Virus record (IMG/VR): IMGVR_UViG_3300028048_000059
Span: 32,001-96,000 of that record
Origin: a virus
Lineage: Duplodnaviria > Caudoviricetes
Direction: 5' to 3' (one strand)
Length of the DNA stretch: 64,000 nucleotides
The notes under the pieces are model-generated. The model worked only from the letters and a program-made list of their open reading frames with translations. It was not told the DNA's origin and made no database searches. How positions within the stretch are numbered: the first letter of the stretch is position 1; every line of letters starts with the position of its first letter. Made by a program: the position numbers and the translations under genes. Of the stretch, positions 1 to 64,000 are shown piece by piece.

Positions 1-45
1 GATGCTGGCGGCTGGGAAGACTATAACGACGCGCTAGTTGACTAA
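1..45 (+). CDS. 3' end of upstream gene, probably major capsid protein (…DAGGWEDYNDALVD*)
   Basis: Open frame from window start to TAA at 43-45, followed by a strong terminator and then head-tail joining genes. The identity is inferred from position only. Confidence 0.4.
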   Translation, partial: DAGGWEDYNDALVD

Positions 46-58
46 TTGATATAGATTG

Positions 59-90
59 AGAATGGGTGGTATACCCACCCATTCTTTTTT
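59..90 (+). terminator. Intrinsic terminator
   Basis: AGAATGGGTGG-tatac-CCACCCATTCT stem followed by a T run. Confidence 0.85.
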
Positions 91-110
91 GGAGTTAAAG
101 GAGGAATATT

Positions 111-551
111 ATGAATAAGATTACAATGAAGAACGTAAGTTCGGCGACTGTCAGTGTTATTTCTGATAATTTTAGGCGTTCACTAGCGCCAGGCCGCGTA
201 GTTCCAATTACGCGCGCTATTTATGACGATTTAATGTTTGATCCCGGTTTCGTTAAACTAGTTGAATCTCACTTTTTGAAGATTGATGGTGTTAGCGACG
301 ATCAGGGTGTCATTCCTAATGAGCAAAACGTATATGATGTTGCCGCAATTCGTTCTATGTTAGAAAATAAAGATTATGCCGCTTTTACTAAATTCATTCC
401 TCATGCTACTGCCGCTGAGAAAGACACTGTTATAAAGCTTGCGGTAGAAATGGGAATTACAGATGGCGGCTTCACCGCTCTTATTAAGAAATATTGTGGC
501 GTAGATGTTATTTCTGCTATTAATCAAAAACATCTTGCCGAAGAAAAGTAA
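111..551 (+). CDS. Hypothetical virion morphogenesis protein
   Basis: 146 aa ORF with AAAGGAGG RBS, first gene after the probable capsid terminator. Confidence 0.75.
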   Translation: MNKITMKNVSSATVSVISDNFRRSLAPGRVVPITRAIYDDLMFDPGFVKLVESHFLKIDGVSDDQGVIPNEQNVYDVAAIRSMLENKDYAAFTKFIPHATAAEKDTVIKLAVEMGITDGGFTALIKKYCGVDVISAINQKHLAEEK

Positions 552-1033
552 TGGCTACACCTTTTCTAAAAGTTTATGACGCCTTTTTAGGGCGTATTAC
601 CGCGGACGAATGGTCGCTAGAAGAAGAACTAGCTATTGTAGAGCGGGATTGGCAAGAACTTTTAAAAATTGCGGTCTTTCGTTTTAAGTATCCGCGAGTA
701 GATTTAACAATAGAAGAAGTAGAACCTCCTGAACATGGTCGATTAGGAATATATCAATTTGCCGCCGATTTGAATAATGAAGAAATTCAATTACTTGCTT
801 TATACATGAAGCATGAGTGGGTAAAGAGATGTATTGCTAGTTGGGAAAACATTCGCCAACTTTATGCCGATAAAGATTTCTCACAAGCAAACCATTTAGA
901 TAAATTAAATAAACTTGAAGCCGCGATTGAATTAGAAGTTCATCGTGCCGAAGGAATTTATGATAGATCAAGGGAAAAGCGGCCAGCAGATTTATTCAAA
1001 AAGCTCGCCGGAAAAAAGAACATTGTCGGATGA
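551..1033 (+). CDS. Putative head-tail connector/adaptor
   Basis: 160 aa, translationally coupled (TAATG). MATPFLKVYDAFL start and position are typical of adaptor proteins in SPbeta-like phages (recollection). Confidence 0.55.
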   Translation: MATPFLKVYDAFLGRITADEWSLEEELAIVERDWQELLKIAVFRFKYPRVDLTIEEVEPPEHGRLGIYQFAADLNNEEIQLLALYMKHEWVKRCIASWENIRQLYADKDFSQANHLDKLNKLEAAIELEVHRAEGIYDRSREKRPADLFKKLAGKKNIVG

Positions 1034-1295
1034 AACTTTTGACGGATATAAGAATAAATTAAAAGGCCGATTATACGGCTTACTTTGTGAGAAAGAAAAA
1101 AATGGCGATTGGGAAAAATTTCTAGATTCAATTATTATTGAATTATATGGTTTAGGACCGAATTCAATTAATTACTGGGCGCTGATGGGAAAAATACAGG
1201 CGTTACGCTTCTTATCTTATGATGCGTTTCGCCGTACCGTTTTTGAGAGTATTAATCTTGTCGGCGGTTTAGATAAAAACGATGCATTATCTTGA
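1023..1295 (+). CDS. Small hypothetical structural-module protein (probable TTG start at 1023; ORF track extends to 945)
   Basis: Fills the gap between flanking genes with short overlaps at both ends. Confidence 0.65.
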   Translation: MSDETFDGYKNKLKGRLYGLLCEKEKNGDWEKFLDSIIIELYGLGPNSINYWALMGKIQALRFLSYDAFRRTVFESINLVGGLDKNDALS

Positions 1296-1734
1296 TGTAT
1301 ATTGGTCTAGAATAAACCATTTAGGAGAGACTACTGCTGAACGTATTAAAAATGGTGGTATTCGTTCATTTGAAAAATGGATGGCTGAATCACCACATAC
1401 GGTTCGAGATTTATCTGTGGAAAGAGGTCTTTATTTTGATGGATTAATTCTCACAAATAAAGATAAAGAATATGAAAAAATTATGTTTTTAAATGTTGCA
1501 AATGATATTCCTATTCGCGTTGGGGATATTATGAATTGGGCTATTGAAGATGGCACCATTGAAAAATGGATTTTAATTCAAAAAGAGAAAAAAGTAAATG
1601 GAACATATCAAACTTTTTGGATTGTACGTTGCAATTATTTATTAAAATGGATTGATGAGGTTGGGCATTTGAAACAATCTTGGGCATATGTTGTTAGTTC
1701 TCTTGATTCAAAAATTAAGGGAAATTATCGAACT
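1282..1734 (+). CDS. Neck/head-closure-type protein, exon 1 (spliced product about 461 aa)
   Basis: Ends …GNYRT at the U of a P1 U-G pair and joins in frame to TGG AAT TCA (WNSLITPQPNKYAEILMPR) at 2775. Confidence 0.8.
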
Positions 1735-2774
1735 TGAATTTCAGGTTCCTTAACCAGTAATGGTTATGAAAAATGCTATTGAATTGCTGGGAAATTTTAA
1801 TACTCTTTTTACTACAACACGATCCCTGAGACGGGATGAATGTGATAGTTACGAAAGTAGAAAAAAATAAAAGAGTTGATATAATGCTGTAAAGCTAATA
1901 TATCATACAATAAATAATCAGCAGCTAAGCTTAAATAAAAAAGAAAGTTCAACGACTATCCTTTATGGAGTAGGGCGAGTAAGCTCGAAGCGGTAGCCCC
2001 CTGATTAGGGTGAAGATATAGTCTGAAAGGAGTAACAATGAAAGGTATTATTTATTGTGCATATAATAAAATAAACGGAAAAAGATATATTGGGCAAACA
2101 ATTAAACCTTTGGAGCAACGGATTAAATTACATTATTATAGTTCAAATTGTACTTTATTCCATCGTGCTTTAATGAAGTATGAAGAAAAAGATTGGGAAT
2201 GGACAATCATTGATACTGGTGAAGCTGGTACAGAATTATCACAGAAAGAGCAATATTGGATTAATTATTATGATACTTATAACAATCCTTCTAAGGGATA
2301 CAATCTGACGAAAGGCGGCGAAGGCAGCCTTGGTGTTGTTGTAAGTGTTGAACATAAACAAAGAACACGTAACGCTATGTTAACATTAAAAATGAATCAT
2401 TATAAAGAAAAGGTTGAATCTATCAGCAAACCAATAAAATGTATAGAAACAAATGAAGTGTTTTCTTCTATTTCAGAAGCCGCTCGTGCAAAAAATGTTT
2501 CTAATTCTACAATTGCTAAGGCCGCACATTCTGAAAATGGAATGGCTGTTGGTTGCCATTGGAAATTTTTAACTGGTATTGAAAAATTAAAAGTATTAAA
2601 AAATGCTATTTATTGTGTAGAATTAGATCGATTTTATGAAAGTTTTAAAGAGGCTAGAAAGGTTGACAGATTTCATGAAGGAAATTTACGTCTGGCTATG
2701 ATCCAAGGCGACCCGTATGAAGGGAAAATATATGCTGGGTATACTTTTTATTGGGTTAATCCTGATTTACATAG
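1735..2774 (+). mobile_element. Group I intron 1 (neck gene) with GIY-YIG ORF in L9
   Basis: P1 GAACT|TGA-att-TCA-GGTTC; P element GAATTGCTGGGAAA; Q AATCAGCAGCTAAG; R TTCAACGACTA; S GAAGATATAGTCT; terminal G2774; P10 ATTTCA/TGGAAT. Confidence 0.92.
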
Positions 2775-2787
2775 TGGAATTCACTAA
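2038..2787 (+). CDS. Intron-encoded GIY-YIG homing endonuclease with NUMOD-type DNA-binding repeats
   Basis: GIIY…RYIGQT…R, E..WI, GYNLTKGGEG motifs; KPIKCIETNEVFSSISEAAR repeats. Confidence 0.9.
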   Translation: MKGIIYCAYNKINGKRYIGQTIKPLEQRIKLHYYSSNCTLFHRALMKYEEKDWEWTIIDTGEAGTELSQKEQYWINYYDTYNNPSKGYNLTKGGEGSLGVVVSVEHKQRTRNAMLTLKMNHYKEKVESISKPIKCIETNEVFSSISEAARAKNVSNSTIAKAAHSENGMAVGCHWKFLTGIEKLKVLKNAIYCVELDRFYESFKEARKVDRFHEGNLRLAMIQGDPYEGKIYAGYTFYWVNPDLHSGIH

Positions 2788-3707
2788 TAACTCCACAACC
2801 AAACAAATATGCCGAAATCCTTATGCCACGTTATCCAATCAATCGTGCGACCAACTTTATCGTAGAAGACGAATCTTGGTCGGTAATTGAATATGACCAT
2901 ACCAGTGTGCCTGGTGTTATTTACTTATCTCTTACCGAAGGTAAAATTAATTCTATTTATGATGATATCATTAATGATATTGCCGATACTGATCGTTTAG
3001 CGCAATATTCATTAAGTGTGCCAGAAAAAGTGCAAACATTTAAACCCGGTGATAAAATTGAGCCAAAATTTACTTTAATGAAAAATGGGATGCCATGTGG
3101 CGCAGCATATAAAATTTTGTCTGCGCCCGAAAGTAAGGATAAGACCAAAGAAAAGGATGGCCAACTTACTGTCGCGCCAGATGCTACTGGCGAGATAACC
3201 ATTATTATACAATTAGTTGATTACCCTGAAATTCAAAAAATGATGACTATTCAAGTTAGTAATGTAGATCAAGAATTTTCTGTATATATTGATGGTAAAT
3301 CAACTATTTCCTTAGATAGGCATGCTACCTATCAATTGCAGACCACTGACGAAAATTACAGTGGCGCTAATATTTTCCAACTCTACAAATTATTAGTAGT
3401 TGAAGAATCTGATATAGAACAATATGATAATGATGATTATGTTTTATTTAATCATCCACGCATTGAAGGCGCAAAACTTGCTTTACACAAAAGTGCTGAT
3501 TGGGCCAATTATAGTGCGGCCGCAACTATAACCGAGTTTGCGAAGCAGTATGAAAAAGAGTCAGTTCTTGCTGTGATAAAGGAAAATAATGTTGTGCAAG
3601 CAAATAATAGGAATAAATTAGGCTTTACAATGTTAGCAAATATTTATGAGTATGACGGACAATTTAATATTACTTTTAAGATAATAGAAATTGTTCCATT
3701 ATGGTAG
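2775..3707 (+). CDS. Neck/head-closure-type protein, exon 2 (beta-rich, Ig-like C-terminal part)
   Basis: Same frame as ORF 2823-3707 and open from 2775. Confidence 0.8.
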   Translation, partial: WNSLITPQPNKYAEILMPRYPINRATNFIVEDESWSVIEYDHTSVPGVIYLSLTEGKINSIYDDIINDIADTDRLAQYSLSVPEKVQTFKPGDKIEPKFTLMKNGMPCGAAYKILSAPESKDKTKEKDGQLTVAPDATGEITIIIQLVDYPEIQKMMTIQVSNVDQEFSVYIDGKSTISLDRHATYQLQTTDENYSGANIFQLYKLLVVEESDIEQYDNDDYVLFNHPRIEGAKLALHKSADWANYSAAATITEFAKQYEKESVLAVIKENNVVQANNRNKLGFTMLANIYEYDGQFNITFKIIEIVPLW

Positions 3708-3711
3708 GTGA

Positions 3712-4233
3712 GTGTATATGGATTTAGAAATGACTCAAAGACGCTTTTCTGTCATGGGTGAAAATGCTTTTATTATTGCTAACAGAATAATGTCTAATCA
3801 AAGAGTTTGTCGTTTGTTAAAATATCAAACACGTAATCCTTTTGCTTTGAAAGAAAACGGAAAAGATCAACCTGACGTGGATGGTGCAGAGCTTATTAAT
3901 AAACAAATATTAATTGTTCCAAAAATTTATGATGATTCAACTGAAAAAATGTCGTATGTTACGGCTATTTTTGATGATTTTGTAGTGAATCAATTAAATC
4001 CAGAATTTAAAATTTCAACAGTGCGTTTTGATGTTGTTTGTCCTTATGATGAATGGATTTTGAATGATAAATCATTGCGGCCATATTTGATTATGGAAGA
4101 AATTGATAGAATGTTTAACCAAAAACCACTACGTGGCATTGGTAATTTACAATTCCATCGAGCAGATAATTTGGCTTTGTCTCCATGGATAGGCGGTTAT
4201 TCCATGAGGTATAAGATTAATGAATTTAACTGA
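3712..4233 (+). CDS. Putative tail completion/terminator protein
   Basis: 173 aa, located between neck and tail-tube genes. Confidence 0.5.
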   Translation: MYMDLEMTQRRFSVMGENAFIIANRIMSNQRVCRLLKYQTRNPFALKENGKDQPDVDGAELINKQILIVPKIYDDSTEKMSYVTAIFDDFVVNQLNPEFKISTVRFDVVCPYDEWILNDKSLRPYLIMEEIDRMFNQKPLRGIGNLQFHRADNLALSPWIGGYSMRYKINEFN

Positions 4234-4996
4234 TACAGAAGTTTTAAAATTTCAGCGCGGCTCGCCAGTATTATTGGACGATATTTGCGCTATCTATCCA
4301 CTTACATTAGGAGAAATCGCTGATGTTGGATATGATAAATTTCAGTTGTATTTAGGAATTTTAACTAGTGAAAAACCGACCGATATAAAAGGAGAGCATG
4401 AGCTAGTAAAGTTGTTAAATGATTTATCAGATTTTCAATATTTATTAATGATGACGGCAATCGATAAGCAATCGAATGAAACATTTCGGGATGCTTTTCA
4501 ATTGTTTTGCAAAGAGGACGTTTTTTTCTCGCTTGACCCTCCGCAAATTGTGGTGGGGCCGCCGGAAGAAAAACGAATTTTAGATGAGCAACATTTTTAC
4601 GATTTGCAACACATTTTAAAACGCATGTATTGGATTGAGCAAGACGGCGAAGAGATTGTGATCAATGCGGACGATTCTCCTGCTGTAAGAAATTTAAAAT
4701 TACAGATGAAAAAAAATAGAGAAAGAGTGCGCAAAGCAAAAGCAAATAGGTCACGTCAAGAAGGCCATGATTTAAAGTTTTCTGATTTAATTGGTAGTTT
4801 AACTATAAATAATTGTGGGTTAAACATGGAAAATATTTGGAATATTACATACTATGCTTTTCACGATCAATTAAAGAGAATGGGTTGGCGTGATCAGTTT
4901 AATATAAATCAATCCGCGGCCCTTGCGGGCGCAAAATTAAAGAAGTCACAATTGAAGCATTGGATGCGTACAATTGGTGATTCTGAAAAATCATGA
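4220..4996 (+). CDS. Hypothetical tail morphogenesis protein (possible tail assembly chaperone)
   Basis: 258 aa; IWNITYYAF motif near the C-terminus resembles chaperone GT-like regions; position. Confidence 0.45.
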   Translation: MNLTDTEVLKFQRGSPVLLDDICAIYPLTLGEIADVGYDKFQLYLGILTSEKPTDIKGEHELVKLLNDLSDFQYLLMMTAIDKQSNETFRDAFQLFCKEDVFFSLDPPQIVVGPPEEKRILDEQHFYDLQHILKRMYWIEQDGEEIVINADDSPAVRNLKLQMKKNRERVRKAKANRSRQEGHDLKFSDLIGSLTINNCGLNMENIWNITYYAFHDQLKRMGWRDQFNINQSAALAGAKLKKSQLKHWMRTIGDSEKS

Positions 4997-5016
4997 TTTT
5001 TTAGGAGGTAACTCTT

Positions 5017-5046
5017 ATGGCTGTTAATATTTTTGATAAGTACGGT
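5017..5046 (+). CDS. Major tail tube protein, exon 1 (MAVNIFDKYG; missed by ORF track)
   Basis: AGGAGGT RBS at 5003-5009 and ATG 5017. Spliced KYG|IKEVANV matches YFGIKELYEV of the paralog at 6806. Confidence 0.9.
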
Positions 5047-5863
5047 ATGTAGATGCTGCATTAAAAAGTAATTTTTAATGAAAATCTCGTGAATTGCTGG
5101 AAAGTCCTAAAGCCTATTTACTACAACATGGCGCGAAAGCGCGAGTGTGAATGTTTAAAAAATAATAGGATGTAACAATGGATAATCAGCAGCCAAGCTA
5201 AGGAGGAATAATAATGTGGAAGACAATTCCCGTTGATGATAATTATGAAGCGAGCAATGATGGACAAATTAGAGAAAAAAGTAATAAAAAAATAGTGTCA
5301 CAATGGAAAGACAAAGACGGATATTTAATTGCAACTTTATCTCAAAAATTATATCGAGTACATCGTTTAATTGCTTTAACTTTTATTAGTAACCCGAATA
5401 ATTTACCGGTGGTTAATCATAAAAATTTTAATAAAAGTGACAATCATGTTGCTAATCTTGAATGGGTAACCTATTCTGAAAATAGCAAACATAGTTTTAC
5501 AGGAAATCATAGAGACGATAGTGTGCAAGTTTGGGTGCAAAAAGTGCAACCACTTGCGGCGGAAGCGTCAAAAACCAAAGTCGCTCAATATGATTTAAAT
5601 GGAACCTTGCTGAACGTTTTCAACAGCCAGCGTGAGGCAAGTGAAAAAACAGGTGTGTGTAGAAGTTCTATCACTCGATGCGTCACTGGACATAGAAAAA
5701 CTGCTGGTGGATATAAATGGGAATACTACTTAGAAGGTTCAACGACTAAGAATGAAGAAAATCCCACTTCATCTGTGCGAGACTCCGAGAAATCGGAAGA
5801 AGATATAGTCTGAACTTATGTGAAAGCATAAGAAGCCATGATGGGTATGGCTGTAACATATTG
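5047..5863 (+). mobile_element. Group I intron 2 (tail tube gene) with HNH ORF in L6
   Basis: P1 CGGT|AT-gtag-ATGCTG; GAATTGCTGGAAA; AATCAGCAGCCAAG; TTCAACGACTA; GAAGATATAGTCT; terminal G5863. Confidence 0.93.
5214..5813 (+). CDS. Intron-encoded HNH homing endonuclease (NUMOD4-HNH-NUMOD1, I-HmuI-like)
   Basis: WKTIP…YEASNDG; VHRLIA…VNHKNFNKSDNHVANLEW; AQYDLNG…SQREA; AAGGAGG RBS. Confidence 0.92.
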   Translation: MWKTIPVDDNYEASNDGQIREKSNKKIVSQWKDKDGYLIATLSQKLYRVHRLIALTFISNPNNLPVVNHKNFNKSDNHVANLEWVTYSENSKHSFTGNHRDDSVQVWVQKVQPLAAEASKTKVAQYDLNGTLLNVFNSQREASEKTGVCRSSITRCVTGHRKTAGGYKWEYYLEGSTTKNEENPTSSVRDSEKSEEDIV

Positions 5864-6796
5864 ATCAAAGAGGTTGCCAATGTATATTTTGAAGCGTTAG
5901 CGGATGACCCCGCGGCTAATATTTATAAAGGCGACATCGTACTATTTTTGGATACTCTAAAAGTATCTACTATTGAAACAACCGCTGAGCAAACCGATGC
6001 TACTGGCGGCTGGGGCAACCCCAAACTAATCACTTGGGACTATGGTAAGGAAATTACTCTAACTCTAGAAGATGCTCTAATGTCCTTAGAATCTTTACGT
6101 TTCATGATGGGCGGCGCGATTAAGCGTTCCAAACCTGCGTCTTCTGATTCACAGACTACTATTCCAGCGACTAAGGTGCTTGTCCATCGCACTGAGGAAG
6201 TTGTAGCTGGCGATAATGGCGTCATACCACTACCAGTAGATCATATTACAAAAGCTACTTTATATCCAGAAGCTCTTACTGGTCACCCAATTCGTTTTAT
6301 CAACTATGGCGGCGGCACAGATAGCGCAACTGCTGGTACACGTACACAAGTGACTAGTGGTAAAATGGAAGCTCCCGCAGCTCTTAAGTTTAAGAATACT
6401 GCTATGGGTGTTGCGGAGGAAACATTAGCGACAAAGGGCGACCATATTCGTATTTTCTGGGTTGAAGAAGTTGATGAAGCTGATTCCGCTATTGAAGTAA
6501 CCATTTCTCCCAGCACCTTCCCTGGCACTTATCGTGTTGTTGGTGATACCTTCATGCGCTCTCAGAAGACCGGTAAGGACGAAGCCTTCCAGTTCGTTAT
6601 TGGCAAGGCCAAGGTTTCCTCTGAGGTTACTCTAACCCTAGAAGCCGAAGGCGATCCTACCACTTTCGAAATGACGCTAACCGTTCTTCGTGATACCAAC
6701 GAAGCTGGCGAAGCTGAAATGATGAAGCTAATCCGTTACGGCGATGCTGCCGCAGATGGTGGCACCACTGGTGATGACATCGGTTCTTTAACTTAA
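5864..6796 (+). CDS. Major tail tube protein, exon 2 (spliced product 320 aa)
   Basis: GGWGNPKLITWD, LTLEAEGDPTTFEM motifs; highly expressed codon style; upstream of the tape measure gene. Confidence 0.82.
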   Translation: MKEVANVYFEALADDPAANIYKGDIVLFLDTLKVSTIETTAEQTDATGGWGNPKLITWDYGKEITLTLEDALMSLESLRFMMGGAIKRSKPASSDSQTTIPATKVLVHRTEEVVAGDNGVIPLPVDHITKATLYPEALTGHPIRFINYGGGTDSATAGTRTQVTSGKMEAPAALKFKNTAMGVAEETLATKGDHIRIFWVEEVDEADSAIEVTISPSTFPGTYRVVGDTFMRSQKTGKDEAFQFVIGKAKVSSEVTLTLEAEGDPTTFEMTLTVLRDTNEAGEAEMMKLIRYGDAAADGGTTGDDIGSLT

Positions 6797-6805
6797 TATA
6801 ACATT

Positions 6806-7690
6806 ATGATAGATCAATATTTCGGAATAAAAGAGCTTTACGAAGTAGCTCTAAAAGCAAAAACTCCGATGCAATTCGGAGAACGTTATTTAGAAGCTGG
6901 CGAACCTGTTCTATATTTTGAGAATGTTGAGATATCAACCTTAACTGAGCGTTCCTCCCCCATAATGGCTCGTGGCGGTTGGTCCAATTTGCCACGAGTT
7001 ATTTGGGAGGACCGCTCTGAGGTCCAATTTTCTCTTACAGAAGGGGTTCTCTCTTCTATTAGTATGGGAATTCTACTTAGTGCCGCCATGCGGCCGCAAC
7101 CAGAGGAACCATTGCTCGTTCCTAAGAAAGAAGGGCCTTATTCACTTTTTACAGTGGGGCAAGAAAATCGTTTATATTTAGAGCATTGGCCTGTGGACTA
7201 TCCTGTACGGAAAACATTTATTTATGAATATTCGCGTGACGTTGCGCAAAAGAAATATTACGGTAAAAAAATATTCGGCGTTCCTGACCCTTGGGATGAC
7301 GATAAAGAGCGTCCTTGTATTGCAGTTTATGAAGACAAGGCATGCACAATACCGGCAGACGCAAGTAAGAAATATATTGTAGATTATTACTATCAATATA
7401 CAGATGAAGCTTTGATTTATACAATCAATAAAGAGCGGTTTAATGGATTATTCACTCTTGAGGGTAAGTTTTACTCCAAGGATGAAAACGAAGGCTTGAA
7501 TTATACTAATTTAATTTATATGCCTCGCGTGAGAGTCGTAAGTGATATAAACTTACGCTTGGGAGAAAGGGCTGATCCAACAACGTCTGTTTTTCATATT
7601 ATTGGATTGCCAGAAACAATATCCAATAATAGTAAGGGTACAATATTGGAGATAACGCGCTTAAATGATGACATTGATGCGCAAGAGTAA
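6806..7690 (+). CDS. Second tail-tube-like protein (paralog of major tail protein)
   Basis: Collinear motifs with the preceding gene: GIKE, VL(Y/F), ST, GGW.N, W(E/D), FSLTEG/LTLEDA, ADPTT/GDPTT. Confidence 0.78.
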   Translation: MIDQYFGIKELYEVALKAKTPMQFGERYLEAGEPVLYFENVEISTLTERSSPIMARGGWSNLPRVIWEDRSEVQFSLTEGVLSSISMGILLSAAMRPQPEEPLLVPKKEGPYSLFTVGQENRLYLEHWPVDYPVRKTFIYEYSRDVAQKKYYGKKIFGVPDPWDDDKERPCIAVYEDKACTIPADASKKYIVDYYYQYTDEALIYTINKERFNGLFTLEGKFYSKDENEGLNYTNLIYMPRVRVVSDINLRLGERADPTTSVFHIIGLPETISNNSKGTILEITRLNDDIDAQE

Positions 7691-7727
7691 GCCACTTCCT
7701 TCAACGAGGAAGTGGCTTTATTTTTTT
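7689..7727 (+). terminator. Intrinsic terminator between tail tube genes and tape measure
   Basis: AAGCCACTTCCT-tcaacg-AGGAAGTGGCTT followed by TATTTTTTT. Confidence 0.88.
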
Positions 7728-7746
7728 GGGTTAAAGGAGTGATATT

Positions 7747-9825
7747 ATGGCAGGTTCTAGTAGTGGAACTACTGTAACAATTGATTTAGGTGTACAACTT
7801 AGATTGATTGAATCATCTTTACGAGATGCACAAAATGCATTGAAGATGTTAAAACCCGATAGTAAGAGTTTTAAAGAGTTACAAAGGATTTTAGCTGTAA
7901 TTACACAGCAAATGAATAAAATTGAAGCGCAATCGAAATCACCGATTAGTTCGACGAAACAGTTAACGCAAATTGATAGGGAGTTTGCGAAAATTAATGA
8001 ATCAATCGCAAGTTTTCAGACTGCATTAAGTCATGTTGATTTTTCTGATTTGGAATTGGATCCGGGGACTGCAAAGCGATTTCAAGAGTTGACTGAACAA
8101 ATTGCGGCTTCACAGAAAAAATATGAAGATTTAAAACAAGCACAAGCAGAAGCATTAGGTAAAAATGCAGATGTACAGGCATTGGTGCCAGACTCAAAAG
8201 TTGTGCAAAAAGGGTATGATGCATTAGCACAAGCAATTGAAGATGGTGCTACCAAAACAGAAGCAGAATTAAGAGCGGCTGAAAAAGCATTAAACACATC
8301 AAAAAAGAAAATAGACATAGGAAAAAGAATTTATTCTATCACCGGCAATGATGGGAAAAATCGGCTACCGCAAGTAGAGAAACAAAAAATAACAGATGCT
8401 ATACCAGAACTTGATCGTTTTATAAGTACAGATAAAAATGGGGCGATGAGGTTTCGGAGTGGTACGCCATACGGTGGTGGAAAGAGCTTTGGCCCTGGTG
8501 AAGCAAAGCAACAGCTTATACAATATTTAAAGGAATTATATTCTTTAAATGACGCGGAAGTTACAAAATTAACAGAAGAAACTGCAAAAAGCACAAGCAC
8601 ACAATTTTTAGCAAAACTGGAAGAAGAAATCGGCAAAGGCGTAAAATCTGAAATTTTTGGGCGTTCTTTACGAGGATTTAAAAAAGCTTCTTCTGATATT
8701 GGGCAGCAAACAACTGATTATGAAGAAGCAAAAAGTAGAAATGAGCAAGCTCAACGTGCAAGAGATGCTTTAAATACTTCTGGTTCAATTATTGATGCTA
8801 GTAGTGAAACAACGCGTGAAGAAATAGAACATCTTAAAATAGAGATAGAGGATTTAAAAGCCAAATTAACACAAGCAGCACAAGCTAATACGCAAATGCA
8901 AAATAGCTTGAATGATATGGGTGACGCCGCGAAAAAAGGGCAACAAGACCTTGAAAAAACTAATAATGAATTAGAGCGTACAAAAACCGTCGCGTCTGCC
9001 TTTGACAGGATTAAACAAGGCATTATCAATTTCACTGGTTTCCACCAAGTAATGCGTATGGTAGGTTCTGCTGTCCGCGAAGCAATGAATCATATAAAGC
9101 AACTTGACTCAACTATGAATGGTATTGCTATTGTTACTAATATGACGACGGCGGACCTGTGGGATCAGGTTGGAGTATATAGCGATATTGCTCGTCAATA
9201 TGGCGTTAGTATTCAAGGTGCTTATGAAGTTTCTAAAATTTACTATCAGGCAGGTTATGAAACTAATGAAGTAATGACCTTGATGAACGAAACATTAAAG
9301 CTATCTAAAATTTCTGGCCTAGATTATGCAACAACAACCGACTACATGATGACCGCAATGCGCGGCTTCAAGTTAGAAATGGAAGATGCGTCACACGTAG
9401 TTGACGTTTATAGCGGTTTGGCCGCCAATACTGCTGTATCACAGAAAGAATTGGCAGAGGCTATGACACGTACTGCATCTTCTATGGAATCTGTTGGTGC
9501 AACATTTGAAGAAACATCCGCTATGATTGCTACCATGGTAGCTGTTACTCGTGAGTCTGCTAGTAACATTGGTAGCGCGATGAAGAGTATAGGTAGTAGG
9601 TTTGGTGAATTAACAAAAGACCCAACCGCATTGTTAGATGCGGAAGGCGAAGCAATGAGCTTCAACAAAGTTGACAAAGCATTACGTTCTGTTGGTATTA
9701 CGTTGCAAACAACAGATCACCAATTCCGTGACTTTACTGATGTAATTTTAGAGTTGGCTGATAAGTGGGATACATTGGATTCTGCTCAACAGCGTTATAT
9801 AGCGACTCAATTCGCAGGAAATCGT
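7747..9825 (+). CDS. Tail tape measure protein, exon 1 (693 aa, TP901-family core)
   Basis: Coiled-coil N-terminus, then LDSTMNGIAIVT, ATMVAVTRESASNIGSAMKSI, LADKWDTL motifs. Ends FAGNR. Confidence 0.92.
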
Positions 9826-10011
9826 TTGGTATTGCTGGCGTTTTCAAGAGCTGCGTAAAAACTCAAAATAAAACAACGTGAATTGCGGGGACATCCTTAG
9901 AGTCTTTTTAACTAAACATTCATAGTAATATAGAATGCGGCTTTCAGTAATGATGAAAGGTATGGTAAAATCAAAAAGAATTGGATAATCCGCAAGCAAG
10001 CATCCCAATAT

Positions 10012-10040
10012 TTGACAAGATAGAATTTTTATGTTATAAT
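10012..10040 (+). promoter_or_regulatory. Intron-internal sigmaA promoter for the HNH gene
   Basis: TTGACA-17 nt-TATAAT, perfect consensus with extended -10 TG. Confidence 0.88.
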
Positions 10041-10061
10041 AAAAGAAAAAGGTTGAATTTT

Positions 10062-10985
10062 ATGTTTAAAAAAATTATTTTAGATGGAGAAACCACACGA
10101 TGGTCAGTTGATGAAAGTGGCCGCGTTAGGAATGATGAAACAGGTCATTTTTTAACTGGTACGATTTTACATAGCTATCGTTATATTAATTTTCGATGGA
10201 ACGGTAAACAGAAGAATAAGTCAGTTCATCGTTTAGTGGCAGAAGCATTTTTGCCCAATCCAGAAAATTTGCCTTATGTTCATCATAAAGATGGAAATAG
10301 GTTAAATAATAATTTGGAAAATTTGGAATGGGTTACGGAGCAAGATAACCGTTTAGAAGCTATAATGCCGCAAGGATATAAAAAATATGATGGTACTAAG
10401 ATCGAAGGCGAGCAATGGCGCTATTTTAGAGATAGCGTTTATCAAGTATCTGATTACGGGCGTGTTAAAAACACAAAAACTGGAAAAATTTTAAAAGGCA
10501 CTGCCAGTGATTGTGGTTATATTCGAGTAGATTTACAATTAGCTGGACAAAAGCGTCGTAAATTTTTAGTTCATCAATTAGTCTATGAGTGTTTTGTTTC
10601 TCCTGAATTTGATGTTATTAATCATATAGATGGTAATAAAAAAAATAATAAAGTAAGTAATTTAGAGAGTGTATCTCATAAAGAAAATTTACAAAAAGCC
10701 GCGAACGAAACTAATGCATGGCATTTTAGGAAAGTTGCACAATATGATTTAGAAGGCAATTATATTCGAACGTTTTTAAATGCCTCTGATGCCGGTAGGG
10801 CCATGGGTATCTTACCTAGTAGCATGAGAAATTGTATTCGTTTGCGTGGTGGAAAACATAAAAATTTTATTTTTAAATATATTGATGAGGATGAAGCTTC
10901 ATCGACCATCTCGGAAGAGAGTAGGGTGAATAGCCCGAAGTGCGTTGCCCACACTAGTGGTGAAGATATGGTCAAAACTGAATGA
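10062..10985 (+). CDS. Intron-encoded homing endonuclease with two tandem HNH modules and a NUMOD1 (probable start ATG 10062)
   Basis: VHRLVA…HHKDGNRLNNNLENLEW and VHQLV…NHIDGNKKNNKVSNLE; AQYDLEG. Confidence 0.9.
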   Translation: MFKKIILDGETTRWSVDESGRVRNDETGHFLTGTILHSYRYINFRWNGKQKNKSVHRLVAEAFLPNPENLPYVHHKDGNRLNNNLENLEWVTEQDNRLEAIMPQGYKKYDGTKIEGEQWRYFRDSVYQVSDYGRVKNTKTGKILKGTASDCGYIRVDLQLAGQKRRKFLVHQLVYECFVSPEFDVINHIDGNKKNNKVSNLESVSHKENLQKAANETNAWHFRKVAQYDLEGNYIRTFLNASDAGRAMGILPSSMRNCIRLRGGKHKNFIFKYIDEDEASSTISEESRVNSPKCVAHTSGEDMVKTE

Positions 10986-11006
10986 GAAATCTTCAGATAC
11001 AAAAAT

Positions 11007-11031
11007 AGCGTGCTATTATAGCACGCTTTTT
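11007..11031 (+). terminator. Terminator-like hairpin within the intron P9 region
   Basis: AGCGTGCTA-tta-TAGCACGCT followed by TTTT. Confidence 0.55.
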
Positions 11032-11058
11032 GTATGCCTTTTTATAAAGGTAGAATTA

Positions 11059-14000
11059 CAGCAATCTCGTTTCTTAGCTCTCGTATCCAATGGAGATCTA
11101 TTGCGTGAAAATCTACGTGTCGCAGAAACTAGCGATGATGTAGGTACAATTCAAGCATTGAAAGCATTGGATTCATTGGAATCGAAGTTAGAGCAAGTTC
11201 GAGTTAGTTATCAACAATTCTATACGTCGATGGGTATTGAGAGCGTATGGAAAGGATTCTTAGATGGCGTTCGACGGGTTATTGATAATTTAAATAAATT
11301 ACCTAAGTTATTTGGTAAATTACCAGTTAATGCAGTCGTTATGATTGCTAATTTGGTTAAAGTTATTAGTCATGGTTTACTAAGTGGGTTAAATAAAATT
11401 GCACAAAATGTTCAAAGTATTATTCAACGTATTAATAAAAACTCCAAGACAGAAGCCGATCAAGGCGGTACGCAGGTTGGAAAAACATGGGTAGATAAAA
11501 TTGTTGATTCAATTACACAGGGGCAAAGTAAGGTTGAACAAGCGGCTCGCGAAACAGTTCAAAAGGCAAATAAAGCGGCGGAAGAAGCTGCGCAAGAAGT
11601 CACGAATGTACAAAAATCAAAGACTAGCAAAGATATTGCGAAGGATGGCCTTAAAGATAACGGCATAGCCGGTATTACTATACCAAAAGGGCAGGCAGCA
11701 GCTGATAAAGCACAATTTAATCGTGATTTATATAATGCATTAGTTGATACATCAAATCCAGAGCAAACTGCGGCTACGTTAGACCCAATTCTTGAAGGCG
11801 TTAATAACGGTACTATAAGTTATAAACAAGCTTTATTAGATGCATCCGCGGCTGTCGCAAAAAATACAAATGAAGCCAAAGGGCTCGGCGACACCATGGA
11901 TTTAGTGGGAAAAAATACTGATAAATTTAAAACAAGCGCAGGCAATTCTGTTGGTGTTGTAGATTCTTTAGTTAAAGAAACCAGTAAAATGGAAACAACA
12001 ACAAAAACTTCTGCTAAGATATGGGAATCTTTTAAATCTGGAGGAGCGTGGAACAAAGCCGCTGTTGGTATTGGAACTGCGATGCAGGCCGCGGCTATGT
12101 TAATTGACACAAGTTCGCGTGCTGGTGAAGTTGCATCTGGGAGCTTTACTACGCTAGGTAGCGCAGTATCAGGTATTGCTGCCGGTGTACGTGTGTTCTC
12201 TGGTGATTTAAGTGCATTACCGCAATTATTATCTAGTGCTGTTTCTCTTTTTAGTGGTATAGGTTTAATAGTTGAAACTGATGCTGAAAAAGTAGAACGT
12301 TTAACAAAAGAAGCTGAAAAATTATCCAATGAAGCGTTGGTTAAGAAAAATGAATATAATACGCTAGATCAGAGTATTAAAAAGTTAGAAGAATTAGAAG
12401 AAAAAAGATATGATAGTGCAGAAGCTGCCGAGGAATATCAAACTGCTGTTGATGAGCTAGCAAAGCAATATCCAGAATTAATTACTGGAATTGATGAGTT
12501 GGGAAATGTTACTATTGAAACTGCGAACATCGAATATGAATTGGAAAAAGCTCGTGCCGCGGCAGCAGAGGCAACATATAATGCGGCCCAAGCTGAACGA
12601 GAAAAAGCTATCGCAGAACGAGATAGTGCTTTAAATGCTTTAACAGGGAAAAAAGAACAAACTTCATATGCGCACAGTATGAATCCAACTGATGGGAGAA
12701 AAGATAATACAAAACGCTTGACGGAGCAAGCATGGAATGAAATTATTGGGGATTATACTGGCAAAACAGATCTTTCTGGATTATACAACACAGATCAGAA
12801 TGGCTTTACAGAATGGATTACTACAGCTGATGGTTTTACCGAGAAGCTATTAAGAGAGATTCTTGAAGGCGCGGCAAACGCCAATTTTGTGGATACGAAT
12901 ACTGGATTTACAATAGTAGCTGGTGAGCCAAACGAAGATAAGAAGGAAATATCTATAAATGAAATTTTGTCTCAATATTTTGATGAATCTGGCGAATTGA
13001 CAGATACAGGTTTAATGTCAAAAATTGATAAAGAAATAGAAGATTTAAATCATGATATTGAAGCAAAAAAGTTTGATGGCGATGAAGGTACTCAAGAATA
13101 TATAAAAAGATCCAAAGCAATTATTGATTTAATTACAGCTAACGGTTTACAGGGATACTATGAGAATTTTTTAGAAAATACGACAGGTGTCACTGAGGCA
13201 GCTAGTGAGTTAGAACGCTCTCGTCGAGTATTGTTATCCACTTCAAAAATAACCATCGATGCTGCGGTTAAAACATATGCTGGCGGTCAAACAGAATTTT
13301 TAGAATCATTAGGTAATTCTAACGCACTTTTAAATCAATATTTATTTGATAAAGCAAATGAACTTGATGCTTATGATTTAGAAAATGATCCAGATGCAAT
13401 TGAAAAGTTTAAGAATTCTGATGATTTTGCAGAAGGTATTGAGGCTTACAAGGCTGAATTTGAAGCATTGTCACCATCCGACACTAAAAAATTCTTAGAC
13501 ATGTGGAAGAATCGCCAAAATTATTCTGAGCAAGATTGGATGGAAGTTTTTGATTTTGACGGCGCATCTGTAATTTGGCAAAGTATTCAAGGATATTATA
13601 GTGATCAAGCTATTGGTTATAGAGATCAATTAGAGCGTTTAAAAAAGCAAATTGATCGTTTGCCAAAAGAAAGCACTTCCGATACATTATTTTCAAATCT
13701 AGAAAATACGTTACGAGAATTTGCTCCATATTTATCTAGTTCTTTAACTAAGTGGATTGGTGGAGTCTTTGATGAATATGAAAAATATGTTTCTCAAGGT
13801 TTTTATAGCAATGCTAATGATTTAATTATGGGTTTAACTGGCGCCTTAACGTCTTTACAAGGTATGTCAGAAGATGACCGTTTAAATGCCGAGAATATTC
13901 TTCAACAAGTTGATTTTTCATCAATTGAAAGCATTGATAAAGCCATAGAAGCCGCTACTGCTGCTGGCTTTGAGGTTGACTCTTTCATTGTAACTAGTTT

Positions 14001-17000
14001 AAATAAAATCAAAGAAGCATATGTATTTAATTTACCATTAGCTATTCAATCATACACAGATCAAATTGTTGCTGGCGCAGATGAATTAGAGCAGTCTTTA
14101 AAAAAGATTAGAAGTGGAGTATCTTTTTCAGAAGCATTAACTGCCATAGAAAAAATAAATACTTATGCAAAGGGCGTACCAGAAGTTTCATTACGAGATT
14201 TTGATCAAAAGAATGGCAAGTTGGTGTTAAATAATCCAGAACTTTTAAAGGCTTACATTGATGCAGAGCGTGCTTCGTTAAAAGAGTCATATGCTCCAAT
14301 TAAAGGAGAACTTGAAAAATATAAAACAGATCAGGAGAAAGGTATTAAAGGAGCATATGTCGATCTTTTAGACACATTAAAGGAAAATGATACTGAGATT
14401 GATGAAAGCATCACTAAACATGCGAATTTAATTAATGCGTTAGAAGCTGCTGGTTTGGCCTATCAAGGCGATGATAAACTTTGGTATACGGTTAAAGATT
14501 TTACTAGCAAAATAGACGGTGGATCTGCTTCGGATTGGATGGTTAATTGGTTACAACAACAACAAGCCAATGCTGACGAAGTAATGAAATACTTCGATAG
14601 CGAGATTATACCATCATTATTCTTAGATGCAGGCTTATATACAGATTATTTAGACGGTATCAAGGCAGCTTTCACTGACGAGCAAGGCAATTTTAATGAC
14701 GTCTTCAATGAACATTTAAATTTTAAAGATATTGCACAAGGTAATTTTTCTGGTATTGAAGATAAGAGAATCGTTAACAATATTCTCCGTCCAGCCCAAG
14801 AAAAAATTAATTCTGAAATGAATACTTTCCTTTCGGATATTATTGAGAAAGGCATTGATAATATTTATTTCCCAGACTATGATTTAGGTTTTGCTGGCGC
14901 TAACGTTCAAAATAACGTTGCAAGCATCTTGGCTGGCCCGAATGGATATACTAATTTAATAAAAGAGTATGGCTCCTGGCTCGGTAATTCCATTGAAGAC
15001 TACAACTCAATGTTCCTCTCTGCCTTAGAAAAAGACACTCAAAAAACACAAGCAATTTCCGACGTTATTAATGACGTCACCTTCATCGGAAAGGATCTCG
15101 CCTATGCATCCGCAGACACAATTAAAGAAATCGCTGATATCTATGGTATGCGCATGGATGAGTTGTTCGATGTTGATAGTTATAATGAAGCATTGGGCGG
15201 CTATCAAGTTAATTTCGCCGCCATTAAAGATTTCTCGCTAGATGAAATTCAAGGCGGCATGGAAGCAGTAGCTGATAGTACCAACTCGTTCTTCCAAGCC
15301 ATGGCAGAAACCATTACCAATGGTATTGAAGGCAAATTAACCTATGGTGAATTAGGTGAATTCCGTCAACGTTTAGATGCATTTGGTATTAATTTGGATT
15401 TGTCATTTAAGCGGACGGCGGATGGATTACAATTAAGCACCAATTCTGCTCGCGATCTCTACTTTGAATTACTGAAAATCGATGCTTTGCAAGCACGTCT
15501 TGTGTTCGATTCTTTGGTTGAATCGTTGGAAGAAACCGATGAGCATTATAAAGACATCAGTTCTATTGCTGCACGTATTGCAGAATTACAAGACTTAATT
15601 GATGATGTTAAAACCAATGATGCGCGTCGCAAGCAATATATGGATGAACTTGAATTAGCAAAAGAAATCTATCAAGTTCGTTCTTCCACAGACAACGATT
15701 CCTTTGATTTCATGAATCGTGACTTGGCACCCGGCATGCAGAACCCAATTGATTATTGGAATGCTGGCGGCGAAGCCTATACCGCGATGAATGAGGCCGC
15801 GAAGAGCGGTTACATGAAAATCGAGGACTTCTACAATATTGTTAATGAAATGAACAACATGGCTGCGACTAGCGGCCAAACGCTTATCTTTATGGGCCAG
15901 ACTCTTAGCGGGAGCGCAGAAGATGCGGCCGCACTTATTGAGGCCGGTTTTGGTGCTTTAAAGAATGTCGATGGTAAGGGTGTGCAAATTTCATTAAAGG
16001 ATATTGGTGCTGGATTTGATGTTGGCGCCGCAGCGATGACCAAAGACTTCGATTCTGGCTTGAAAGCTATGGCGAAGTCGCAGATTGAAATGATTGACTC
16101 TGCCATTAGGATGTTGGAAACGGTTGCTGCATTGGAAGAAATAGACACCGACGAAGACGGCGTGCTTTCAATGGATGAAGTCTTTGATGGGAATGAACTT
16201 AGTGAAAATGTACAACAATGGATTAAAGATACTGATATAGCCGCTGGCGGTATTACTATTGGCGGTAAAACACTATTTGAAGCTATCGACGGTTTAGACC
16301 CCGCGCAAGCTGTTGCCTTATTAAACGAATGGAAAGATATCGATTTCTCCGATCCAATTGCTGCTTGGGATTCAATTAGACAACTTTTGAATATCTATTT
16401 CCCCGGTGCAGAAATCGTAAAAGGCGAATCAATTTTTGATATTTTGAAAGTTCCAAGCGGTGCGAAGGAAGATAGTGAGGCATTTGCAGACTGGGCAGAA
16501 AGTTTAGGGTTAGTTAGTAGCTCAGCAAAAGGAATGATAGATTTCCTTGAAAAAGGGCATGAATTGCAAACTGGTTTACCTTGGTATGAAGCAGTTAAAA
16601 AAGCTTTACTTGGTGATAATACTAGTGAAGATGTTTCTAATTTATTTGATCTTTTTGCCGGGTCTAGTTTATCCGCAGAAGACATGCAATTATGGTCTAA
16701 ATTAAATATAAAAGTAGACGAAAAAGGTAATGTAGATAGTGTTATATATACAGCTTCTGATGGTTCGCAGTTGGAATTACCAGAAGATTCTCCCAGCCAA
16801 TGGTCTGATTTAATCGCTGAATATGAAAATAACGTAGCAATTGTTGCGCATACTGGTGGCTCGGCGAAAAAAGTTAATAAAAACAGTAAACTCATAACTC
16901 TAACATTAGAAGATGGAACTGAGATCAATGGCGTTCTTACCTCAGACGGTGATGGTACATATACTGCATCATATGGAGGAAAAAGTGCTACATTTGATCA

Positions 17001-20000
17001 TCCTGGTGAAGCAGCAGAGTGGATACGTGAACAAGCGCGTGCAGCAATATGGGGCGTTGGTAATCGCGGCGGTAAAAAATTAAACACCGAAACTGGTACT
17101 ATCGAAACATATTATACAATCACTGGAAAAATTGATGAAGATATTGAAGAACAAATTCAGACTGGTGACATTTCAGAAGAATTACAGAAAAAAATTGATG
17201 AAGGAGTTGCTAGCGGCAAAGCTTTCGAAATTGGCGGTATTACTTTTGATGCTGGCACCACACAGCAGGAAGTAATTGATGCTTTTAATGAATCTTTGCC
17301 AGAAGATCCATATGCTACATTAGTGCAACAAATTGCTGACGGTATTACTGCGGCCTTTACTCAACATAGCACAGAAATTGCGAAAGCTTTTTCTGATGGT
17401 ATTTCCCAAGCAGTAAAAGATGCTATGGGCGGAGGTGAAAATCCTACTACTACCGTCCCAGAATCAATTGATTTTATCTCCGTTGCTGGCTTAAGCATCA
17501 TACGCGCTTATGAAGAAGACGGCACGATATCCTATGCTTTTGCTGATGATCCTAACAATACAATGACGCGGGAAGCCATGGTCGCGGCGATAAATGAAAA
17601 AATTACCAATGATGAAGGCGAAGGCGGTATTGATGCTGGCACATTAGATAATGTTTTAGCTACTGGTTCTGGTGGTTTGAATTTTAAAGCTAATTATGAC
17701 CCAGATACTGGCGAAACGACTTGGACTGTTAGCGGCATTGATGGCAAGGGCGCATTTACAGAGGAAAATATCACCGCAGACCAAAAAGCGCAGTTAATTA
17801 AAAGTTTGTCTACTGGCGCGAGCGCAATAGTAAATTTAGGAGATAGTGGTAAAGTAATTGTAGCACAATCTACTAATGGTGTGATTTATACAGCGATTTT
17901 AGAGCCAGATGAAAATGGTATTTACTCTATGACAATGCCTAGCGGTTCTAAATGGACTAGTAAGAATCCGCAAGTTTTATTAACTAGCTATATTAAACTA
18001 AAACGTACAGCAGATAACAAGGCTTTACTCGACTCTTACGCTAATGATGCTGGTGCATCGCCAGATGATGAACCGCTACAACCATTGAAGTTTAGTTATA
18101 CTGTTGGAATGGAAGAACGCACTATAACGGTTCAAGATGAAGGGAACGGTCTTTTCTTGGTACAAGGCTTTGGAGATCCTATACATACTTCTAATCCAAT
18201 AGAATATATTAATAATCAATTAGCAAGCCAAGGTATATCAATTGATCAGTTGCAAACAGTGCCAGATTCACTTGGTTATATTCCATTCGAACAAACTATT
18301 GATGGCATTACTTATAGAATTGTAAATAAAGGTAATAATAATTATGGTTTCTATTCAGATGATAATTTGCTTGGCACGCTTACTAGTACTAATTTAGAAA
18401 TATTTTTAGACTCTATAAAGGCAAGTGCTAAAAGTAGCGCTCTTCAAATAACAGGCTTCTCTGTTAATGAAGAGAATAATTTATTAATTGATTTTAAATA
18501 TCCAGGTTTAAATTATGATATACAATATGATGCTACAAAAAATCAATGGTTAGAGAACGGTACACCACTGACAGGTGTAACAGATTTTGATTCTGTCATT
18601 GAGCATTTTAAAGAGGAAGCCAAAAAAACAGCTGGGTCAACAACTAGTGAATCTCAATCGCAAGATGTCGATTTTGAAGTCAAGGGCGCCATTACTTTTG
18701 ATAATGACACAACACGAGAGCAATTAATTAATTTTCTCGCAGCATTGCAGTCATTATTGACTGGGCAGCCATTACATGTAGGGGTTGTCGCGACACCTGT
18801 GAACCACCTTAATACTGATTTATCAACAGCTGATGATATATCTGATAGTAGTGGTATTTGGAGTGGCGCGGGGTATAAAAATGCAGCAGACTATGCCACC
18901 ACTTTGGCTGATATTGTGCTTCATGGTGGACAATTGGAAAAATTAGATTTTAGTAATTTAAATGTCCTAAATAATTCTGGCTTAGTTACTTCTGTTACCA
19001 TTGGAGAAAATGAATATACAATTGCTGATATTTTAGAAAAAGCTGAAGAGAATGCAGATGGCGTAACTTCCATGCAAGATCTAGCGAACGCTTTTAAGGA
19101 TATCGATGCTGATAATCTCGGAAAAGTTGCAGACGCATTAGCACTTATGGCAACCAACGCGCTAACTTTGAAAGACATTCCTTGGGTCACTATTGCAGAA
19201 GGTATTAATAATTTAGTGCTAAAGAAAAAGCCTAAACCAGAGGGACAATCTAATCCAACTACACCAGAGAAAGTTGGAGACGCCGCAACACAAAAAGTAG
19301 AAGAAATTGTAGAAGAATATGAATTGGATGTCGAAATTCCAAATCTAGCAATTACAGCGACTTCTGCAACTTTAACTGCAACCGACCTTACTGTTACTGG
19401 TGGGCAAACAACACCTACTCCTGGCGGCAATGCAGGTGGTTCAGAAGGAGATAGTAGTGGCGGCCCCACTACTTCAACATCTGTTAGCATAGATACTTCT
19501 GCTGCACAAGCATCTATTGCACAATTGGCTACGTCAATTGGATTTTTAGGATTAACATCCCTTACATCCAGTATTTCCGTAACTGGCTTACAAACTGCGA
19601 TGGGGAAAATTCCTACTGAGGCAGGCTCTCGTGTTGGGTTTTTGGCAGAAAAAATGGGTACTATTCCATCTGGTAAAAGTACCTACGTATCTTCTTTGGC
19701 TACCGCTATGGGTAAAATACCCACTGGCGCGGCCACTGCTGTAAATAATGTTGCGAACGCACTTGATAAGATAAAGAACGCAACCGTTCGTCTAGTGTTA
19801 TCTGTATCAGTACAAACGTCTGGTACAGGTGCGAAAGGCACTGTTACTAGTATTAGCCGCGGAACAAAAACTGGTACTGCATTTGGTACTGCTGGCACAA
19901 TCACATTAACCAATGCAAAAGGCAATGTAGCTCTCGCCGCGGGCCGCCGCACATTGATGGGCGAACTTGGACCAGAGCTAGTCGTTTCCAATGGTCGCTA

Positions 20001-22542
20001 CTTTGTTGCAGGACAAAACGGCGCGGAATTTGTTAATTTGGATGACGATGCTATTGTATTCAACCACATGCAAACTAAGCGTTTGCTTTCACATGGTTCT
20101 TCCGGTCGTGGTAAACCAATAACCAATGAGCGCAACGCAGTCTCATTTGCTACTGGTAATACTAGCGGCCCAGCCATGGCATCTGCAAAGCAAGCCATCG
20201 CGCAGCTACAAAAAATTCGTGCCATGTGGCAATCCATGCTCGATGCATCCGCGAAAGACCTAGGCGCGCAAGCCGGTAAAGGCGGCGGAGGCGGCGGAGG
20301 TGGAGGCGGTGGTGGAGGAAAAGACGATAACAAACTCCCCACCAATGTTGTCCATGATCTTGAACGCTGGTATAACTTAGAGCGGCAGATTGATTTAATT
20401 GAGAAGGATATTACTTATCAAGAAAAATTGCAAGATCGCATGTTAAATGACCGCATTGCTAATGGTAAGGAAATTTATAATTCTTATGTGCAAGAACTTA
20501 ATATGTTGCGTAATCAGATTTCGGCACAAAAAGAATTGGCTGCTCTACAAAAGAACTGGTATGACAGTAAAATGGAAGAACTTAATAATTCTTTCTATGG
20601 ACTTGTTTATACCTATAATGAGAAGGGACTGCAACAGTACGTTTCCGATGCGCCAGGTAGCAATCGTGGCTTAGATATTCTTGCATCGTTGCAGACGCGC
20701 GATACAATGAATAATCCTACTGGACATGCAGTTACTGCACAAGAACAAATTAAGTTCTTGATGGATATCGCGCGGCAAGCTGATATTGATGGACAACAAA
20801 ATGATCAAAATTTTGTTCCACATTTTGTGCAAGATTTACAAAAGCTCCTTGTAAAGGATGATGGCTCACGTATTGGCACTAGCATCGATATGAATGGCAT
20901 CATTAGTGGCCTTGAAGAAGGCACTGAACAAAATGATGCGCAAGTCGAATGGATGGAAAACTTCTATGATATGCTAGATGGCTATCAAGAAGAGTTAGAT
21001 AGTCTGTATGATGCTTATCACGATACTCAATTAGACATTCTTGAAAATCAAGTTAAGCTGGAAGAATACGTACAAAAAATGTACGACAACCAGCTAGAAG
21101 TTGAGCAAGAGGTCCTAAAAGCCATTGAAAATCGTCAACAAAAAATGATTGATACTCTGCAAGATCAACGTGACGCATTAGATGAGGCCGCGAAGAAATT
21201 CACAGACGGCTTGAATGAACAAATGCAACGCGAACAGCAGATGTATCAGAATAGTGAAAATGACCAAGAACTGTTGAAGTTACAACGTCAACTCAACATT
21301 CTACGTCGTTCTGGCGGCTCTGCTTCTCAAATTCGCAATCTAGAAGAGCAGATTGCAAGCAAGCAACGCGATTCCTATTTTGAGGCGCAACAACAACAAA
21401 TTGATGCAATTCAAGAAGCTTCGGATAAGGAATTGGAGAGATTGGATGCTCAACTTGATATTATGAATGAGACATTAGAATATCAGAAAGAGCATGGTCT
21501 ATTCTGGGATGAAGTCCAACAAATTATGCAAGGCACAGAAGAAGAAATTCAACATTTCATTCAAGCCAATGGCGAAGAATGGGAGAGTAAATCTGGCTTG
21601 CAGATTCATGAGGATTTGGTTGAACTTGCCGATAAGATTGGTATTTGGGTTGGTTTTAGAGACGATCCTAATAAAGATCAAAACTTGGATATTAAGGATT
21701 GGACAACCTTCGATACTGCATATAGAAGCTACTATGAGAGATTGGGCATGTCCGACACTGATTGGACAGGCGCGGTCAAAACTGCTCATGAAGAAGCCTT
21801 AAAAGCTGGATACGACCCTTGGCAGGCCAGCGTTATGGCGCGCAATAAAGCTGATAAATTGGTTGGAAAACCACCAGTAAGCGATCAAGGCGCTGACAAA
21901 GATAAGGATGCGGCCGCGAATGCAACCCACTATGAGGACGGTCAGCATGCATATCCTGTTATTTTAGCTGGCGGTTCAGGTTTGTTTGCTCATAGGTTCG
22001 ATGATAAATCCCGCATTCGTAATTATGACGCAGGTTCTGAACTTATTGCTTATCCGAATACAGCATATGGCCCTGGCAATCATTTTGTTTGGGTACATGA
22101 CCCATCAACTGGATTGTCTGGTTGGATGTGGTTCAATGGCGGCAACATTAAATATAAGGATAGCGGCAAACCACTATACAGTTATCGCACAGGTGGCCTA
22201 ATCGACTATACTGGCCCCGCATGGGTGGATGGTACAAAGTCACAACCAGAAGCCATATTAAATGCAGAACAAACTGCAATCCTACGTTCTACCCTATTAA
22301 GCGGCAAGAGTTCATTACCTTATGTGCTATCTGAATTAACTAGCATAATAGATGAAACAAGTCACAATAATCTATCAGGATTGAGTGGCGGCGGCACTAT
22401 TATGATAGAACACGCAGAAGTGAACATGAACGTTGGTTCAATTGCAAACGATTATGACGCACGTCGTGCTGGTGAGGCCGCACTTGATGAAATGGTGCGA
22501 ATTGCGAGAAAATCTGGCAGTCGTAGCGTAACAAGGAGGTAA
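11059..22542 (+). CDS. Tail tape measure protein, exon 2 (3827 aa; spliced about 4520 aa)
   Basis: Begins QQSRFLAL; hydrophobic segments, long coiled coils, GELGPE and WVDGT..QPEAIL motifs, poly-Gly, SH3b-like region near the C-terminus. Confidence 0.92.
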   Translation, partial: QQSRFLALVSNGDLLRENLRVAETSDDVGTIQALKALDSLESKLEQVRVSYQQFYTSMGIESVWKGFLDGVRRVIDNLNKLPKLFGKLPVNAVVMIANLVKVISHGLLSGLNKIAQNVQSIIQRINKNSKTEADQGGTQVGKTWVDKIVDSITQGQSKVEQAARETVQKANKAAEEAAQEVTNVQKSKTSKDIAKDGLKDNGIAGITIPKGQAAADKAQFNRDLYNALVDTSNPEQTAATLDPILEGVNNGTISYKQALLDASAAVAKNTNEAKGLGDTMDLVGKNTDKFKTSAGNSVGVVDSLVKETSKMETTTKTSAKIWESFKSGGAWNKAAVGIGTAMQAAAMLIDTSSRAGEVASGSFTTLGSAVSGIAAGVRVFSGDLSALPQLLSSAVSLFSGIGLIVETDAEKVERLTKEAEKLSNEALVKKNEYNTLDQSIKKLEELEEKRYDSAEAAEEYQTAVDELAKQYPELITGIDELGNVTIETANIEYELEKARAAAAEATYNAAQAEREKAIAERDSALNALTGKKEQTSYAHSMNPTDGRKDNTKRLTEQAWNEIIGDYTGKTDLSGLYNTDQNGFTEWITTADGFTEKLLREILEGAANANFVDTNTGFTIVAGEPNEDKKEISINEILSQYFDESGELTDTGLMSKIDKEIEDLNHDIEAKKFDGDEGTQEYIKRSKAIIDLITANGLQGYYENFLENTTGVTEAASELERSRRVLLSTSKITIDAAVKTYAGGQTEFLESLGNSNALLNQYLFDKANELDAYDLENDPDAIEKFKNSDDFAEGIEAYKAEFEALSPSDTKKFLDMWKNRQNYSEQDWMEVFDFDGASVIWQSIQGYYSDQAIGYRDQLERLKKQIDRLPKESTSDTLFSNLENTLREFAPYLSSSLTKWIGGVFDEYEKYVSQGFYSNANDLIMGLTGALTSLQGMSEDDRLNAENILQQVDFSSIESIDKAIEAATAAGFEVDSFIVTSLNKIKEAYVFNLPLAIQSYTDQIVAGADELEQSLKKIRSGVSFSEALTAIEKINTYAKGVPEVSLRDFDQKNGKLVLNNPELLKAYIDAERASLKESYAPIKGELEKYKTDQEKGIKGAYVDLLDTLKENDTEIDESITKHANLINALEAAGLAYQGDDKLWYTVKDFTSKIDGGSASDWMVNWLQQQQANADEVMKYFDSEIIPSLFLDAGLYTDYLDGIKAAFTDEQGNFNDVFNEHLNFKDIAQGNFSGIEDKRIVNNILRPAQEKINSEMNTFLSDIIEKGIDNIYFPDYDLGFAGANVQNNVASILAGPNGYTNLIKEYGSWLGNSIEDYNSMFLSALEKDTQKTQAISDVINDVTFIGKDLAYASADTIKEIADIYGMRMDELFDVDSYNEALGGYQVNFAAIKDFSLDEIQGGMEAVADSTNSFFQAMAETITNGIEGKLTYGELGEFRQRLDAFGINLDLSFKRTADGLQLSTNSARDLYFELLKIDALQARLVFDSLVESLEETDEHYKDISSIAARIAELQDLIDDVKTNDARRKQYMDELELAKEIYQVRSSTDNDSFDFMNRDLAPGMQNPIDYWNAGGEAYTAMNEAAKSGYMKIEDFYNIVNEMNNMAATSGQTLIFMGQTLSGSAEDAAALIEAGFGALKNVDGKGVQISLKDIGAGFDVGAAAMTKDFDSGLKAMAKSQIEMIDSAIRMLETVAALEEIDTDEDGVLSMDEVFDGNELSENVQQWIKDTDIAAGGITIGGKTLFEAIDGLDPAQAVALLNEWKDIDFSDPIAAWDSIRQLLNIYFPGAEIVKGESIFDILKVPSGAKEDSEAFADWAESLGLVSSSAKGMIDFLEKGHELQTGLPWYEAVKKALLGDNTSEDVSNLFDLFAGSSLSAEDMQLWSKLNIKVDEKGNVDSVIYTASDGSQLELPEDSPSQWSDLIAEYENNVAIVAHTGGSAKKVNKNSKLITLTLEDGTEINGVLTSDGDGTYTASYGGKSATFDHPGEAAEWIREQARAAIWGVGNRGGKKLNTETGTIETYYTITGKIDEDIEEQIQTGDISEELQKKIDEGVASGKAFEIGGITFDAGTTQQEVIDAFNESLPEDPYATLVQQIADGITAAFTQHSTEIAKAFSDGISQAVKDAMGGGENPTTTVPESIDFISVAGLSIIRAYEEDGTISYAFADDPNNTMTREAMVAAINEKITNDEGEGGIDAGTLDNVLATGSGGLNFKANYDPDTGETTWTVSGIDGKGAFTEENITADQKAQLIKSLSTGASAIVNLGDSGKVIVAQSTNGVIYTAILEPDENGIYSMTMPSGSKWTSKNPQVLLTSYIKLKRTADNKALLDSYANDAGASPDDEPLQPLKFSYTVGMEERTITVQDEGNGLFLVQGFGDPIHTSNPIEYINNQLASQGISIDQLQTVPDSLGYIPFEQTIDGITYRIVNKGNNNYGFYSDDNLLGTLTSTNLEIFLDSIKASAKSSALQITGFSVNEENNLLIDFKYPGLNYDIQYDATKNQWLENGTPLTGVTDFDSVIEHFKEEAKKTAGSTTSESQSQDVDFEVKGAITFDNDTTREQLINFLAALQSLLTGQPLHVGVVATPVNHLNTDLSTADDISDSSGIWSGAGYKNAADYATTLADIVLHGGQLEKLDFSNLNVLNNSGLVTSVTIGENEYTIADILEKAEENADGVTSMQDLANAFKDIDADNLGKVADALALMATNALTLKDIPWVTIAEGINNLVLKKKPKPEGQSNPTTPEKVGDAATQKVEEIVEEYELDVEIPNLAITATSATLTATDLTVTGGQTTPTPGGNAGGSEGDSSGGPTTSTSVSIDTSAAQASIAQLATSIGFLGLTSLTSSISVTGLQTAMGKIPTEAGSRVGFLAEKMGTIPSGKSTYVSSLATAMGKIPTGAATAVNNVANALDKIKNATVRLVLSVSVQTSGTGAKGTVTSISRGTKTGTAFGTAGTITLTNAKGNVALAAGRRTLMGELGPELVVSNGRYFVAGQNGAEFVNLDDDAIVFNHMQTKRLLSHGSSGRGKPITNERNAVSFATGNTSGPAMASAKQAIAQLQKIRAMWQSMLDASAKDLGAQAGKGGGGGGGGGGGGGKDDNKLPTNVVHDLERWYNLERQIDLIEKDITYQEKLQDRMLNDRIANGKEIYNSYVQELNMLRNQISAQKELAALQKNWYDSKMEELNNSFYGLVYTYNEKGLQQYVSDAPGSNRGLDILASLQTRDTMNNPTGHAVTAQEQIKFLMDIARQADIDGQQNDQNFVPHFVQDLQKLLVKDDGSRIGTSIDMNGIISGLEEGTEQNDAQVEWMENFYDMLDGYQEELDSLYDAYHDTQLDILENQVKLEEYVQKMYDNQLEVEQEVLKAIENRQQKMIDTLQDQRDALDEAAKKFTDGLNEQMQREQQMYQNSENDQELLKLQRQLNILRRSGGSASQIRNLEEQIASKQRDSYFEAQQQQIDAIQEASDKELERLDAQLDIMNETLEYQKEHGLFWDEVQQIMQGTEEEIQHFIQANGEEWESKSGLQIHEDLVELADKIGIWVGFRDDPNKDQNLDIKDWTTFDTAYRSYYERLGMSDTDWTGAVKTAHEEALKAGYDPWQASVMARNKADKLVGKPPVSDQGADKDKDAAANATHYEDGQHAYPVILAGGSGLFAHRFDDKSRIRNYDAGSELIAYPNTAYGPGNHFVWVHDPSTGLSGWMWFNGGNIKYKDSGKPLYSYRTGGLIDYTGPAWVDGTKSQPEAILNAEQTAILRSTLLSGKSSLPYVLSELTSIIDETSHNNLSGLSGGGTIMIEHAEVNMNVGSIANDYDARRAGEAALDEMVRIARKSGSRSVTRR
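19597..19770 (+). repeat. About three 18-aa (54-nt) degenerate repeats MG(K/T)IP(T/S) in the tape measure
   Basis: ATGGGGAAAATTCCTACT / ATGGGTACTATTCCATCT / ATGGGTAAAATACCCACT at 54-nt spacing. Confidence 0.7.
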
Positions 22543-22549
22543 TGGAGTA

Positions 22550-24268
22550 ATGCCGAATGAATTGATTGGCAATGAGGAGTGGAGTAATTCCACTCCTCAT
22601 ACCCAAGTTTGGATGGCGACGCATGATAAGAATGATGAAAGACTATCAGATGCGCGTCGCTCGTTTATTAGTTTTAGTTGGGGCGATAAGTGGATTGAAG
22701 ATTTTGGGCTTATTGCTACCATTTCTGGTGATAGGTTACAAAGAACATTGTATGGGCAATTCAATAATTTAACAACCACATATGATGTTATTGATGGGCA
22801 ATTCTTTTGGGGATCGCACTTTACTACCAATAATTTGAATTTTACCTTATCTACCGATGGAATTACTGATAGACAATTGGAAGAATTTCGTCATTGGTTT
22901 AAGCCTGGTGTAGAGAATGAATTGGTATTAGCCGAACACCCCAACCGCGCGATTATGGCAAGAATGGAGACACAACCATCTTATTCTTTTCTTCCTTTTG
23001 AAGAGAAAACCGAGTGGGGCTTTTCGACTACGTTGTATAAAGGCGATATTAATATTAGTTTTGTAATGGATGATCCGTTTTGGTATAGTAAAGAAAATAT
23101 TATTATGTCGATACTAAAAGCAAAACAATCTAGTTCTTCATTATATTATAACAGTCCATTTAGTGGGATGCAAGTTGAGAGCACCATTACTTGGCCCTAT
23201 GTTGAAATAGATACTGTAACTCGCCCATTAATAAATAATACTTATGCACGTATTACGGCAGCATATGATGATAATATGAATTTAATGAGCATATATGACA
23301 TCGATGTAGACGACCCGATGGCAGATGTTAAATATATTAATTTAAATGATTTTAGTCCTCTTAGTGAAAAGATGAAAATCATTTTTGAAGATAATACATA
23401 TGTTAATTCTATGATCACAATTCCATTAGAAGATAATAATTTTAAGCCCGCATGTTTTGGCAGCGAACAAAAGAATTGGATGATAAGCGCTTCTCAGACA
23501 TTTAGTGATAAATTAGCTAGTACAGAGAACGGCGCAAGATTGTACTATCCCGGCACTGCTTCCGGACGTCCAATTATTGATTTTGATATTGTCCCTAAAA
23601 AAGACGATAACGGCTATATAGTAGAGCCGCGCAATCAGATAGCGGAAGATAGCGATAAGGCCGATGATGAAAAATACAACTATCTTTCTATCGGTGATGA
23701 CAAAATGTATTTCACAACGCCAGGCATTTGGACTGGTTATAATCAAGCGCTTCAAATTATCGATAATTTTGAAGAAGGCAAATCATTCGCTGATTTGCGT
23801 GTCGCTTTTATAAATGGCGTAAATGAATACTATTCTCGCGCTTGGGCTGTTGCTTGTATGGAACAAGCTCGCACAGCAAACGTGGACACGCCATTGGAGG
23901 AAATACAAACAACCGCGGCGAATCTGCAACAAATGCGTAAGAATATGTTATTCTTTATTGATGCAGAACAACCAGCACACTTTTCTTTTGATTCTAAAAC
24001 TGGTGTGGCAAGAGGCACATTTAACGCATTAAAATTGGCCGCGGACGTTTCACATGAAATCGAAGGGTGCGATATTAACCATACTACTGAGAATATTACT
24101 GAAAATGTTGGTGATATGTTACGCTCTAATTTCTTAATGATTAATGGACGTAGCACTACTGATATGTCTACTATGACAGCACAAAATTTATTGCCAGTAA
24201 CAACCAATTATTCAACTAATTTAACGAATCTCAGTATTCAATATAAAAACTTATATCTAATGAGTTAA
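22550..24268 (+). CDS. Distal tail (Dit)-like protein with insertions
   Basis: Directly follows the tape measure; FISFSW…IEDFGL, QLEEFRHWF, F..DDPFWYS Dit-type motifs. Confidence 0.72.
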   Translation: MPNELIGNEEWSNSTPHTQVWMATHDKNDERLSDARRSFISFSWGDKWIEDFGLIATISGDRLQRTLYGQFNNLTTTYDVIDGQFFWGSHFTTNNLNFTLSTDGITDRQLEEFRHWFKPGVENELVLAEHPNRAIMARMETQPSYSFLPFEEKTEWGFSTTLYKGDINISFVMDDPFWYSKENIIMSILKAKQSSSSLYYNSPFSGMQVESTITWPYVEIDTVTRPLINNTYARITAAYDDNMNLMSIYDIDVDDPMADVKYINLNDFSPLSEKMKIIFEDNTYVNSMITIPLEDNNFKPACFGSEQKNWMISASQTFSDKLASTENGARLYYPGTASGRPIIDFDIVPKKDDNGYIVEPRNQIAEDSDKADDEKYNYLSIGDDKMYFTTPGIWTGYNQALQIIDNFEEGKSFADLRVAFINGVNEYYSRAWAVACMEQARTANVDTPLEEIQTTAANLQQMRKNMLFFIDAEQPAHFSFDSKTGVARGTFNALKLAADVSHEIEGCDINHTTENITENVGDMLRSNFLMINGRSTTDMSTMTAQNLLPVTTNYSTNLTNLSIQYKNLYLMS

Positions 24269-24281
24269 AGGAGGAGACTGC

Positions 24282-27200
24282 ATGATACGTAATTATGAAG
24301 TCTCTGTTTGGACGCTTCAAGACAGTTTTATAACTGTCTTGAAGCCTGACAAATTAGAGAGTAAAGGACAAATCGAAAATGCAAAAATGCATTTAGTGAA
24401 TGATGGAACCGCTGAACTATCATTCACAATTCCTATGTATTTAGGGCATACGGAAAATACTTATTGGTATGATGAAACCAATGAGGCCGCGCCAACAAGA
24501 GAAAATCCATTATGGCAAAATACAGTGAATGGCGTAATTCTTGCTGGTATGCGGAAAATTAAAGTTATTTTTAATAAACAAACAGAAGATGAAGCTGTTT
24601 TTGAATTTGTTATAACAAAAGTAACTGAGCGCCACGAGAAAGACGAAAAGTGGTGCGATGTTGAATGTGAAGGGCTAGCGTTCCACGAATTGGGAAAAAA
24701 TGGGTATAAAATTTCTTTAACAGAAGAAACCTACTATAATGATTATGAGGACTGGGCTAAGACTGAATATACCGAAAGCGAAGAGGCGGCCCACATGGCG
24801 GCCGAGCCACGTAACAATATTGAGTATTGGCTACATAAAATATTTGATGGCACTGATTGGAATTGGTCAGTACAAATGGATTATGCTAACCACGATGGTA
24901 TTGTCTATCGTCTTGATTTGACCAATTCTGCAATAGATCATGCTTGGGTTGATTTAAGTAATATTGCTGATGAAGAATATCATGACACCAAATTATTGAC
25001 TTATTTTGACCTAACAAAAGAGCAACAGGCTGTTGTTAATCAGCGCAGAGAGAACATGGGACTATGGCGCTGCGATAAAATTTATGAAGAAGAATATGTG
25101 ACGGAATGGGATGATGATAGTCAAACAAACTCTGTTCCGTTTGGTAGTTCTAATTATATTACTAATGCTAGCATTGGGCCGCTAACAGATGTTAAAATTA
25201 ATATAAAGCAGGTACAAGAAGCCGAAGAGTCATCTTCGACTAATAATAGACCAATTAGTGGCTGGACGAAGGCTAATATTTATATTGATTCTACACATAC
25301 GACTACTGCACCTGCAAAGACAATAGAATTTCCTGAGACTGTATATGGAGGCACTCTCGATGTTACTAGTGGCACGTTAACTGTTACACAGTGCGTGGAT
25401 GTGTTTGATGGCAGTGAAAAATGGACGTATGCAGGTATGGCTGGATCACGACCTTATTATTCCACGGCCACTACGAATTATTATCTAAATGTAAAAAAGG
25501 GCACTGGCGGGGTTAGCGCGAATTGGTTACCTGTTATTGATGATGAGCAAGATCAAACTTATACTCTTAGTTCGGTACGATTGCGTTCTTCCTCCGCGGC
25601 ACAAAATATAGTTTTTTTCATAGTTGGTAGCGATTTGCCGAATATTACTGATGCAAGTACATTGCAAGCGTATTTAAAAGAACACCCATTGCAAGTAAGT
25701 TATCCTATAATGACGCCAAAAGTACAAACTATCAATCCTACTTCTATCACTACGCCAACTAGTAATTCATATATTTGGTCAGACGCGGGTGATATATCAG
25801 TAATATATCAGACGCAACCAACAGCCATCTTCCCCGGAGCAGTCGAAAAAGCGAAAGAAAAAGAGCGCCTTATTAACTGCGAAGAAAGCAATATTTATAA
25901 TATAACACAAGACCTTGCAGAAGCATTTGGAGTTTTTTGTAAATATAAATATTACTATAACGATAATTATCACATAACTGGCCGCGAGGTAATTTTTTAT
26001 AACACATTTATCCAAGATTCAACAGGTGTTATTGATATAACCTATCCATATGATACAGGGAAAATTACTAGGGAAATGGATAGCGCGGATGTAGCTACGA
26101 AGCTGTATGTAAAAAAATTAGAAAATAGTAATACGGCATCAGGATGGGCTACAATAACTGATACCGCGATAAATAAAACGCTCGAAGACTATATTTTAAA
26201 TTTTGACTATCTCTATACAATTGGCACAATCACAGAAGAGCAATATGCTGAGATACCAAAATTTGAAACAGACGTACGTAAGCTTAATTTGGAAATGCTA
26301 CCAAAAGAGCAAGAGTTAGATTTACTACAATTGAAGTTGCCAGAAGCTGAGGCCGCAGTAACAGTATTAAACAATGCAGTAGCATTAGATCAAGAGCGCA
26401 TTTCTGCGAATGACGACCTTTTAAATAATTTAACGAATGGCACACAAATATTACATGTAACCGCAAATAGACCAAATCTTTCTTATTTGGTTCCAGATAA
26501 GGATGCAAAAGAAGACGAAAAGCCATATAAAATTATTTTGCGAGAGAAAGGCATTATTAAAGACACAGTGCATGTATATAAAAAATGGGAACTTTCTAGC
26601 GCTCAAACAACAGAGAATACAGAAGGAACTGAAAATACTGAATCAACAGAAGATACCGCTACTGAAACAGAAACTACTACTGAAACGGAAACCACTGGCA
26701 ATGAGTCTACGCCAGCCAATACGGAAGAAGAAATCGGTCGATACACCTTAACGGAAGAAGTAACCTATTCTCCCAGATTCGATGCCGATGGCAACTTAAT
26801 TGCTCTGGCTAATTTAGCAAAGAGTGATGACGAAAGCTCTCTACGTTATATTACTTATGATTATAGGCCAGCATTGTACTATGATAATATAAAAGAGTCT
26901 TGGGTGCGTAGGCTTAACGATGATGAAGCAAATCGTGTTAAGGCGCAAGCAGAATTAGAAACTATACAAAACCGCATTGAAGTTTTAAAAGCAGAATTGG
27001 AAGCTTTGATGATTCAAAAAGACAACCTCTTAAAATATTTCAATCGCTTAATGGGGCCGGCTCTTAGAGAAGCTAATTGGCAGCCCGAAGACGAATATGG
27101 TAAGTTTGGCGCTAAATATAATACAAAATTATCTTTTAGCGATTTTAATAAAGATACACTAATTCAACTCTATTGGGACGACGTTGGTTTTGAGGACGAA

Positions 27201-30200
27201 CAAAAAAATACATATGTCATTGGCGCCGCAGAACAAGTGACGCGGCATTACCCATGTGTGGAACTTACACAAGAATTCATTCAGAATTTTCATAATGGCG
27301 GTTATACCAAACTCTCTGATATTTGCTTTATTTTTACAGATGTGAATGCTGAACAAATTTCTGGGTCTGTAACTAATCCAGAAAATACCACAACATCGAC
27401 TGTTGATGAATTAAAATATTATCGCTATTATGCTATTGGTTCTCAAAGTCAATTGGCTTTTGTGCGCTCCAAACTTACTGGCGCGATCAAGCCAGTTTTA
27501 ATGCTTACTGGTATTGAAACCGTGAACATTTATGATGGGAGCGAAGAAGAAGAGGTTATTATTAAGCAACCAACACAAGAGCAATTAGAGACGTTTTTAA
27601 GTCATAATGCACAAATTGGGCATATTGTTCCTGTATACAATGCTGAAACTACACAATTTAATTATGATATCAAAACAGTCCAATCCTTTAATGGATTTTT
27701 GGATACAGAAGAATACGACACAATTGTGTTCCCGCGCATTCGAGTAAATAGTTTGAATTTAAAAACAAATTCAGATGAATTGAATGTAGCGTTGCCGCCA
27801 TCTGGCGTTAAAAGCAACATACCACTTTCTGAATATGTTGACTATTATGTTACACCACGTGAAAATGAATATTACATCACATTGCGGCCCGATGTATTCT
27901 ACATGAAAGCACAAAAATTGCCAGATAGTAACTTCTCTGTCAATTTAAATTGCATGATAGCTGACGCCGCCAGTGGTATCTATCTCGATGCGCTACAAAT
28001 TGCACGTGAGAATGCTTATCCAAAAGTTGAATATACCGTAGACATTTCAATGGCTAAGCAAGATTTTATGCGTGTTGCTTATTCTACTATGAACAAAATT
28101 GTGCATATTAATGATAATGAGCTGAAATTTAATCATGTGCAAGGGTACATTTCTGATCTTGATTTGGATTTGGATCATCCTTGGCAGGACAAGATAGGGA
28201 TTAAAAATTATAAAACCAAGTTTGAAGATCTGTTTGTAGATATCGTTGCGCAGACGGAAGCGATGAAAAAGAATTCACAAATTGCAGAAATTGGTGGACA
28301 AATTTTCGCACCTACTGGTATGCTAACAAAAGAATCGTTACAAGAAGCCTTTGATGGCTATAATTTGCAGTATGAATTTAATAATGGCAAATTGATGATT
28401 GATGATAAAAATGGTATTTTGGCCGCCAGTGATGAAGGTGTGGTCGCATATCGTGGCGGCGGCATATTCACTGCAACTGAGCAAGACGATGATGGTAATT
28501 GGGTGTGGAATACTGGTATTTTGCCTTCTGGCATTAATGCAGATTTAATTAGAACTGGTAGATTAGATACTAATTTAATTAATATTTATGCCGGAGACAA
28601 TTTAAAGTTGCAAATGAATGGCACCGGATTGTATGCATTCAAGTCATGGTCCGATATGGTGGATTTTGCTAACGAAAGTGTTGCGAGCCAGATATTAGAG
28701 AATCTTGATGAGCCACTTAGCGATGCGGCTTTAAGTTATGTTGTTTTTAATGAAGAGGGGCTATTTTTAACAATGAATGACGGCGCGCCATATATTGATA
28801 CGGATGGCACGGTTCAAACATTAGATTTAGAAGCCCTAGAAAACCCTGTTGATAAAGTTAACCGCGTTGAAATAAGTTGGCGCGGTTTGATTTTAAGAAA
28901 TAATGCGAATGAGGAAGTATTTTATGCCGATCCTGATACGGGTAATTTAACTATTCAGGGCAAGATAACCGCAACTGATGGACAAATTGGACCTTGGATG
29001 ATTGGAAGCCGCAGTTTATATCAAACATTGGATACTAAAATAGAGAATGGCCAAGAGCAAGAAGCTGTTCCATTTGCTACAAAAAATACAATTTATCTTG
29101 GAGAGGAAGGACTAAGTATATCAGACTTATTTCAATTAAAAACGGAAGTTGTTCAATCTACTGCGATGGGCAGCACAGAGATAAAACGTATTTTAAGTGA
29201 TTTTAGTATTAATGAATATGTATTAACTGCTCCGACCCAAGAAGAAAAAGAAGAGGAACAGACAGAAAGCGCAAATACTGTACTATCGCCTATCTTTCAA
29301 ATTAAAAATATCCAAACATCAACAAGTCCCGCTTATCAAATTATTATTAATAGCGACGTTCAATTTGGCAATAATTTTGTATTACCAATTAAGAATGGTG
29401 GCACGGGATCTAATGATGGAACTGGATTATATTATAAAGTGAGTACAGAAGAAGCATTAGGAAACATAGAAGCAAAGAACGGGGATTTAGCTGTCGTTTT
29501 GAATGATGATAATAAAATTGTTTATACAAACTATACAACAGTTGTACATGAAGCAGGCGACTATTACGGACCATTTGATTTTAATACAGATAACAGTAGC
29601 TTCACAAAAAATCATAAAAATGGTGCTTTTGGAGGAGTCGCCGCATTGTGTTGGAACACACATTTAACAACGAATGAAGTCAAGGATGGTTATTCGATGC
29701 CAAATGGCGATAATTATGCTCGTTTAGGTTGGGTTCACAACGGCAATGATGTGTTTAATAGTGCTATTTGGCTACCTTTTACTACAACAGGCAATACAAT
29801 AAACAGCGGAATGACGTTAAAACTGACCTTTTATGTACAAAATAGATTTTGGGGAAACTCTAATTCACAGACTAACGGCGTTCATCAAATTAATGGATCA
29901 TCTACGGATGATAATGTCTTTGGTATCAAAATAATTGGTAGTGATTATAGTACTATTTTAGCATCTGGAAATTTTAAAGTTACGCATGAAGTAAGTCGTG
30001 ATTTTGAGCAACAAAAATTAGATTGTTATTGTAAGTTAATTAATAATTTAAATAAAAATGAACAAGCATTTTTGTTATTTTATGCTAATACAGGAGCAAC
30101 AAATAATAGTTTGACTTATTTAGATTGTAGCAACATTCAATTATTCACTGGTGCAAATCAACCCAATATACCGATGCTTCATATATATTCAAAAAAAGAT

Positions 30201-30239
30201 GCTAAATGGTTAAAATTAGCATTCGCAGAAGAGCCATAA
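24282..30239 (+). CDS. Tal/baseplate hub fused to tail spike/receptor-binding region
   Basis: 1985 aa after Dit; N-terminal hub motifs (ELSFTIP, CEGLAF, SNIYNITQDLAE.F), coiled coil, GINADLIRTGRL, LPIKNGGTG and a variable C-terminus. Confidence 0.8.
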   Translation: MIRNYEVSVWTLQDSFITVLKPDKLESKGQIENAKMHLVNDGTAELSFTIPMYLGHTENTYWYDETNEAAPTRENPLWQNTVNGVILAGMRKIKVIFNKQTEDEAVFEFVITKVTERHEKDEKWCDVECEGLAFHELGKNGYKISLTEETYYNDYEDWAKTEYTESEEAAHMAAEPRNNIEYWLHKIFDGTDWNWSVQMDYANHDGIVYRLDLTNSAIDHAWVDLSNIADEEYHDTKLLTYFDLTKEQQAVVNQRRENMGLWRCDKIYEEEYVTEWDDDSQTNSVPFGSSNYITNASIGPLTDVKINIKQVQEAEESSSTNNRPISGWTKANIYIDSTHTTTAPAKTIEFPETVYGGTLDVTSGTLTVTQCVDVFDGSEKWTYAGMAGSRPYYSTATTNYYLNVKKGTGGVSANWLPVIDDEQDQTYTLSSVRLRSSSAAQNIVFFIVGSDLPNITDASTLQAYLKEHPLQVSYPIMTPKVQTINPTSITTPTSNSYIWSDAGDISVIYQTQPTAIFPGAVEKAKEKERLINCEESNIYNITQDLAEAFGVFCKYKYYYNDNYHITGREVIFYNTFIQDSTGVIDITYPYDTGKITREMDSADVATKLYVKKLENSNTASGWATITDTAINKTLEDYILNFDYLYTIGTITEEQYAEIPKFETDVRKLNLEMLPKEQELDLLQLKLPEAEAAVTVLNNAVALDQERISANDDLLNNLTNGTQILHVTANRPNLSYLVPDKDAKEDEKPYKIILREKGIIKDTVHVYKKWELSSAQTTENTEGTENTESTEDTATETETTTETETTGNESTPANTEEEIGRYTLTEEVTYSPRFDADGNLIALANLAKSDDESSLRYITYDYRPALYYDNIKESWVRRLNDDEANRVKAQAELETIQNRIEVLKAELEALMIQKDNLLKYFNRLMGPALREANWQPEDEYGKFGAKYNTKLSFSDFNKDTLIQLYWDDVGFEDEQKNTYVIGAAEQVTRHYPCVELTQEFIQNFHNGGYTKLSDICFIFTDVNAEQISGSVTNPENTTTSTVDELKYYRYYAIGSQSQLAFVRSKLTGAIKPVLMLTGIETVNIYDGSEEEEVIIKQPTQEQLETFLSHNAQIGHIVPVYNAETTQFNYDIKTVQSFNGFLDTEEYDTIVFPRIRVNSLNLKTNSDELNVALPPSGVKSNIPLSEYVDYYVTPRENEYYITLRPDVFYMKAQKLPDSNFSVNLNCMIADAASGIYLDALQIARENAYPKVEYTVDISMAKQDFMRVAYSTMNKIVHINDNELKFNHVQGYISDLDLDLDHPWQDKIGIKNYKTKFEDLFVDIVAQTEAMKKNSQIAEIGGQIFAPTGMLTKESLQEAFDGYNLQYEFNNGKLMIDDKNGILAASDEGVVAYRGGGIFTATEQDDDGNWVWNTGILPSGINADLIRTGRLDTNLINIYAGDNLKLQMNGTGLYAFKSWSDMVDFANESVASQILENLDEPLSDAALSYVVFNEEGLFLTMNDGAPYIDTDGTVQTLDLEALENPVDKVNRVEISWRGLILRNNANEEVFYADPDTGNLTIQGKITATDGQIGPWMIGSRSLYQTLDTKIENGQEQEAVPFATKNTIYLGEEGLSISDLFQLKTEVVQSTAMGSTEIKRILSDFSINEYVLTAPTQEEKEEEQTESANTVLSPIFQIKNIQTSTSPAYQIIINSDVQFGNNFVLPIKNGGTGSNDGTGLYYKVSTEEALGNIEAKNGDLAVVLNDDNKIVYTNYTTVVHEAGDYYGPFDFNTDNSSFTKNHKNGAFGGVAALCWNTHLTTNEVKDGYSMPNGDNYARLGWVHNGNDVFNSAIWLPFTTTGNTINSGMTLKLTFYVQNRFWGNSNSQTNGVHQINGSSTDDNVFGIKIIGSDYSTILASGNFKVTHEVSRDFEQQKLDCYCKLINNLNKNEQAFLLFYANTGATNNSLTYLDCSNIQLFTGANQPNIPMLHIYSKKDAKWLKLAFAEEP

Positions 30240-30240
30240 A

Positions 30241-30270
30241 AAAATAAGCCCGCCGAAAGGCGGGCTTTAT
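30241..30270. terminator. Bidirectional terminator between convergent late and early regions
   Basis: A-run, AAGCCCGCC-gaaa-GGCGGGCTT, T-rich tail. Confidence 0.9.
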
Positions 30271-30662
30271 TCTTTTATAAAAGGCTCAATTAATAGCATA
30301 TCATTTGGTGAAAAATTGAGTTCCATCAACTCTTCAATATCAATCTGCTCGCTATTAATTATTACCTGCTCTTGCAGAGCATTATTAATCGTGTTATTAA
30401 AATCTTCAATTTTATCTCGTTCAAGTGAGATATTACCATTCTCATCTTGTTTGATGCGGCCGCCCTCATCGCGCTCCGCATATTTTTCAATCAATTGATT
30501 ACGAATTTCTGTAAAGCTGTCTACATGATTTTGTACTTCTTTACTAATCCTAGCAATCTTATACGCGGTGCGGACGGGCATCTTCATGCCCATCATTTCC
30601 TTTAAAATACTTACGCTATCAATAATTTGTCTTAGTGTTGCTTCAATCATGGTTCTCCCCAC
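30267..30662 (-). CDS. Conserved phage hypothetical protein (DUF1617-like)
   Basis: AYKIARI…LIEKYAERDE.G pattern. Confidence 0.6.
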   Translation of the reverse strand: MGRTMIEATLRQIIDSVSILKEMMGMKMPVRTAYKIARISKEVQNHVDSFTEIRNQLIEKYAERDEGGRIKQDENGNISLERDKIEDFNNTINNALQEQVIINSEQIDIEELMELNFSPNDMLLIEPFIKE

Positions 30663-31381
30663 TCTTTATTCTTTTTTAACAGGTGACAAAAATATTTACC
30701 GATACAAATAGCATCTGCCTCATCTTGTGTGCAATCTTGACCATACCATAATTTAACTTTGTCTTGCGCGGCTTTCTTTTTATTTTCTCGCCCCTTATCA
30801 TCCCCAACATTGCAATAGTTGCGCCATGTGGTTGAATAAACTAAATCATGGTCGATGCAGGCTTCAAAAATTGTGTCAACTAAAACGCCTTGCAAATTAG
30901 CAAGTGTACGATACATTTCTACTTGAAATTGGCCTTTACCAAAACTTTGCAGTTGAATATTTTCTAATCCAATGAAATCTGGCTGGCATTCTTCAATTAC
31001 AGAAATTAGCCATTTCTTCATTTTATTAATACGTTCTTCTGTGGGCAAATTTTTATCAACTTTATACGTACCAAAACTAACTAATTTTTGATTATCATAA
31101 ATTGAATAACCGGTCACCACAGTGGCCGCATCTAATGCTAATACTCTTTGTGTGTCGTCATTCTTTGGCGGCACTTTATTTTTTTGCCCCAAAAATGGTG
31201 CGCCAGCAAGGCATATATCACATTGTGGATGTTTCCGCCATTCATTATATGTTTTCTTTTGTAAATGCCCTTTTGGGCATTTCATTTCTAATTCTGTATT
31301 TAAATTTTTATATGAGTCACTAATCAACTCCCAACCCAACTCATTGAGATGATTAGTGACTGCATAAATGTTAATTGGCAT
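30647..31381 (-). CDS. ruvC: RuvC-like Holliday junction resolvase with N-terminal Zn-finger
   Basis: VLALDAAT..TGYS, IGLENIQ, QDEADAICIG acidic motifs; CPKGH…CDIC. Confidence 0.82.
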   Translation of the reverse strand: MPINIYAVTNHLNELGWELISDSYKNLNTELEMKCPKGHLQKKTYNEWRKHPQCDICLAGAPFLGQKNKVPPKNDDTQRVLALDAATVVTGYSIYDNQKLVSFGTYKVDKNLPTEERINKMKKWLISVIEECQPDFIGLENIQLQSFGKGQFQVEMYRTLANLQGVLVDTIFEACIDHDLVYSTTWRNYCNVGDDKGRENKKKAAQDKVKLWYGQDCTQDEADAICIGKYFCHLLKKNKEWGEP

Positions 31382-32193
31382 TACTTGCCTGTGCTGCCGA
31401 AACCTTCATTGTTCCTTTCTGTCGTTTGTAGAATATCGACTTGCCGTGGCTTAAAACGATAGATAGGTTCAACCCATAGCTGAGCAATGCGGTCGCCGGC
31501 ATGAATAGTATAATCAGAATCAGAAATATTATCAAATAGAACTGTGACATCGCCAGTATAGCCAGTGTCAATAATTCCCATGCTATTGCTAAGACGAAGT
31601 GGCGTCTTCGCACCAATACTGGAACGTGGCGCCAATCTGGCTTGCCACCCTTCTGGAAGTTGTAGATGTATACCAGTTGGTACTTTTTGACCAATGACAT
31701 GCGCAGGAATTACGCAATCATTTAGAGCAGCGAGATCTGCACATGCGTCGCTTTCATGGGCATACTGTGGCATGGTGGCGCTGCCATCAAGCTTAATTGG
31801 TAGTTCAATATCATATGTAAGATAGCGGTCACTAGCTTCTTGATACATTTCTACAAAAATGTTAAGGACATTTTCTAGGATGGTGCGTTTTTCTTTTGAG
31901 GGCGCTAGATTATCTAGGAGAACGGTGATGCCGTTTGTTAGGTCAGCAATTTGCTGACTAACTTCTGACCGAGTGGCGGCTGCATCACGAAAACTTTGTA
32001 GCACGCCTTGAATAGCATTTTCACGGATTGTATCTGTAAAAGCTCCGCGAACCATACCAGAGAACATTTCAATAGACTGCTCATTTAGCGATTCTTCTGG
32101 TAGGGACATGATTTGTTCAATTAAATCTACAAGAGGACGTAGCTCAGGTTGTGAAGATAGCGCGTCCATTACATTTGTCGTATTTTCATCCAT
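31381..32193 (-). CDS. dut: Trimeric dUTPase with about 125-aa N-terminal extension
   Basis: DACADL, PRSSIG, GIIDTGYTG, GDRIAQ, RNNEGFGSTG motifs. Confidence 0.92.
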   Translation of the reverse strand: MDENTTNVMDALSSQPELRPLVDLIEQIMSLPEESLNEQSIEMFSGMVRGAFTDTIRENAIQGVLQSFRDAAATRSEVSQQIADLTNGITVLLDNLAPSKEKRTILENVLNIFVEMYQEASDRYLTYDIELPIKLDGSATMPQYAHESDACADLAALNDCVIPAHVIGQKVPTGIHLQLPEGWQARLAPRSSIGAKTPLRLSNSMGIIDTGYTGDVTVLFDNISDSDYTIHAGDRIAQLWVEPIYRFKPRQVDILQTTERNNEGFGSTGK

Positions 32194-32194
32194 A

Positions 32195-32431
32195 TTACAT
32201 TACCTCGTATTCCTTTGTTACACTAACAAGCCAATATTCATCAACGATGTCGCCAGTCTTGCGATCTTTCTTGCATTTATAGGTTGTATTGTATTTTGTT
32301 AGTGTGTAGCCTTCAATGTTCTGGTTATTCTTATATTCTTCAATCGTATCCATCGCTAGCTGTTCGCTATCCACCTTAAAAGTTAGTGTTTCAATTTTTA
32401 GTTGCTTATTCATTGTCTTTTTTCTCCTCAT
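32195..32431 (-). CDS. Hypothetical protein
   Basis: Operon-packed ORF; likely start MNKQL. Confidence 0.65.
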   Translation of the reverse strand: MRRKKTMNKQLKIETLTFKVDSEQLAMDTIEEYKNNQNIEGYTLTKYNTTYKCKKDRKTGDIVDEYWLVSVTKEYEVM

Positions 32432-32672
32432 TCATTACTCTTAATTTTTGAATTAAATCTATATAAGCTAATTTTTTAGCTGTCTCAGAAATAGTTCCCA
32501 TTTCTGCGCGCCCTTGTTTACCAAGTTTCTTAGCAAATTTTCGACGTTCTGCGCGATTATTGAATTGTAGCTGATTTACTTTGTTTTCAATCGCAGAAGT
32601 AGTTTCTCCTACAATTTCTTCTATATTATCTTGGTCTGTTGTTAGACCTGTTACAAATACTTCATCATTCAT
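32406..32672 (-). CDS. Hypothetical protein (NRAERRK motif)
   Basis: Operon-packed ORF. Confidence 0.65.
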   Translation of the reverse strand: MNDEVFVTGLTTDQDNIEEIVGETTSAIENKVNQLQFNNRAERRKFAKKLGKQGRAEMGTISETAKKLAYIDLIQKLRVMNEEKKDNE

Positions 32673-32968
32673 ACTAAACTCTCCACTACGGAACAGATAT
32701 GGTCGTATTCTTTTTTACTGTCTATTTTAATGTGAAAAAGGACATTATCTTCAATTATTTTAATAGGAATTTTTATTTCGAGAGTCTTTAAATGAGAAAA
32801 AACTGTGTTGCTACAACAAGTTATATACTCTGTCAGCTGGTTTGCTTCTAATTCAATAGTTAACTTATCAGTTAAGGCATAAAATACGATCAGCTCATCT
32901 TTTTCATCCAAACATAAAATACAAATATAATTTTCATTTCCTTGATACTTTAAAATTCTTTTAATCAT
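32669..32968 (-). CDS. Hypothetical protein
   Basis: Operon-packed ORF, coupled at both ends. Confidence 0.65.
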   Translation of the reverse strand: MIKRILKYQGNENYICILCLDEKDELIVFYALTDKLTIELEANQLTEYITCCSNTVFSHLKTLEIKIPIKIIEDNVLFHIKIDSKKEYDHICSVVESLV

Positions 32969-33996
32969 TAACCTTCACCGCCTCCGGTTTTATTAAAACC
33001 GAAAGTATTTGATTTAAAGAAATCAATATAGTATTTTTCTAAATCACTTAGTTGCTCTTTTTCACAATAAATAATTGGTTCAATTGCCCAGTTCCAAAAA
33101 CCAGTTTGCCAAATGGCGTGATGAACGGCTTGGTCAGAAATTGTTTTAATTCCGATAGAACTTTTAAAGTGATCGATAATACGTTTTTTAATATTGGTAC
33201 TTTTACCAATATAGCATTTCCCGCTATCAATGTTGGTTATTTTATAAATGCCAGGTTTTTCTTCTATACCGACTCGTTTAAAAGTTTCATCAATATAAGG
33301 TTTTACATATTCTGCCCAGACCAATTTATTAATAATGTCAGGATGTTGTACTTTTTGTGAGACAGTCGTTACTAGAAAATTAATGTCTTCCTTGTACTCA
33401 TCTGGCACTTGAATTGTATAGAACAAACGTTCTTGCTGTTCTTTTTCATATTGTTGCAACGGGAGCAAAAGTCCTTCAAAACGTTTTTGTTGTTCCTGCG
33501 TTTCTGCAATTATTGCTGTTTGGCTCGCCGTCGCGGCCGCAATTGTTTGTTCCATTTCTTCTTGTGCATGATCTTTTTTATCTTGATATTCTTGTAACAA
33601 TTGCTTATATTTGAATTCAAGATTTTGTTGTTTTTCACGCCACAATTGATCAAAGGTTGTATCTAATTCTGACTGTCGTAATTGTTTTTGATTAATAAAA
33701 TAAGTGTCTAAATCACTAGTTTTACGATTTAATTCTTCTCGATACTTTTTTTGTACTTCAAGAATTTTATTATTATATTGCTCTATTTGCTCAGTTAAAG
33801 CAGTTTTTTCTTTGACTAATTGATTTGTTTCATAACAAATTGATTGCAGACGATCTTCATTGGTTTTTATTTCGGCTTGCAATTTACGCAATCCATCTCT
33901 ATTAATGGATTGCTTTTTATTTAATTTATAAATTAGGCAAATAATAATAATGGCGAGTATTAATATGGCCGCCATCCATAGCATCTGTACTTGCAT
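32968..33996 (-). CDS. Membrane-anchored coiled-coil protein with C-terminal GIY-YIG nuclease domain
   Basis: N-terminal TM helix; Q/E/K-rich coiled coil; PGIYKITN…YIGKS.NIKKR..H, E.YYI, GFN. Confidence 0.82.
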   Translation of the reverse strand: MQVQMLWMAAILILAIIIICLIYKLNKKQSINRDGLRKLQAEIKTNEDRLQSICYETNQLVKEKTALTEQIEQYNNKILEVQKKYREELNRKTSDLDTYFINQKQLRQSELDTTFDQLWREKQQNLEFKYKQLLQEYQDKKDHAQEEMEQTIAAATASQTAIIAETQEQQKRFEGLLLPLQQYEKEQQERLFYTIQVPDEYKEDINFLVTTVSQKVQHPDIINKLVWAEYVKPYIDETFKRVGIEEKPGIYKITNIDSGKCYIGKSTNIKKRIIDHFKSSIGIKTISDQAVHHAIWQTGFWNWAIEPIIYCEKEQLSDLEKYYIDFFKSNTFGFNKTGGGEG

Positions 33997-34028
33997 TTAC
34001 ATCACAACCACTCCTTTATTTATAATTT

Positions 34029-34057
34029 ATTATATCATGATTTTTAAAAAAAGTCAA
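34029..34057 (-). promoter_or_regulatory. sigmaA promoter
   Basis: TTGACT-17-TATAAT with TG extension. Confidence 0.85.
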
Positions 34058-34059
34058 AT

Positions 34060-34091
34060 AAAAAAAATAAGCGGGCAATTATGCCCGCTTA
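34060..34091 (-). terminator. Intrinsic terminator ending the nrd operon
   Basis: TAAGCGGGCA/TGCCCGCTTA stem followed by a T run on the minus strand. Confidence 0.85.
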
Positions 34092-34283
34092 TTCGTCTTT
34101 TATATATAAACCACAATGGCATGGCTCTCCAATTTTTACATTTAATCGCATATCTTCACAGATACATTTATATTTATCTTGCCCTAAACTATTCGCAATG
34201 CATGGACAATAACCATCATTTTCTTTTAGTCCTTGTCGAATAATTGCTGCTAATTCTTTATCTGGTGTTACGTGTATTTTCAT
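34089..34283 (-). CDS. Ferredoxin:thioredoxin reductase catalytic-subunit-like protein
   Basis: GYCPC…CIC…CHCGLY: the three CxC motifs of FTR catalytic chains (canonical CPC, CPC, CHC). Confidence 0.8.
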   Translation of the reverse strand: MKIHVTPDKELAAIIRQGLKENDGYCPCIANSLGQDKYKCICEDMRLNVKIGEPCHCGLYIKDE

Positions 34284-34816
34284 GAAATTCTCTCCGCATA
34301 TTGGTTATTTGAAGCTAATTGTATTCCTAATATATCATCATAATGGGGCTGTTGGTTCATTATGTATCGACCCCACTTAATGACAAGATTTTTATACTTA
34401 TGAACATTAATTAAATTATGAATAAAAGGAAAAAATAATTCAGATTTATCATATCCAGTATAAATAATAATTATATCATTACAGCCTTTATTATTTCTAA
34501 TATAAGAAATAAAATAAAATAATTCTAGCGGAGTGTCAAAAGGCTCTAATCCTTGACAGCAAAATCCTTTAGTTAATGGATTTGTTATATAAAGTTCCCA
34601 AATTTTATCAAATGATACAATAATATCAGGTTCTCGCGCTAAATTACTATTTTGACAAACTGGACATTTGTTTAATTTGTCGCACTTAAAATTACAAGAT
34701 GGAAATTCTAATGTAAGAACTGGTTCTTTATAATTAGTAAAATCACAATCAATAATTCCTTTAAGATTTATCGCTGTTTTTGATGAATTATCTAATTCAA
34801 TTTGAGTATATATCAT
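34280..34816 (-). CDS. nrdG: Anaerobic RNR activating enzyme (radical SAM)
   Basis: DFTNYK, CNFKC…C..CQN, GLEPF, IIIYTGY, K.GRY, LASNNQ. Confidence 0.9.
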   Translation of the reverse strand: MIYTQIELDNSSKTAINLKGIIDCDFTNYKEPVLTLEFPSCNFKCDKLNKCPVCQNSNLAREPDIIVSFDKIWELYITNPLTKGFCCQGLEPFDTPLELFYFISYIRNNKGCNDIIIIYTGYDKSELFFPFIHNLINVHKYKNLVIKWGRYIMNQQPHYDDILGIQLASNNQYAERIS

Positions 34817-34862
34817 ATAATGCTCCTTTTATCATTTATAAAAATCATAATTAAGAACGTTC

Positions 34863-35054
34863 TTAACTATCATTTTCTTTTACTTCTTTTAAAGGACACC
34901 ATTCAGGTTTAGTGTATGGAGTTGTTTCTAAATAAGAACGTAATTCTTTACAATCATCTACAAGATGACCATGACAATATTCAAATTCATCATCAAGTAG
35001 GAAACATCCTACACATGCTTCTGGCATTGGTATATCAAGTTCAAGTTTAATCAT
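34863..35054 (-). CDS. Small Cys-rich phage hypothetical protein
   Basis: MPEAC..C…KPEWCPL pattern common in phages. Confidence 0.65.
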   Translation of the reverse strand: MIKLELDIPMPEACVGCFLLDDEFEYCHGHLVDDCKELRSYLETTPYTKPEWCPLKEVKENDS

Positions 35055-36106
35055 TTATATGCTCCCATTGCCGCATTTTAAATTCTGCTTTTCGCTCTTT
35101 ACTCCATGTTTTAATTGGAGTATAAAAACCTACAATTCTTGTATATTCAGTGGCCACTGGGCCGCCACAAATAGGGCATATTTTGCCATAAAAAGCATGA
35201 TTATTTGCGCAAGCTTGAATTTTTGTATTAAAAGCAAAATAAGTTAAACCTTGATCTGCGATATAATTAACTGCGTCCCATGCTTTTTCAAAACTATCAA
35301 AAGGTGCGTCAATATTTAAGTGAGCAATGGAGCCGCCATTGCAGTATGAATCAAACAAAGAAGCAATGCGAATACGTTCAATCATTGTTGTTTTAATACC
35401 TAGCGGGATGAATTGATTACCATATAATGGTAAATCTTTAACTACCGTTTCTGGGAAAAAGAATTCATCTGCTAATTGCATTTTTGCCGCGGCAGATTCG
35501 CCAGGAATTTGTTCAATATTAATTTTATAATTTTTTGTAGCGGCAAAAGCATCCTTAGTCTTATGAATCACTTGGAAAATTTTTTGTCCAAAACTGTCTG
35601 CCTCTTTGGTATAAAAAGTATTCCCTAACTCATCTTTTCTAGTATATCCAAAAGTTCGCATAGTTTCATAAATACCTATAATACCAACAGTATTATATAA
35701 ATGTTCAAAATCAACAATACCTTTTGAAAAATTAGGTAATAACCCTTTTTCAACATTACGTTCAATAATATGCCGCACACAATCTAATGCTTTGCAATCT
35801 AGCTCTACTAGATCTTTTAACGCAGTTAAGTAAGCTTGCTCATCTTTTGGATGCTCTAATGCTAATCTAGCCAGATTTATTGTTGATACTTTTACAGAGC
35901 CAACTTTTAATGCAGTGCCGCCAATACTATTAAAATATCCTAAATCCTCAATATTGCTTTTAAGTCTGCAACAATTGCTAAGTGAGTTTACACTGTCATC
36001 AATAAATAAATTTGAATCACTCCAAATTCTATTATGCTCAATACCCCACTTAGCAAATTCTTCATCAATAAACTTTCCATTTTTACGAAGTAAACTAATT
36101 GTTAAT
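35047..36106 (-). CDS. nrdD: Class III ribonucleotide reductase, exon 2
   Basis: Open frame from 36105 (LTISLLRKNG), SNCCRL finger loop, NIEQIPGE, Zn site, TRIVGFY glycyl-radical motif. Confidence 0.92.
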
Positions 36107-36939
36107 CCTATTTGTTTATATAGGTTCGTTATTCCTATACCATAGAGCTACATATTACTATGTAGAGCAGACTATATCATATACCTAATTACCATATTTT
36201 AGGTATCCTCGCACTTCGAACCACTTGGTTCTACTCTACTCGCTTCTTCAAACAAGATAGGTTCTTGTTCTATGCTTTCGATAGTCGTTGGACTTTCCCA
36301 CCGAAATGGGCTTAGTTCAGGATTGTCTGTATAGTGGATTTTTTTATGACATTGTTCACATACAACAATTAAATTATTTTTATTAGTAAAATCATCATAA
36401 GATAATATCTCATGATAGAAATTTTCAATATTGCCAGAGTAGGCATTCTGTATAAATTCATCAAATATTACATGAAATGGTTTTATATGATGTGTATGTA
36501 AATTACCACCATGCCGCCCACATATTTGACAAGTAAAATTACAATTTCTTAACATTTCTTTCGAAATTGTCTTAAACAGACCGCGAGCCAAAGTTTTTTC
36601 ATCGGTAAAACCTTTATAATTAGGATTATCTTCACCAATGTAACGACCTTTTAATGTATCGCTAATTCTGTTTCTCAAAGCAATATCATCAATTTTACTT
36701 TTTCTACTTTTAAATCCTGCTTTATTTAAGCGAATTGTTATATTCGATCGTTCGCACTCGTAAATAGCTGCGATTTCTTTATCATATAATCCTTGATTAT
36801 GTAAATCAATAATTTCTTGTAATGGAATATTTTTCTTTTTAGGCATTTATATCACCTCTTAAATATTCCACTATACAGATTTTCCCTGAGTTCACGAGGT
36901 TTACATAATGTATTACTACATTACGCCGCTATAACTTTA
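36107..36939 (-). mobile_element. Group I intron 4 (nrdD) with HNH ORF in L5
   Basis: P1 CCGT|TA…TAGCGG; GAACTCAGGGG/AATCCTGAAC; CAACGACTA; GATATAGTCT; terminal G36107; restores TFPV-LTIS. Confidence 0.92.
36199..36846 (-). CDS. Intron-encoded HNH endonuclease (HTH plus Zn-binding HNH)
   Basis: CQICG…LHTHHIKP…NLIVVCEQCHKKIH; GEDNPNY; GAGGTGA RBS. Confidence 0.9.
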   Translation of the reverse strand: MPKKKNIPLQEIIDLHNQGLYDKEIAAIYECERSNITIRLNKAGFKSRKSKIDDIALRNRISDTLKGRYIGEDNPNYKGFTDEKTLARGLFKTISKEMLRNCNFTCQICGRHGGNLHTHHIKPFHVIFDEFIQNAYSGNIENFYHEILSYDDFTNKNNLIVVCEQCHKKIHYTDNPELSPFRWESPTTIESIEQEPILFEEASRVEPSGSKCEDT

Positions 36940-37799
36940 ACGGGAAAAGTAAACATATTATGTTGTCTGATCTCTGCAATAACTTCCATAAATACTTTCT
37001 GGAACTCTTGAATTTCTTGTAATGAATCAATCATAAAACTACCATCAGGAAATTCACTACCAGAGAATAAAGCTTCAAGATATGGCATATCAAATACAGA
37101 GCAATTAGTAAAAGCAGATTGCATACCATCTCTTACATATGGCTGATTTACAGCGTAAACAAAGCGTTGAATTTGTTGACGTGCATAATAATCATTATCT
37201 TTTGTTGCATATCCGTTTTCGCAGTCTTTCTTCCAGAAATAATACATATATGGAATTAAATTTGGAAGACCGACTGCTCCTGAACTACGGTTCGCGGCAA
37301 AACTAATAAATTCTTTAACAAAATCAACAAAAGTGCTAAGATGCTTTGGCGGTTCTGCATTAAAGTTATTTAGAAAAAATAATCCTTTTTCTGCGACATC
37401 TTTTAGATCATAAGCAAAACAATAGTGTACATAAGTAGACGTATCAGCGTCATGTAAATATAGTGCTTTTGTCCACTCTTTTTCTAACCATTCATTTGCA
37501 GTTTGAAAGCCATATTTTTTATTTAACTCATAATAAATTTTATTATAAGCAAGTAATTTGCGATGTGGCTTTGGCATTTCATTCATTAGCGTGCGCATAT
37601 CTTTATTGCCAACATTTGAGTTGCCGTCAACAGAGACATCTGCCACGGTATCTTTATCAATAAAATTATCAATAAAGTCTGTATACGAAAGCTGTTTATC
37701 TCCAAAACCATTTAAATAAGCAATTTCTTCGCCATATTTTTCACTCATGCGATTATATGCTGTTGTGAAATTTTTATTTAATCGAACTCTTATATCCAT
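36940..37799 (-). CDS. nrdD: Class III ribonucleotide reductase, exon 1 (spliced 639 aa, no ATP cone)
   Basis: LYLHD, YCFAY, PPKHLSTF, SGAVG, QSAFTN, FTFPV. Confidence 0.92.
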
Positions 37800-37810
37800 A
37801 ACTACCAACC

Positions 37811-38014
37811 TCATTGATTATTTATCCAATTATTTATTTCTATCGGAGAATTATATATATTCTCTGCTGTTTGTAATACCGGAGCCCGATCTGTTTGTAA
37901 AAATGATAAATAATCATTTAGATTGCGCTCTTCATATTGGATATTTTTTTGATCAAGTTTCTTTTTTATCATTTTACAAATACCACACGTTGGTAAAGTA
38001 TATAAAATAACCAT
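37811..38014 (-). CDS. nrdH: Glutaredoxin/NrdH-like redoxin
   Basis: ILYTLPTCGICKMIK.KL..KNIQYEE, APVL; immediately upstream of nrdD. Confidence 0.85.
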   Translation of the reverse strand: MVILYTLPTCGICKMIKKKLDQKNIQYEERNLNDYLSFLQTDRAPVLQTAENIYNSPIEINNWINNQ

Positions 38015-38023
38015 ATTATCTCC

Positions 38024-38248
38024 TCAATCATTTATTTCTATCTGGAAACCACAATATGGACACGCCCCATTTTGATACCCTAAATTATATTTTTCACTAA
38101 AATGAGGGCATTGCTTTTGATTATCAATAATCTGTTGACGAATTTCCATGATTGTAGATTTACGCTCCATTGTTGAGAGAGCATGGGTTAGCTCTGTATC
38201 CAATTGTTTACGTCTGGCCATAATCTCTTCTATTGTCATATATTCCAT
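38024..38248 (-). CDS. Small Zn-ribbon protein
   Basis: CPH…CPYCG. Confidence 0.7.
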   Translation of the reverse strand: MEYMTIEEIMARRKQLDTELTHALSTMERKSTIMEIRQQIIDNQKQCPHFSEKYNLGYQNGACPYCGFQIEIND

Positions 38249-39315
38249 CTCCCTCGTTGTTTTAAATCGTTAAAATTTTGATCGAATAAGTCCTTAGCAG
38301 AAGGGAAAAATTTCAACAATTCATCACGCTCATCACGTATGAAATTTTGTTTTTTCTTTTTTGGTATTCGATCATTTATTGTTTTATCTTGTTTTGCGGT
38401 CACACTAATGTTACCGCATATTTCTATTGTTTTAGATAGCGTAGCTATTGGATTCTTAAATCCAATATCTGGTTCGATATATTTAATTTTTATTGGTATT
38501 CCCTGCGCCCAAAAGCTGTAAAGAAGATTTAATTTATAAATTAAATCTTTATAATAAATTTGATTTGTTTTAAATGAGCCGCCTAGCGGCAAACATACCT
38601 TAGAGGTTTGCGTGATATCTGCTAAGAAAAGATGCTTATATTTTTTAAACATATAATGCGACTCTTCTAATGGAATATCTAAATCTAGAATAATTGTATT
38701 CGTTCGAGCAAAACGCTGATATTCACGTAATGTGAAATATTGTCCTAATGTATTGCAAATCACAGGGTGAATGCGGACAATACTGGATGGCGCGCGCATA
38801 CTAATTTCGTCTAATGTTTTTTGCCAGTCATCGTAAAAAAATTGTTTATCAAATAAAAAAATTCTTTTATTTTTTCTAATGGCTGGTATTGGCAATCGAT
38901 TGTCTCCTGCATAATTGCGATAATAACTATCATCTAACAAATGCTCTAATGTATTTATTTTTACATTGGTTTTAAATTTTTCTCTTAAAAAATCTACATA
39001 AATGTTGGGTTTAGGCAGAGTATAATCAATTACCGTATTATCAAAAGGAATATAATCTTTTGTAAAGGCGGAGCCGCCATAGATCACATTGTGGGCCCGC
39101 AAGTAGTTTTCTGGCACCTGCGGCCGCGCCTCTTTTTCGCTGAAAAAATAAATTTTTTCATATTGATTTAATTCTACTTCATCTAAGGATAGAAGGCGAC
39201 AAAACTGTTGCTCTTCTACCCTATAATAAGTAGCTAATTTCATAATCTCTACGTTGGGGATAAGCATAGAGTTGGTTTCTGTGGTTAACAAATCATAATC
39301 AACTAAACCTATCAT
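38236..39315 (-). CDS. Radical-SAM-related protein lacking the CxxxCxxC motif (start ATG 39315)
   Basis: IGLVDYD…PNVEIMKLATYY…YGGSAF resembles the N-terminus of phage radical SAM proteins; no Cys triad. Confidence 0.55.
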   Translation of the reverse strand: MIGLVDYDLLTTETNSMLIPNVEIMKLATYYRVEEQQFCRLLSLDEVELNQYEKIYFFSEKEARPQVPENYLRAHNVIYGGSAFTKDYIPFDNTVIDYTLPKPNIYVDFLREKFKTNVKINTLEHLLDDSYYRNYAGDNRLPIPAIRKNKRIFLFDKQFFYDDWQKTLDEISMRAPSSIVRIHPVICNTLGQYFTLREYQRFARTNTIILDLDIPLEESHYMFKKYKHLFLADITQTSKVCLPLGGSFKTNQIYYKDLIYKLNLLYSFWAQGIPIKIKYIEPDIGFKNPIATLSKTIEICGNISVTAKQDKTINDRIPKKKKQNFIRDERDELLKFFPSAKDLFDQNFNDLKQRGRWNI

Positions 39316-39316
39316 A

Positions 39317-41857
39317 CTAATCCTCCTCTTGCATTCTCTCAAATCGGAATGTTAAATTACCGTATTCATCCACTGATGTAATTTTTGAGATAATCGGATA
39401 AACTGATTGCTTGGTTTTCTTTGGAACAAAGTCTTGTCCTCTTCTGATTCCTTGAACCATTAATAATGTCCCGCGTTTAAACCAACTGCTTTCAACTACG
39501 TGTTTGACACCTTCGGCATCACGCTGTGAAATTTGTTTATCGTATAACGCAAATTGATTTTTATAAATCTTAACATTTACAACACCGGTTGGTGTTAATA
39601 ATGTGATTGTATTTCTCACCTTATCTTTATCAATTACGGTTCCAATCAAATGGTGCATTTTATAAATATTAATTTCCTGACCATCTTTTGACATAAAACT
39701 ATAATCGACCTCTGGCGTTTCACTTAATGAGAAGAAATCATCATAATCATTCATCGCCTTAATCAATTCATGATCATGATAATAGAATGAGATACTTTCC
39801 ATTTCCCAATGACTAATATTACCGTCTGCATATTTTTCCACTAATTCATCATAAAGAGATTTGTTTAATTTATTTAACATTTCATCTTTATGTTCTTTTA
39901 AATACGCGCGCATTGGCTCCATCGCCTTTTTATATGTATTATCCCAAACTCTCTGCTGAATTAATGAGCCATCTTCCGTTAAATCCAAAGAGAAATGTTT
40001 ATCAATAAAACCGATGGCGGCCGCATTTAATGTGTAATAAATACTTTTTTTACGTGTTTTTAAGAATTTATTGAAATAAAATAGCTGCGCATAAAATTTC
40101 ATATCATCAGGAATTAATTCCCTTTCAATTAATGCCGCCATATTTTGTAGGGTTAATCTTTGCTTTTTATCTGTGATTGAATCCAAATAATCGTGCATAA
40201 TTTGTTCACGACTTTTATTTTCTACGGAATCGAATGCACCAGATTTGATTAAATTTAAAGTTTGTAATTTATTCGTGTTATTTTTTCTCAAAAAATCTTG
40301 CAATGATTCATACGGACGATTTTCAATAATTTGATAAATCAATGATGGAGAAATTCGTGAAATACCGCGCAATCCATATGTAATTACATTTTCTTTTACA
40401 TTCGGAGTAAAAGTAAAATTTGATTCATTAACATTCGGTGGTAAAATTGTAATACCACGTTTTTGAAAATTACTAATTGCGGTTGAAATTTTTCCATAAT
40501 CAGTATTGCGGACTTTCTTTTTCTTCTCATTATCTTCATTATCGTCATCATCATCTTCATTATCATCATCTGTATCTTCATATTGGAACTCATTGCCGCC
40601 ACTATTTGTAATAAGACATGCACAATTCCAATAGATAACTGGATAATATGTTGTAAGAACAAGAATTTGAATGGCAATAAAACTATATGCAAGAGCATGA
40701 GGTTCTGCAAAAGCATATGATAGTTGTGGTAGAATTGCGCTCCACCAGACATATTCACCAAGCTCTTTTCTTGGACATTGACTTACAAACTTTTCTTTTA
40801 AATCTGCAATTTTATTCAATTGCTTCTTTGAACATACTTTTCTTGCCGCATTCGCTTCTGCAAGTGTAAAATGTCCAAGTTTTGGTTCCATACACAGCAA
40901 CATTAATTTTTCTTGTGTAGTTGGCACACCATCAACTGGAAGATAATATGGTTCAAGAATTTTAATTTCTTCATCAGTTAGACCCCAAGATTTGCATTCT
41001 TTATACCATAATTGAATGTTATTTTTAAAACGCACATATTTATCAATTGGACGTTCTTCGCCTTTCTCGCCAGCTAATCGAGTCAGGGCATTTGCCATCA
41101 TTAATTGTAATGGATTTTGTGGCAGAATAGAACGAATCGCTTGGCCGCCAACCGGTGTATCGAATTGAAACAAATCAACGACTTGTCCAGATGCTAGTGT
41201 GTCCCAAATTTTTGGGTCTTTAATATTTAAAACATTTGGATGTAGATATTTGTTATAAATTTCTCTTAATGTATTACATTCACTAAAATATCCATCTTTT
41301 TTTAATAGATTAATAGCATTTATAAGTTTATCACAAATTTCTGTAACCAAGAAGTCGAATTTTGTGCCACCTAATGCTTCTTCATCATGAAGTGAAAACT
41401 GCGTAATTAAATCTCCATTTGGGCTGCGCATAAATGCGCTTGTTACCCAAGGGTCCTCATTATATAAAATAACACCAGATGCGTGCTGACTTCTTTTATT
41501 AATCAGTCCATCAATACCATAAATAATATCAATTAAACCCGGATATCGATTAACTTCATTAATAAATTGTTGAGACGGTTTAATACCTTTTTCTTCATTG
41601 CCATACATTAAATCATTTAAGCTATAAAGGAATCCACGCTCCTGCGGCACAAGACTAGCAATGTATTGTGAAGTATCTACGTCAATTCCCTCTGGATAAT
41701 CGTCGCTGCGATAACCTCTACATGCAGTTAAAATTGCACTTTTTGTACCTTCTGTACCAAAAGTTGCTACTTGAATTAGATTTGTTTCACCATATAATTC
41801 ACGAATTCTTTTAAAGATTAATGGACGTTTTGACGGCGCTAAGTCAATATCAATATC
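39317..41857 (-). CDS. dnaE: DNA polymerase III alpha subunit, exon 2
   Basis: Starts DIDIDL; SQHASGV, KFDFL, YAFAEPHALAY, C-terminal OB fold. Confidence 0.93.
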   Translation of the reverse strand, partial: DIDIDLAPSKRPLIFKRIRELYGETNLIQVATFGTEGTKSAILTACRGYRSDDYPEGIDVDTSQYIASLVPQERGFLYSLNDLMYGNEEKGIKPSQQFINEVNRYPGLIDIIYGIDGLINKRSQHASGVILYNEDPWVTSAFMRSPNGDLITQFSLHDEEALGGTKFDFLVTEICDKLINAINLLKKDGYFSECNTLREIYNKYLHPNVLNIKDPKIWDTLASGQVVDLFQFDTPVGGQAIRSILPQNPLQLMMANALTRLAGEKGEERPIDKYVRFKNNIQLWYKECKSWGLTDEEIKILEPYYLPVDGVPTTQEKLMLLCMEPKLGHFTLAEANAARKVCSKKQLNKIADLKEKFVSQCPRKELGEYVWWSAILPQLSYAFAEPHALAYSFIAIQILVLTTYYPVIYWNCACLITNSGGNEFQYEDTDDDNEDDDDDNEDNEKKKKVRNTDYGKISTAISNFQKRGITILPPNVNESNFTFTPNVKENVITYGLRGISRISPSLIYQIIENRPYESLQDFLRKNNTNKLQTLNLIKSGAFDSVENKSREQIMHDYLDSITDKKQRLTLQNMAALIERELIPDDMKFYAQLFYFNKFLKTRKKSIYYTLNAAAIGFIDKHFSLDLTEDGSLIQQRVWDNTYKKAMEPMRAYLKEHKDEMLNKLNKSLYDELVEKYADGNISHWEMESISFYYHDHELIKAMNDYDDFFSLSETPEVDYSFMSKDGQEINIYKMHHLIGTVIDKDKVRNTITLLTPTGVVNVKIYKNQFALYDKQISQRDAEGVKHVVESSWFKRGTLLMVQGIRRGQDFVPKKTKQSVYPIISKITSVDEYGNLTFRFERMQEED

Positions 41858-42135
41858 CTTTATATACCCTCGGTTTCCCGATATTTATTAGGGGAATAGA
41901 CTATCTCTTTACAAATATTCTTATTTGTAACTGGCACTACGATATGGTGCTTATCTCCATATCTCTCGGAAGATTTTATTCTTCACAGTTAGTCGTTACA
42001 CCTTCTAAATAATAATTATTTAGCTTGGCACGGTATTGCCATGTTCTTTCGAATTTAGGTTTTTACCGTTAGCACATCATTTTATGATGCACACCGTTAA
42101 GCACGTTCACCAGTTTTTACTTGCCCAACTATTTT
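41858..42135 (-). ncRNA. Group I intron 5 (dnaE), ORF-less, 278 nt
   Basis: P1 TTGCCT|AA…TTGGGCAA; GCTAACGGT/ATACCGTG; TAACGACTA; GAGATAGTCT; terminal G41858; restores LP-DIDID. Confidence 0.92.
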
Positions 42136-43494
42136 AGGCAATTCCATTCTTTCTTTGTTCAAAAAACGCCATTCTGGTAATGACCATTCAATTGGGTCCA
42201 ATTGTGTAATGCCCAATAATTGATTAGATAAATATGAGACGCTACTGCCGCGCCCCGGTCCAACGATACTGCCGCAATCCCAAAATAAGTCAATGAAATG
42301 TTGGAATGTGTTAAAATATTCAAACAGACAGTTACCAAGTTTTTGTCCAATCGTTTTAATAATATCCGCTTCTGTCTCTAATCGTTGTACATAATTAATT
42401 TTTTTATCAAGACCAAGCTCGACCATTTTATTCCAACATTCATTTACCCAATATCTTTCCTGCACTTCATAAGAATTAAATAATGAGCTTAAAACAGGGT
42501 ATTCAGTTAAGAATTGTTCTTTTTTGGGATAATTTTTAACTTCTACCCTTGGGATAATCGGATTTCTAAAAATATCATAAGATTGAATCTTATTATAAAT
42601 TTCCATTGAATTATTACATAACTCAATAAAAATTTTTTCATCATACGATTCTTTTAAATAAGACCAAGCTTCTTCATTATCCATTAAATGAGCGAACTCA
42701 TAAAAAGAATCAATTTCTCTTTCCCCTTCTTTTGAATTTAAATATGCTTTATGTACGTACCTGTCTTTCTTTTGAAGATAGTGTGCATCTGTACCATAAA
42801 TCATTTTAACTCCAAAAGCTTTTGCTAAACCAACAACTCTTTTATTGCAATATATTTGTTCTTTATTTGTGCTTGGCGCCACTTCTACATAAAAATCTTC
42901 TCCAAAAACATCTTTACAAAACAGAAAATATTCATTAATTTTTTCTCTAATGGCGGCCACATCATAGTCATTTCCTGCTTGCTCCGCTTCGCGTAACGCA
43001 AGTAGTAGCTGCGCATCTTCACCGGCAATACAAGCTGTCGTTGCAATTATATGCCCAGGATTACTTTTAACAACATTAGAAAGTTCGCTTTTCAGAGTCG
43101 GCACGCGCTCCATTCCTCTATCATAATAAGAATTATACCAACTATTCGAAGATAATTCACATAATTGATGAAAACCAATAGTATCTTTTGCAATGAGGAT
43201 GAAGTGATAATATTTTTGTTTTTTGTCTCGTGTCTCTGTTAAGTAAATTTCATTTCCGATACCGCATTTAAAAGTCTTTGGAATTTTCCCATCTTGCTTT
43301 AATTGCTTTTCTAATTTTAACCACTCTACGCTTCCAGACAAGCACTCATGATCTGTTAAACAAATACCACTCATACCAAGTTCATACGCAGTTAAAATTA
43401 AGTCTTTTGGGCGATTAATCGAATCAAGTAGCCTAATGTTACTATAATGCGAGTGAGCATGTGTCTCTAATCTTTGTATATTATTAACTCCCAC
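42136..43494 (-). CDS. dnaE: DNA polymerase III alpha subunit, exon 1 (spliced about 1299 aa)
   Basis: PHP domain HAHSHYS, LTDHE, TDAHY; GPGRGS; RFLNKER. Confidence 0.93.
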
Positions 43495-43517
43495 TTTCTC
43501 CCCTCCTAACTATTTCT

Positions 43518-43546
43518 ATTATATCACAATATTTAAGAGAAGTCAA
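43518..43546 (-). promoter_or_regulatory. sigmaA promoter (the -35 overlaps the recJ TGA stop)
   Basis: TTGACT-17-TATAAT. Confidence 0.85.
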
Positions 43547-45321
43547 AAGTCATATTTATGGTCGTCATCATTTTTTAACTCATAATCATCACAAAAGACT
43601 TGGATTGAAGTTCTATTATTAAAAACATTAATATTCGCGCGCCCATAAACCGTTAATGTCGCGGCGCGGTTTTCCATAATTTTTTTAACGAACTCTGGAT
43701 CTTTAAAACGCACATAGTCAATACCATTATATGTAATTTTCATGCTATCTTTATTTGTTCCCATTGGCATAACTTGTGCTAATTGGATGTTTTCAATTAC
43801 AATCTTAATTTCGTCAATGTGGTTTCCAAAATATTCTGGGCCATATGCTAATGCAAATAAAAGTTCTTTATTATCATAATCATTTGCATCTAATATATAG
43901 TCAACAAGATAGCAATTTTCAAAATCTTGCGGCTTAAATTTTTCATTCATCCATTTTACAAAGGAATCAACTTTCTTTCCTTGAATACCAACACCGCCGG
44001 CATTGTCATGCCCTGCTACATAATCAAAAAATCCACTATCTGTAAGACATTGCTTTAAATTTGGTAGAGCAGAAAAATTACCATTATTACGAAGAGAACC
44101 TTGCAATACATTTTGCTTATTACGGCGAACCATTAGACATGGTTTATTATATTTAGAAACAACTGCCATTGCGACCAAACCAGTTAGTTCTTGTGGAATA
44201 CCATCGCTTTCTTCAACTTCCACAATAATAATATTGTTTTGGTCTAGTGCTTCTTTTTGAATGCGGAAATCAATTAAATCCATGGCTTTTGTTTTAATTG
44301 AATTTTGCCGCGATTTTGCATTAGCGCCAACTCTCGCAATATGTGGGGCCGCCAGTTCCGTGTCTCCCTCTTTTGCTCCACGCTTTGTGCTTGGCACTTC
44401 TCGATCTGGCTCTACGAAACAATAAAATAGTTCTCGTTTTTCTTCTAGCGTACCAACACGAATTAAGGCATTAATAAGAGGCGCAATATAAAAAGCAACG
44501 TCGATAGGTGTTAGCCCATTATATGGATAAAATGCTTTTTCTTTTAAAGAATATTGTTGTGATTCAATTAAAGTTTTAAAGCCTTTATTTTTAATATGCT
44601 TTAATCCCTCTAACATAATATAATTTGTTTCAGAAAAACGTCTATCCATAACGTCGGCGATTTCTCCAAGCGCGGCCAAATCGATATACTCATGTGCAAT
44701 AGATATATCAAGTTTTTTATCTAGCACTTCACAGAATTTGTACACCATTCCTGCGCCACATAATGATTTGTTAGCATAATTTGGAGACAATTGATTATTA
44801 ATAATAATTGTGCGCGGCGCATCTGAAACAATTGGATTACCATTTTCATCGTAAGATAAATCGTGGTGATCAATAATCAAGCAATCCATGCCCAATTCAT
44901 TAATGCGGTGATGCTCTTCAACATCATAACTGCCTGCATCAGTGACGATAATTAAATCCCACTTATTTTTATCTTCAACCCAATCAATCATATCTTCAAG
45001 ACCATGCTGTTTATGATCATGCACACGGAACTCAAATTGTGCATCTGGATATATACGTTTACAGTATAGCCATAGAATTGATCCTGATGTAACTCCATCA
45101 ACGTCACAGTCAAGAATCCATAGAATGCGATGATTTTTTTGTAAATGCTCCAACAGCATATCAGCGCCAGCATCAATATTCTCTAAATCATATGGATTTA
45201 ACTCACAATCCTTAGATGGCATTATAAATGCATCAATGTCATGTACGCCGCGATCAATAAGGATTGCTCTCAAAGCTGATTCTGGATTTTTTGTATATAA
45301 TTTTCTTAGTTTATATTGCAT
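43543..45321 (-). CDS. recJ: RecJ-like DHH single-strand exonuclease
   Basis: DCDVDG, DHH, LCGAG, IADVM, APLINA..R, GHDNAGG. Confidence 0.9.
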   Translation of the reverse strand: MQYKLRKLYTKNPESALRAILIDRGVHDIDAFIMPSKDCELNPYDLENIDAGADMLLEHLQKNHRILWILDCDVDGVTSGSILWLYCKRIYPDAQFEFRVHDHKQHGLEDMIDWVEDKNKWDLIIVTDAGSYDVEEHHRINELGMDCLIIDHHDLSYDENGNPIVSDAPRTIIINNQLSPNYANKSLCGAGMVYKFCEVLDKKLDISIAHEYIDLAALGEIADVMDRRFSETNYIMLEGLKHIKNKGFKTLIESQQYSLKEKAFYPYNGLTPIDVAFYIAPLINALIRVGTLEEKRELFYCFVEPDREVPSTKRGAKEGDTELAAPHIARVGANAKSRQNSIKTKAMDLIDFRIQKEALDQNNIIIVEVEESDGIPQELTGLVAMAVVSKYNKPCLMVRRNKQNVLQGSLRNNGNFSALPNLKQCLTDSGFFDYVAGHDNAGGVGIQGKKVDSFVKWMNEKFKPQDFENCYLVDYILDANDYDNKELLFALAYGPEYFGNHIDEIKIVIENIQLAQVMPMGTNKDSMKITYNGIDYVRFKDPEFVKKIMENRAATLTVYGRANINVFNNRTSIQVFCDDYELKNDDDHKYDF

Positions 45322-45322
45322 A

Positions 45323-46441
45323 TCATCTCACCTTTACTCTTGTTTTATATAAATATTCAAACACTTCTTTCCCCTTATCAAAAGGCGAATCTTTTTCATT
45401 TAATACATTATCATAATCCCATATATATGAAAATGACGCTTGATTTAAAAAACGTTTACACGCTTTTTCAATTTTAGCGCGATATTGCTGAGCTTTTTTA
45501 TCATGCCAATCTTCATATTCTTTATCCAAGGCAATGACAATTTCATTAACTCCTAAATAATTTGTTAGCAAACTAATATGATATTTATTAAAACTAGAAC
45601 CGCAACACGCAACACAATTACTGAGGCCGCCATAATACCCGTCATCAAGCATAACTGATTTTTCTGCCTCTGCGATAATTGCACTTTTACGTTTTCTTAT
45701 CCCATCTTGATGCTCATAAATACCATATAGATTAAATTGTAATGGATGTGAATACATTATTGTTCCAATCTGCATTGGATGATATTTTCCATATGTATTA
45801 ATTTCATCTTCCTCTAACGCGCGGGCGCGGATACCAACTAGTCTTCCATTAATATCAAAATGTGGAATAATAATTTTATTTTGCGCCAAAGAAAAACGAA
45901 TTTTAAATTTATCCATGCTTTCTTTTGTAATACCATCTTTTAACCAGTTAGGATGATAATATTTAGAAAAGCAGTCTAAAACTGTTGCTGGATAACTATC
46001 TAATGTAGGAATATTAATATCATATTTATATTTATGAATTTCTTCCTCACTAAGAATAGACGGCCTGCGAGCTGTAACTGCTATATGTTTTAAAAATTTC
46101 TTAACATAATCTTCTGCTTCTGCTAATGTCACCGGATATTCATTTAGAGCCATATATCTTTTATACAGCTCAAAAATAGACATTGCTTCATTGCATTCTG
46201 TATAACAACGAAAAATTTTATTATTTTGATACCAATATAATTTCATTGACGCGGCTTCATGAATAGGATTGTGGCAAATTGTTGGACAAATTAAATATTG
46301 TTTCTCTTCATTTACTACAATCTGTTCAACGCCAAGACTCTCTAAGAAATCTTTAACATCATACAAACTAATGGAATTAATAATATCTTTATAACTTAAT
46401 GATGCAAGATACCCCTCTTTATCATTAGTTCTAAAATCCAT
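45323..46441 (-). CDS. dnaG: DNA primase (Zn-binding plus TOPRIM)
   Basis: TICHN…CYTEC; IIIPH; EAEKSV; IALDK; KDSPFD. Confidence 0.87.
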   Translation of the reverse strand: MDFRTNDKEGYLASLSYKDIINSISLYDVKDFLESLGVEQIVVNEEKQYLICPTICHNPIHEAASMKLYWYQNNKIFRCYTECNEAMSIFELYKRYMALNEYPVTLAEAEDYVKKFLKHIAVTARRPSILSEEEIHKYKYDINIPTLDSYPATVLDCFSKYYHPNWLKDGITKESMDKFKIRFSLAQNKIIIPHFDINGRLVGIRARALEEDEINTYGKYHPMQIGTIMYSHPLQFNLYGIYEHQDGIRKRKSAIIAEAEKSVMLDDGYYGGLSNCVACCGSSFNKYHISLLTNYLGVNEIVIALDKEYEDWHDKKAQQYRAKIEKACKRFLNQASFSYIWDYDNVLNEKDSPFDKGKEVFEYLYKTRVKVR

Positions 46442-46443
46442 TG

Positions 46444-47005
46444 TTAGCTCTCCTCTCCGAACCAATTCCGCCAATCAATCGGATCTTCTACCGCAGAAGA
46501 AAATAAATCAAGTGGAGTATTAATTGGTTCATTCTCTGACGTTGTAATAAATAAGTCTTGTCTATCTCCATTGCCCAAATTCAGTCTAGTCCAAATACGG
46601 ACATTCTTGTATCTACCGCGTCTATTTTTATATACATCAATTACATGCGTAGGCTTAAAATCTACATCATCAATATATTTAGCATCAATTAAGCCCATTC
46701 TCGCGGCCTTACGCCATTCAGTTGCGTAACTATTCCAATTCTTTTGAGTGATTTTTGAAATAACAAATCCGATGTCGCATTTATCTGCAACTGCTTTACT
46801 AGAACGAATACTCATTTCATTTTTAAATTCTCCATCATCACCCATGGCGTTCATATTTACCTGAGTAGCAGAGAAAATAAAAAGGCCATAATCTTTTGCC
46901 AGTTGCTTTAATTGATTCGCCATCATCATGAGGATGGTTGCTTCATTCAAACTATTTTTTGAAAATTGATTTAACATACTCGCTGTCGAATGCACATAAT
47001 CAAAG
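46444..47005 (-). CDS. dnaB: Replicative helicase, exon 2
   Basis: FDYVH, LKQLAK, SATQVN, SKAVADKCD, YKNRRG. Confidence 0.9.
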
Positions 47006-47384
47006 CGCGTACTCCTTTTTTTCAAAAGGCGCTGACTATCTCTTACTATAATTATTTATAGGATACCTTTTCGAGTTGCGTGTCAATAGCAACCCTACTT
47101 CCCCGATCCGGGAATAGTCGATACAGGTTTAAGCATCTTTCCAAATTTTTTGTTGTCGAATATCATTAATTGTACTTCTTGATACCCCGTATAATTCACC
47201 TATTTCTCTGTATGTTAATTTGCCTTCTTTAATTAATTCTTTTCCTTTTTGTTTATTATAAAGATGCTTATTTCCCACGGGATTACCATGCGTTTAAACG
47301 TTTAGGTTTCCCCGTTAGCCATTATAAAATGACCCCGCTGACACACGGAAAAGTATTACACAGTCCTTTACCCTATGCGGGTTG
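47006..47384 (-). ncRNA. Group I intron 6 (dnaB), 379 nt, with homing endonuclease relic in L6
   Basis: P1 GTT|C…GGAC, P10 AAAG/CTTT; GCTAACGGGG/ATCCCGTG; TATCGACTA; AAGATAGTCA; terminal G47006; restores VF-FDYVH. Confidence 0.9.
47129..47250 (-). pseudogene. C-terminal HTH remnant of a deleted homing endonuclease
   Basis: KELIKEGKLTYREIGELYGVSRSTINDIRQQKIWKDA* directly after an AAAGGA RBS-like sequence, with no start codon in between. Confidence 0.7.
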
Positions 47385-48433
47385 AACACAAACCTAACAT
47401 TGTCCACAGTAGCATATTTTTTAATTGTGGCTTCTACATTAACTAAATTAGGATCACTAATTTCTTCAATATAAAAATAACCACTATATTCAGTCATAAT
47501 TCGAGCCGCAAATTTTACTCGCTCTAATTCACCTAATTCATATTTACCAGTCAATATGTGGCCTTCATCGACTCCTGATAAATATGCTAACATGATAGTT
47601 TGAAGTTCTTCCTTATCCATCTCAGTTACAATAAACAATACTTTTCTTGGTTTACGTTCTTGCCCTTGCGCATCAAGCTCTTCAATAAAAGTATGTAATT
47701 GATGTGAATAGCGAATCGGATATGCTAATCTACAAGCGTCAAAAACTGCCGTTCTCGTTTTACCTGAACCGCTACTTGCTGATTTTAGAAAAAAGCAACC
47801 TTGCCGCGCGCCTCTACAAACACTACTAAAAATCTTACCCTCTAAGCTTGGTCCAATATTTGGTGTGCGTTGTAATTCCTCAATTAAATCAAATACTCCA
47901 TCTGCTGGATTTTGTTTACTGCGGCCGCCCTTCAAAAATTCATTTCTAATAATATTATATTTACCTTCAACACTATTTAAAATATCTTCTAATGAGCTTT
48001 CTTCAAAGTGTTGCTGAATACGAGTCTCTTCTAATGGGTCTGTGACTTTTTCACTAGCAATATAAAAATCACTAACATCATACCCATCTTTGATTAAGCG
48101 TCGTAATAGAGAATATTTTTTTAATCTTATATAATAAAGATTAAAATTGCTTATTTCTGCAAATTCATAAGCAATTTTTAGAAATTCTAACCCATTATTT
48201 TGATTATATATTAGCGCGCTATTTTCATGTTTTTCAATCTCTTGATCTACTTCAATCGGAGTTAATTTTGTTGCACCTTCATTATATAATTTTTGAATAA
48301 TAATAAAACAAATTCGCGCAACTTTATTATCAAAATCCATAGGATAGATATCTGTGTATTCAATTAATAATAATGGATTTATCATCAAACATCCAATAAT
48401 TTGACGATAGGCCATTTTATCAGATAAAACCAT
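47385..48433 (-). CDS. dnaB: Replicative helicase, exon 1 (spliced 536 aa)
   Basis: Walker A ASSGSGKT, LFIVTEM. Confidence 0.9.
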
Positions 48434-48445
48434 CCTATCTCTCCT

Positions 48446-48934
48446 TTAATCATCAAGCCACTCATCTGGATCATATTCTGGCTTTACATTTTTTGTTTTT
48501 TGTTCATTGAGTGGCACAACATATTCTTGTGTTTTTGTATTTGTAGCTTGCGCTAATCGTTGACTTTTTGCACTTTCAGCACGCCGATATTGCATCATTT
48601 CCTCAACAGCAGGCGGCGTAATTAGACATAATGATTGTGCCAATTTTTTCATTTTCTTTATATTATATAAATAATCAAGACAATTTATAATTGTGCTATC
48701 TGTATAGCCATATTTTTCTTGCAGACGCTTACGCTCTGTCCAAATTTGCGGCCCCGGTGCTTTAATTCCAAAAATTTGGCATACTTTATCAGTGAACTCT
48801 TCTCGTTCTTGCTTTGCACGCATACATGCAGGACAATAATTATGCAAGATTTTCGCACGCGGAGATGCGTATTGAACCAATTCATTTCTTGGAAATTTTT
48901 GCTTACATTCATAACATTGTAAAGATAATTGCAT
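48446..48934 (-). CDS. Zn-finger replication-associated protein (position of SPbeta YorH)
   Basis: CYEC…CPAC; immediately upstream of the helicase. Confidence 0.6.
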   Translation of the reverse strand: MQLSLQCYECKQKFPRNELVQYASPRAKILHNYCPACMRAKQEREEFTDKVCQIFGIKAPGPQIWTERKRLQEKYGYTDSTIINCLDYLYNIKKMKKLAQSLCLITPPAVEEMMQYRRAESAKSQRLAQATNTKTQEYVVPLNEQKTKNVKPEYDPDEWLDD

Positions 48935-48957
48935 ATAATCATTCTCCTTTCTTTTTT

Positions 48958-48986
48958 AGTATACCATAATTTTTGAGAAAAGTCAA
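48958..48986 (-). promoter_or_regulatory. sigmaA promoter (the -35 overlaps the TGA stop of the upstream HEG)
   Basis: TTGACT-17-TATACT with TG extension. Confidence 0.8.
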
Positions 48987-50068
48987 TCTATATTTTCAAC
49001 GTATTTCCATTTATAACCATATGCAGTTTTTAATTTACCACGACATGCTTTGGTAATAGATGAGCCGCCTTGATTCTTACCCAAGGCTTTCGCCGCGTCC
49101 GCGGCACTATCATATTGCATAATAAAATTATCATTTAAGTCATATTGATTAATTTGCTTTTTATGATAGTCTTTTCGATGTTGATACCGATAAATTTTTT
49201 GTTCAATGGTTTCTGGATCGTCTACATAACGCCATAAAAATTTACCACACTGGTAAATTTCATTTTTTAATGCGGCCTCAATAGTTGCACGATGCATATT
49301 TATTTCATTCGCGGCCTCAATAATAGAATTATAAGTTTTAATTAATTTACCATTTAAATCATATTGTTCAATACTTTTTTTAGTTTTGGCTATTGGTATA
49401 TTCTCAATAATTTCTTGTATATTAACATCGTCTTCTTCATGCACCCAAATATACCCATAAGCTAAATGCGTTTGATTATTACACGCGACTCTTATATGAG
49501 TTTCGCTAAAAGGAGTGGAAGATAACACATCTTGTATACAGGAAAAACGATGCAGTAAAACGCCAGTTAAATCATATTGTAAAATAGGTTTTTTCCTTTT
49601 TTCGCCGGCCTTCAACATACTTCTAGAACGTATATTTTGTTCAGAAATATTATTATTATCTTTTAATATCATGCTAACCGTCACGACACTGCATGATAGG
49701 GTTTGAGCAATTTCTTGCGCAGTTAGTCCATCGTTCCAATATTCTATTGCAAGTGAATGATCAAATTTACAATTATTACTATTTCCGCCCATGGTAGAAT
49801 TATATCCATAATTATGATCATAACTTTTATATAATTTAATATAATATTGTTCGCGTTCATTTAACAGACTATCATCGCATTCTTCTAATTGCTCAATAGT
49901 AAAATTCTCAGTTCCATATTTTCTTAATGCACGAATAAAATATACGTCGGGTTTCAGACGCTTTGCTTCGCTTTTATGTTGCACCCATCTGGTATTAATA
50001 GAATTAACTGTTTGCCCGACATATTTTTTTTGATTTATGTTATTTGTGATTAAATAAATATATCCCAT
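48983..50068 (-). CDS. Free-standing GIY-YIG homing endonuclease with HTH and three NUMOD1 repeats
   Basis: GYIY…KYVGQT…RW..H, GYNSTMGG; three QYDL repeats. Confidence 0.9.
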   Translation of the reverse strand: MGYIYLITNNINQKKYVGQTVNSINTRWVQHKSEAKRLKPDVYFIRALRKYGTENFTIEQLEECDDSLLNEREQYYIKLYKSYDHNYGYNSTMGGNSNNCKFDHSLAIEYWNDGLTAQEIAQTLSCSVVTVSMILKDNNNISEQNIRSRSMLKAGEKRKKPILQYDLTGVLLHRFSCIQDVLSSTPFSETHIRVACNNQTHLAYGYIWVHEEDDVNIQEIIENIPIAKTKKSIEQYDLNGKLIKTYNSIIEAANEINMHRATIEAALKNEIYQCGKFLWRYVDDPETIEQKIYRYQHRKDYHKKQINQYDLNDNFIMQYDSAADAAKALGKNQGGSSITKACRGKLKTAYGYKWKYVENID

Positions 50069-50131
50069 ATTTACCTCCTAAATTATTGCATTCTACGGTC
50101 CCCAATAACATGTAGGAAAAATATGGGATAT
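50060..50131 (-). promoter_or_regulatory. Hairpin sequestering RBS and start codon of the free-standing GIY-YIG gene
   Basis: 13-bp inverted repeat ATATCCCATATTT/AAATATGGGATAT plus TCCTA/TAGGA. Confidence 0.75.
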
Positions 50132-50146
50132 TCTATTTATTTTTTA

Positions 50147-51148
50147 TCACTTAAAAAGATCACGCATCTCCGTCAAGAACATTTGAACCAAATCTTTTTG
50201 AGATGGGACGGCTTGACTAATCTTAAAATCTGGTGAACCAAAGATACGATTAATAATATCTTTTAATATATTTAATCTGTGTTCTTTTTCTTCATCTGTC
50301 GCCGCGCCATTAAGATAGCGAACCCAATTATCTTTCGTCTCTTGCATGAGCTCGTCAAATGATTGCTCAACCGTAGTATCTGCTTCAATATGATCTACAA
50401 TGGTCGCTCCATCAAGCTTGCCTTGCATTTCAATAGCGTCTCCAATTGCTTCAACTAGCTCTGAATAGCCAAATGGGATTTTACTTTTTAGATATTTCCA
50501 CCTACTGCCAGCAAAAATTGTTGGAGTTTGTCTGGTGTAAAGCCATCTAGTAGCCTGACCATTTGCATCGAATTCAACTCCGATATAAGCAATTAAGTCA
50601 CAAATTGCATTACAAACGGTATAAATGTTTTTATTTAAATCTGGCTCTACACTTGTTAAAGCATTTCCTTCTGCATCAGTATATGGAGATTGCTTTTCTT
50701 TACTGTGGCAAATAAGAATTAATCCAAAACCAAGCATTGTAATTTCACGCAGTGTATCTGACAATTCTTTCGAAACCATCTTCCACCCTTGACCGTACGG
50801 AATTTCATTTAGCTTGGTGACGCCCTCTCTGGCTAAAATAAATTTTTCACAAAGGTCAGCAGCGATAGAAATTGTATCGATTGTCACCGTATCAAACAAT
50901 TCTCTCGCGCGTGGATCTTTTAGCTGTTTAATAACAGCACGAATGTCGCCCCATTTTGTTATCTTTTGAGCTGTGATGCCATTAATAGCATTATAACCAA
51001 TTTCTGTGGCAAGAAATAGATTTCTCGGTAGCTGAGCGGCAAAAGATGTTTTACCAACTTTTGGTTTAGAATATAATAGAATGTATTTAGCTGAGAGATC
51101 GCGGCTAATTACAGTTGGCTTAATTGAAAAGATATCGACATCAGCCAT
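50147..51148 (-). CDS. AAA_24/Sak4-like ATPase (single-strand annealing)
   Basis: LYSKPKVGKTS, TIDT, YGQGW, LILICH, AGSR. Confidence 0.82.
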   Translation of the reverse strand: MADVDIFSIKPTVISRDLSAKYILLYSKPKVGKTSFAAQLPRNLFLATEIGYNAINGITAQKITKWGDIRAVIKQLKDPRARELFDTVTIDTISIAADLCEKFILAREGVTKLNEIPYGQGWKMVSKELSDTLREITMLGFGLILICHSKEKQSPYTDAEGNALTSVEPDLNKNIYTVCNAICDLIAYIGVEFDANGQATRWLYTRQTPTIFAGSRWKYLKSKIPFGYSELVEAIGDAIEMQGKLDGATIVDHIEADTTVEQSFDELMQETKDNWVRYLNGAATDEEKEHRLNILKDIINRIFGSPDFKISQAVPSQKDLVQMFLTEMRDLFK

Positions 51149-51178
51149 ACTATCACCCCATTATAAATATAGTTGGGA

Positions 51179-52069
51179 TTATTCCCAACTATACTTACTA
51201 GATTCGGCCGCAGGCTTGGCCGCAGGCTTATTTGTAGCATTGATTTGAAGCTGCTCGATATTGGCCTTGCGTACATTGAATGCCTTCTTAATATCCGCCG
51301 GATCATATGCAAACTCTTCTTCAAACGGCTCATCAGAACCACGAGTAATAATTAGTTCGCGGGCTGTACGTGTAGAAGTTTCTTCAACTTCCTCACCCCA
51401 AGAAGAATTTGAAGCAGTGCGCTTTTCTTCCACAGAAGTATAACGAATATGACCGCCAGCATGCACTGTATCATTCACATTCCAATTCCTCTGAACGAAA
51501 TCAATGTAATCTTGCTGCTCAACGACAAACTCAATAACATCAAGCTTACCGCCGTATTGTACAACGCCACCCTTTACAATGAAACGTCCAGTTGGGTCAC
51601 CTTCACGATCAAGTTCATCGTGCATATCCATAATGAAAATATCGATATCAAAGATCGCTGTGTCGGAAATATTTCCACCATTAGAAATGAATGGTGTATT
51701 AATCTGCCATCCACTGATAAGCTGACCACTACGTGTTACAAAATTATTTTCACGCACGTTCGCACTGGTTAGACTGATACGAGACGCGGCCGCTTCGCCT
51801 ACTTCCTGCACCGTCTTCATTTGCTTCATTTCTTGGATACAACGCCAACCAGGATGAGCCTTACCAGTTGATGTAGTCGGTGTCGCAAAAATGCTTACTG
51901 GAATTTCGCTTGTCTCTTCTCGACCACTATATGTATGAGTGGTTCGAATAGTAAAATTCACACTTTCATACTGAGACCCGGTTTTAAGAGTTCCATTACG
52001 GAAAGTACAATCAAGAAGCTTACCTACAATCTTTAACTTATTTGTTGCTTGTTCACCAATATTCTTCAT
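51179..52069 (-). CDS. Putative single-stranded DNA-binding protein (tandem OB folds)
   Basis: NKLKIVG.L start, beta-rich, flexible tail; adjacent to the Sak4-like ATPase. Confidence 0.62.
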   Translation of the reverse strand: MKNIGEQATNKLKIVGKLLDCTFRNGTLKTGSQYESVNFTIRTTHTYSGREETSEIPVSIFATPTTSTGKAHPGWRCIQEMKQMKTVQEVGEAAASRISLTSANVRENNFVTRSGQLISGWQINTPFISNGGNISDTAIFDIDIFIMDMHDELDREGDPTGRFIVKGGVVQYGGKLDVIEFVVEQQDYIDFVQRNWNVNDTVHAGGHIRYTSVEEKRTASNSSWGEEVEETSTRTARELIITRGSDEPFEEEFAYDPADIKKAFNVRKANIEQLQINATNKPAAKPAAESSKYSWE

Positions 52070-52100
52070 ATAATTTCTCCTTTTGTTTTACTTTACTTTA

Positions 52101-52129
52101 ATTATACTATAATTTTTATTTTATGTCAA
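52101..52129 (-). promoter_or_regulatory. sigmaA promoter
   Basis: TTGACA-17-TATAAT. Confidence 0.87.
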
Positions 52130-52133
52130 ATAG

Positions 52134-52161
52134 AAAAAAGAAGCGGCTTATTCAGCCGCTT
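52134..52161 (-). terminator. Intrinsic terminator
   Basis: AAGCGGCT/AGCCGCTT stem followed by a T run on the minus strand. Confidence 0.78.
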
Positions 52162-52165
52162 ACTT

Positions 52166-52516
52166 TTAAGCTTCTGCCTTCGCGGCCTTAGCAGCAGCAC
52201 GCTCGGCGGCCTTCGCAGCCTTTTCAGCAGCGAGAGCCTCAGCCTCAGCTACTGGGTCATAGGCTAGGCCAGCCTCAGTAAGCTGGTGATACTTTACAAC
52301 ACGGACCTTCGCCTTACGGGTATCGGTGGCGGGAACATCCTCAACAGTTTCTTCGCGGGTAACAGTGCAGAAACCACGACGGGTTAGACCATTAATAGTG
52401 CCAGTTACAGCGGAAACAGAAATACCAAGAGCCGCTGCGATGTCTTGCTTGCTAACGTCAGTACCATAATTTTGCTTTAGATAATTTAGAACCATTTCAC
52501 TATTTGCAGTTGCCAT
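52166..52516 (-). CDS. Winged-HTH DNA-binding protein with Ala/Lys-rich tail
   Basis: VLNYLK…KQDIAAALGISVSAVTGTINGL.RRG…LTEAG; own promoter and terminator. Confidence 0.75.
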   Translation of the reverse strand: MATANSEMVLNYLKQNYGTDVSKQDIAAALGISVSAVTGTINGLTRRGFCTVTREETVEDVPATDTRKAKVRVVKYHQLTEAGLAYDPVAEAEALAAEKAAKAAERAAAKAAKAEA

Positions 52517-52605
52517 AATTTTTTCTCCTTTTGCGTTTATAATCGCATTTTAATAATTTATTTTTAAAGCGGCCGGATTTCCTTTCCGTTCCTCTTTATG
52601 TATAT

Positions 52606-52634
52606 ATTATACATGAATTTTTATCAAAAGTCAA
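52606..52634 (-). promoter_or_regulatory. sigmaA promoter (the -35 overlaps the upstream TGA stop)
   Basis: TTGACT-17-TATAAT. Confidence 0.83.
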
Positions 52635-53008
52635 GTATTTATCGTGAAAATTTTTTCACTTAAATTTTGAGTTTCTTCTTCTGTCTCACATTCATTAAGA
52701 ATACGCTGTAACTTGGGGATAATATCAATTTTATATCCCTCTAATGCAGTTTTTTCCGTTTCAATTCTGCGTTCCAACTGTTGAGACACAATCATCGCGC
52801 CAATTAGTAGTTTAGCAAAATCGGCGTGTGACAGTTGTTCATTTGCAAGAATTTTATTACGTAAATTTTTATAATTTTCTTGCATACCCTCAGCCGCAGC
52901 GACGCCCTTGTCGTCATTGCTTTGTCTATTAAAATCAATAACCTCGGCAGACAAGACATCAATTGTGCGGCTGATTTCTTCAAAAAGTTTTATATAATTT
53001 TTATCCAT
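52631..53008 (-). CDS. Hypothetical helical protein
   Basis: 125 aa ORF directly after gyrA. Confidence 0.7.
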   Translation of the reverse strand: MDKNYIKLFEEISRTIDVLSAEVIDFNRQSNDDKGVAAAEGMQENYKNLRNKILANEQLSHADFAKLLIGAMIVSQQLERRIETEKTALEGYKIDIIPKLQRILNECETEEETQNLSEKIFTINT

Positions 53009-53017
53009 AATAACACC

Positions 53018-55396
53018 TTACATAATTTCAATAGATGCTGTATTATTACGAGCATCAATGATGCGTACACCAGTTGTTGTCCTATTTTGCACAGGTACGT
53101 CTTCAATATTTAAAAGGACAGACTTTGTTCCTGTTGCAACAAATAAAGTATGCTGGTCTTCTGGAATAACACGTGCGGCCGCCACATAGTTGTTGTCTTT
53201 CAATAACATAATCGAGGAGCCTTTAACGCATCGTGACGTCATCGTGAAATCAGATAGTGGAGTAATTTTTCCATATCCTTCCGTAGAAATGGTCAGCAAT
53301 CCCTTGTAAGAAAATGCTTTTTTAACTAGTGTTGTTGCTGCAACAAACTCAGTTTCTTTTAGCTTAATAGCTTTTACTCCTTTTGTGTTACGCCCAGTGG
53401 CATTGATTTCGATTAAATTATAATAATTATAATTGCCACTGTTGCTAATAATAAAGATGGCGTCTTCATCGGTGGATGATAGAAAGGCATTGACTAGTGT
53501 ATCGCCGTCTTCAAGTTTTACCGCGGCGGCACCTTTTGTGGCGCGCACATTGTATTCAGAGATATAGCTTTTCTTGATATATCCTTTCTTACTTACGGTT
53601 ACTAAATTACGATAAGATTGGAATGTGGTGCCATCAATTAAGAATAGAACTTTTTCATCATTCTTCAAAGCAAGTAGTTCATAAATACTGTAATCTACTT
53701 CATACTCTAAGTCACTTAATGAAAAATTATACATGCGGCCGCCATTGGTCAACGCATTAACAATACTCAAATTTGTTGCATACAATGTATTAATTAGGTT
53801 TGCATTTTTTGGTGGCTTTAAATTAGTGCCTTTGCGTCCACGTTTTCCACCTTGTAGCTCTTCTTTTTTAATAATACGAATCATATTATTATCAAAAAGG
53901 AGAACGCCAACCTTTTCTTCAATGATTTCGGGTTTTTCTTCTTCACTTTCATGCAGATCAATAATTTTGGTTCTACGTTCATCGCCAAATTTGTCTGCAA
54001 TTTCTTGTAAAATTTTAATTAGTTCAGCGTCCAAAGCGGTGCTATCTGTTAATAGGTGCTGATACCAAGCAATTTTCTCATCAAGTTCTTTTGCCTCATT
54101 ATTCAATTTTACAATGTCTAATTTGGTTAAAGAAGACAATTTCATTGCAAGGATTGCTTTTGCCTGATCTTCATTAAAGCCATGCGTATTAATTAATTTG
54201 TTTGCGGCTTCTGTTGGATTCGCGGAGCTTCTAATTAATGCTACAACTTCATCAATAATTGAATAGGCTTTAATCAAACCATCTACAATATTCTTGCGGG
54301 CTAATGCTTTATCAAGGTCAAATTGGACTTCATTGTGCTTGCATTTTCTAATATGGGTGATATATGCTCTGCATGCATCTGCCCACCCAAAAATTTTAGG
54401 AAAACGTCCTTGATCAAGCAAAATCATATTAATAGAATACCAATATTCTAATGATGTATCTTTATATAATTTTTCAATGATGCGTTTAACATTTACTCCT
54501 TTTGATAAATAAATTCTAATATCGGCCTCTTTTTTTGTATGATCAACGACTTTCTCAATACCGTAATTTTCATTTTCACTAACAATTGCTGCCAATTGAT
54601 CGATAATAGTGTTTGTAAAAACACTGTATGGTAAATTAGTGGCTTGAATCATATTTTGATCAGGGTCATATTTTAATGTTGCTCTAATTCTAATAGATTC
54701 CCCTTTTCCATTTTTGAGCGATTGCTTTACAGCGGCAGCATTGATGATTGTGCCGCCACATGGAAAATCTGGCGAACAATAAATTTCATCGAAAGAAGCA
54801 TTTGAATTTTTAATGAGAGTAATTAAAGCATTATTAACCTCTTTAAGATTAAAAGTTGGTACGCTTGTAGCAAGTGCGACAGCAATGCCAGAGCATCCAT
54901 TCACGATATTCCAAAAGCCGATTGATGGGAATACACTAGGAATCATTTCTGTGTCATCATAATTTGAATAATATTCATCGCCAATCGCGTTTTTCTTTAA
55001 ACCAGCAAATAGAATATCAGAAATTTCCGCCGCCTTCATTTCAACATAACGCGCGGCCGCATGACTATCAGGTGATGATGGATTGCCATAGTTACCTTGT
55101 ACTGCTTCAAGCGGATAACGATAAGACCATGGCCTTGCAGCACGAATAAAAGTGTCATACATCGCTGCATCGCCATGGACATAAGCGAGACTCATTGCTG
55201 AGGCTACAGACTTCTGTGCCTTCTGGTACTTATCTTTATAAGTTAGCTTATTTGAATATTGTGCATACAAGCCTTGCCGCAAACCAATCTTTAAAAAATC
55301 CCTTACATCGGGCAACGCTCTCTCCTGTGCGACCGAAGCTCCATATTTGAGGAAAGCTGTTTCAACTGTCTGTTGAAAATCTACATTACGTATCAT
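53018..55396 (-). CDS. gyrA: Type IIA topoisomerase (gyrase/topo IV) subunit A
   Basis: RALPDVRD.LK, HGD, AAARY catalytic Tyr, SGIAV, PDFP.GG, C-terminal beta-pinwheel repeats. Confidence 0.92.
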   Translation of the reverse strand: MIRNVDFQQTVETAFLKYGASVAQERALPDVRDFLKIGLRQGLYAQYSNKLTYKDKYQKAQKSVASAMSLAYVHGDAAMYDTFIRAARPWSYRYPLEAVQGNYGNPSSPDSHAAARYVEMKAAEISDILFAGLKKNAIGDEYYSNYDDTEMIPSVFPSIGFWNIVNGCSGIAVALATSVPTFNLKEVNNALITLIKNSNASFDEIYCSPDFPCGGTIINAAAVKQSLKNGKGESIRIRATLKYDPDQNMIQATNLPYSVFTNTIIDQLAAIVSENENYGIEKVVDHTKKEADIRIYLSKGVNVKRIIEKLYKDTSLEYWYSINMILLDQGRFPKIFGWADACRAYITHIRKCKHNEVQFDLDKALARKNIVDGLIKAYSIIDEVVALIRSSANPTEAANKLINTHGFNEDQAKAILAMKLSSLTKLDIVKLNNEAKELDEKIAWYQHLLTDSTALDAELIKILQEIADKFGDERRTKIIDLHESEEEKPEIIEEKVGVLLFDNNMIRIIKKEELQGGKRGRKGTNLKPPKNANLINTLYATNLSIVNALTNGGRMYNFSLSDLEYEVDYSIYELLALKNDEKVLFLIDGTTFQSYRNLVTVSKKGYIKKSYISEYNVRATKGAAAVKLEDGDTLVNAFLSSTDEDAIFIISNSGNYNYYNLIEINATGRNTKGVKAIKLKETEFVAATTLVKKAFSYKGLLTISTEGYGKITPLSDFTMTSRCVKGSSIMLLKDNNYVAAARVIPEDQHTLFVATGTKSVLLNIEDVPVQNRTTTGVRIIDARNNTASIEIM

Positions 55397-56174
55397 ATCC
55401 TTCTCCTTCCATCAATCTGTTTATTTGTTTATCCCAAGCAGAAAAATCTGTTTTCATTTGTCCGCCAGAATAATCTAATATTAATAATGGAATATTATGA
55501 CTTTTACAATATTCTTGTTTCATTTTATCATGTTCTATTACGTCATAATTATACCAACCATTATTCGTATCATAATGCTGGCTGCCTTGTATTTCTATAC
55601 AGGCTGCTACTTTATTATTCTTTAATATAGCAAAATCAAATCGTAATGATTTAACATCACTTAAATCTTTAAAGGTATATTCTTCTTCAAAATCATAATT
55701 ATGATTTTTAAGAAAATCTCTTACATATAATTCTCCACGAGATTTATTATGCTTACCACAGCTACCTATTATACCATTTTTGATCCAATTCGCACGAATT
55801 TCCACTATATCGCCGCATAATAAACATTGACAAATTACTTTTCTACGTCTTTTATTATCAGCATCTACATCATAATCTCCAATACCTATAACTTTAAGAA
55901 AATTATAAGTTTGACCAATCATCTTTTCGCAAATATCATTACTTCTTCGTTCACTTATGCGCTTACGTCTGTCACATTGCCCGCAAGATTTAGTTCTGCC
56001 ACTACGTAAACTTTCACCTAACACAGTATAAAAATTACCGCAAGAGCATTGACAGTTCCAACAAACGCGACGTTTTCCACTTGGATTTATTTGGTCTTCA
56101 GCACGTGAAATAACTGTTAAATCTCCATACACATTCCCTATTTCATTTTTTAATTTTGCCATCACAATCACCAT
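55386..56174 (-). CDS. Free-standing putative homing endonuclease (two CxCxCG…SCG repeats plus PD-(D/E)XK/DUF2726-like domain)
   Basis: WNCQCSCG…TKSCG; SRGE; LRFDFAI…IEIQGSQHY…D.MKQEYC. Confidence 0.8.
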   Translation of the reverse strand: MVIVMAKLKNEIGNVYGDLTVISRAEDQINPSGKRRVCWNCQCSCGNFYTVLGESLRSGRTKSCGQCDRRKRISERRSNDICEKMIGQTYNFLKVIGIGDYDVDADNKRRRKVICQCLLCGDIVEIRANWIKNGIIGSCGKHNKSRGELYVRDFLKNHNYDFEEEYTFKDLSDVKSLRFDFAILKNNKVAACIEIQGSQHYDTNNGWYNYDVIEHDKMKQEYCKSHNIPLLILDYSGGQMKTDFSAWDKQINRLMEGEGYDT

Positions 56175-56431
56175 CCTAATATTCTTTCTGCCATTTTTAG
56201 CCGTTCTAATTCTTGTTCTTCAAAGTATTTTAAAAGCATATCAAATTTATCACCTGATAAATTTGAAGAACCAGAGCGCCATTTATAGAGCATAGCAGAA
56301 CTTATACCTGTGGCTGCGGCAATATTTTCAATATTTTTCCCGTCACAAGTTTTTGGATTAATATTTGCCGCGGTTCGAAGCAATTCATTCATCTCTGCGA
56401 ATGTTTTATACATATTACCGCCTCCTTTCAT
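56168..56431 (-). CDS. XRE-family HTH protein
   Basis: IENIAAATGISSAMLYKWRSG; AAAGGAGG RBS (likely start MYKT). Confidence 0.78.
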   Translation of the reverse strand: MKGGGNMYKTFAEMNELLRTAANINPKTCDGKNIENIAAATGISSAMLYKWRSGSSNLSGDKFDMLLKYFEEQELERLKMAERILGW

Positions 56432-56512
56432 GGAATAAGTAGAATTATTAGAATGAGATTATAATAATTTACGCTTGATAAGAAAAATTTTCTTCCTTTT
56501 CTTATTTATTAT

Positions 56513-56541
56513 ATTATAACATAGTTTTAGAGAGAAGTCAA
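56513..56541 (-). promoter_or_regulatory. sigmaA promoter
   Basis: TTGACT-17-TATAAT with TG extension. Confidence 0.83.
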
Positions 56542-56545
56542 ACTT

Positions 56546-56869
56546 TTATTCATTGCTTTTTGCTACATTACCAGTTTTAGATTTAAATAATTCTTCATAA
56601 TTTATAACGATAAAATAATCTCTTTTTTCTTCTGGCTCATAAAAATAATCGTCTGGATTATCATCATAAGCAAATGTTGAAGCTATAATGCTATATGGCC
56701 ATCTATTAGCAAGCTCAAAATCATTATAAGTAATACTAGGCGGTTCACTAATTCCGCAACAATCTATTTTAAGTTTACGTGGATAGTTTTCAATAAAATT
56801 TAAAAATTCTTGTTTAGATACTTTTTTCCTAATTGGTTTAGCCGTATAAAAAAATTCTTGAGGCTTCAT
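56546..56869 (-). CDS. Hypothetical protein
   Basis: AGGAG RBS, 107 aa. Confidence 0.7.
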   Translation of the reverse strand: MKPQEFFYTAKPIRKKVSKQEFLNFIENYPRKLKIDCCGISEPPSITYNDFELANRWPYSIIASTFAYDDNPDDYFYEPEEKRDYFIVINYEELFKSKTGNVAKSNE

Positions 56870-56913
56870 TTAATTCTCCTTAATTACTCAAAATACTAAA
56901 ATTAACATAGGTT

Positions 56914-57114
56914 TTAAAAATCATCAATTACTTTACATTCTGTAATACTACAAATGCACCCATGCTTTTTAGAATAGTCTTGTAATGATTTTATTAAATT
57001 ATCGCAGCAATATGAACTATTATTTAAATAAAATTCAATTTCATTCGTATCCCACTCTTCTGGGAAATCCATCGGTAAATTTATTTTTATTTCTATATTC
57101 TTTATTTGTCTCAT
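56914..57114 (-). CDS. Hypothetical protein
   Basis: 66 aa; IEFYLNNSSYCCDN pattern. Confidence 0.6.
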   Translation of the reverse strand: MRQIKNIEIKINLPMDFPEEWDTNEIEFYLNNSSYCCDNLIKSLQDYSKKHGCICSITECKVIDDF

Positions 57115-57135
57115 ATAATAATTATTTTATAAAAT

Positions 57136-57306
57136 TTAATTATTGTCAATATTCAAAAGTTCTGGTGCATAATATTCCAACGCTTGAATTACTCGATACA
57201 TACTAATTAATTCAGAACCATTAGTATAAATTTCTTCTGTATCCTTAAAACTATAAAATTGTAAAAAATCTGTAATCTTATCAGGAAAATTCATTGTATC
57301 AGCCAT
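57136..57306 (-). CDS. 56-aa hypothetical protein missed by the ORF track (MADTMNFPDK…YTNGSELIS…)
   Basis: AAAGGAGG RBS, ATG 57306, TAA 57136-57138. Confidence 0.75.
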   Translation of the reverse strand: MADTMNFPDKITDFLQFYSFKDTEEIYTNGSELISMYRVIQALEYYAPELLNIDNN

Positions 57307-57342
57307 ATTATCCTCCTTTAATTATTATATATAATTATATAT

Positions 57343-57660
57343 TTAAAACTGTTCATTCATTTCATGCATAATTGAATATTTCTTTTTTAAAAATTTTGCA
57401 GTCTCACTGTCATAAGTCCCCCATATTTTAGAACGTTTTACAATTTGAGGAACATCAAAATATCTATTATTATTATTGTTCTTATTAATTTCACCATACA
57501 TATATCGTTCATTTAATCCAGTTTTATTTAAAAATAAATTTATAGAATTTTTAACCCATACTGATTTTGAACCATAAGGCCCACCGCTATCTCCGCCATG
57601 AGCATACATAGCAAAAAGCATTTCATTAATTTCATTAATATAACAATCAATAGGTAACAT
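57343..57660 (-). CDS. Hypothetical protein (HGGDSGGPY motif)
   Basis: AAGGAG RBS, 105 aa. Confidence 0.7.
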   Translation of the reverse strand: MLPIDCYINEINEMLFAMYAHGGDSGGPYGSKSVWVKNSINLFLNKTGLNERYMYGEINKNNNNNRYFDVPQIVKRSKIWGTYDSETAKFLKKKYSIMHEMNEQF

Positions 57661-57672
57661 TATATTCTCCTT

Positions 57673-58068
57673 TCACCTATTCAAAACACTAAAATCAACA
57701 TTTTCAAACAAGAAATCTCGTCTGCCATCAACTTCTGGCCCCATGAGCATCGTGATACTTTCAGACGCGGCTTCAACGTCATGAATTGTTAGCACTTCGA
57801 GCCGACGCTCAGTAGGATGAAGCATTGATTTCTCCATATCATCTGCTGAGAGTTCGCCCAACCCTTTTGCGCGTGTAATTTCCCAAGTTTCTCTACCCTT
57901 ACGAATTTTAGCTAATTCTTCATCATTATAGGCAAATAATTTATTATTACCTTTTTCAATTTTATAAAGTGGCGCGCGAAGCCAGCAAAGCCTTCCTTCT
58001 TCAATGAACTTAGGCATCAATACATAAAATAGAGTAGAAATTAGACACATAATTGAAAAACCATCTAC
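57673..58068 (-). CDS. gyrB: Type IIA topoisomerase subunit B, exon 2
   Basis: VDGFSI…APLYK…RAKGLGEL…LMG.EVDGRRDFL. Confidence 0.92.
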   Translation of the reverse strand, partial: VDGFSIMCLISTLFYVLMPKFIEEGRLCWLRAPLYKIEKGNNKLFAYNDEELAKIRKGRETWEITRAKGLGELSADDMEKSMLHPTERRLEVLTIHDVEAASESITMLMGPEVDGRRDFLFENVDFSVLNR

Positions 58069-59220
58069 CATTTATACCCTGACTTTAGTCATATTTTTCT
58101 AAAAGTTCTTGGAATTTATTATACTTTCTATCCATCCAGATTGTTGCATTATCATATAAATAATGATAAAATTTTATAACTTGCTGATTACCATCTAATC
58201 TCCAATACCAAGTATGCTCACGTCGTTCTTCTTTATAAACACGCCCCATTTTTATTACAGAATATATCCATTCTACAACCGGCTTTGTAGTTGTAAAACT
58301 AACGTTAAAACTTATATGGGTTGAATCCTTTCTCGGGCACCTGCAAAGCGCTCCATCTCCATCAAAGAATCCACGTAAGAAATGTCTGATTAGAGCTTCT
58401 GGAACATGTTTTGGTGGTTCTAGAATAAGAGTTTTTTGTTTAACACAACCTTTATCAATTAAATCATTTACAGTTTTTTGAGAACATAATACTAACTTAT
58501 GTAGTGTTTGTTTGCCATATCTATTTCCACTATAATCATATAGAATCGGATTCGTTGCTTTTAAACTCACTTTAAATTTTTCAATTACGTCAGCACTATC
58601 TTCAGCAACGGTAATTCCAAAATGATCTTGCCCATAATTATTTTCATTATTGACAATATAACCGTCAGCAAACATAAAGCCTAGCCAATAAGCTTTTTCT
58701 TCAGTATCAATTGTCTCAAAAAAATTTTCATCATGAAAATATTTTCTGTAATGATTACCTTTTGTTGTTTTAACCCCTATGCTTTCTAACCATTTACTTA
58801 TTCTTAATCTAGTATGATGGTATTTCTTTTCTAATTCTCGTAATGAGACATTATTTTTATAATCAGCAATTATATTTTGTTTTTCTTCTTCGGATAGTAA
58901 TTGTTCTAAGGTTTTTCCTGCCATACTATCACCTCCAATTCTAAGGTGATATAGATGGGTAGTGGTTCGTATAATTTCTTCCAAAAATTTTATCGGGATT
59001 AGACTATACCATCTTCTTATTTCTAAGAAGTCCTTATTATAGTCGTTGAACGTCTCTCCTGTGGGGAGATTTCGCTGCGTTTGGTTACCCAATCCTTTAT
59101 GATTTTACCATACCGAAGCCGTTACTCTTCGCCGCATTTATATTACTATAAATGTTTGGTTATAAAGGCTCTAAGGGAGTTCCCGCAATTTAAAGGATTT
59201 AAAGCGGACCTAGAAGGTTA
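58069..59220 (-). mobile_element. Group I intron 7 (gyrB) with LAGLIDADG ORF in L9
   Basis: P1 GCGGAT|…GTCCGC; AAATTGCGGGAAC; AACGCAGCGAAA; TTCAACGACTA; GGTATAGTCT; terminal G58069; restores TDAD-VDG. Confidence 0.92.
58085..58924 (-). CDS. Intron-encoded LAGLIDADG homing endonuclease with N-terminal HTH (start ATG 58924)
   Basis: AYWLGFMFADG and HFLRGFFDGDG motifs; GGAGGTG RBS. Confidence 0.9.
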   Translation of the reverse strand: MAGKTLEQLLSEEEKQNIIADYKNNVSLRELEKKYHHTRLRISKWLESIGVKTTKGNHYRKYFHDENFFETIDTEEKAYWLGFMFADGYIVNNENNYGQDHFGITVAEDSADVIEKFKVSLKATNPILYDYSGNRYGKQTLHKLVLCSQKTVNDLIDKGCVKQKTLILEPPKHVPEALIRHFLRGFFDGDGALCRCPRKDSTHISFNVSFTTTKPVVEWIYSVIKMGRVYKEERREHTWYWRLDGNQQVIKFYHYLYDNATIWMDRKYNKFQELLEKYD

Positions 59221-60693
59221 ATCCGCATCAGTGGCAATAGCAACTTTACCATAATTTAATTTTTTACTATTATATCTTTCTTGAATGCCGCATCCAAGTG
59301 CCATAATAATATCAGACACTTCTTGGTTTTCTAGGCACTCGTCAAGCGGATGCTTTAACAGATTTTTTACTTTACCTCTAACTGCATATAGGGCTTCATT
59401 CATTACATTTCGAGCAGGCATAAGGCCGCCAAGGGCTGAATTTCCCTCGCATATAATAAGCATAGAATCCTGTCCATGCTTTTCGCAATCTTTAAATTTA
59501 TCAGAAGAAGTGATTTTTTGCTTTTTATGTTCAACCTCTTTCTTTTCCATATTAAGAACCGCTTCTCTTGCTTTATCAGCGGCCTGCTCTGCTTTCTGTT
59601 CCTTTACTAGCATAGCAAGAATTTTTTCAAAATCAGCACGATTTTTAACAATCCAATCCTTAATTGCATCAGTAAACACAGTTTGTGTCATTCCACGCAA
59701 TTCTTGATTTTGAATTTTATCCTTAACCTGATTCTGGTATACCGGATGCGGATGCTTAATATTAATAATTGTGACAAGACCTTTACGAATCATATCACCA
59801 TCAAAGCTCTCTTTTACTTGATCATTGATAGTCCGCGTAAATGCGGCCTTCATACCAGAACTTGGAGTGCCGCCGCCACTATTTAAAGCGCCATTCGAAA
59901 AAACATAGCACTTTTCTTTTCCAGAAGTCCACTGCGCAAAAACTTCAATATCGATATCTCCATCAAAATGCTTATTAGCATAAATATAGTTTTTATGTAA
60001 TGGATTGCGAATTTTTGTCGCGGCGAAATCTCTTAGTCCGTTCTTTGATAAAAAGACTTCTACATTCTCCATATTATTATAAAGAACAAAGCTAACATTT
60101 GGAATAAAATAACTAGTTAATTCCAATTCTTCTTTGATACGTTTAAAATCGAATGCAGGAGTAGATTCATCAATGTGAAAAATTTTCTTATCTGGTTTAA
60201 AATAAATATGCGTGCCAGTTTCTTTCGTTGCGCGCTTACGAACGGCTTTTTTTGATTGCGGAATGCCATCTTTAAATTCCATATACCATTCAGCGCCATC
60301 TCTCATAGTCCATACTTTAAATTCTTCTGAACATACGCATACAGTAGAGGCGCCAACACCGTGCATTCCACGAACACGAGAATAGTTACTGCTTTCAAAT
60401 TTTCCCGATGAGTGAGCGGTTGTGTATAATTCAATAAGTACTTCTTCGCAATCTTTATTCGCTCCTCTTGGCACTCCCGCGCCATGATCAAAAATATCAA
60501 TTGCGTTATCTTGTACATTCACTTCAATACGGTCGCCGCGTCCCATGATGGCTTCATCGCATGAATTGTTAAGAATTTCAAGGAAACAATTAAAAACTGC
60601 ATCCTGTCCATCAGCACCGATATACATGCCCGGCGTCATGCGGGCCGCAGTCCGAAAGTCTCTTACTTGAATTGAATTTGCATCATAAGCCAC
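59221..60693 (-). CDS. gyrB: Type IIA topoisomerase subunit B, exon 1 (spliced 622 aa)
   Basis: PGMYIG, EILNNS.DE, GMHGVGA, ICEGNSA, RGKVKN, IATDAD. Confidence 0.93.
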
Positions 60694-60716
60694 ACTATCA
60701 ACCTCCTTATATTATT

Positions 60717-60745
60717 ATTATATCATAAATTAAAAAAAGAGTCAA
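60717..60745 (-). promoter_or_regulatory. sigmaA promoter for gyrB
   Basis: TTGACT-17-TATAAT with TG extension. Confidence 0.85.
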
Positions 60746-60759
60746 ATGTTTTGACTCTT
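60732..60759 (-). terminator. Intrinsic terminator overlapping the gyrB promoter -35
   Basis: AAGAGTCAAA-aca-TTTGACTCTT followed by TTTTT. Confidence 0.72.
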
Positions 60760-60787
60760 AAAATGAACATATTATTTCTCCTTTTTG

Positions 60788-61027
60788 TTAAACCCTATCG
60801 CCATAATTGTCGCCGTGACCGGCGTAATCAAACGATTTAAATTGCTTCCCCTTGTTCGCGATGATATAATCTGATGCTTCGCCCCTTGTTTTTCCTGTGA
60901 ATCGAGGAAGAGGAATAGCACCATTGATGCCTGCATCCTCTTGCATCTGCATAATATATGCTATTTGCTTTTCAGTCGGCGGTTTATTTCGCCAATTCAG
61001 TTCCACAGCGTTGCCTCCTCTATTCAC
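60788..61027 (-). CDS. Small hypothetical protein (PTEKQ..YI…TRGEASDYI)
   Basis: GGAGG RBS; motif common in phage small proteins. Confidence 0.7.
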   Translation of the reverse strand: MNRGGNAVELNWRNKPPTEKQIAYIMQMQEDAGINGAIPLPRFTGKTRGEASDYIIANKGKQFKSFDYAGHGDNYGDRV

Positions 61028-61361
61028 CCTTCGGTTTTAGTCCAAGCTTCTTGGCGATGTCGGCGGGGATTCTTGTTCGCCTCACGTACTCCTCTACTGA
61101 TTGCGGATTATGCGTTTTGCCATCTCGCATATCCGCGGTCATCCTTTCAGCCAGATACATTTCCCACGTTGGGTAAACCGGCTCTGGATGATCTTTCGCC
61201 CAATTTATAACTGTGTCTTCAATGGTTTTTATATTAAGGCTCGTACGGCTCTCAGGGTATTTCGCTCCACAATCCACATATATATCACATGAGGCACAAC
61301 CGTCATCATGCAGTTCGCACATTCTACTCCATTGCCGCATTACTTCTTGAAATTCAGCCAC
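61020..61361 (-). CDS. Cys-rich hypothetical protein (GTG start 61361)
   Basis: GGGAGG RBS; EFQEVMRQW.RMC…WAKDHPEP. Confidence 0.72.
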   Translation of the reverse strand: MAEFQEVMRQWSRMCELHDDGCASCDIYVDCGAKYPESRTSLNIKTIEDTVINWAKDHPEPVYPTWEMYLAERMTADMRDGKTHNPQSVEEYVRRTRIPADIAKKLGLKPKGE

Positions 61362-61366
61362 CCTGC

Positions 61367-61771
61367 TTACCTCCCGTACTGGTCGCGCAGCTCTTGCAGC
61401 AGCGAAATAATGTCGTTCTGACAATCGGCATATCCAGTCAGATAATCACTGAGTGCCCGCAGGTTCTTTCCTCTCGGCGGGTCAAACTGTCGGTTCACAA
61501 TCCGCTCGATAATTTGATCAAACCCAATCTTTGTTAGTCCTTCCATATTACTACGCATCCTTTCTACTGCAACGTCCGCGTGAACAGGCTCCGGATGTTC
61601 ATCTGCCCATTTCACTATCAGTTCTTCAAGCATCCGTATATCCGTGTCCGTTCGAACATCCGGGTTGAAACCACAATAAAAGCCTAGCGGGCATGAGCCG
61701 CAGCCGCCGTGACCATTTTGCGCTTTGCACATTCTGCGCCACTGCCGCATCACTCCCTGAAATTCATACAT
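61367..61771 (-). CDS. Cys-rich hypothetical protein, paralog of the downstream gene with a different C-terminal half
   Basis: AAGGAG RBS; EFQGVMRQW.RMC…WADEHPEP. Confidence 0.72.
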   Translation of the reverse strand: MYEFQGVMRQWRRMCKAQNGHGGCGSCPLGFYCGFNPDVRTDTDIRMLEELIVKWADEHPEPVHADVAVERMRSNMEGLTKIGFDQIIERIVNRQFDPPRGKNLRALSDYLTGYADCQNDIISLLQELRDQYGR

Positions 61772-62009
61772 TGTACTCGCGCTCCTTAATATCATCTCTA
61801 ATTATAGATGGCAAAATTTTCGATAAACATACTTCGACGAATTCATTGCTCATATGCTCTGCGTCCATATGTACTTTTCCGTCATCTTTCAATTCAATAT
61901 TAATGTCCCCGAATCCTATCGTAGGATCGCTCCATTCGATACAAAATCCTTTATAGTGAGGATTTTTAAATACCTGTACGTCATCAATTTCTAAATTTTC
62001 GTATTTCAT
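61764..62009 (-). CDS. Hypothetical protein
   Basis: IEWS…IGFG motif, operon-packed. Confidence 0.7.
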   Translation of the reverse strand: MKYENLEIDDVQVFKNPHYKGFCIEWSDPTIGFGDINIELKDDGKVHMDAEHMSNEFVEVCLSKILPSIIRDDIKEREYNV

Positions 62010-62011
62010 AA

Positions 62012-62413
62012 TTACTCCTTCGGCGGCATAAAAGCTTTCAATAGTATTAAAATTTGTGTATCTTGCACCGTATCAAGCAATGCTTCTCTACGTTCTTGCG
62101 GCAGAATAGCAAGCAGCGCGCCGCTTAATCTAACCGCAGAAGCTAAGTGCATAAAGTCTTTTGTTGCATTCATTGCGGCCGCCACACGTTCTTCTCCAAA
62201 CCATTTTGTAAAAAGCTGCTTCGTGTGTTCTTCTCCTTCTGTAATTGTTTGCTCATATTTTTCAATATAATTATTGCTATTGGTTCCATTAATATACTTA
62301 TCAAAAATATATTGAAGTAGAGCTTGACCAGAAGGTGATACGGTATACATGCCGTTTTTGATTTTTGCTTTAATCCACTGTTCTTTAATCCACTTTTTAA
62401 GTTGCGCGATCAT
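62012..62413 (-). CDS. Hypothetical protein
   Basis: Operon-packed ORF. Confidence 0.7.
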   Translation of the reverse strand: MIAQLKKWIKEQWIKAKIKNGMYTVSPSGQALLQYIFDKYINGTNSNNYIEKYEQTITEGEEHTKQLFTKWFGEERVAAAMNATKDFMHLASAVRLSGALLAILPQERREALLDTVQDTQILILLKAFMPPKE

Positions 62414-62783
62414 GTAGGATGCCCTCTTTCTTCATTTCTTGAATGATTTCAAAAATGGCGGCTGGCAGTAGATGAATTCGAATAATGCAATCAAGATATT
62501 GCATGAAATACGTACGATTGCGCTTGATATCTTCAATTTCAAGACCTAAATCATCGTATGCATCAAAAGCAAGTTCAATATTAGAACATACATATTCTGC
62601 CGCAGTTTGTGCATCTGTATAATAATCACCACCATTACCAGTAACGCTATCTACTGCCCAAACTTCATCAAATAGAAAATCTTCTAACTCATCATAATCA
62701 TCGAATTGATCTAAATCAACATCAACACTAATATAATCACGCACATCGTTTTTTAGTGCTTCTAAATAATCATATTTAATCAT
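62397..62783 (-). CDS. Acidic hypothetical protein (W..DSVTGN motif)
   Basis: Operon-packed ORF with GGAGG RBS. Confidence 0.7.
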   Translation of the reverse strand: MIKYDYLEALKNDVRDYISVDVDLDQFDDYDELEDFLFDEVWAVDSVTGNGGDYYTDAQTAAEYVCSNIELAFDAYDDLGLEIEDIKRNRTYFMQYLDCIIRIHLLPAAIFEIIQEMKKEGILHDRAT

Positions 62784-63060
62784 CTATGTCCTCCATTGTG
62801 GCGGAAAATCCTTTTACTGTGTAACCTGGAAAGCACCATTGAACAAATTTATTTACATCATGAACTACAATCGGTTCTTTTCCTTTACCAGAAAGTTCAT
62901 CATTAAAACCATAAATTTCAATATTATCATAACCGTAAGCATGCGCTTTTACGCGAAGCGATCGTGCATCGGTTGTAAAAACAGCATAATTATTATCAGA
63001 CGCAAACTTCAATAGTTCTTTGGTCTTGCCGCTACCTCGCGGCCCAATAATTGTTTTCAT
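62776..63060 (-). CDS. Minimal P-loop NTPase-like protein (94 aa)
   Basis: GPRGSGKT Walker A, IVVHD Walker B-like; ATGA coupling with the upstream gene. Confidence 0.7.
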   Translation of the reverse strand: MKTIIGPRGSGKTKELLKFASDNNYAVFTTDARSLRVKAHAYGYDNIEIYGFNDELSGKGKEPIVVHDVNKFVQWCFPGYTVKGFSATMEDIDD

Positions 63061-63605
63061 TGTGTTACTCCTAATTCTTGATAGTATACAATTAATTTCC
63101 AATTCCATGAGAGAGTTTCTTTATTAGCAATAAATTCATAAGAGGCGGCCGTACCATCGGAGACATCTTCATATCCAGCACCTTTGTCGCATTGCCATTG
63201 ATAATAGACCTCACAATTTTCAAAGCCAGTGAGTACAGAAGTTAGATAAATTGTATCGCCATAGGTAACAACTGGTCCGCGAGAAGAAGAGATTGTAACG
63301 GTTTTTTCAATTGGATGCAGCGTTATAGATGGTTCTTCCACAACAGGAAACGTTAGTTCTGGTTCTGGTTCTGGCTCTTGAATTACTACATAATTTTCAC
63401 TAAATGGCGGCGCCACTGATATCTCCGCATATGCGGAAAAAGTTGCTTCTTCAACAACGATTTCTGCTTCAATTTCAACTTCAAATTCTGTTGGTTCTTC
63501 TGTTGATTCAACTATAAAATCAATTTCATTTTCAATTAATTGTGGTTCCTCTGCCATGCTAGTGAGTGCTAACATGCAGGCAATAATGAATGGAATTTTC
63601 TTCAT
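63057..63605 (-). CDS. Secreted acidic protein with C-terminal Ig-like domain
   Basis: Signal peptide MKKIPFIIACMLALTSMA; E/P-rich linker; GDTIYL…YYQWQ…Y.F…W.L.V. Confidence 0.72.
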   Translation of the reverse strand: MKKIPFIIACMLALTSMAEEPQLIENEIDFIVESTEEPTEFEVEIEAEIVVEEATFSAYAEISVAPPFSENYVVIQEPEPEPELTFPVVEEPSITLHPIEKTVTISSSRGPVVTYGDTIYLTSVLTGFENCEVYYQWQCDKGAGYEDVSDGTAASYEFIANKETLSWNWKLIVYYQELGVTQ

Positions 63606-63624
63606 AAGTCTCTCCTTTTTCTTT

Positions 63625-63653
63625 ATTATAGCATGAATTTTAGTTGCTGTCAA
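63625..63653 (-). promoter_or_regulatory. sigmaA promoter
   Basis: TTGACA-17-TATAAT with TG extension. Confidence 0.87.
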
Positions 63654-63682
63654 GCTCTTTTTGCGCGAAGTGGAAACTCTTA

Positions 63683-63925
63683 TCAAAGACTACCATCTAT
63701 ATAAAATTTTTTAATTTCTTTTTTAGCTTTTTCATTCTTCATATACTTTAATCCATTTAACCATCCTTCTTTCACTGTCCACCAAGTATTTTTATTTTTA
63801 ATAATTAAACTTGCTAGGGGATCTCCGATCCACAGTCTCCAACTAACATTATATTGTCCAAGAACGGGCCCGCATCCTCCTTCATATTCATCTATTAAAA
63901 TACTATTAATTTTTTTTACAGTCAT
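63683..63925 (-). CDS. Hypothetical protein
   Basis: 80 aa ORF with a weak AGGA RBS. Confidence 0.55.
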   Translation of the reverse strand: MTVKKINSILIDEYEGGCGPVLGQYNVSWRLWIGDPLASLIIKNKNTWWTVKEGWLNGLKYMKNEKAKKEIKKFYIDGSL

Positions 63926-64000
63926 ACTATCAATTCCTATATATCTATCTTCATATATTAAAGAAAAATCTGGATATTTTTCTAAAAGTATTAAAAATTC

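Follow-up and report, generated by a model that had tools for sequence, protein, structure and literature searches.

In this study, the 8-bp word GCGGCCGC was found about ten times more often in a large AT-rich rumen phage, and in its clade, than the proteins and codon usage require. The phage record is 157 kb long and 91% complete; the window is the whole stretch of 64,000 nucleotides of it that was analysed. All 14 sites listed in the original prediction were present, the exact count in the window was 14, and the whole 157-kb record contained 38. GGCCGC/GCGGCC and GCSGC occurred 79 and 221 times in the window. The proposed Markov comparison gave expectations of 0.07, 0.25, 0.5, and 2.1 sites at orders 0, 1, 2, and 3 versus 14 observed; at higher orders the motif saturates the model, since GCGGCCGC accounts for 14 of the window's 18 CGGCCG. 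Dinucleotide-preserving shuffles of the window gave a mean of 0.25 sites and a maximum of 2. Shuffling of synonymous codons within genes gave 1.14 ± 1.04 sites (maximum 6 in 300 shuffles), so the enrichment did not vanish under codon-preserving shuffling, the outcome that had been named as refuting it. For the whole genome, such shuffling gave 10.2 sites versus 38 observed, 7 of these roughly 10 sites belonging to sequence left unshuffled. Shuffles preserving protein and dinucleotides gave 9.7-13.8 sites, and those restricted to 20-codon blocks gave 17.9 (maximum 23).

The sites were read in different frames, as had been claimed: Ala-Ala-Ala at 9 sites of the window, Gly-Arg at 3, and Arg-Pro at 2. 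The genome-wide numbers were 19, 8, and 4, with 7 sites outside called genes. Structural, replication, and early genes all carried the word. On the (+) strand, Ala-Ala-Ala was encoded at 3516..3523 (ORF 2823-3707) and twice in the 3865-aa ORF 10945-22542, at 15925..15932 and at 21910..21917, the latter aligning with Gly-Gly-Ser in G001. One Arg-Pro site was at 7090..7097 (ORF 6806-7690 (+), frame 2), with unrelated residues in relatives, and the other at 39120..39127 (ORF 38236-39342 (-), frame 2). All other sites were in (-) strand genes. Gly-Gly-Arg was encoded at 30456..30463 (ORF 30267-30662, frame 1); at 47921..47928 in the DnaB-like helicase gene 47315-48433, with Gly-Gly-Lys/His in relatives; and at 53735..53742 in gyrA (53018-55396), where several relatives differ by one base (GCGGCCGA). 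Ala-Ala-Ala was encoded at 33533..33540 in the GIY-YIG protein gene 32968-33996; at 40017..40024 in the C-terminal DnaE (YorL-like) piece 39317-41650 (Asp-Ala-Ala or Glu-Ser-Ala in relatives); at 51786..51793 in ORF 51179-52069 (Asp-Glu-Ala, Asp-Gly-Ala, or Ala-Asn-Ala in relatives); and at 62175..62182 in ORF 62012-62413 (Lys-Pro-Ala in G003). Two further Ala-Ala-Ala sites were in gyrA. The stretch at 53175..53182 was rewritten relative to all relatives, with one additional codon. The site at 55053..55060 lay in a conserved His-Ala-Ala-Ala-Arg-Tyr motif and was common to 6 of 12 aligned relatives, while neighbouring synonymous positions were variable.

Inside genes, 31 sites were observed versus 3.2 expected, and each of the three frames had an excess of 7- to 40-fold or more. 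Uncalled sequence had 7 sites in 28.7 kb, a density equal to that of genes, about 1 per 4 kb. The word is palindromic and had no strand bias, and its preferred context was T-GCGGCCGC-A. The largest gap between sites was 9.7 kb, compared with a median of 16.4 kb in simulations (P=0.002); this even spacing was not reproduced in G001.

The full 8-mer is the unit. GCGGCCGC is a head-to-head overlap of two GCSGC words, and its sibling palindrome GCCGCGGC has the same stacking steps, yet 38 copies of the former and 5 of the latter were found in the genome (p=2.5e-7). The two direct overlap forms together had 23 copies. Of the 44 Ala-Ala-Ala, 19 were written GCG-GCC-GCN, versus about 1.5 expected from codon usage. 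In the three genomes of the NotI type, GCG-GCC accounted for 28% of Ala-Ala-Ala and 7% of Ala-Ala-nonAla. The sub-words of GCGGCCGC were enriched stepwise. GCSGC was raised about 1.8-fold in this genome, whereas GCWGC was lowered to about 0.68; these opposite biases were clade-wide, and the 8-mer sits on top of them. Single-base variants of GCGGCCGC showed a mild enrichment and no depletion, which is what weak or decaying sites would give, and pointed to the asymmetric inner core GGCCGC rather than to the symmetric inner 6-mer.

Together, the data show that a pressure at the DNA level writes the exact 8-mer into all frames and non-coding DNA, even via amino-acid replacement, and that existing sites escape the synonymous decay seen at other G/C positions. 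Most Ala-Ala-Ala sites of this genome aligned to non-Ala residues in relatives. Synonymous G/C was retained at 72-100% within sites versus 38-62% elsewhere. Between G001 and G004, four-fold wobble G/C inside sites was conserved at 24/25 and 26/36 positions; the values were about 42-45% for other wobble G/C and 38-41% outside S-rich words. Other G/C runs in this pair had no protection from synonymous decay. Between G002 and G005, conservation was 12/12 and 12/14, with backgrounds of about 60-62%, or 54-56% outside S-rich words. Wobble conservation was graded with motif completeness.

The excess was common to the 30 genomes of the clade, and its strength varied by lineage. A further 24 genomes (3.5 Mb) contained 202 GCGGCCGC versus 15 copies of a reversed control word, and sister lineages preferred CCGCGG/CGCG-type words instead. 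Completely or almost completely assembled relatives with the same core genes differed about 40-fold in site density: this genome has 1 per 4 kb, and G003, with its single site, has 1 per 164 kb. The excess is phage-specific and absent from the putative host chromosome. In one MAG with a related phage, the two phage contigs, 159 kb in total, carried 12 of the 16 sites and the other 2.25 Mb carried 4, the host link being metagenomic binning in that one MAG; the GCSGC/GCWGC ratio was 2.7 for those contigs as against 1.2 for a chromosome sample. No integrase was found in four near-complete genomes, and therefore long prophage residence is unlikely. The phage is probably a virulent phage of Bacillota. 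It has SPbeta-type replication genes, namely a YorL-like DnaE (38% identity) and a YorK-like RecJ.

These results are tentatively explained by a putative phage-specific factor that reads GCGGCCGC as a HIP-like word on the phage DNA, with selection keeping the sites. The factor, probably dimeric, would read the word on duplex DNA and may act along the entire phage chromosome in lytic growth. It could mark or organise phage DNA for replication, recombination, repair, or packaging, in contrast with a host chromosome nearly without the word. Selection on graded affinity (GCSGC < GGCCGC < GCGGCCGC) would both create and keep sites; for HIP1, Xu, Lawrence & Durand 2018 (PMC5861425) likewise argued from site conservation to selection. 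If this is true, an infected-cell protein or the product of a phage ORF should bind or cut TGCGGCCGCA duplexes better than scrambled controls. The wHTH at 52166, suggested earlier as an example of a possible binding protein, is MarR-like and also present in G003 with its single site, and therefore does not track the motif. Counted against selection are the putative status of the reader protein, the density range among relatives with the same core genes, which sits poorly with an essential, conserved function, the even spacing absent in G001, and the one-MAG host link. In addition, no gene's presence tracked the motif among the few genomes compared. A stepwise repair ratchet would account equally well for the sub-word hierarchy and the GCWGC deficit, and site-specific repair would conserve sites too. 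Such a functionless ratchet of biased correction is the main rival, although rather unlikely. Phage-borne mismatch processing or the replisome would resolve GC-flanked near-cognate mismatches to G:C, leading from GCWGC to GCSGC, GGCCGC, and GCGGCCGC, and damaged sites would be repaired back. Elhai's model of HIP words is of the same kind (PMC4390886). The stepwise enrichment of every sub-word, with conservation graded in the same order, agrees with it, as do the opposite biases of GCSGC and GCWGC, classes that differ by a central transition. The only single-base variant below expectation was the transition at site positions 3/6 (0.62), and strength and word choice varied by lineage as if an activity had changed; apparent site gains numbered about 9 in G001 versus 1 in G004. 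However, transition variants at positions 1, 2, and 4 were enriched rather than depleted, the GCSGC surplus (+273) was far above the GCWGC deficit (-93), and a corrector of the GCSGC centre cannot yield the 38:5 ratio of the two palindromes. Many sites required 2-4 substitutions, some changing amino acids, and a scan of about 70 proteins revealed no methylase, Vsr, or recognisable mismatch enzyme.

It is improbable that GCSGC is the sole real unit, for example as stable GC-rich sites needed by a primase or replisome in AT-rich DNA, with GCGGCCGC a mere overlap. All clade genomes, even G003 with almost no 8-mers, indeed had about a 2-fold excess of GCSGC; the 5-mer occurred 2-4 times per kb irrespective of strand and frame, and the phage encodes its own primase, helicase, and DnaE. 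The four overlap forms should then be about equal, which was not observed; use of GCG-GCC depended on whether the codon after it completes the 8-mer, and wobble conservation in the 8-mer exceeded that of lone GCSGC. Very improbable is C5 methylation of GGCC/GCNGC, by an SPbeta/phi3T-type or host enzyme, with very-short-patch repair of T:G mismatches. The words do resemble restriction-modification specificities: GCSGC is that of TauI, CGGCCG of EagI, CCGCGG of SacII, and GCGGCCGC of NotI. Alternate cyanobacterial HIP words co-occur with cognate methylases (PMC4390886), and a C5 methylase was found in the MAG chromosome and in 2 of the 30 clade genomes (G005 and G009). The search of this 91%-complete genome gave no match to PF00145, PF03852, or PF01555 (N4/N6 methylase), the only DNA methylase being a D12 adenine enzyme. 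Of the 16 clade genomes at least 90% complete, 15 had no C5 methylase and most of these had the excess; G002 lacks the enzyme of its close relative G005 and has the same word bias. The putative host chromosome, exposed to any host enzyme, had no excess, and SPbeta (134 kb), which carries a multispecific C5 enzyme, had no GCSGCSGC site. The suggested target class GCNGC did not hold together, because its GCWGC half was depleted. A phage-encoded C5 enzyme is thus largely refuted as the cause, and the putative factor is not a C5 methyltransferase. The original prediction of a HIP1-like palindrome made by methylation-linked repair stood in its first part, as the word is DNA-level, frame-independent, resistant to shuffling, and maintained, and failed in its second. 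A by-product of codon-pair or amino-acid bias, local GC heterogeneity, restriction avoidance against GCW-GCN, a mobile repeat, or an assembly artefact is hardly credible. Restriction avoidance was very strong (CTNNAG 36 versus 383 expected; many 6-bp palindromes absent), and GCWGC avoidance would favour GCS-GCN in Ala-Ala. When tested, this reading failed to account for the data: the excess survived local and dinucleotide-preserving shuffles and peaked in frames 1 and 2, for which GCWGC avoidance has no bearing. The flanks were at background GC, with conservation ending within two bases and no repeat structure, and sites were in frame within conserved genes, some recurring at the same position across independent assemblies.

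The multispecific C5 methyltransferases of SPbeta, phi3T, and SPR target GGCC, GCNGC, and other words. The 8-mer formally decomposes into such targets and the replication genes are SPbeta-type, but the multispecific gene is absent here. In Dcm/Vsr very-short-patch repair of E. coli, CCWGG-related words are raised and CTAG is lowered. The phage resembles it in the opposite biases of a word and its central-base transition product, and differs in having neither methylase nor Vsr, in the other transition variants of the 8-mer not being depleted, and in the effect not extending to the putative host chromosome. Chi, KOPS, Noc, and MatP sites are short chromosome-wide DNA signals; Chi and KOPS are asymmetric, oriented, and enriched on the host chromosome. 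GCGGCCGC similarly has tens of copies across the replicon, within genes and at kilobase spacing, but unlike Chi and KOPS is palindromic, without strand bias, and nearly absent from the putative host. By analogy, a word distinguishing one replicon from other cellular DNA is conceivable. HIP1 (GCGATCGC) is the highly iterated palindrome of cyanobacteria (PMC5861425; PMC4390886). Both words are GC-rich perfect 8-bp palindromes of outline GC-NNNN-GC, more than ten-fold over-represented, present in genes in every frame and in intergenic DNA, and conserved beyond background in relatives. The phage word itself is different, has the asymmetric inner core GGCCGC, and occurs about once per 4 kb versus about once per kb for HIP1; its carrier is probably a virulent Bacillota phage rather than a cellular chromosome, without a cognate methylase and with a putative host lacking the word. 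Alternate HIPs include GCsGC of Cyanothece PCC 7822, GGCGCC, and rCCGGy (Elhai 2015, PMC4390886). The 5-mer class of Cyanothece is the clade-wide base layer in the phages, and as in cyanobacteria, related lineages have swapped GC-rich palindromes, here GCGGCCGC-type versus CCGCGG/CGCG-type. Unlike Cyanothece, with its predicted GCsGC-specific methylase (PMC4390886), 28 of the 30 phage-clade genomes had no C5 methylase, and an 8-mer made of two GCSGC appears to be selected on top of the 5-mer. A HIP1-like iterated repeat is present in a virus that lacks the methylase proposed for it.

The palindrome GCGGCCGC, an 8-mer of the NotI type, occurred 14 times in the window by exact count, at 3516, 7090, 15925, 21910, 30456, 33533, 39120, 40017, 47921, 51786, 53175, 53735, 55053, and 62175, as originally listed. 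Dinucleotide-preserving shuffles gave an expectation of 0.25 sites, and Markov models of orders 0–3 gave 0.07–2.1. Higher orders appeared to explain the count because their sub-words were saturated by the motif itself; 14 of the 18 CGGCCG in the window fell within GCGGCCGC. The maximal-order test, which seemed to dissolve the 8-mer signal, was therefore an artefact of 6- and 7-mers lying almost wholly inside sites. The whole IMG/VR virus record (157,489 bp, 37.9% GC, CheckV completeness 91%; hereafter this genome), of which the window covers positions 32,001–96,000, contained 38 sites, spread across all modules.

About 177 genes were called in this genome with a codon-likelihood filter, and synonymous codons were permuted per gene, which kept the protein and the codon usage of each gene. 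Under this shuffle, where a loss of the enrichment would have counted against the original prediction, the excess persisted: 1.14 ± 1.04 sites were expected in the window (maximum 6 in 300 shuffles), against 14 observed. For the whole genome, 10.2 sites were expected against 38, and 7 of the 10.2 were sites in sequence that was not shuffled. Shuffles that also kept dinucleotides gave 9.7–13.8 sites. Exchanges confined to 20-codon blocks, which barely randomise the sequence, gave 17.9 and never more than 23. Within genes, 31 sites were seen and 3.2 expected, with an excess in the Ala-Ala-Ala frame (19 vs. 2.5), in xGC-GGC-CGC (8 vs. 0.7), and in xxG-CGG-CCG-C (4 vs. 0.04). Uncalled sequence held 7 sites in 28.7 kb, equal to the density in genes. 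A frame-independent excess resembling HIP1, the highly iterated palindrome of cyanobacteria, was thus confirmed, since protein and codon usage were insufficient and all frames and non-coding DNA were affected. Because the excess survived codon-preserving shuffles, the pressure producing it acts on DNA. A codon or amino-acid artefact was ruled out by four kinds of shuffle. Local GC heterogeneity was also ruled out; flanks had background GC, and the 20-codon-block shuffles never reached the observed count. The evidence for non-random spacing was mixed. In this genome no gap exceeded 9.7 kb, where simulations gave a median largest gap of 16.4 kb (P = 0.002), and the spacings had a coefficient of variation of 0.76 (P = 0.05). 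In the relative G001, spacing was indistinguishable from random.

The shorter words were analysed against the synonymous null in this genome. GCSGC (622 vs. 349), GGCCGC/GCGGCC (210 vs. 83), and CGGCCGC (101 vs. 38) were raised, and GCWGC was lowered (198 vs. 291). The 38 copies of GCGGCCGC contrasted with 5 of its sibling palindrome GCCGCGGC, despite identical stacking steps (p = 2.5e-7). The 8-mer exceeds a mere overlap of 5-mers. GCG-GCC-GCN encoded 19 of the 44 Ala-Ala-Ala tripeptides of this genome, where codon usage predicted about 1.5. In three GCGGCCGC-type genomes pooled, the GCG-GCC pair accounted for 28% of Ala-Ala-Ala and just 7% of Ala-Ala-nonAla, which indicates that the choice depends on the next codon completing the 8-mer. 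The flanks had background composition; only positions −1 and −2 were biased, towards T. The bias was clear at position −1 alone (58% T, 9% A), which amounts to a weak T-GCGGCCGC-A context. A miniature mobile repeat was rejected, as the flanks had no conserved sequence beyond these two positions and no repeat structure. Among single-base variants of the 8-mer, all with small counts, only the transition at positions 3/6 was low, at 0.62 of expectation, and transitions at positions 1, 2, and 4 were enriched 1.4- to 3-fold.

More than 100 relatives were retrieved from IMG/VR with GyrA and a major-capsid-like protein. Five of them (G001–G005) were pieced together from fetched stretches and used for word counting only. 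In all five, GCSGC was about 2-fold and GCWGC about 0.6-fold of expectation. GCGGCCGC was preferred in G001 (29 vs. 6.3) and G004 (14 vs. 2.2), and G002 and G005 preferred CCGCGG/CGCG-type words (GCCGCGGC 35 vs. 9.2 and 16 vs. 1.9; CCGCGG 145 vs. 45), independently of completing an 8-mer. G003 (32.7% GC) had a single GCGGCCGC. A further 24 clade genomes (3.5 Mb) held 202 GCGGCCGC and 118 GCCGCGGC, compared with 15 and 16 reversed control words. This genome had the highest GCGGCCGC density among the genomes counted. The pressure is specific to the phage clade and tunable between lineages. As a separate observation, G001–G005 (loci L014–L051) appear to use TAG as a sense codon, and this genome uses the standard code. 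With TAG read as sense, ORFs of at least 150 aa covered 0.70–0.92 of the sequence instead of 0.42–0.49, and the portal gene of these relatives had 2–8 in-frame TAG codons.

Site-by-site comparison was feasible in two close pairs of relatives, G001/G004 (83% identity) and G002/G005 (90%). Four-fold G/C positions inside GCGGCCGC were kept in 24/25 and 26/36 cases in the first pair and 12/12 and 12/14 in the second (Fisher p down to 1e-8). At all other positions, about 42–45% and 60–62% were kept, respectively, and outside S-rich words 38–41% and 54–56%. Overall, wobble G/C conservation was 72–100% in sites and 38–62% elsewhere in two independent genome pairs. Lone GCSGC and GGCCGC were in between, and no protection was found for other five-base G/C runs in G001/G004. 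Both pairs thus showed the conservation of sites above background between related genomes that Xu et al. 2018 describe for HIP. Sites were also newly made. At most Ala-Ala-Ala sites of this genome, the aligned residues of relatives were different (Asp-Ala-Ala, Ala-Glu-Ala, Asp-Glu-Ala, Ala-Leu-Val, Phe-Ala-Lys, and others), so the word was written in by several protein-changing substitutions. One gyrA site of this genome lay within a rewritten stretch with an extra codon. At the conserved GyrA motif His-Ala-Ala-Ala-Arg-Tyr, 6 of 12 aligned relatives had the site, and the adjoining synonymous positions varied. Under this pressure, sites arise even at the expense of protein sequence, and those already present are shielded.

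The sole match among 185,579 species genomes was the Acutalibacteraceae MAG JAZQTG01 (loci L058–L075). Its contigs C11 (112 kb) and C88 (47 kb) were jointly a near-complete relative of the phage and held 12 of the 16 GCGGCCGC of the MAG; the remaining ~2.25 Mb, of the same GC (35–36%), held 4. GCSGC outnumbered GCWGC 2.7-fold on the phage contigs and 1.2-fold in a 175 kb chromosome sample. If the binning of this one MAG, on which the host assignment rests, is right, the word signal belongs to the phage. A host signature was ruled out for this MAG by the low count outside the phage contigs. A Chi-like host recombination signal was rejected because the word is palindromic and rare in the binning-based host; the B. 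subtilis-type Chi (AGCGG) was not enriched in this genome. Both contigs ended in phage genes with no bacterial flank seen, which indicates a co-binned phage and not a demonstrated prophage. The word excess can serve as a clade marker that sets phage contigs apart from equal-GC host contigs in rumen bins. This genome carries SPbeta-type replication genes, namely a RecJ-like YorK and a split YorL-like DnaE, the latter sharing 38% identity with SPbeta-group phages. This genome also encodes GyrA/GyrB, a DnaB-like helicase, primase, anaerobic RNR, ligase, RNase H, and a nucleotide-salvage set. Despite the SPbeta-like genes, no serine or tyrosine integrase was found in four near-complete genomes (G000–G003, the first being this genome), and the clade is therefore probably virulent.

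One origin proposed for the palindrome had been repair linked to C5 methylation, with GGCC and GCNGC as SPbeta/phi3T-type targets. This was not supported. A six-frame search of this genome found neither a C5 methylase (PF00145) nor Vsr, and no PF01555 (N4/N6) methylase. The cognate methylase expected in the HIP class (Elhai 2015) was thus not found in either methylase family. About 70 proteins were scanned against Pfam and PHROG; no mismatch enzyme was detected, and the only DNA methylase was a D12-class N6-adenine enzyme at 100,674–101,561 of the record (L054:4674–5561, minus strand). GATC was mildly depleted in this genome (0.73). A C5 methylase was present in 2 of 30 clade genomes (G005 and G009) and absent from 28; G002, a complete genome near G005, has the same word bias without the enzyme. 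SPbeta itself (NC_001884) has no GCSGCSGC in 134,416 bp, which speaks against a multispecific enzyme of its type as the cause, and GCNGC is the wrong class because GCWGC is depleted. When gene presence was compared with motif type, only three or four tiny ORFs differed, and no candidate gene tracked the motif among the genomes compared, whose number was too small for a rigorous test.

Other words were strongly avoided in this genome. The ten CTNNAG word classes were all depleted about ten-fold (36 seen vs. 383 in synonymous shuffles). CTGCAG, CTATAG, CTCGAG, GTCGAC, and GTGCAC were absent, and AGGCCT, GGTACC, ACGCGT, AGTACT, and GAGCTC nearly so. The pattern resembles evasion of a restriction system specific for CTNNAG together with several 6-cutters, and it implies that hypermodification does not protect the DNA in general. 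The relatives at loci L007, L008, and L013 shared the CTNNAG avoidance, and the others did not.

As a possible explanation we tentatively favour selection for a factor that is specific to the phage and reads duplex DNA with graded affinity; the actor itself is one that we infer. Such a factor would read GCGGCCGC on duplex DNA, binding related words with lower affinity. It is favoured because the full palindrome is the unit and single-base variants are enriched, not purged, and because density is equal in genes and spacers and large gaps are avoided in this genome. Conservation of HIP1 sites has been argued to indicate selection (PMC5861425), and by the same argument the sites conserved here indicate selection. 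The phage gyrA/gyrB genes suggested a strong gyrase site as another reading. Gyrase motifs are long and degenerate, and in a strong site a symmetric cleavage core is flanked by arms of ~60 bp whose GC pattern has a period of ~10.5 bp (Sutormin et al. 2018, PMC6379681). No power at 10–11 bp was present in 224 oriented flanks pooled from the clade, and the candidate was rejected.

The main rival is a ratchet of biased correction, which would accumulate the words step by step and which we regard as somewhat less likely. It fits the stepwise word hierarchy, the opposite GCSGC and GCWGC biases, and the 40-fold density variation among relatives with the same core genes; however, no enzyme for it was found, and alone it cannot favour GCGGCCGC over GCCGCGGC. 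A more specific form of the reader hypothesis is unlikely but worth stating: in a virulent clade, an 8-bp palindrome nearly absent from the host chromosome would be a "self" mark read chromosome-wide by a phage factor, with the reader retuned in sister lineages to other GC-only words. The mark would direct repair, recombination, protection from the phage's own nucleases, or packaging. If true, a HIP-type repeat would for the first time have a functional explanation, and this in a phage of about 180 genes.

To our knowledge, neither a function nor an origin of HIP1 has gained acceptance in about 30 years, and the leading model for it rests on a cognate methylase. A signal of this kind is now seen in a probably lytic phage without such a methylase. 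Phages usually purge short palindromes and so escape restriction. This genome strongly purges dozens of words, and a palindrome written in, kept, and paid for in amino-acid changes is therefore unexpected. Full-text literature searches turned up no virus with an iterated palindrome of this kind and no viral instance of over-represented GCGGCCGC. Among described systems, HIP1 and, in Cyanothece PCC 7822, the alternate HIP GCsGC (PMC4390886) come nearest; the phage case differs from them in carrier, word, and lack of a cognate methylase. The phage has some 180 genes, over 100 of its relatives are sequenced and grade in motif density, and some lineages have switched words, which makes the choice between reader and ratchet tractable.

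Several genes in the window were interrupted. DnaE was in two pieces (42,097–43,494 and 39,317–41,650), as were NrdD (36,921–37,814 and 35,047–35,778) and GyrB (59,218–60,693 and 57,673–58,071), the last with a LAGLIDADG ORF (58,085–59,092) in between. The interruptions are probably introns or inteins. Between the DnaE pieces, at window 41,850–41,932, lay ~55–80 nt that probably represent a conserved intron core; over 200 genomes of Staphylococcus, Listeria, Enterococcus, and Bacillus phages contain short stretches 85–93% identical to this segment. The nucleotide-salvage cluster, unusual for a phage, lay at 98,147–111,146 of the record (L054:2147–15146) and included a xanthine/uracil-family permease, a nucleoside 2-deoxyribosyltransferase-like protein, a dNMP kinase, and a PnrA-like nucleoside-binding lipoprotein, alongside PhoH-PIN, ClpP, an ATP-dependent ligase, and RNase H. 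Outside the window, positions 1–24,000 of the record held 20 copies of GGCCGGCC, a second GC-only palindrome of 8 bp, none of them in a called gene. Runs of seven or eight A or T were also reduced: A8/T8 was depleted in this genome (14 vs. 57 expected), and A7 was about 0.5–0.6 of expectation in this genome and in every relative counted.

Follow-up and report, generated by a model that had tools for sequence, protein, structure and literature searches.

A tape-measure group I intron in a phage lineage that appears to end in adenosine instead of guanosine

We analysed a 64,000-nucleotide stretch of a virus genome (Caudoviricetes; positions 32,001 to 96,000 of IMG/VR record IMGVR_UViG_3300028048_000059, called the window below) in which the gene for the tape-measure protein (TMP) is interrupted by a group I intron. 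Comparisons with intron-less homologs and with related introns at the same site make it probable that a live, mobile phage IA group I intron splices the TMP mRNA exactly between U9825 and C11059, despite having an A as its last nucleotide. The terminal A is a conserved rare exception, not an error. The interrupted gene is laid out as follows.

7747-9825, plus strand: TMP exon 1, 693 codons, ending ...QFAGNR with final codon CGT (from the ORF list and its translation)
9826-11058, plus strand: group I intron, IA-type with P7.1/P7.2, 1233 nt, final base A (borders from intron-less homologs and P1/P10)
11055-11058, plus strand: invariant 3' intron end AUUA, A11058 being the terminal (omega) nucleotide (from a comparison of 8 introns)
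11059-22542, plus strand: TMP exon 2, 3827 codons plus stop, starting CAG CAA TCT CGT (QQSR), with 11059-11065 as the P10 partner

Exon 1 ends ...GGA AAT CGT at 9825, in frame with the ORF at 7747-9858, and its residues 483-691 match PhageMin_Tail in Pfam. The joined mRNA is predicted to run from ...GGAAATCGT at the end of exon 1 directly into CAGCAATCTCG at the start of exon 2.

The position of the 3' splice site is given by TMP genes that lack the intron. Approximately 125 intron-less TMP cluster representatives, which are 45-87% identical, read AG[NS]R|QQSRF across the junction and in none of them is a residue missing there. Specifically, about 125 of 126 have two Gln (QQSRF), another carries MQSRF and a single Q is found in none, and the same spacing is found at the junction motif of more distant TMPs from cultured phages. 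This indicates that exon 2 must begin at C11059, and thus that the final intron base is A11058; the joined product, AGNR-QQSRFLAL, agrees with the approximately 125 intron-less homologs. An earlier reading of this DNA from the sequence alone had placed the 3' splice site after A11058, had likened AGNR-QQSRFLAL to a motif of related tape measures, RQQSRF, and had proposed comparing homologs for RQQSR versus RQSR. The site is upheld by both the homolog junction and the P10 register, the RQQSRF motif is present in the approximately 125 homologs with QQSRF, and the proposed comparison favours the terminal A. Other pairs of sites that we tried, with the 5' site after T9826 or T9827 and the 3' site after G11049, G11050 or G11053, were rejected as they give stops, frameshifts or insertions that are absent from the homologs.

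We next asked how the ribozyme itself is built around these sites. Its elements in the window are listed here.

9817-9845, plus strand: P1 hairpin, with exon strand 9817-9825, guide strand 9838-9845 and a T9825-G9838 wobble at the 5' splice site
9874-9879, plus strand: P3 5' strand CAACGT, whose partner is GCGTTG at 10942-10947; 6 of 6 pairs form in all 8 introns via two-sided changes
9883-10005, plus strand: P4-P5 (extended P5 arms)-P6/P6a 5' half; 43 pairs in RNAalifold, 14 with compensatory changes
10904-10908, plus strand: P7 5' strand GACCA, G10904-C10973 being the guanosine-binding G-C pair
10969-10973, plus strand: P7 3' strand TGGTC, partner of GACCA
10975-10976, plus strand: J7/9 AA, P9.0 partner of T11056-T11057
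10979-10995, plus strand: P9 hairpin, with compensatory changes in relatives L022 and L016
11007-11035, plus strand: P9.1 hairpin plus T-run, terminator-like, 31 nt upstream of the 3' splice site and after the ribozyme core

The P1 pairing, GGAAAUCGU with GCGUUUUC, has a single U-U mismatch, with seven of eight pairs formed in the window and at least eight in the relatives. The guide region reads ATTGCTG (9831-9837), then G9838, then CG, and ATTGCTG is the P10 strand, a perfect 7-bp complement of CAGCAAT at 11059-11065. The probability that 7 nt would all form Watson-Crick pairs by chance at one fixed register is approximately 6e-5. The P10 register is identical in all 8 related full-length introns, every intron has at least 5 contiguous pairs starting from the A| junction, and the pairing covaries with exon 2 (UGCUG/CAGCA versus UGUUG/CAACA). 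P9.0 is AA/UU in all 8 terminal-A introns and GU/AU in L016, a sister intron that ends in G. In the guanosine-binding pocket, G10904-C10973 is accompanied by a bulged C10903 and then an A-U pair, an arrangement that is the same in all terminal-A relatives. The sequence-only reading had described the guide as ATTGCTG-G-CG, with its single G facing the terminal U of exon 1 and its 5' part complementary to CAGCAAT; had proposed a P9.0 between the AA after P7 and the TT before A11058; and had called the guanosine-binding G-C pair of P7 intact. Each of these points stands on re-examination: the guide pairs as described, 10975-10976 can pair with 11056-11057 and G10904-C10973 is canonical.

In RNAalifold runs on 8-9 homologs, compensatory changes occur at 22 pairs of P4-P6, P7.1, P7.2, P8 and P9, and L020 carries the P7 closing pair in flipped orientation. 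A terminal A does not go together with a C-G fourth pair in P7: the sister intron L016, which ends in G, has this C-G as well, and the terL intron of the relative L087, which ends in A, has the ordinary U-A. The P9.1 hairpin is missing from the relative L017, which indicates that P9.1 is not required to define the splice site. Overall, the intron has the P1 with U-G wobble, the P3-P9 core with a P3/P7 pseudoknot plus P7.1/P7.2, the pocket G-C pair and the P10 of an IA group I intron, and it departs from the group I pattern in its last base, A11058, where a guanosine (omega-G) is expected. Cmscan against Rfam RF00028 did not report the window intron in either gathering or E-value mode, which likely reflects the insertion of an ORF of approximately 0.9 kb in P6a. 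The sister intron L016 has no ORF; each of its halves is 72-73% identical to the window copy, and it reaches 53.5 bits against RF00028, where the threshold is 50.

The ORF inserted in the intron codes for a homing endonuclease and is preceded by a candidate promoter.

10012-10040, plus strand: predicted sigma-70-type promoter (TG plus TTGACA-17-TATAAT) in the P6a loop upstream of the HNH gene, with 12 of 12 consensus matches
10062-10985, plus strand: HNH homing endonuclease ORF, 307 aa (Pfam HNH_3 9e-21, NUMOD4 1e-11, NUMOD1 4e-5)

The final approximately 30 HNH codons overlap P6', P7, P7.1, P7.2, P3', P8 and P7'. Orthologous ORFs are found in 6 relatives, and each of the seven full-length terminal-A introns has an intact HNH gene. 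A promoter-like reading of TAGAAT/TATAAT-like 3' ends had no support and was dropped.

Introns at the same insertion site show that the terminal A is shared. The window copy and L014, L017, L020, L021, L022, L078 and L080 all end in ...AUUA|CA, and AUUA is constant in these 8 introns while the preceding 24-93 nt vary freely. These eight introns come from independent assemblies (IMG/VR, ENA, Logan and JGI), with L078 added by a scan of JGI metagenomes, and they have diverged to 64-98% nt identity in the ribozyme, 58-95% aa identity in HNH and 43-98% aa identity in the flanking TMP. In the sister intron L016 the guide sequence and the junction register are unchanged, and it is the only one of the relatives to end in G. 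The tree is compatible with all eight terminal-A introns descending from one G-to-A change, which may be their history; the eight copies would thus show that the A is tolerated and retained, not that it arose eight times independently. The first exon-2 codons of L022 are synonymous with those of the window (AGT AGG versus TCT CGT), indicating that the start of exon 2 is translated in intron-carrying genomes. From these alignments the positions of the splice sites and the conservation of the terminal AUUA can be considered established, as can purifying selection, which acts on the fold of the ribozyme and on the first exon-2 codons. Blastn against cultured phages did not recover the intron; what it matched in introns of Staphylococcus, crAss-like and Vibrio phages was generic core similarity only. 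Scanning IMG/VR with patterns drawn from the intron core gave 0, 51 and 0 matches, the 51 being mostly chance with 2 real, unrelated introns among them. As a separate observation, L082 and L083 carry introns that belong to a different family and lie at this insertion site or close to it.

These comparisons also bear on other ways of reading the junction. The sequence-only reading had weighed a functional terminal-A intron in the tape-measure gene, perhaps protein-assisted or deliberately slow, against splicing at G11061, by which one Gln would be lost. The homolog, relative and P10 comparisons argue for a functional terminal-A intron and contradict splicing at G11061. Use of G11061, which would give NR|QSRF with P10 out of register, has in its favour that this G lies in frame only 3 nt downstream and that a terminal G is the rule in group I introns (PMC8146996). 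We nevertheless regard it as quite improbable, as QQSRF is retained in essentially all intron-less homologs and as P10 and P9.0 fit the A| junction in all 8 introns, with the terminal-G sister L016 using exactly this register and not that of G11061. In addition, exon 2 of L020 starts CAACAA, with no G equivalent to G11061 or any other G within its first 10 nt, and its sole upstream in-frame G leads into GTA TAA, that is, a stop codon; exon 2 of L022 starts CAACAG, so that splicing at the nearest G would remove both Gln. Together with the covariation of guide and exon 2, these two relatives indicate that splicing at G11061 cannot be general. A shift of both sites by one base, with the 5' site after G9824 and the 3' site after U11057, would join CG to A as CGA (Arg) and encode the identical protein, so protein comparisons are blind to it. 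This shift is still less probable, as it forfeits the U-G wobble as well as P10-on-P1 stacking, leaves the intron ending in U and thus still without a terminal G, and departs from the canonical register of U-G plus terminal G that is unambiguous in the homologous L016. That A11058 is really a G, misread in sequencing or assembly, can hardly be entertained, since seven further assemblies, made from different samples by different pipelines, have an A at the homologous position.

A different kind of explanation is that splicing is no longer completed, with the TMP made as two polypeptides or exon 2 translated alone and the terminal A a tolerated lesion in a decaying intron. The terminator-like hairpin ahead of the 3' splice site, and the starts that gene callers assign inside exon 2, would fit such a loss. 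We judge it improbable, since the break lies within the most conserved motif of the TMP and since neither a conserved start codon nor an in-frame read-through is present, L020 having a stop just upstream. P1, P10, P9.0 and the whole core moreover pair via compensatory changes despite deep divergence, the HNH genes are intact in the seven full-length terminal-A introns, and the first exon-2 codons are kept at the protein level with synonymous change, all of which argues against decay.

The same genome has a second intron, in terL at record positions 26117-26926, which also ends UUA|CA and in which C replaces U at the 5' splice site. The 94 intron-less TerL homologs read IDGNG|[PA]GIGLLDA, and only the A-terminal join reproduces this motif (with Pro). 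The terL intron of the relative L087 has the same A-terminal pattern.

How the TMP intron might ligate its exons can be outlined from these pairings. The first step would be ordinary, with exogenous guanosine bound at the canonical P7 G-C pair attacking after the P1 U-G wobble. In the second step the 3' splice site would be placed mainly by the 5-7 bp P10, stacked directly on P1, together with the 2-bp P9.0 (AA/UU), while the terminal A would sit in or beside the guanosine pocket with weaker binding, so that ligation would probably be slower yet sufficient. In Tetrahymena, exon ligation is strongly impaired when A takes the place of the terminal G. The guanosine pocket of the phage intron is unchanged (G-C, then A-U), and the core offers no explanation for the acceptance of A; a specificity switch in the pocket is ruled out by the G-C binding pair. 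We speculate that a slow second step may be tolerable because both terminal-A introns lie in genes for low-copy products, the tape measure and the large terminase. A bolder idea, which we hold only tentatively and think rather unlikely, is that the terminal A is selected and not just tolerated, with step 2 set wholly by P9.0 and P10 without pocket recognition and with slow or conditional ligation acting as a throttle on the low-copy tape measure and terminase. Under selection of this kind the terL intron would go beyond the TMP intron by dispensing with the U-G wobble too, and both 'universal' group I splice-site nucleotides would be dispensable in vivo.

Tape-measure and terminase introns are known from prophages of the Bacillus cereus group (TMP-IVS1/2/3 and term-IVS1/2), and the paper on them notes that virtually all group I introns follow a U (PMC2504315). 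The window intron is like phage IA-type introns with HNH or GIY-YIG genes (PMC2504315) in its P1-P10 core with P7.1/P7.2 and in an endonuclease looped from a peripheral helix. It also shares with them its insertion into a gene for a late structural protein at a conserved motif, the occurrence of intron-plus and intron-minus alleles among relatives and exon flanks that are co-adapted (Arg CGT versus AGA). It is unlike them in ending in A, and the terL intron is unlike them in following C.

A terminal A is also found in the hexacoral mitochondrial ND5-717 intron, whose exons are perfectly ligated in vivo (PMC6545197, PMC8146996). The sequence-only reading had named coral ND5 as the known natural exception; that case is indeed published, and it is not the sole one, given the 23S rRNA intron of Coxiella (PMC3428280). 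As in ND5-717, the phage intron has an A for the terminal G, lies in an essential protein-coding gene and is conserved across a lineage. ND5-717 differs in being obligatory, vertically inherited and organellar, with host genes in P8 and no homing endonuclease, whereas the phage intron is compact and mobile, its HNH gene is intact and its close relatives include alleles that lack the intron. The phage intron is also like that of Coxiella burnetii in being a bacterial-world group I intron without a terminal G, the latter differing in being an rRNA intron on a bacterial chromosome with a single known lineage. The absence of the canonical terminal G from the self-splicing Coxiella burnetii 23S rRNA intron was reportedly described by Raghavan et al. 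(2007, J Bacteriol 189:6572), as referenced in PMC3428280 (ref 20). With ND5-717 and the Coxiella intron the phage introns share a non-G last nucleotide in a ribozyme that is otherwise intact and conserved in its lineage. For the Tetrahymena ribozyme, Been and Perrotta (1991, Science 252:434), as referenced in PMC2588497 (ref 8), combined a pocket changed to A-U with a terminal G changed to A. The phage intron would resemble that engineered ribozyme in using a terminal adenosine in the second step, and is unlike it in that the terminal-A phage introns all keep the G-C pair instead of a re-specified A-U pocket, so no changed cofactor specificity is indicated. Since terminal-A group I introns are already published in Coxiella 23S and hexacoral ND5-717, the present case adds a new, well-supported phage lineage to a known rarity.

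The terminal G is regarded as universal among group I introns and as mechanistically essential to their second splicing step, and here a terminal A persists across deep divergence. The terminal-A intron and its close terminal-G relative form a natural pair for studying ligation without guanosine-pocket recognition, and a compact phage intron with a deletable ORF is much easier to work with than the giant mitochondrial intron of corals. Such genes will be called wrongly by intron finders and annotation pipelines that insist on a G at the intron end, or on a U at the 5' site, and public gene calls do fragment the TMP and TerL of these phages.

The gene for the tape-measure protein (TMP) is interrupted by a group I intron, and public gene calls break the TMP at this intron. 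The 157,489-base IMG/VR virus record (of which the window is bases 32001-96000) has at least seven group I introns that are detectable with Rfam. The features concerned are listed in window coordinates, except for the last.

7747-9858: open reading frame with the N-terminal 693 TMP residues, followed by ten codons into non-coding sequence
9826-11058: intron element between the TMP exons, 1233 nt
10012-10040: predicted promoter TTGACA-17-TATAAT 5' of the HNH gene, 12/12 to the sigma-70 consensus, with TG
10062-10985: HNH endonuclease gene inside the intron, 307 aa, HNH_3/NUMOD4/NUMOD1
11007-11035: predicted terminator-like hairpin and T-run 3' of the HNH gene, 31 nt upstream of the 3' splice site
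11059-22542: TMP exon 2, a frame of 3827 codons
record 26117-26926 (outside the window; 1531-2340 of L011, the DNA that holds it): HNH-bearing group I intron of terL

The Pfam domain PhageMin_Tail occupies exon 1 residues 483-691. The spliced TMP (7747-22542) would have ~4520 aa, with relatives reaching 5700 aa; a protein of such a size would call for either a tail of extreme length or large domains outside the ruler function. Because the terminator-like hairpin lies inside the intron, late TMP transcripts would have to read through it; the related intron of L017 has no such hairpin. Genome-wide Rfam matches of the record also include a 58.9-bit RF00028 match at window 1725-2030 (record 33725-34030) that is absent from a gathering-threshold cmscan of the whole window, presumably a filter effect.

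The exon junction was read from intron-less homologs. With the C-terminal 264 residues encoded by exon 1 as a query, we searched 1.84 billion cluster representatives and read out the residues that follow the conserved ...QRYIAT..AG[NS]R in the best 150. In these representatives QQSRF[LI]A comes next in ~125 uninterrupted TMP homologs (45-87% identical, 2000-5700 aa) and MQSRF in one, and none has a single-Q form. The same spacing is seen in distant cultured-phage TMPs (Perkons AGTYQQSRF, Enterococcus H1 AGKYQAETF, Phass-1 GGTRQYGQF). The QQSRF of the intron-less homologs places the start of exon 2 at C11059 (CAG CAA TCT CGT) and the end of exon 1 at T9825, and thus the last intron base is A11058. 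The predicted RNA pairing agrees with this junction. Specifically, T9825 pairs with G9838 and P1 goes on for 7/8 pairs, while 9831-9837, directly 5' of G9838, is the perfect complement of 11059-11065 (CAGCAAT), which forms P10. The sequence-only reading had proposed both the terminal A and this guide pairing and had looked to intron-less homologs to decide between two Gln residues and one; both proposals hold, and the homologs have two.

A dozen of the best 150 representatives end just past AG[NS]R, a sign of an intron at that site. DNA was taken for most of these, and one further intron came from a JGI pattern scan. Eight HNH-bearing introns, including that of the window, occupy the site (the ORF of L078 is represented by its 3' end), and all eight end in an invariant AUUA followed by CA. 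Their 3' ends read GAATTA in the window and L014, GAGAATTA in L017, TATAATTA in L020, GATATTA in L021, L078 and L080, and TATATTA in L022, and the 24-93 nt preceding the AUUA ending vary freely in length and sequence. Identity among the copies is 58-95% for the HNH proteins, 64-98% for the ribozyme halves and 43-98% for the flanking TMP. L014 comes from another sample and represents almost the same phage; the ~4% by which its intron differs falls mostly within the HNH ORF, and the terminal A is retained. With the same A in seven relatives, this comparison argues that the terminal A is neither an error nor a one-off.

The sequence-only reading had also considered splicing with G11061 as the last base, an alternative that fails in the relatives. 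Exon 2 of L020 (CAACAATCTCG) has no downstream G and the only in-frame upstream candidate yields GTA TAA; in L022, where exon 2 reads CAACAG, use of the G would remove both Gln residues. From the junction after the A, P10 has at least five contiguous pairs in every intron, and the guide covaries with exon 2 (UGCUG/CAGCA versus UGUUG/CAACA). L022 also encodes Ser-Arg by AGT AGG versus TCT CGT elsewhere, synonymous changes which indicate that intron-bearing genomes translate the first codons past the junction. A one-base shift of both sites, in which exon 1 ends in CG, the intron in U and exon 2 begins with A, would give the same protein, but it loses the U-G wobble and still provides no terminal G. 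Splicing after A11058, and with it a functional terminal-A intron, is thus the reading that these comparisons support. The ORF-less sister intron L016, in which the canonical register is unambiguous, shares both the guide (ATATTGCTGGCG) and exon 2 and ends in GAGATG. L016 is above the Rfam group I threshold (53.5 bits) and clusters with the terminal-A intron of L017 in trees of both halves (support 0.996 and 0.907). A single G/A change on the tree is enough to explain this distribution, and we therefore do not claim repeated origins.

The fold gives every indication of a ribozyme that is alive, in the sense of being under selection. RNAalifold found 43 pairs in the 5' halves, 14 with compensatory changes, and 27 in the 3' halves, 8 with compensatory changes, which span P4, P5 and its arms, P6a, P7, P7.1, P7.2, P8 and P9. 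P3, which bridges the halves, is fully paired in all eight introns through four different compensated variants, and in L020 the P7 closing pair is flipped. P9.0 next to the terminal base is AA/UU in the terminal-A introns, as had been proposed, versus GU/AU in L016. The guanosine pocket of the terminal-A introns is ordinary, with a bulged C (A in L020), then the G-C pair that had been described as intact, then A-U; P7 of the intron alignment has no sign of a re-specified pocket. This differs from the engineered ribozyme of Been and Perrotta 1991 (as cited in PMC2588497), which has an A-U pocket. The terminal A is also not tied to the C-G fourth pair of P7, since the terminal-G L016 has the same C-G and the terminal-A terL intron of the relative L087 has the usual U-A.

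Sequence comparison thus fixes the splice sites and shows that the terminal A is retained and that the fold and the exons are under selection. Step 1 of splicing would be ordinary, and step 2 would depend on P10 and P9.0 with the terminal A poorly bound. Step 2 is probably slower with a terminal A, a cost that TMP and TerL may tolerate because few copies of these proteins are needed.

TMP and terminase genes were already known to carry group I introns (PMC2504315). In the hexacoral ND5-717 intron a terminal A replaces the universally conserved G and exons are nonetheless ligated in vivo (PMC8146996, PMC6545197); the TMP intron shares the terminal A, and its exons would likewise be joined. It likewise resembles the Coxiella 23S intron, which by its published title lacks the canonical terminal G (PMC3428280 ref 20). 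Our full-text literature searches found no phage introns with a terminal A. The TMP intron is a new and well-documented phage lineage within a rare exception that was already published, and not a new kind of element.

The terL intron is a second case in the same phage. Its site lies between IDGNG and PGIGLLDA in 94 uninterrupted TerL homologs (Pro in 87, Ala in 7), and Bacillus phages have DGNGLGRGLLD there. Pro is restored only by joining GGG C to CA GGA across an intron ending in AATTA; other joins of equal length would put Thr or Arg at this position. P1 (UGGGC/GCCCA) and P10 (UCUG/CAGG) fit this join, by which the intron ends in A and is preceded by an exon C in a C-G pair instead of the usual U. 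The terL intron of L087 is alike (...CATTTA before CA, P1 UGGGC/GCUCA). By the borders of the sequence-only reading, the neck intron of the window would end in ...CATAG and the tail-tube intron in ...ATATTG, so an ordinary 'AUU-G' context would occur in the same phage.

Several other observations concern the alleles and genomes involved. The Arg before the insertion site is AGA in all three intron-less TMP alleles examined (L012 4882, L013 4849, L089 3325) and CGT in all intron-bearing alleles (window 9823-9825), a spelling that gives P1 two of its pairs and also supplies the U for the U-G wobble. This pattern fits either exon co-conversion with the intron or adaptation to it. Among the TMPs of the species-genome collection the closest, intron-less and at 79% identity, is that of L089 (JAZQTG010000088.1), a contig whose binning with an Acutalibacteraceae MAG hints weakly at the host group. 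TAG must be Gln in the TMP, TerL and HNH genes of relatives L017, L080, L081 and L088, and those of the window phage are readable with the standard code. The intron family is shared between the two code types. Finally, distant TMP genes of the AGSR-QQSRF type (L082 2194-3860, L083 2616-3790) carry another HNH-bearing intron family (P7 GACTA/TAGTC), inserted at, or at most one base from, the same site behind an exon 1 that ends in CGG, with a junction that would have either a C-A wobble and a terminal G or two extra residues.
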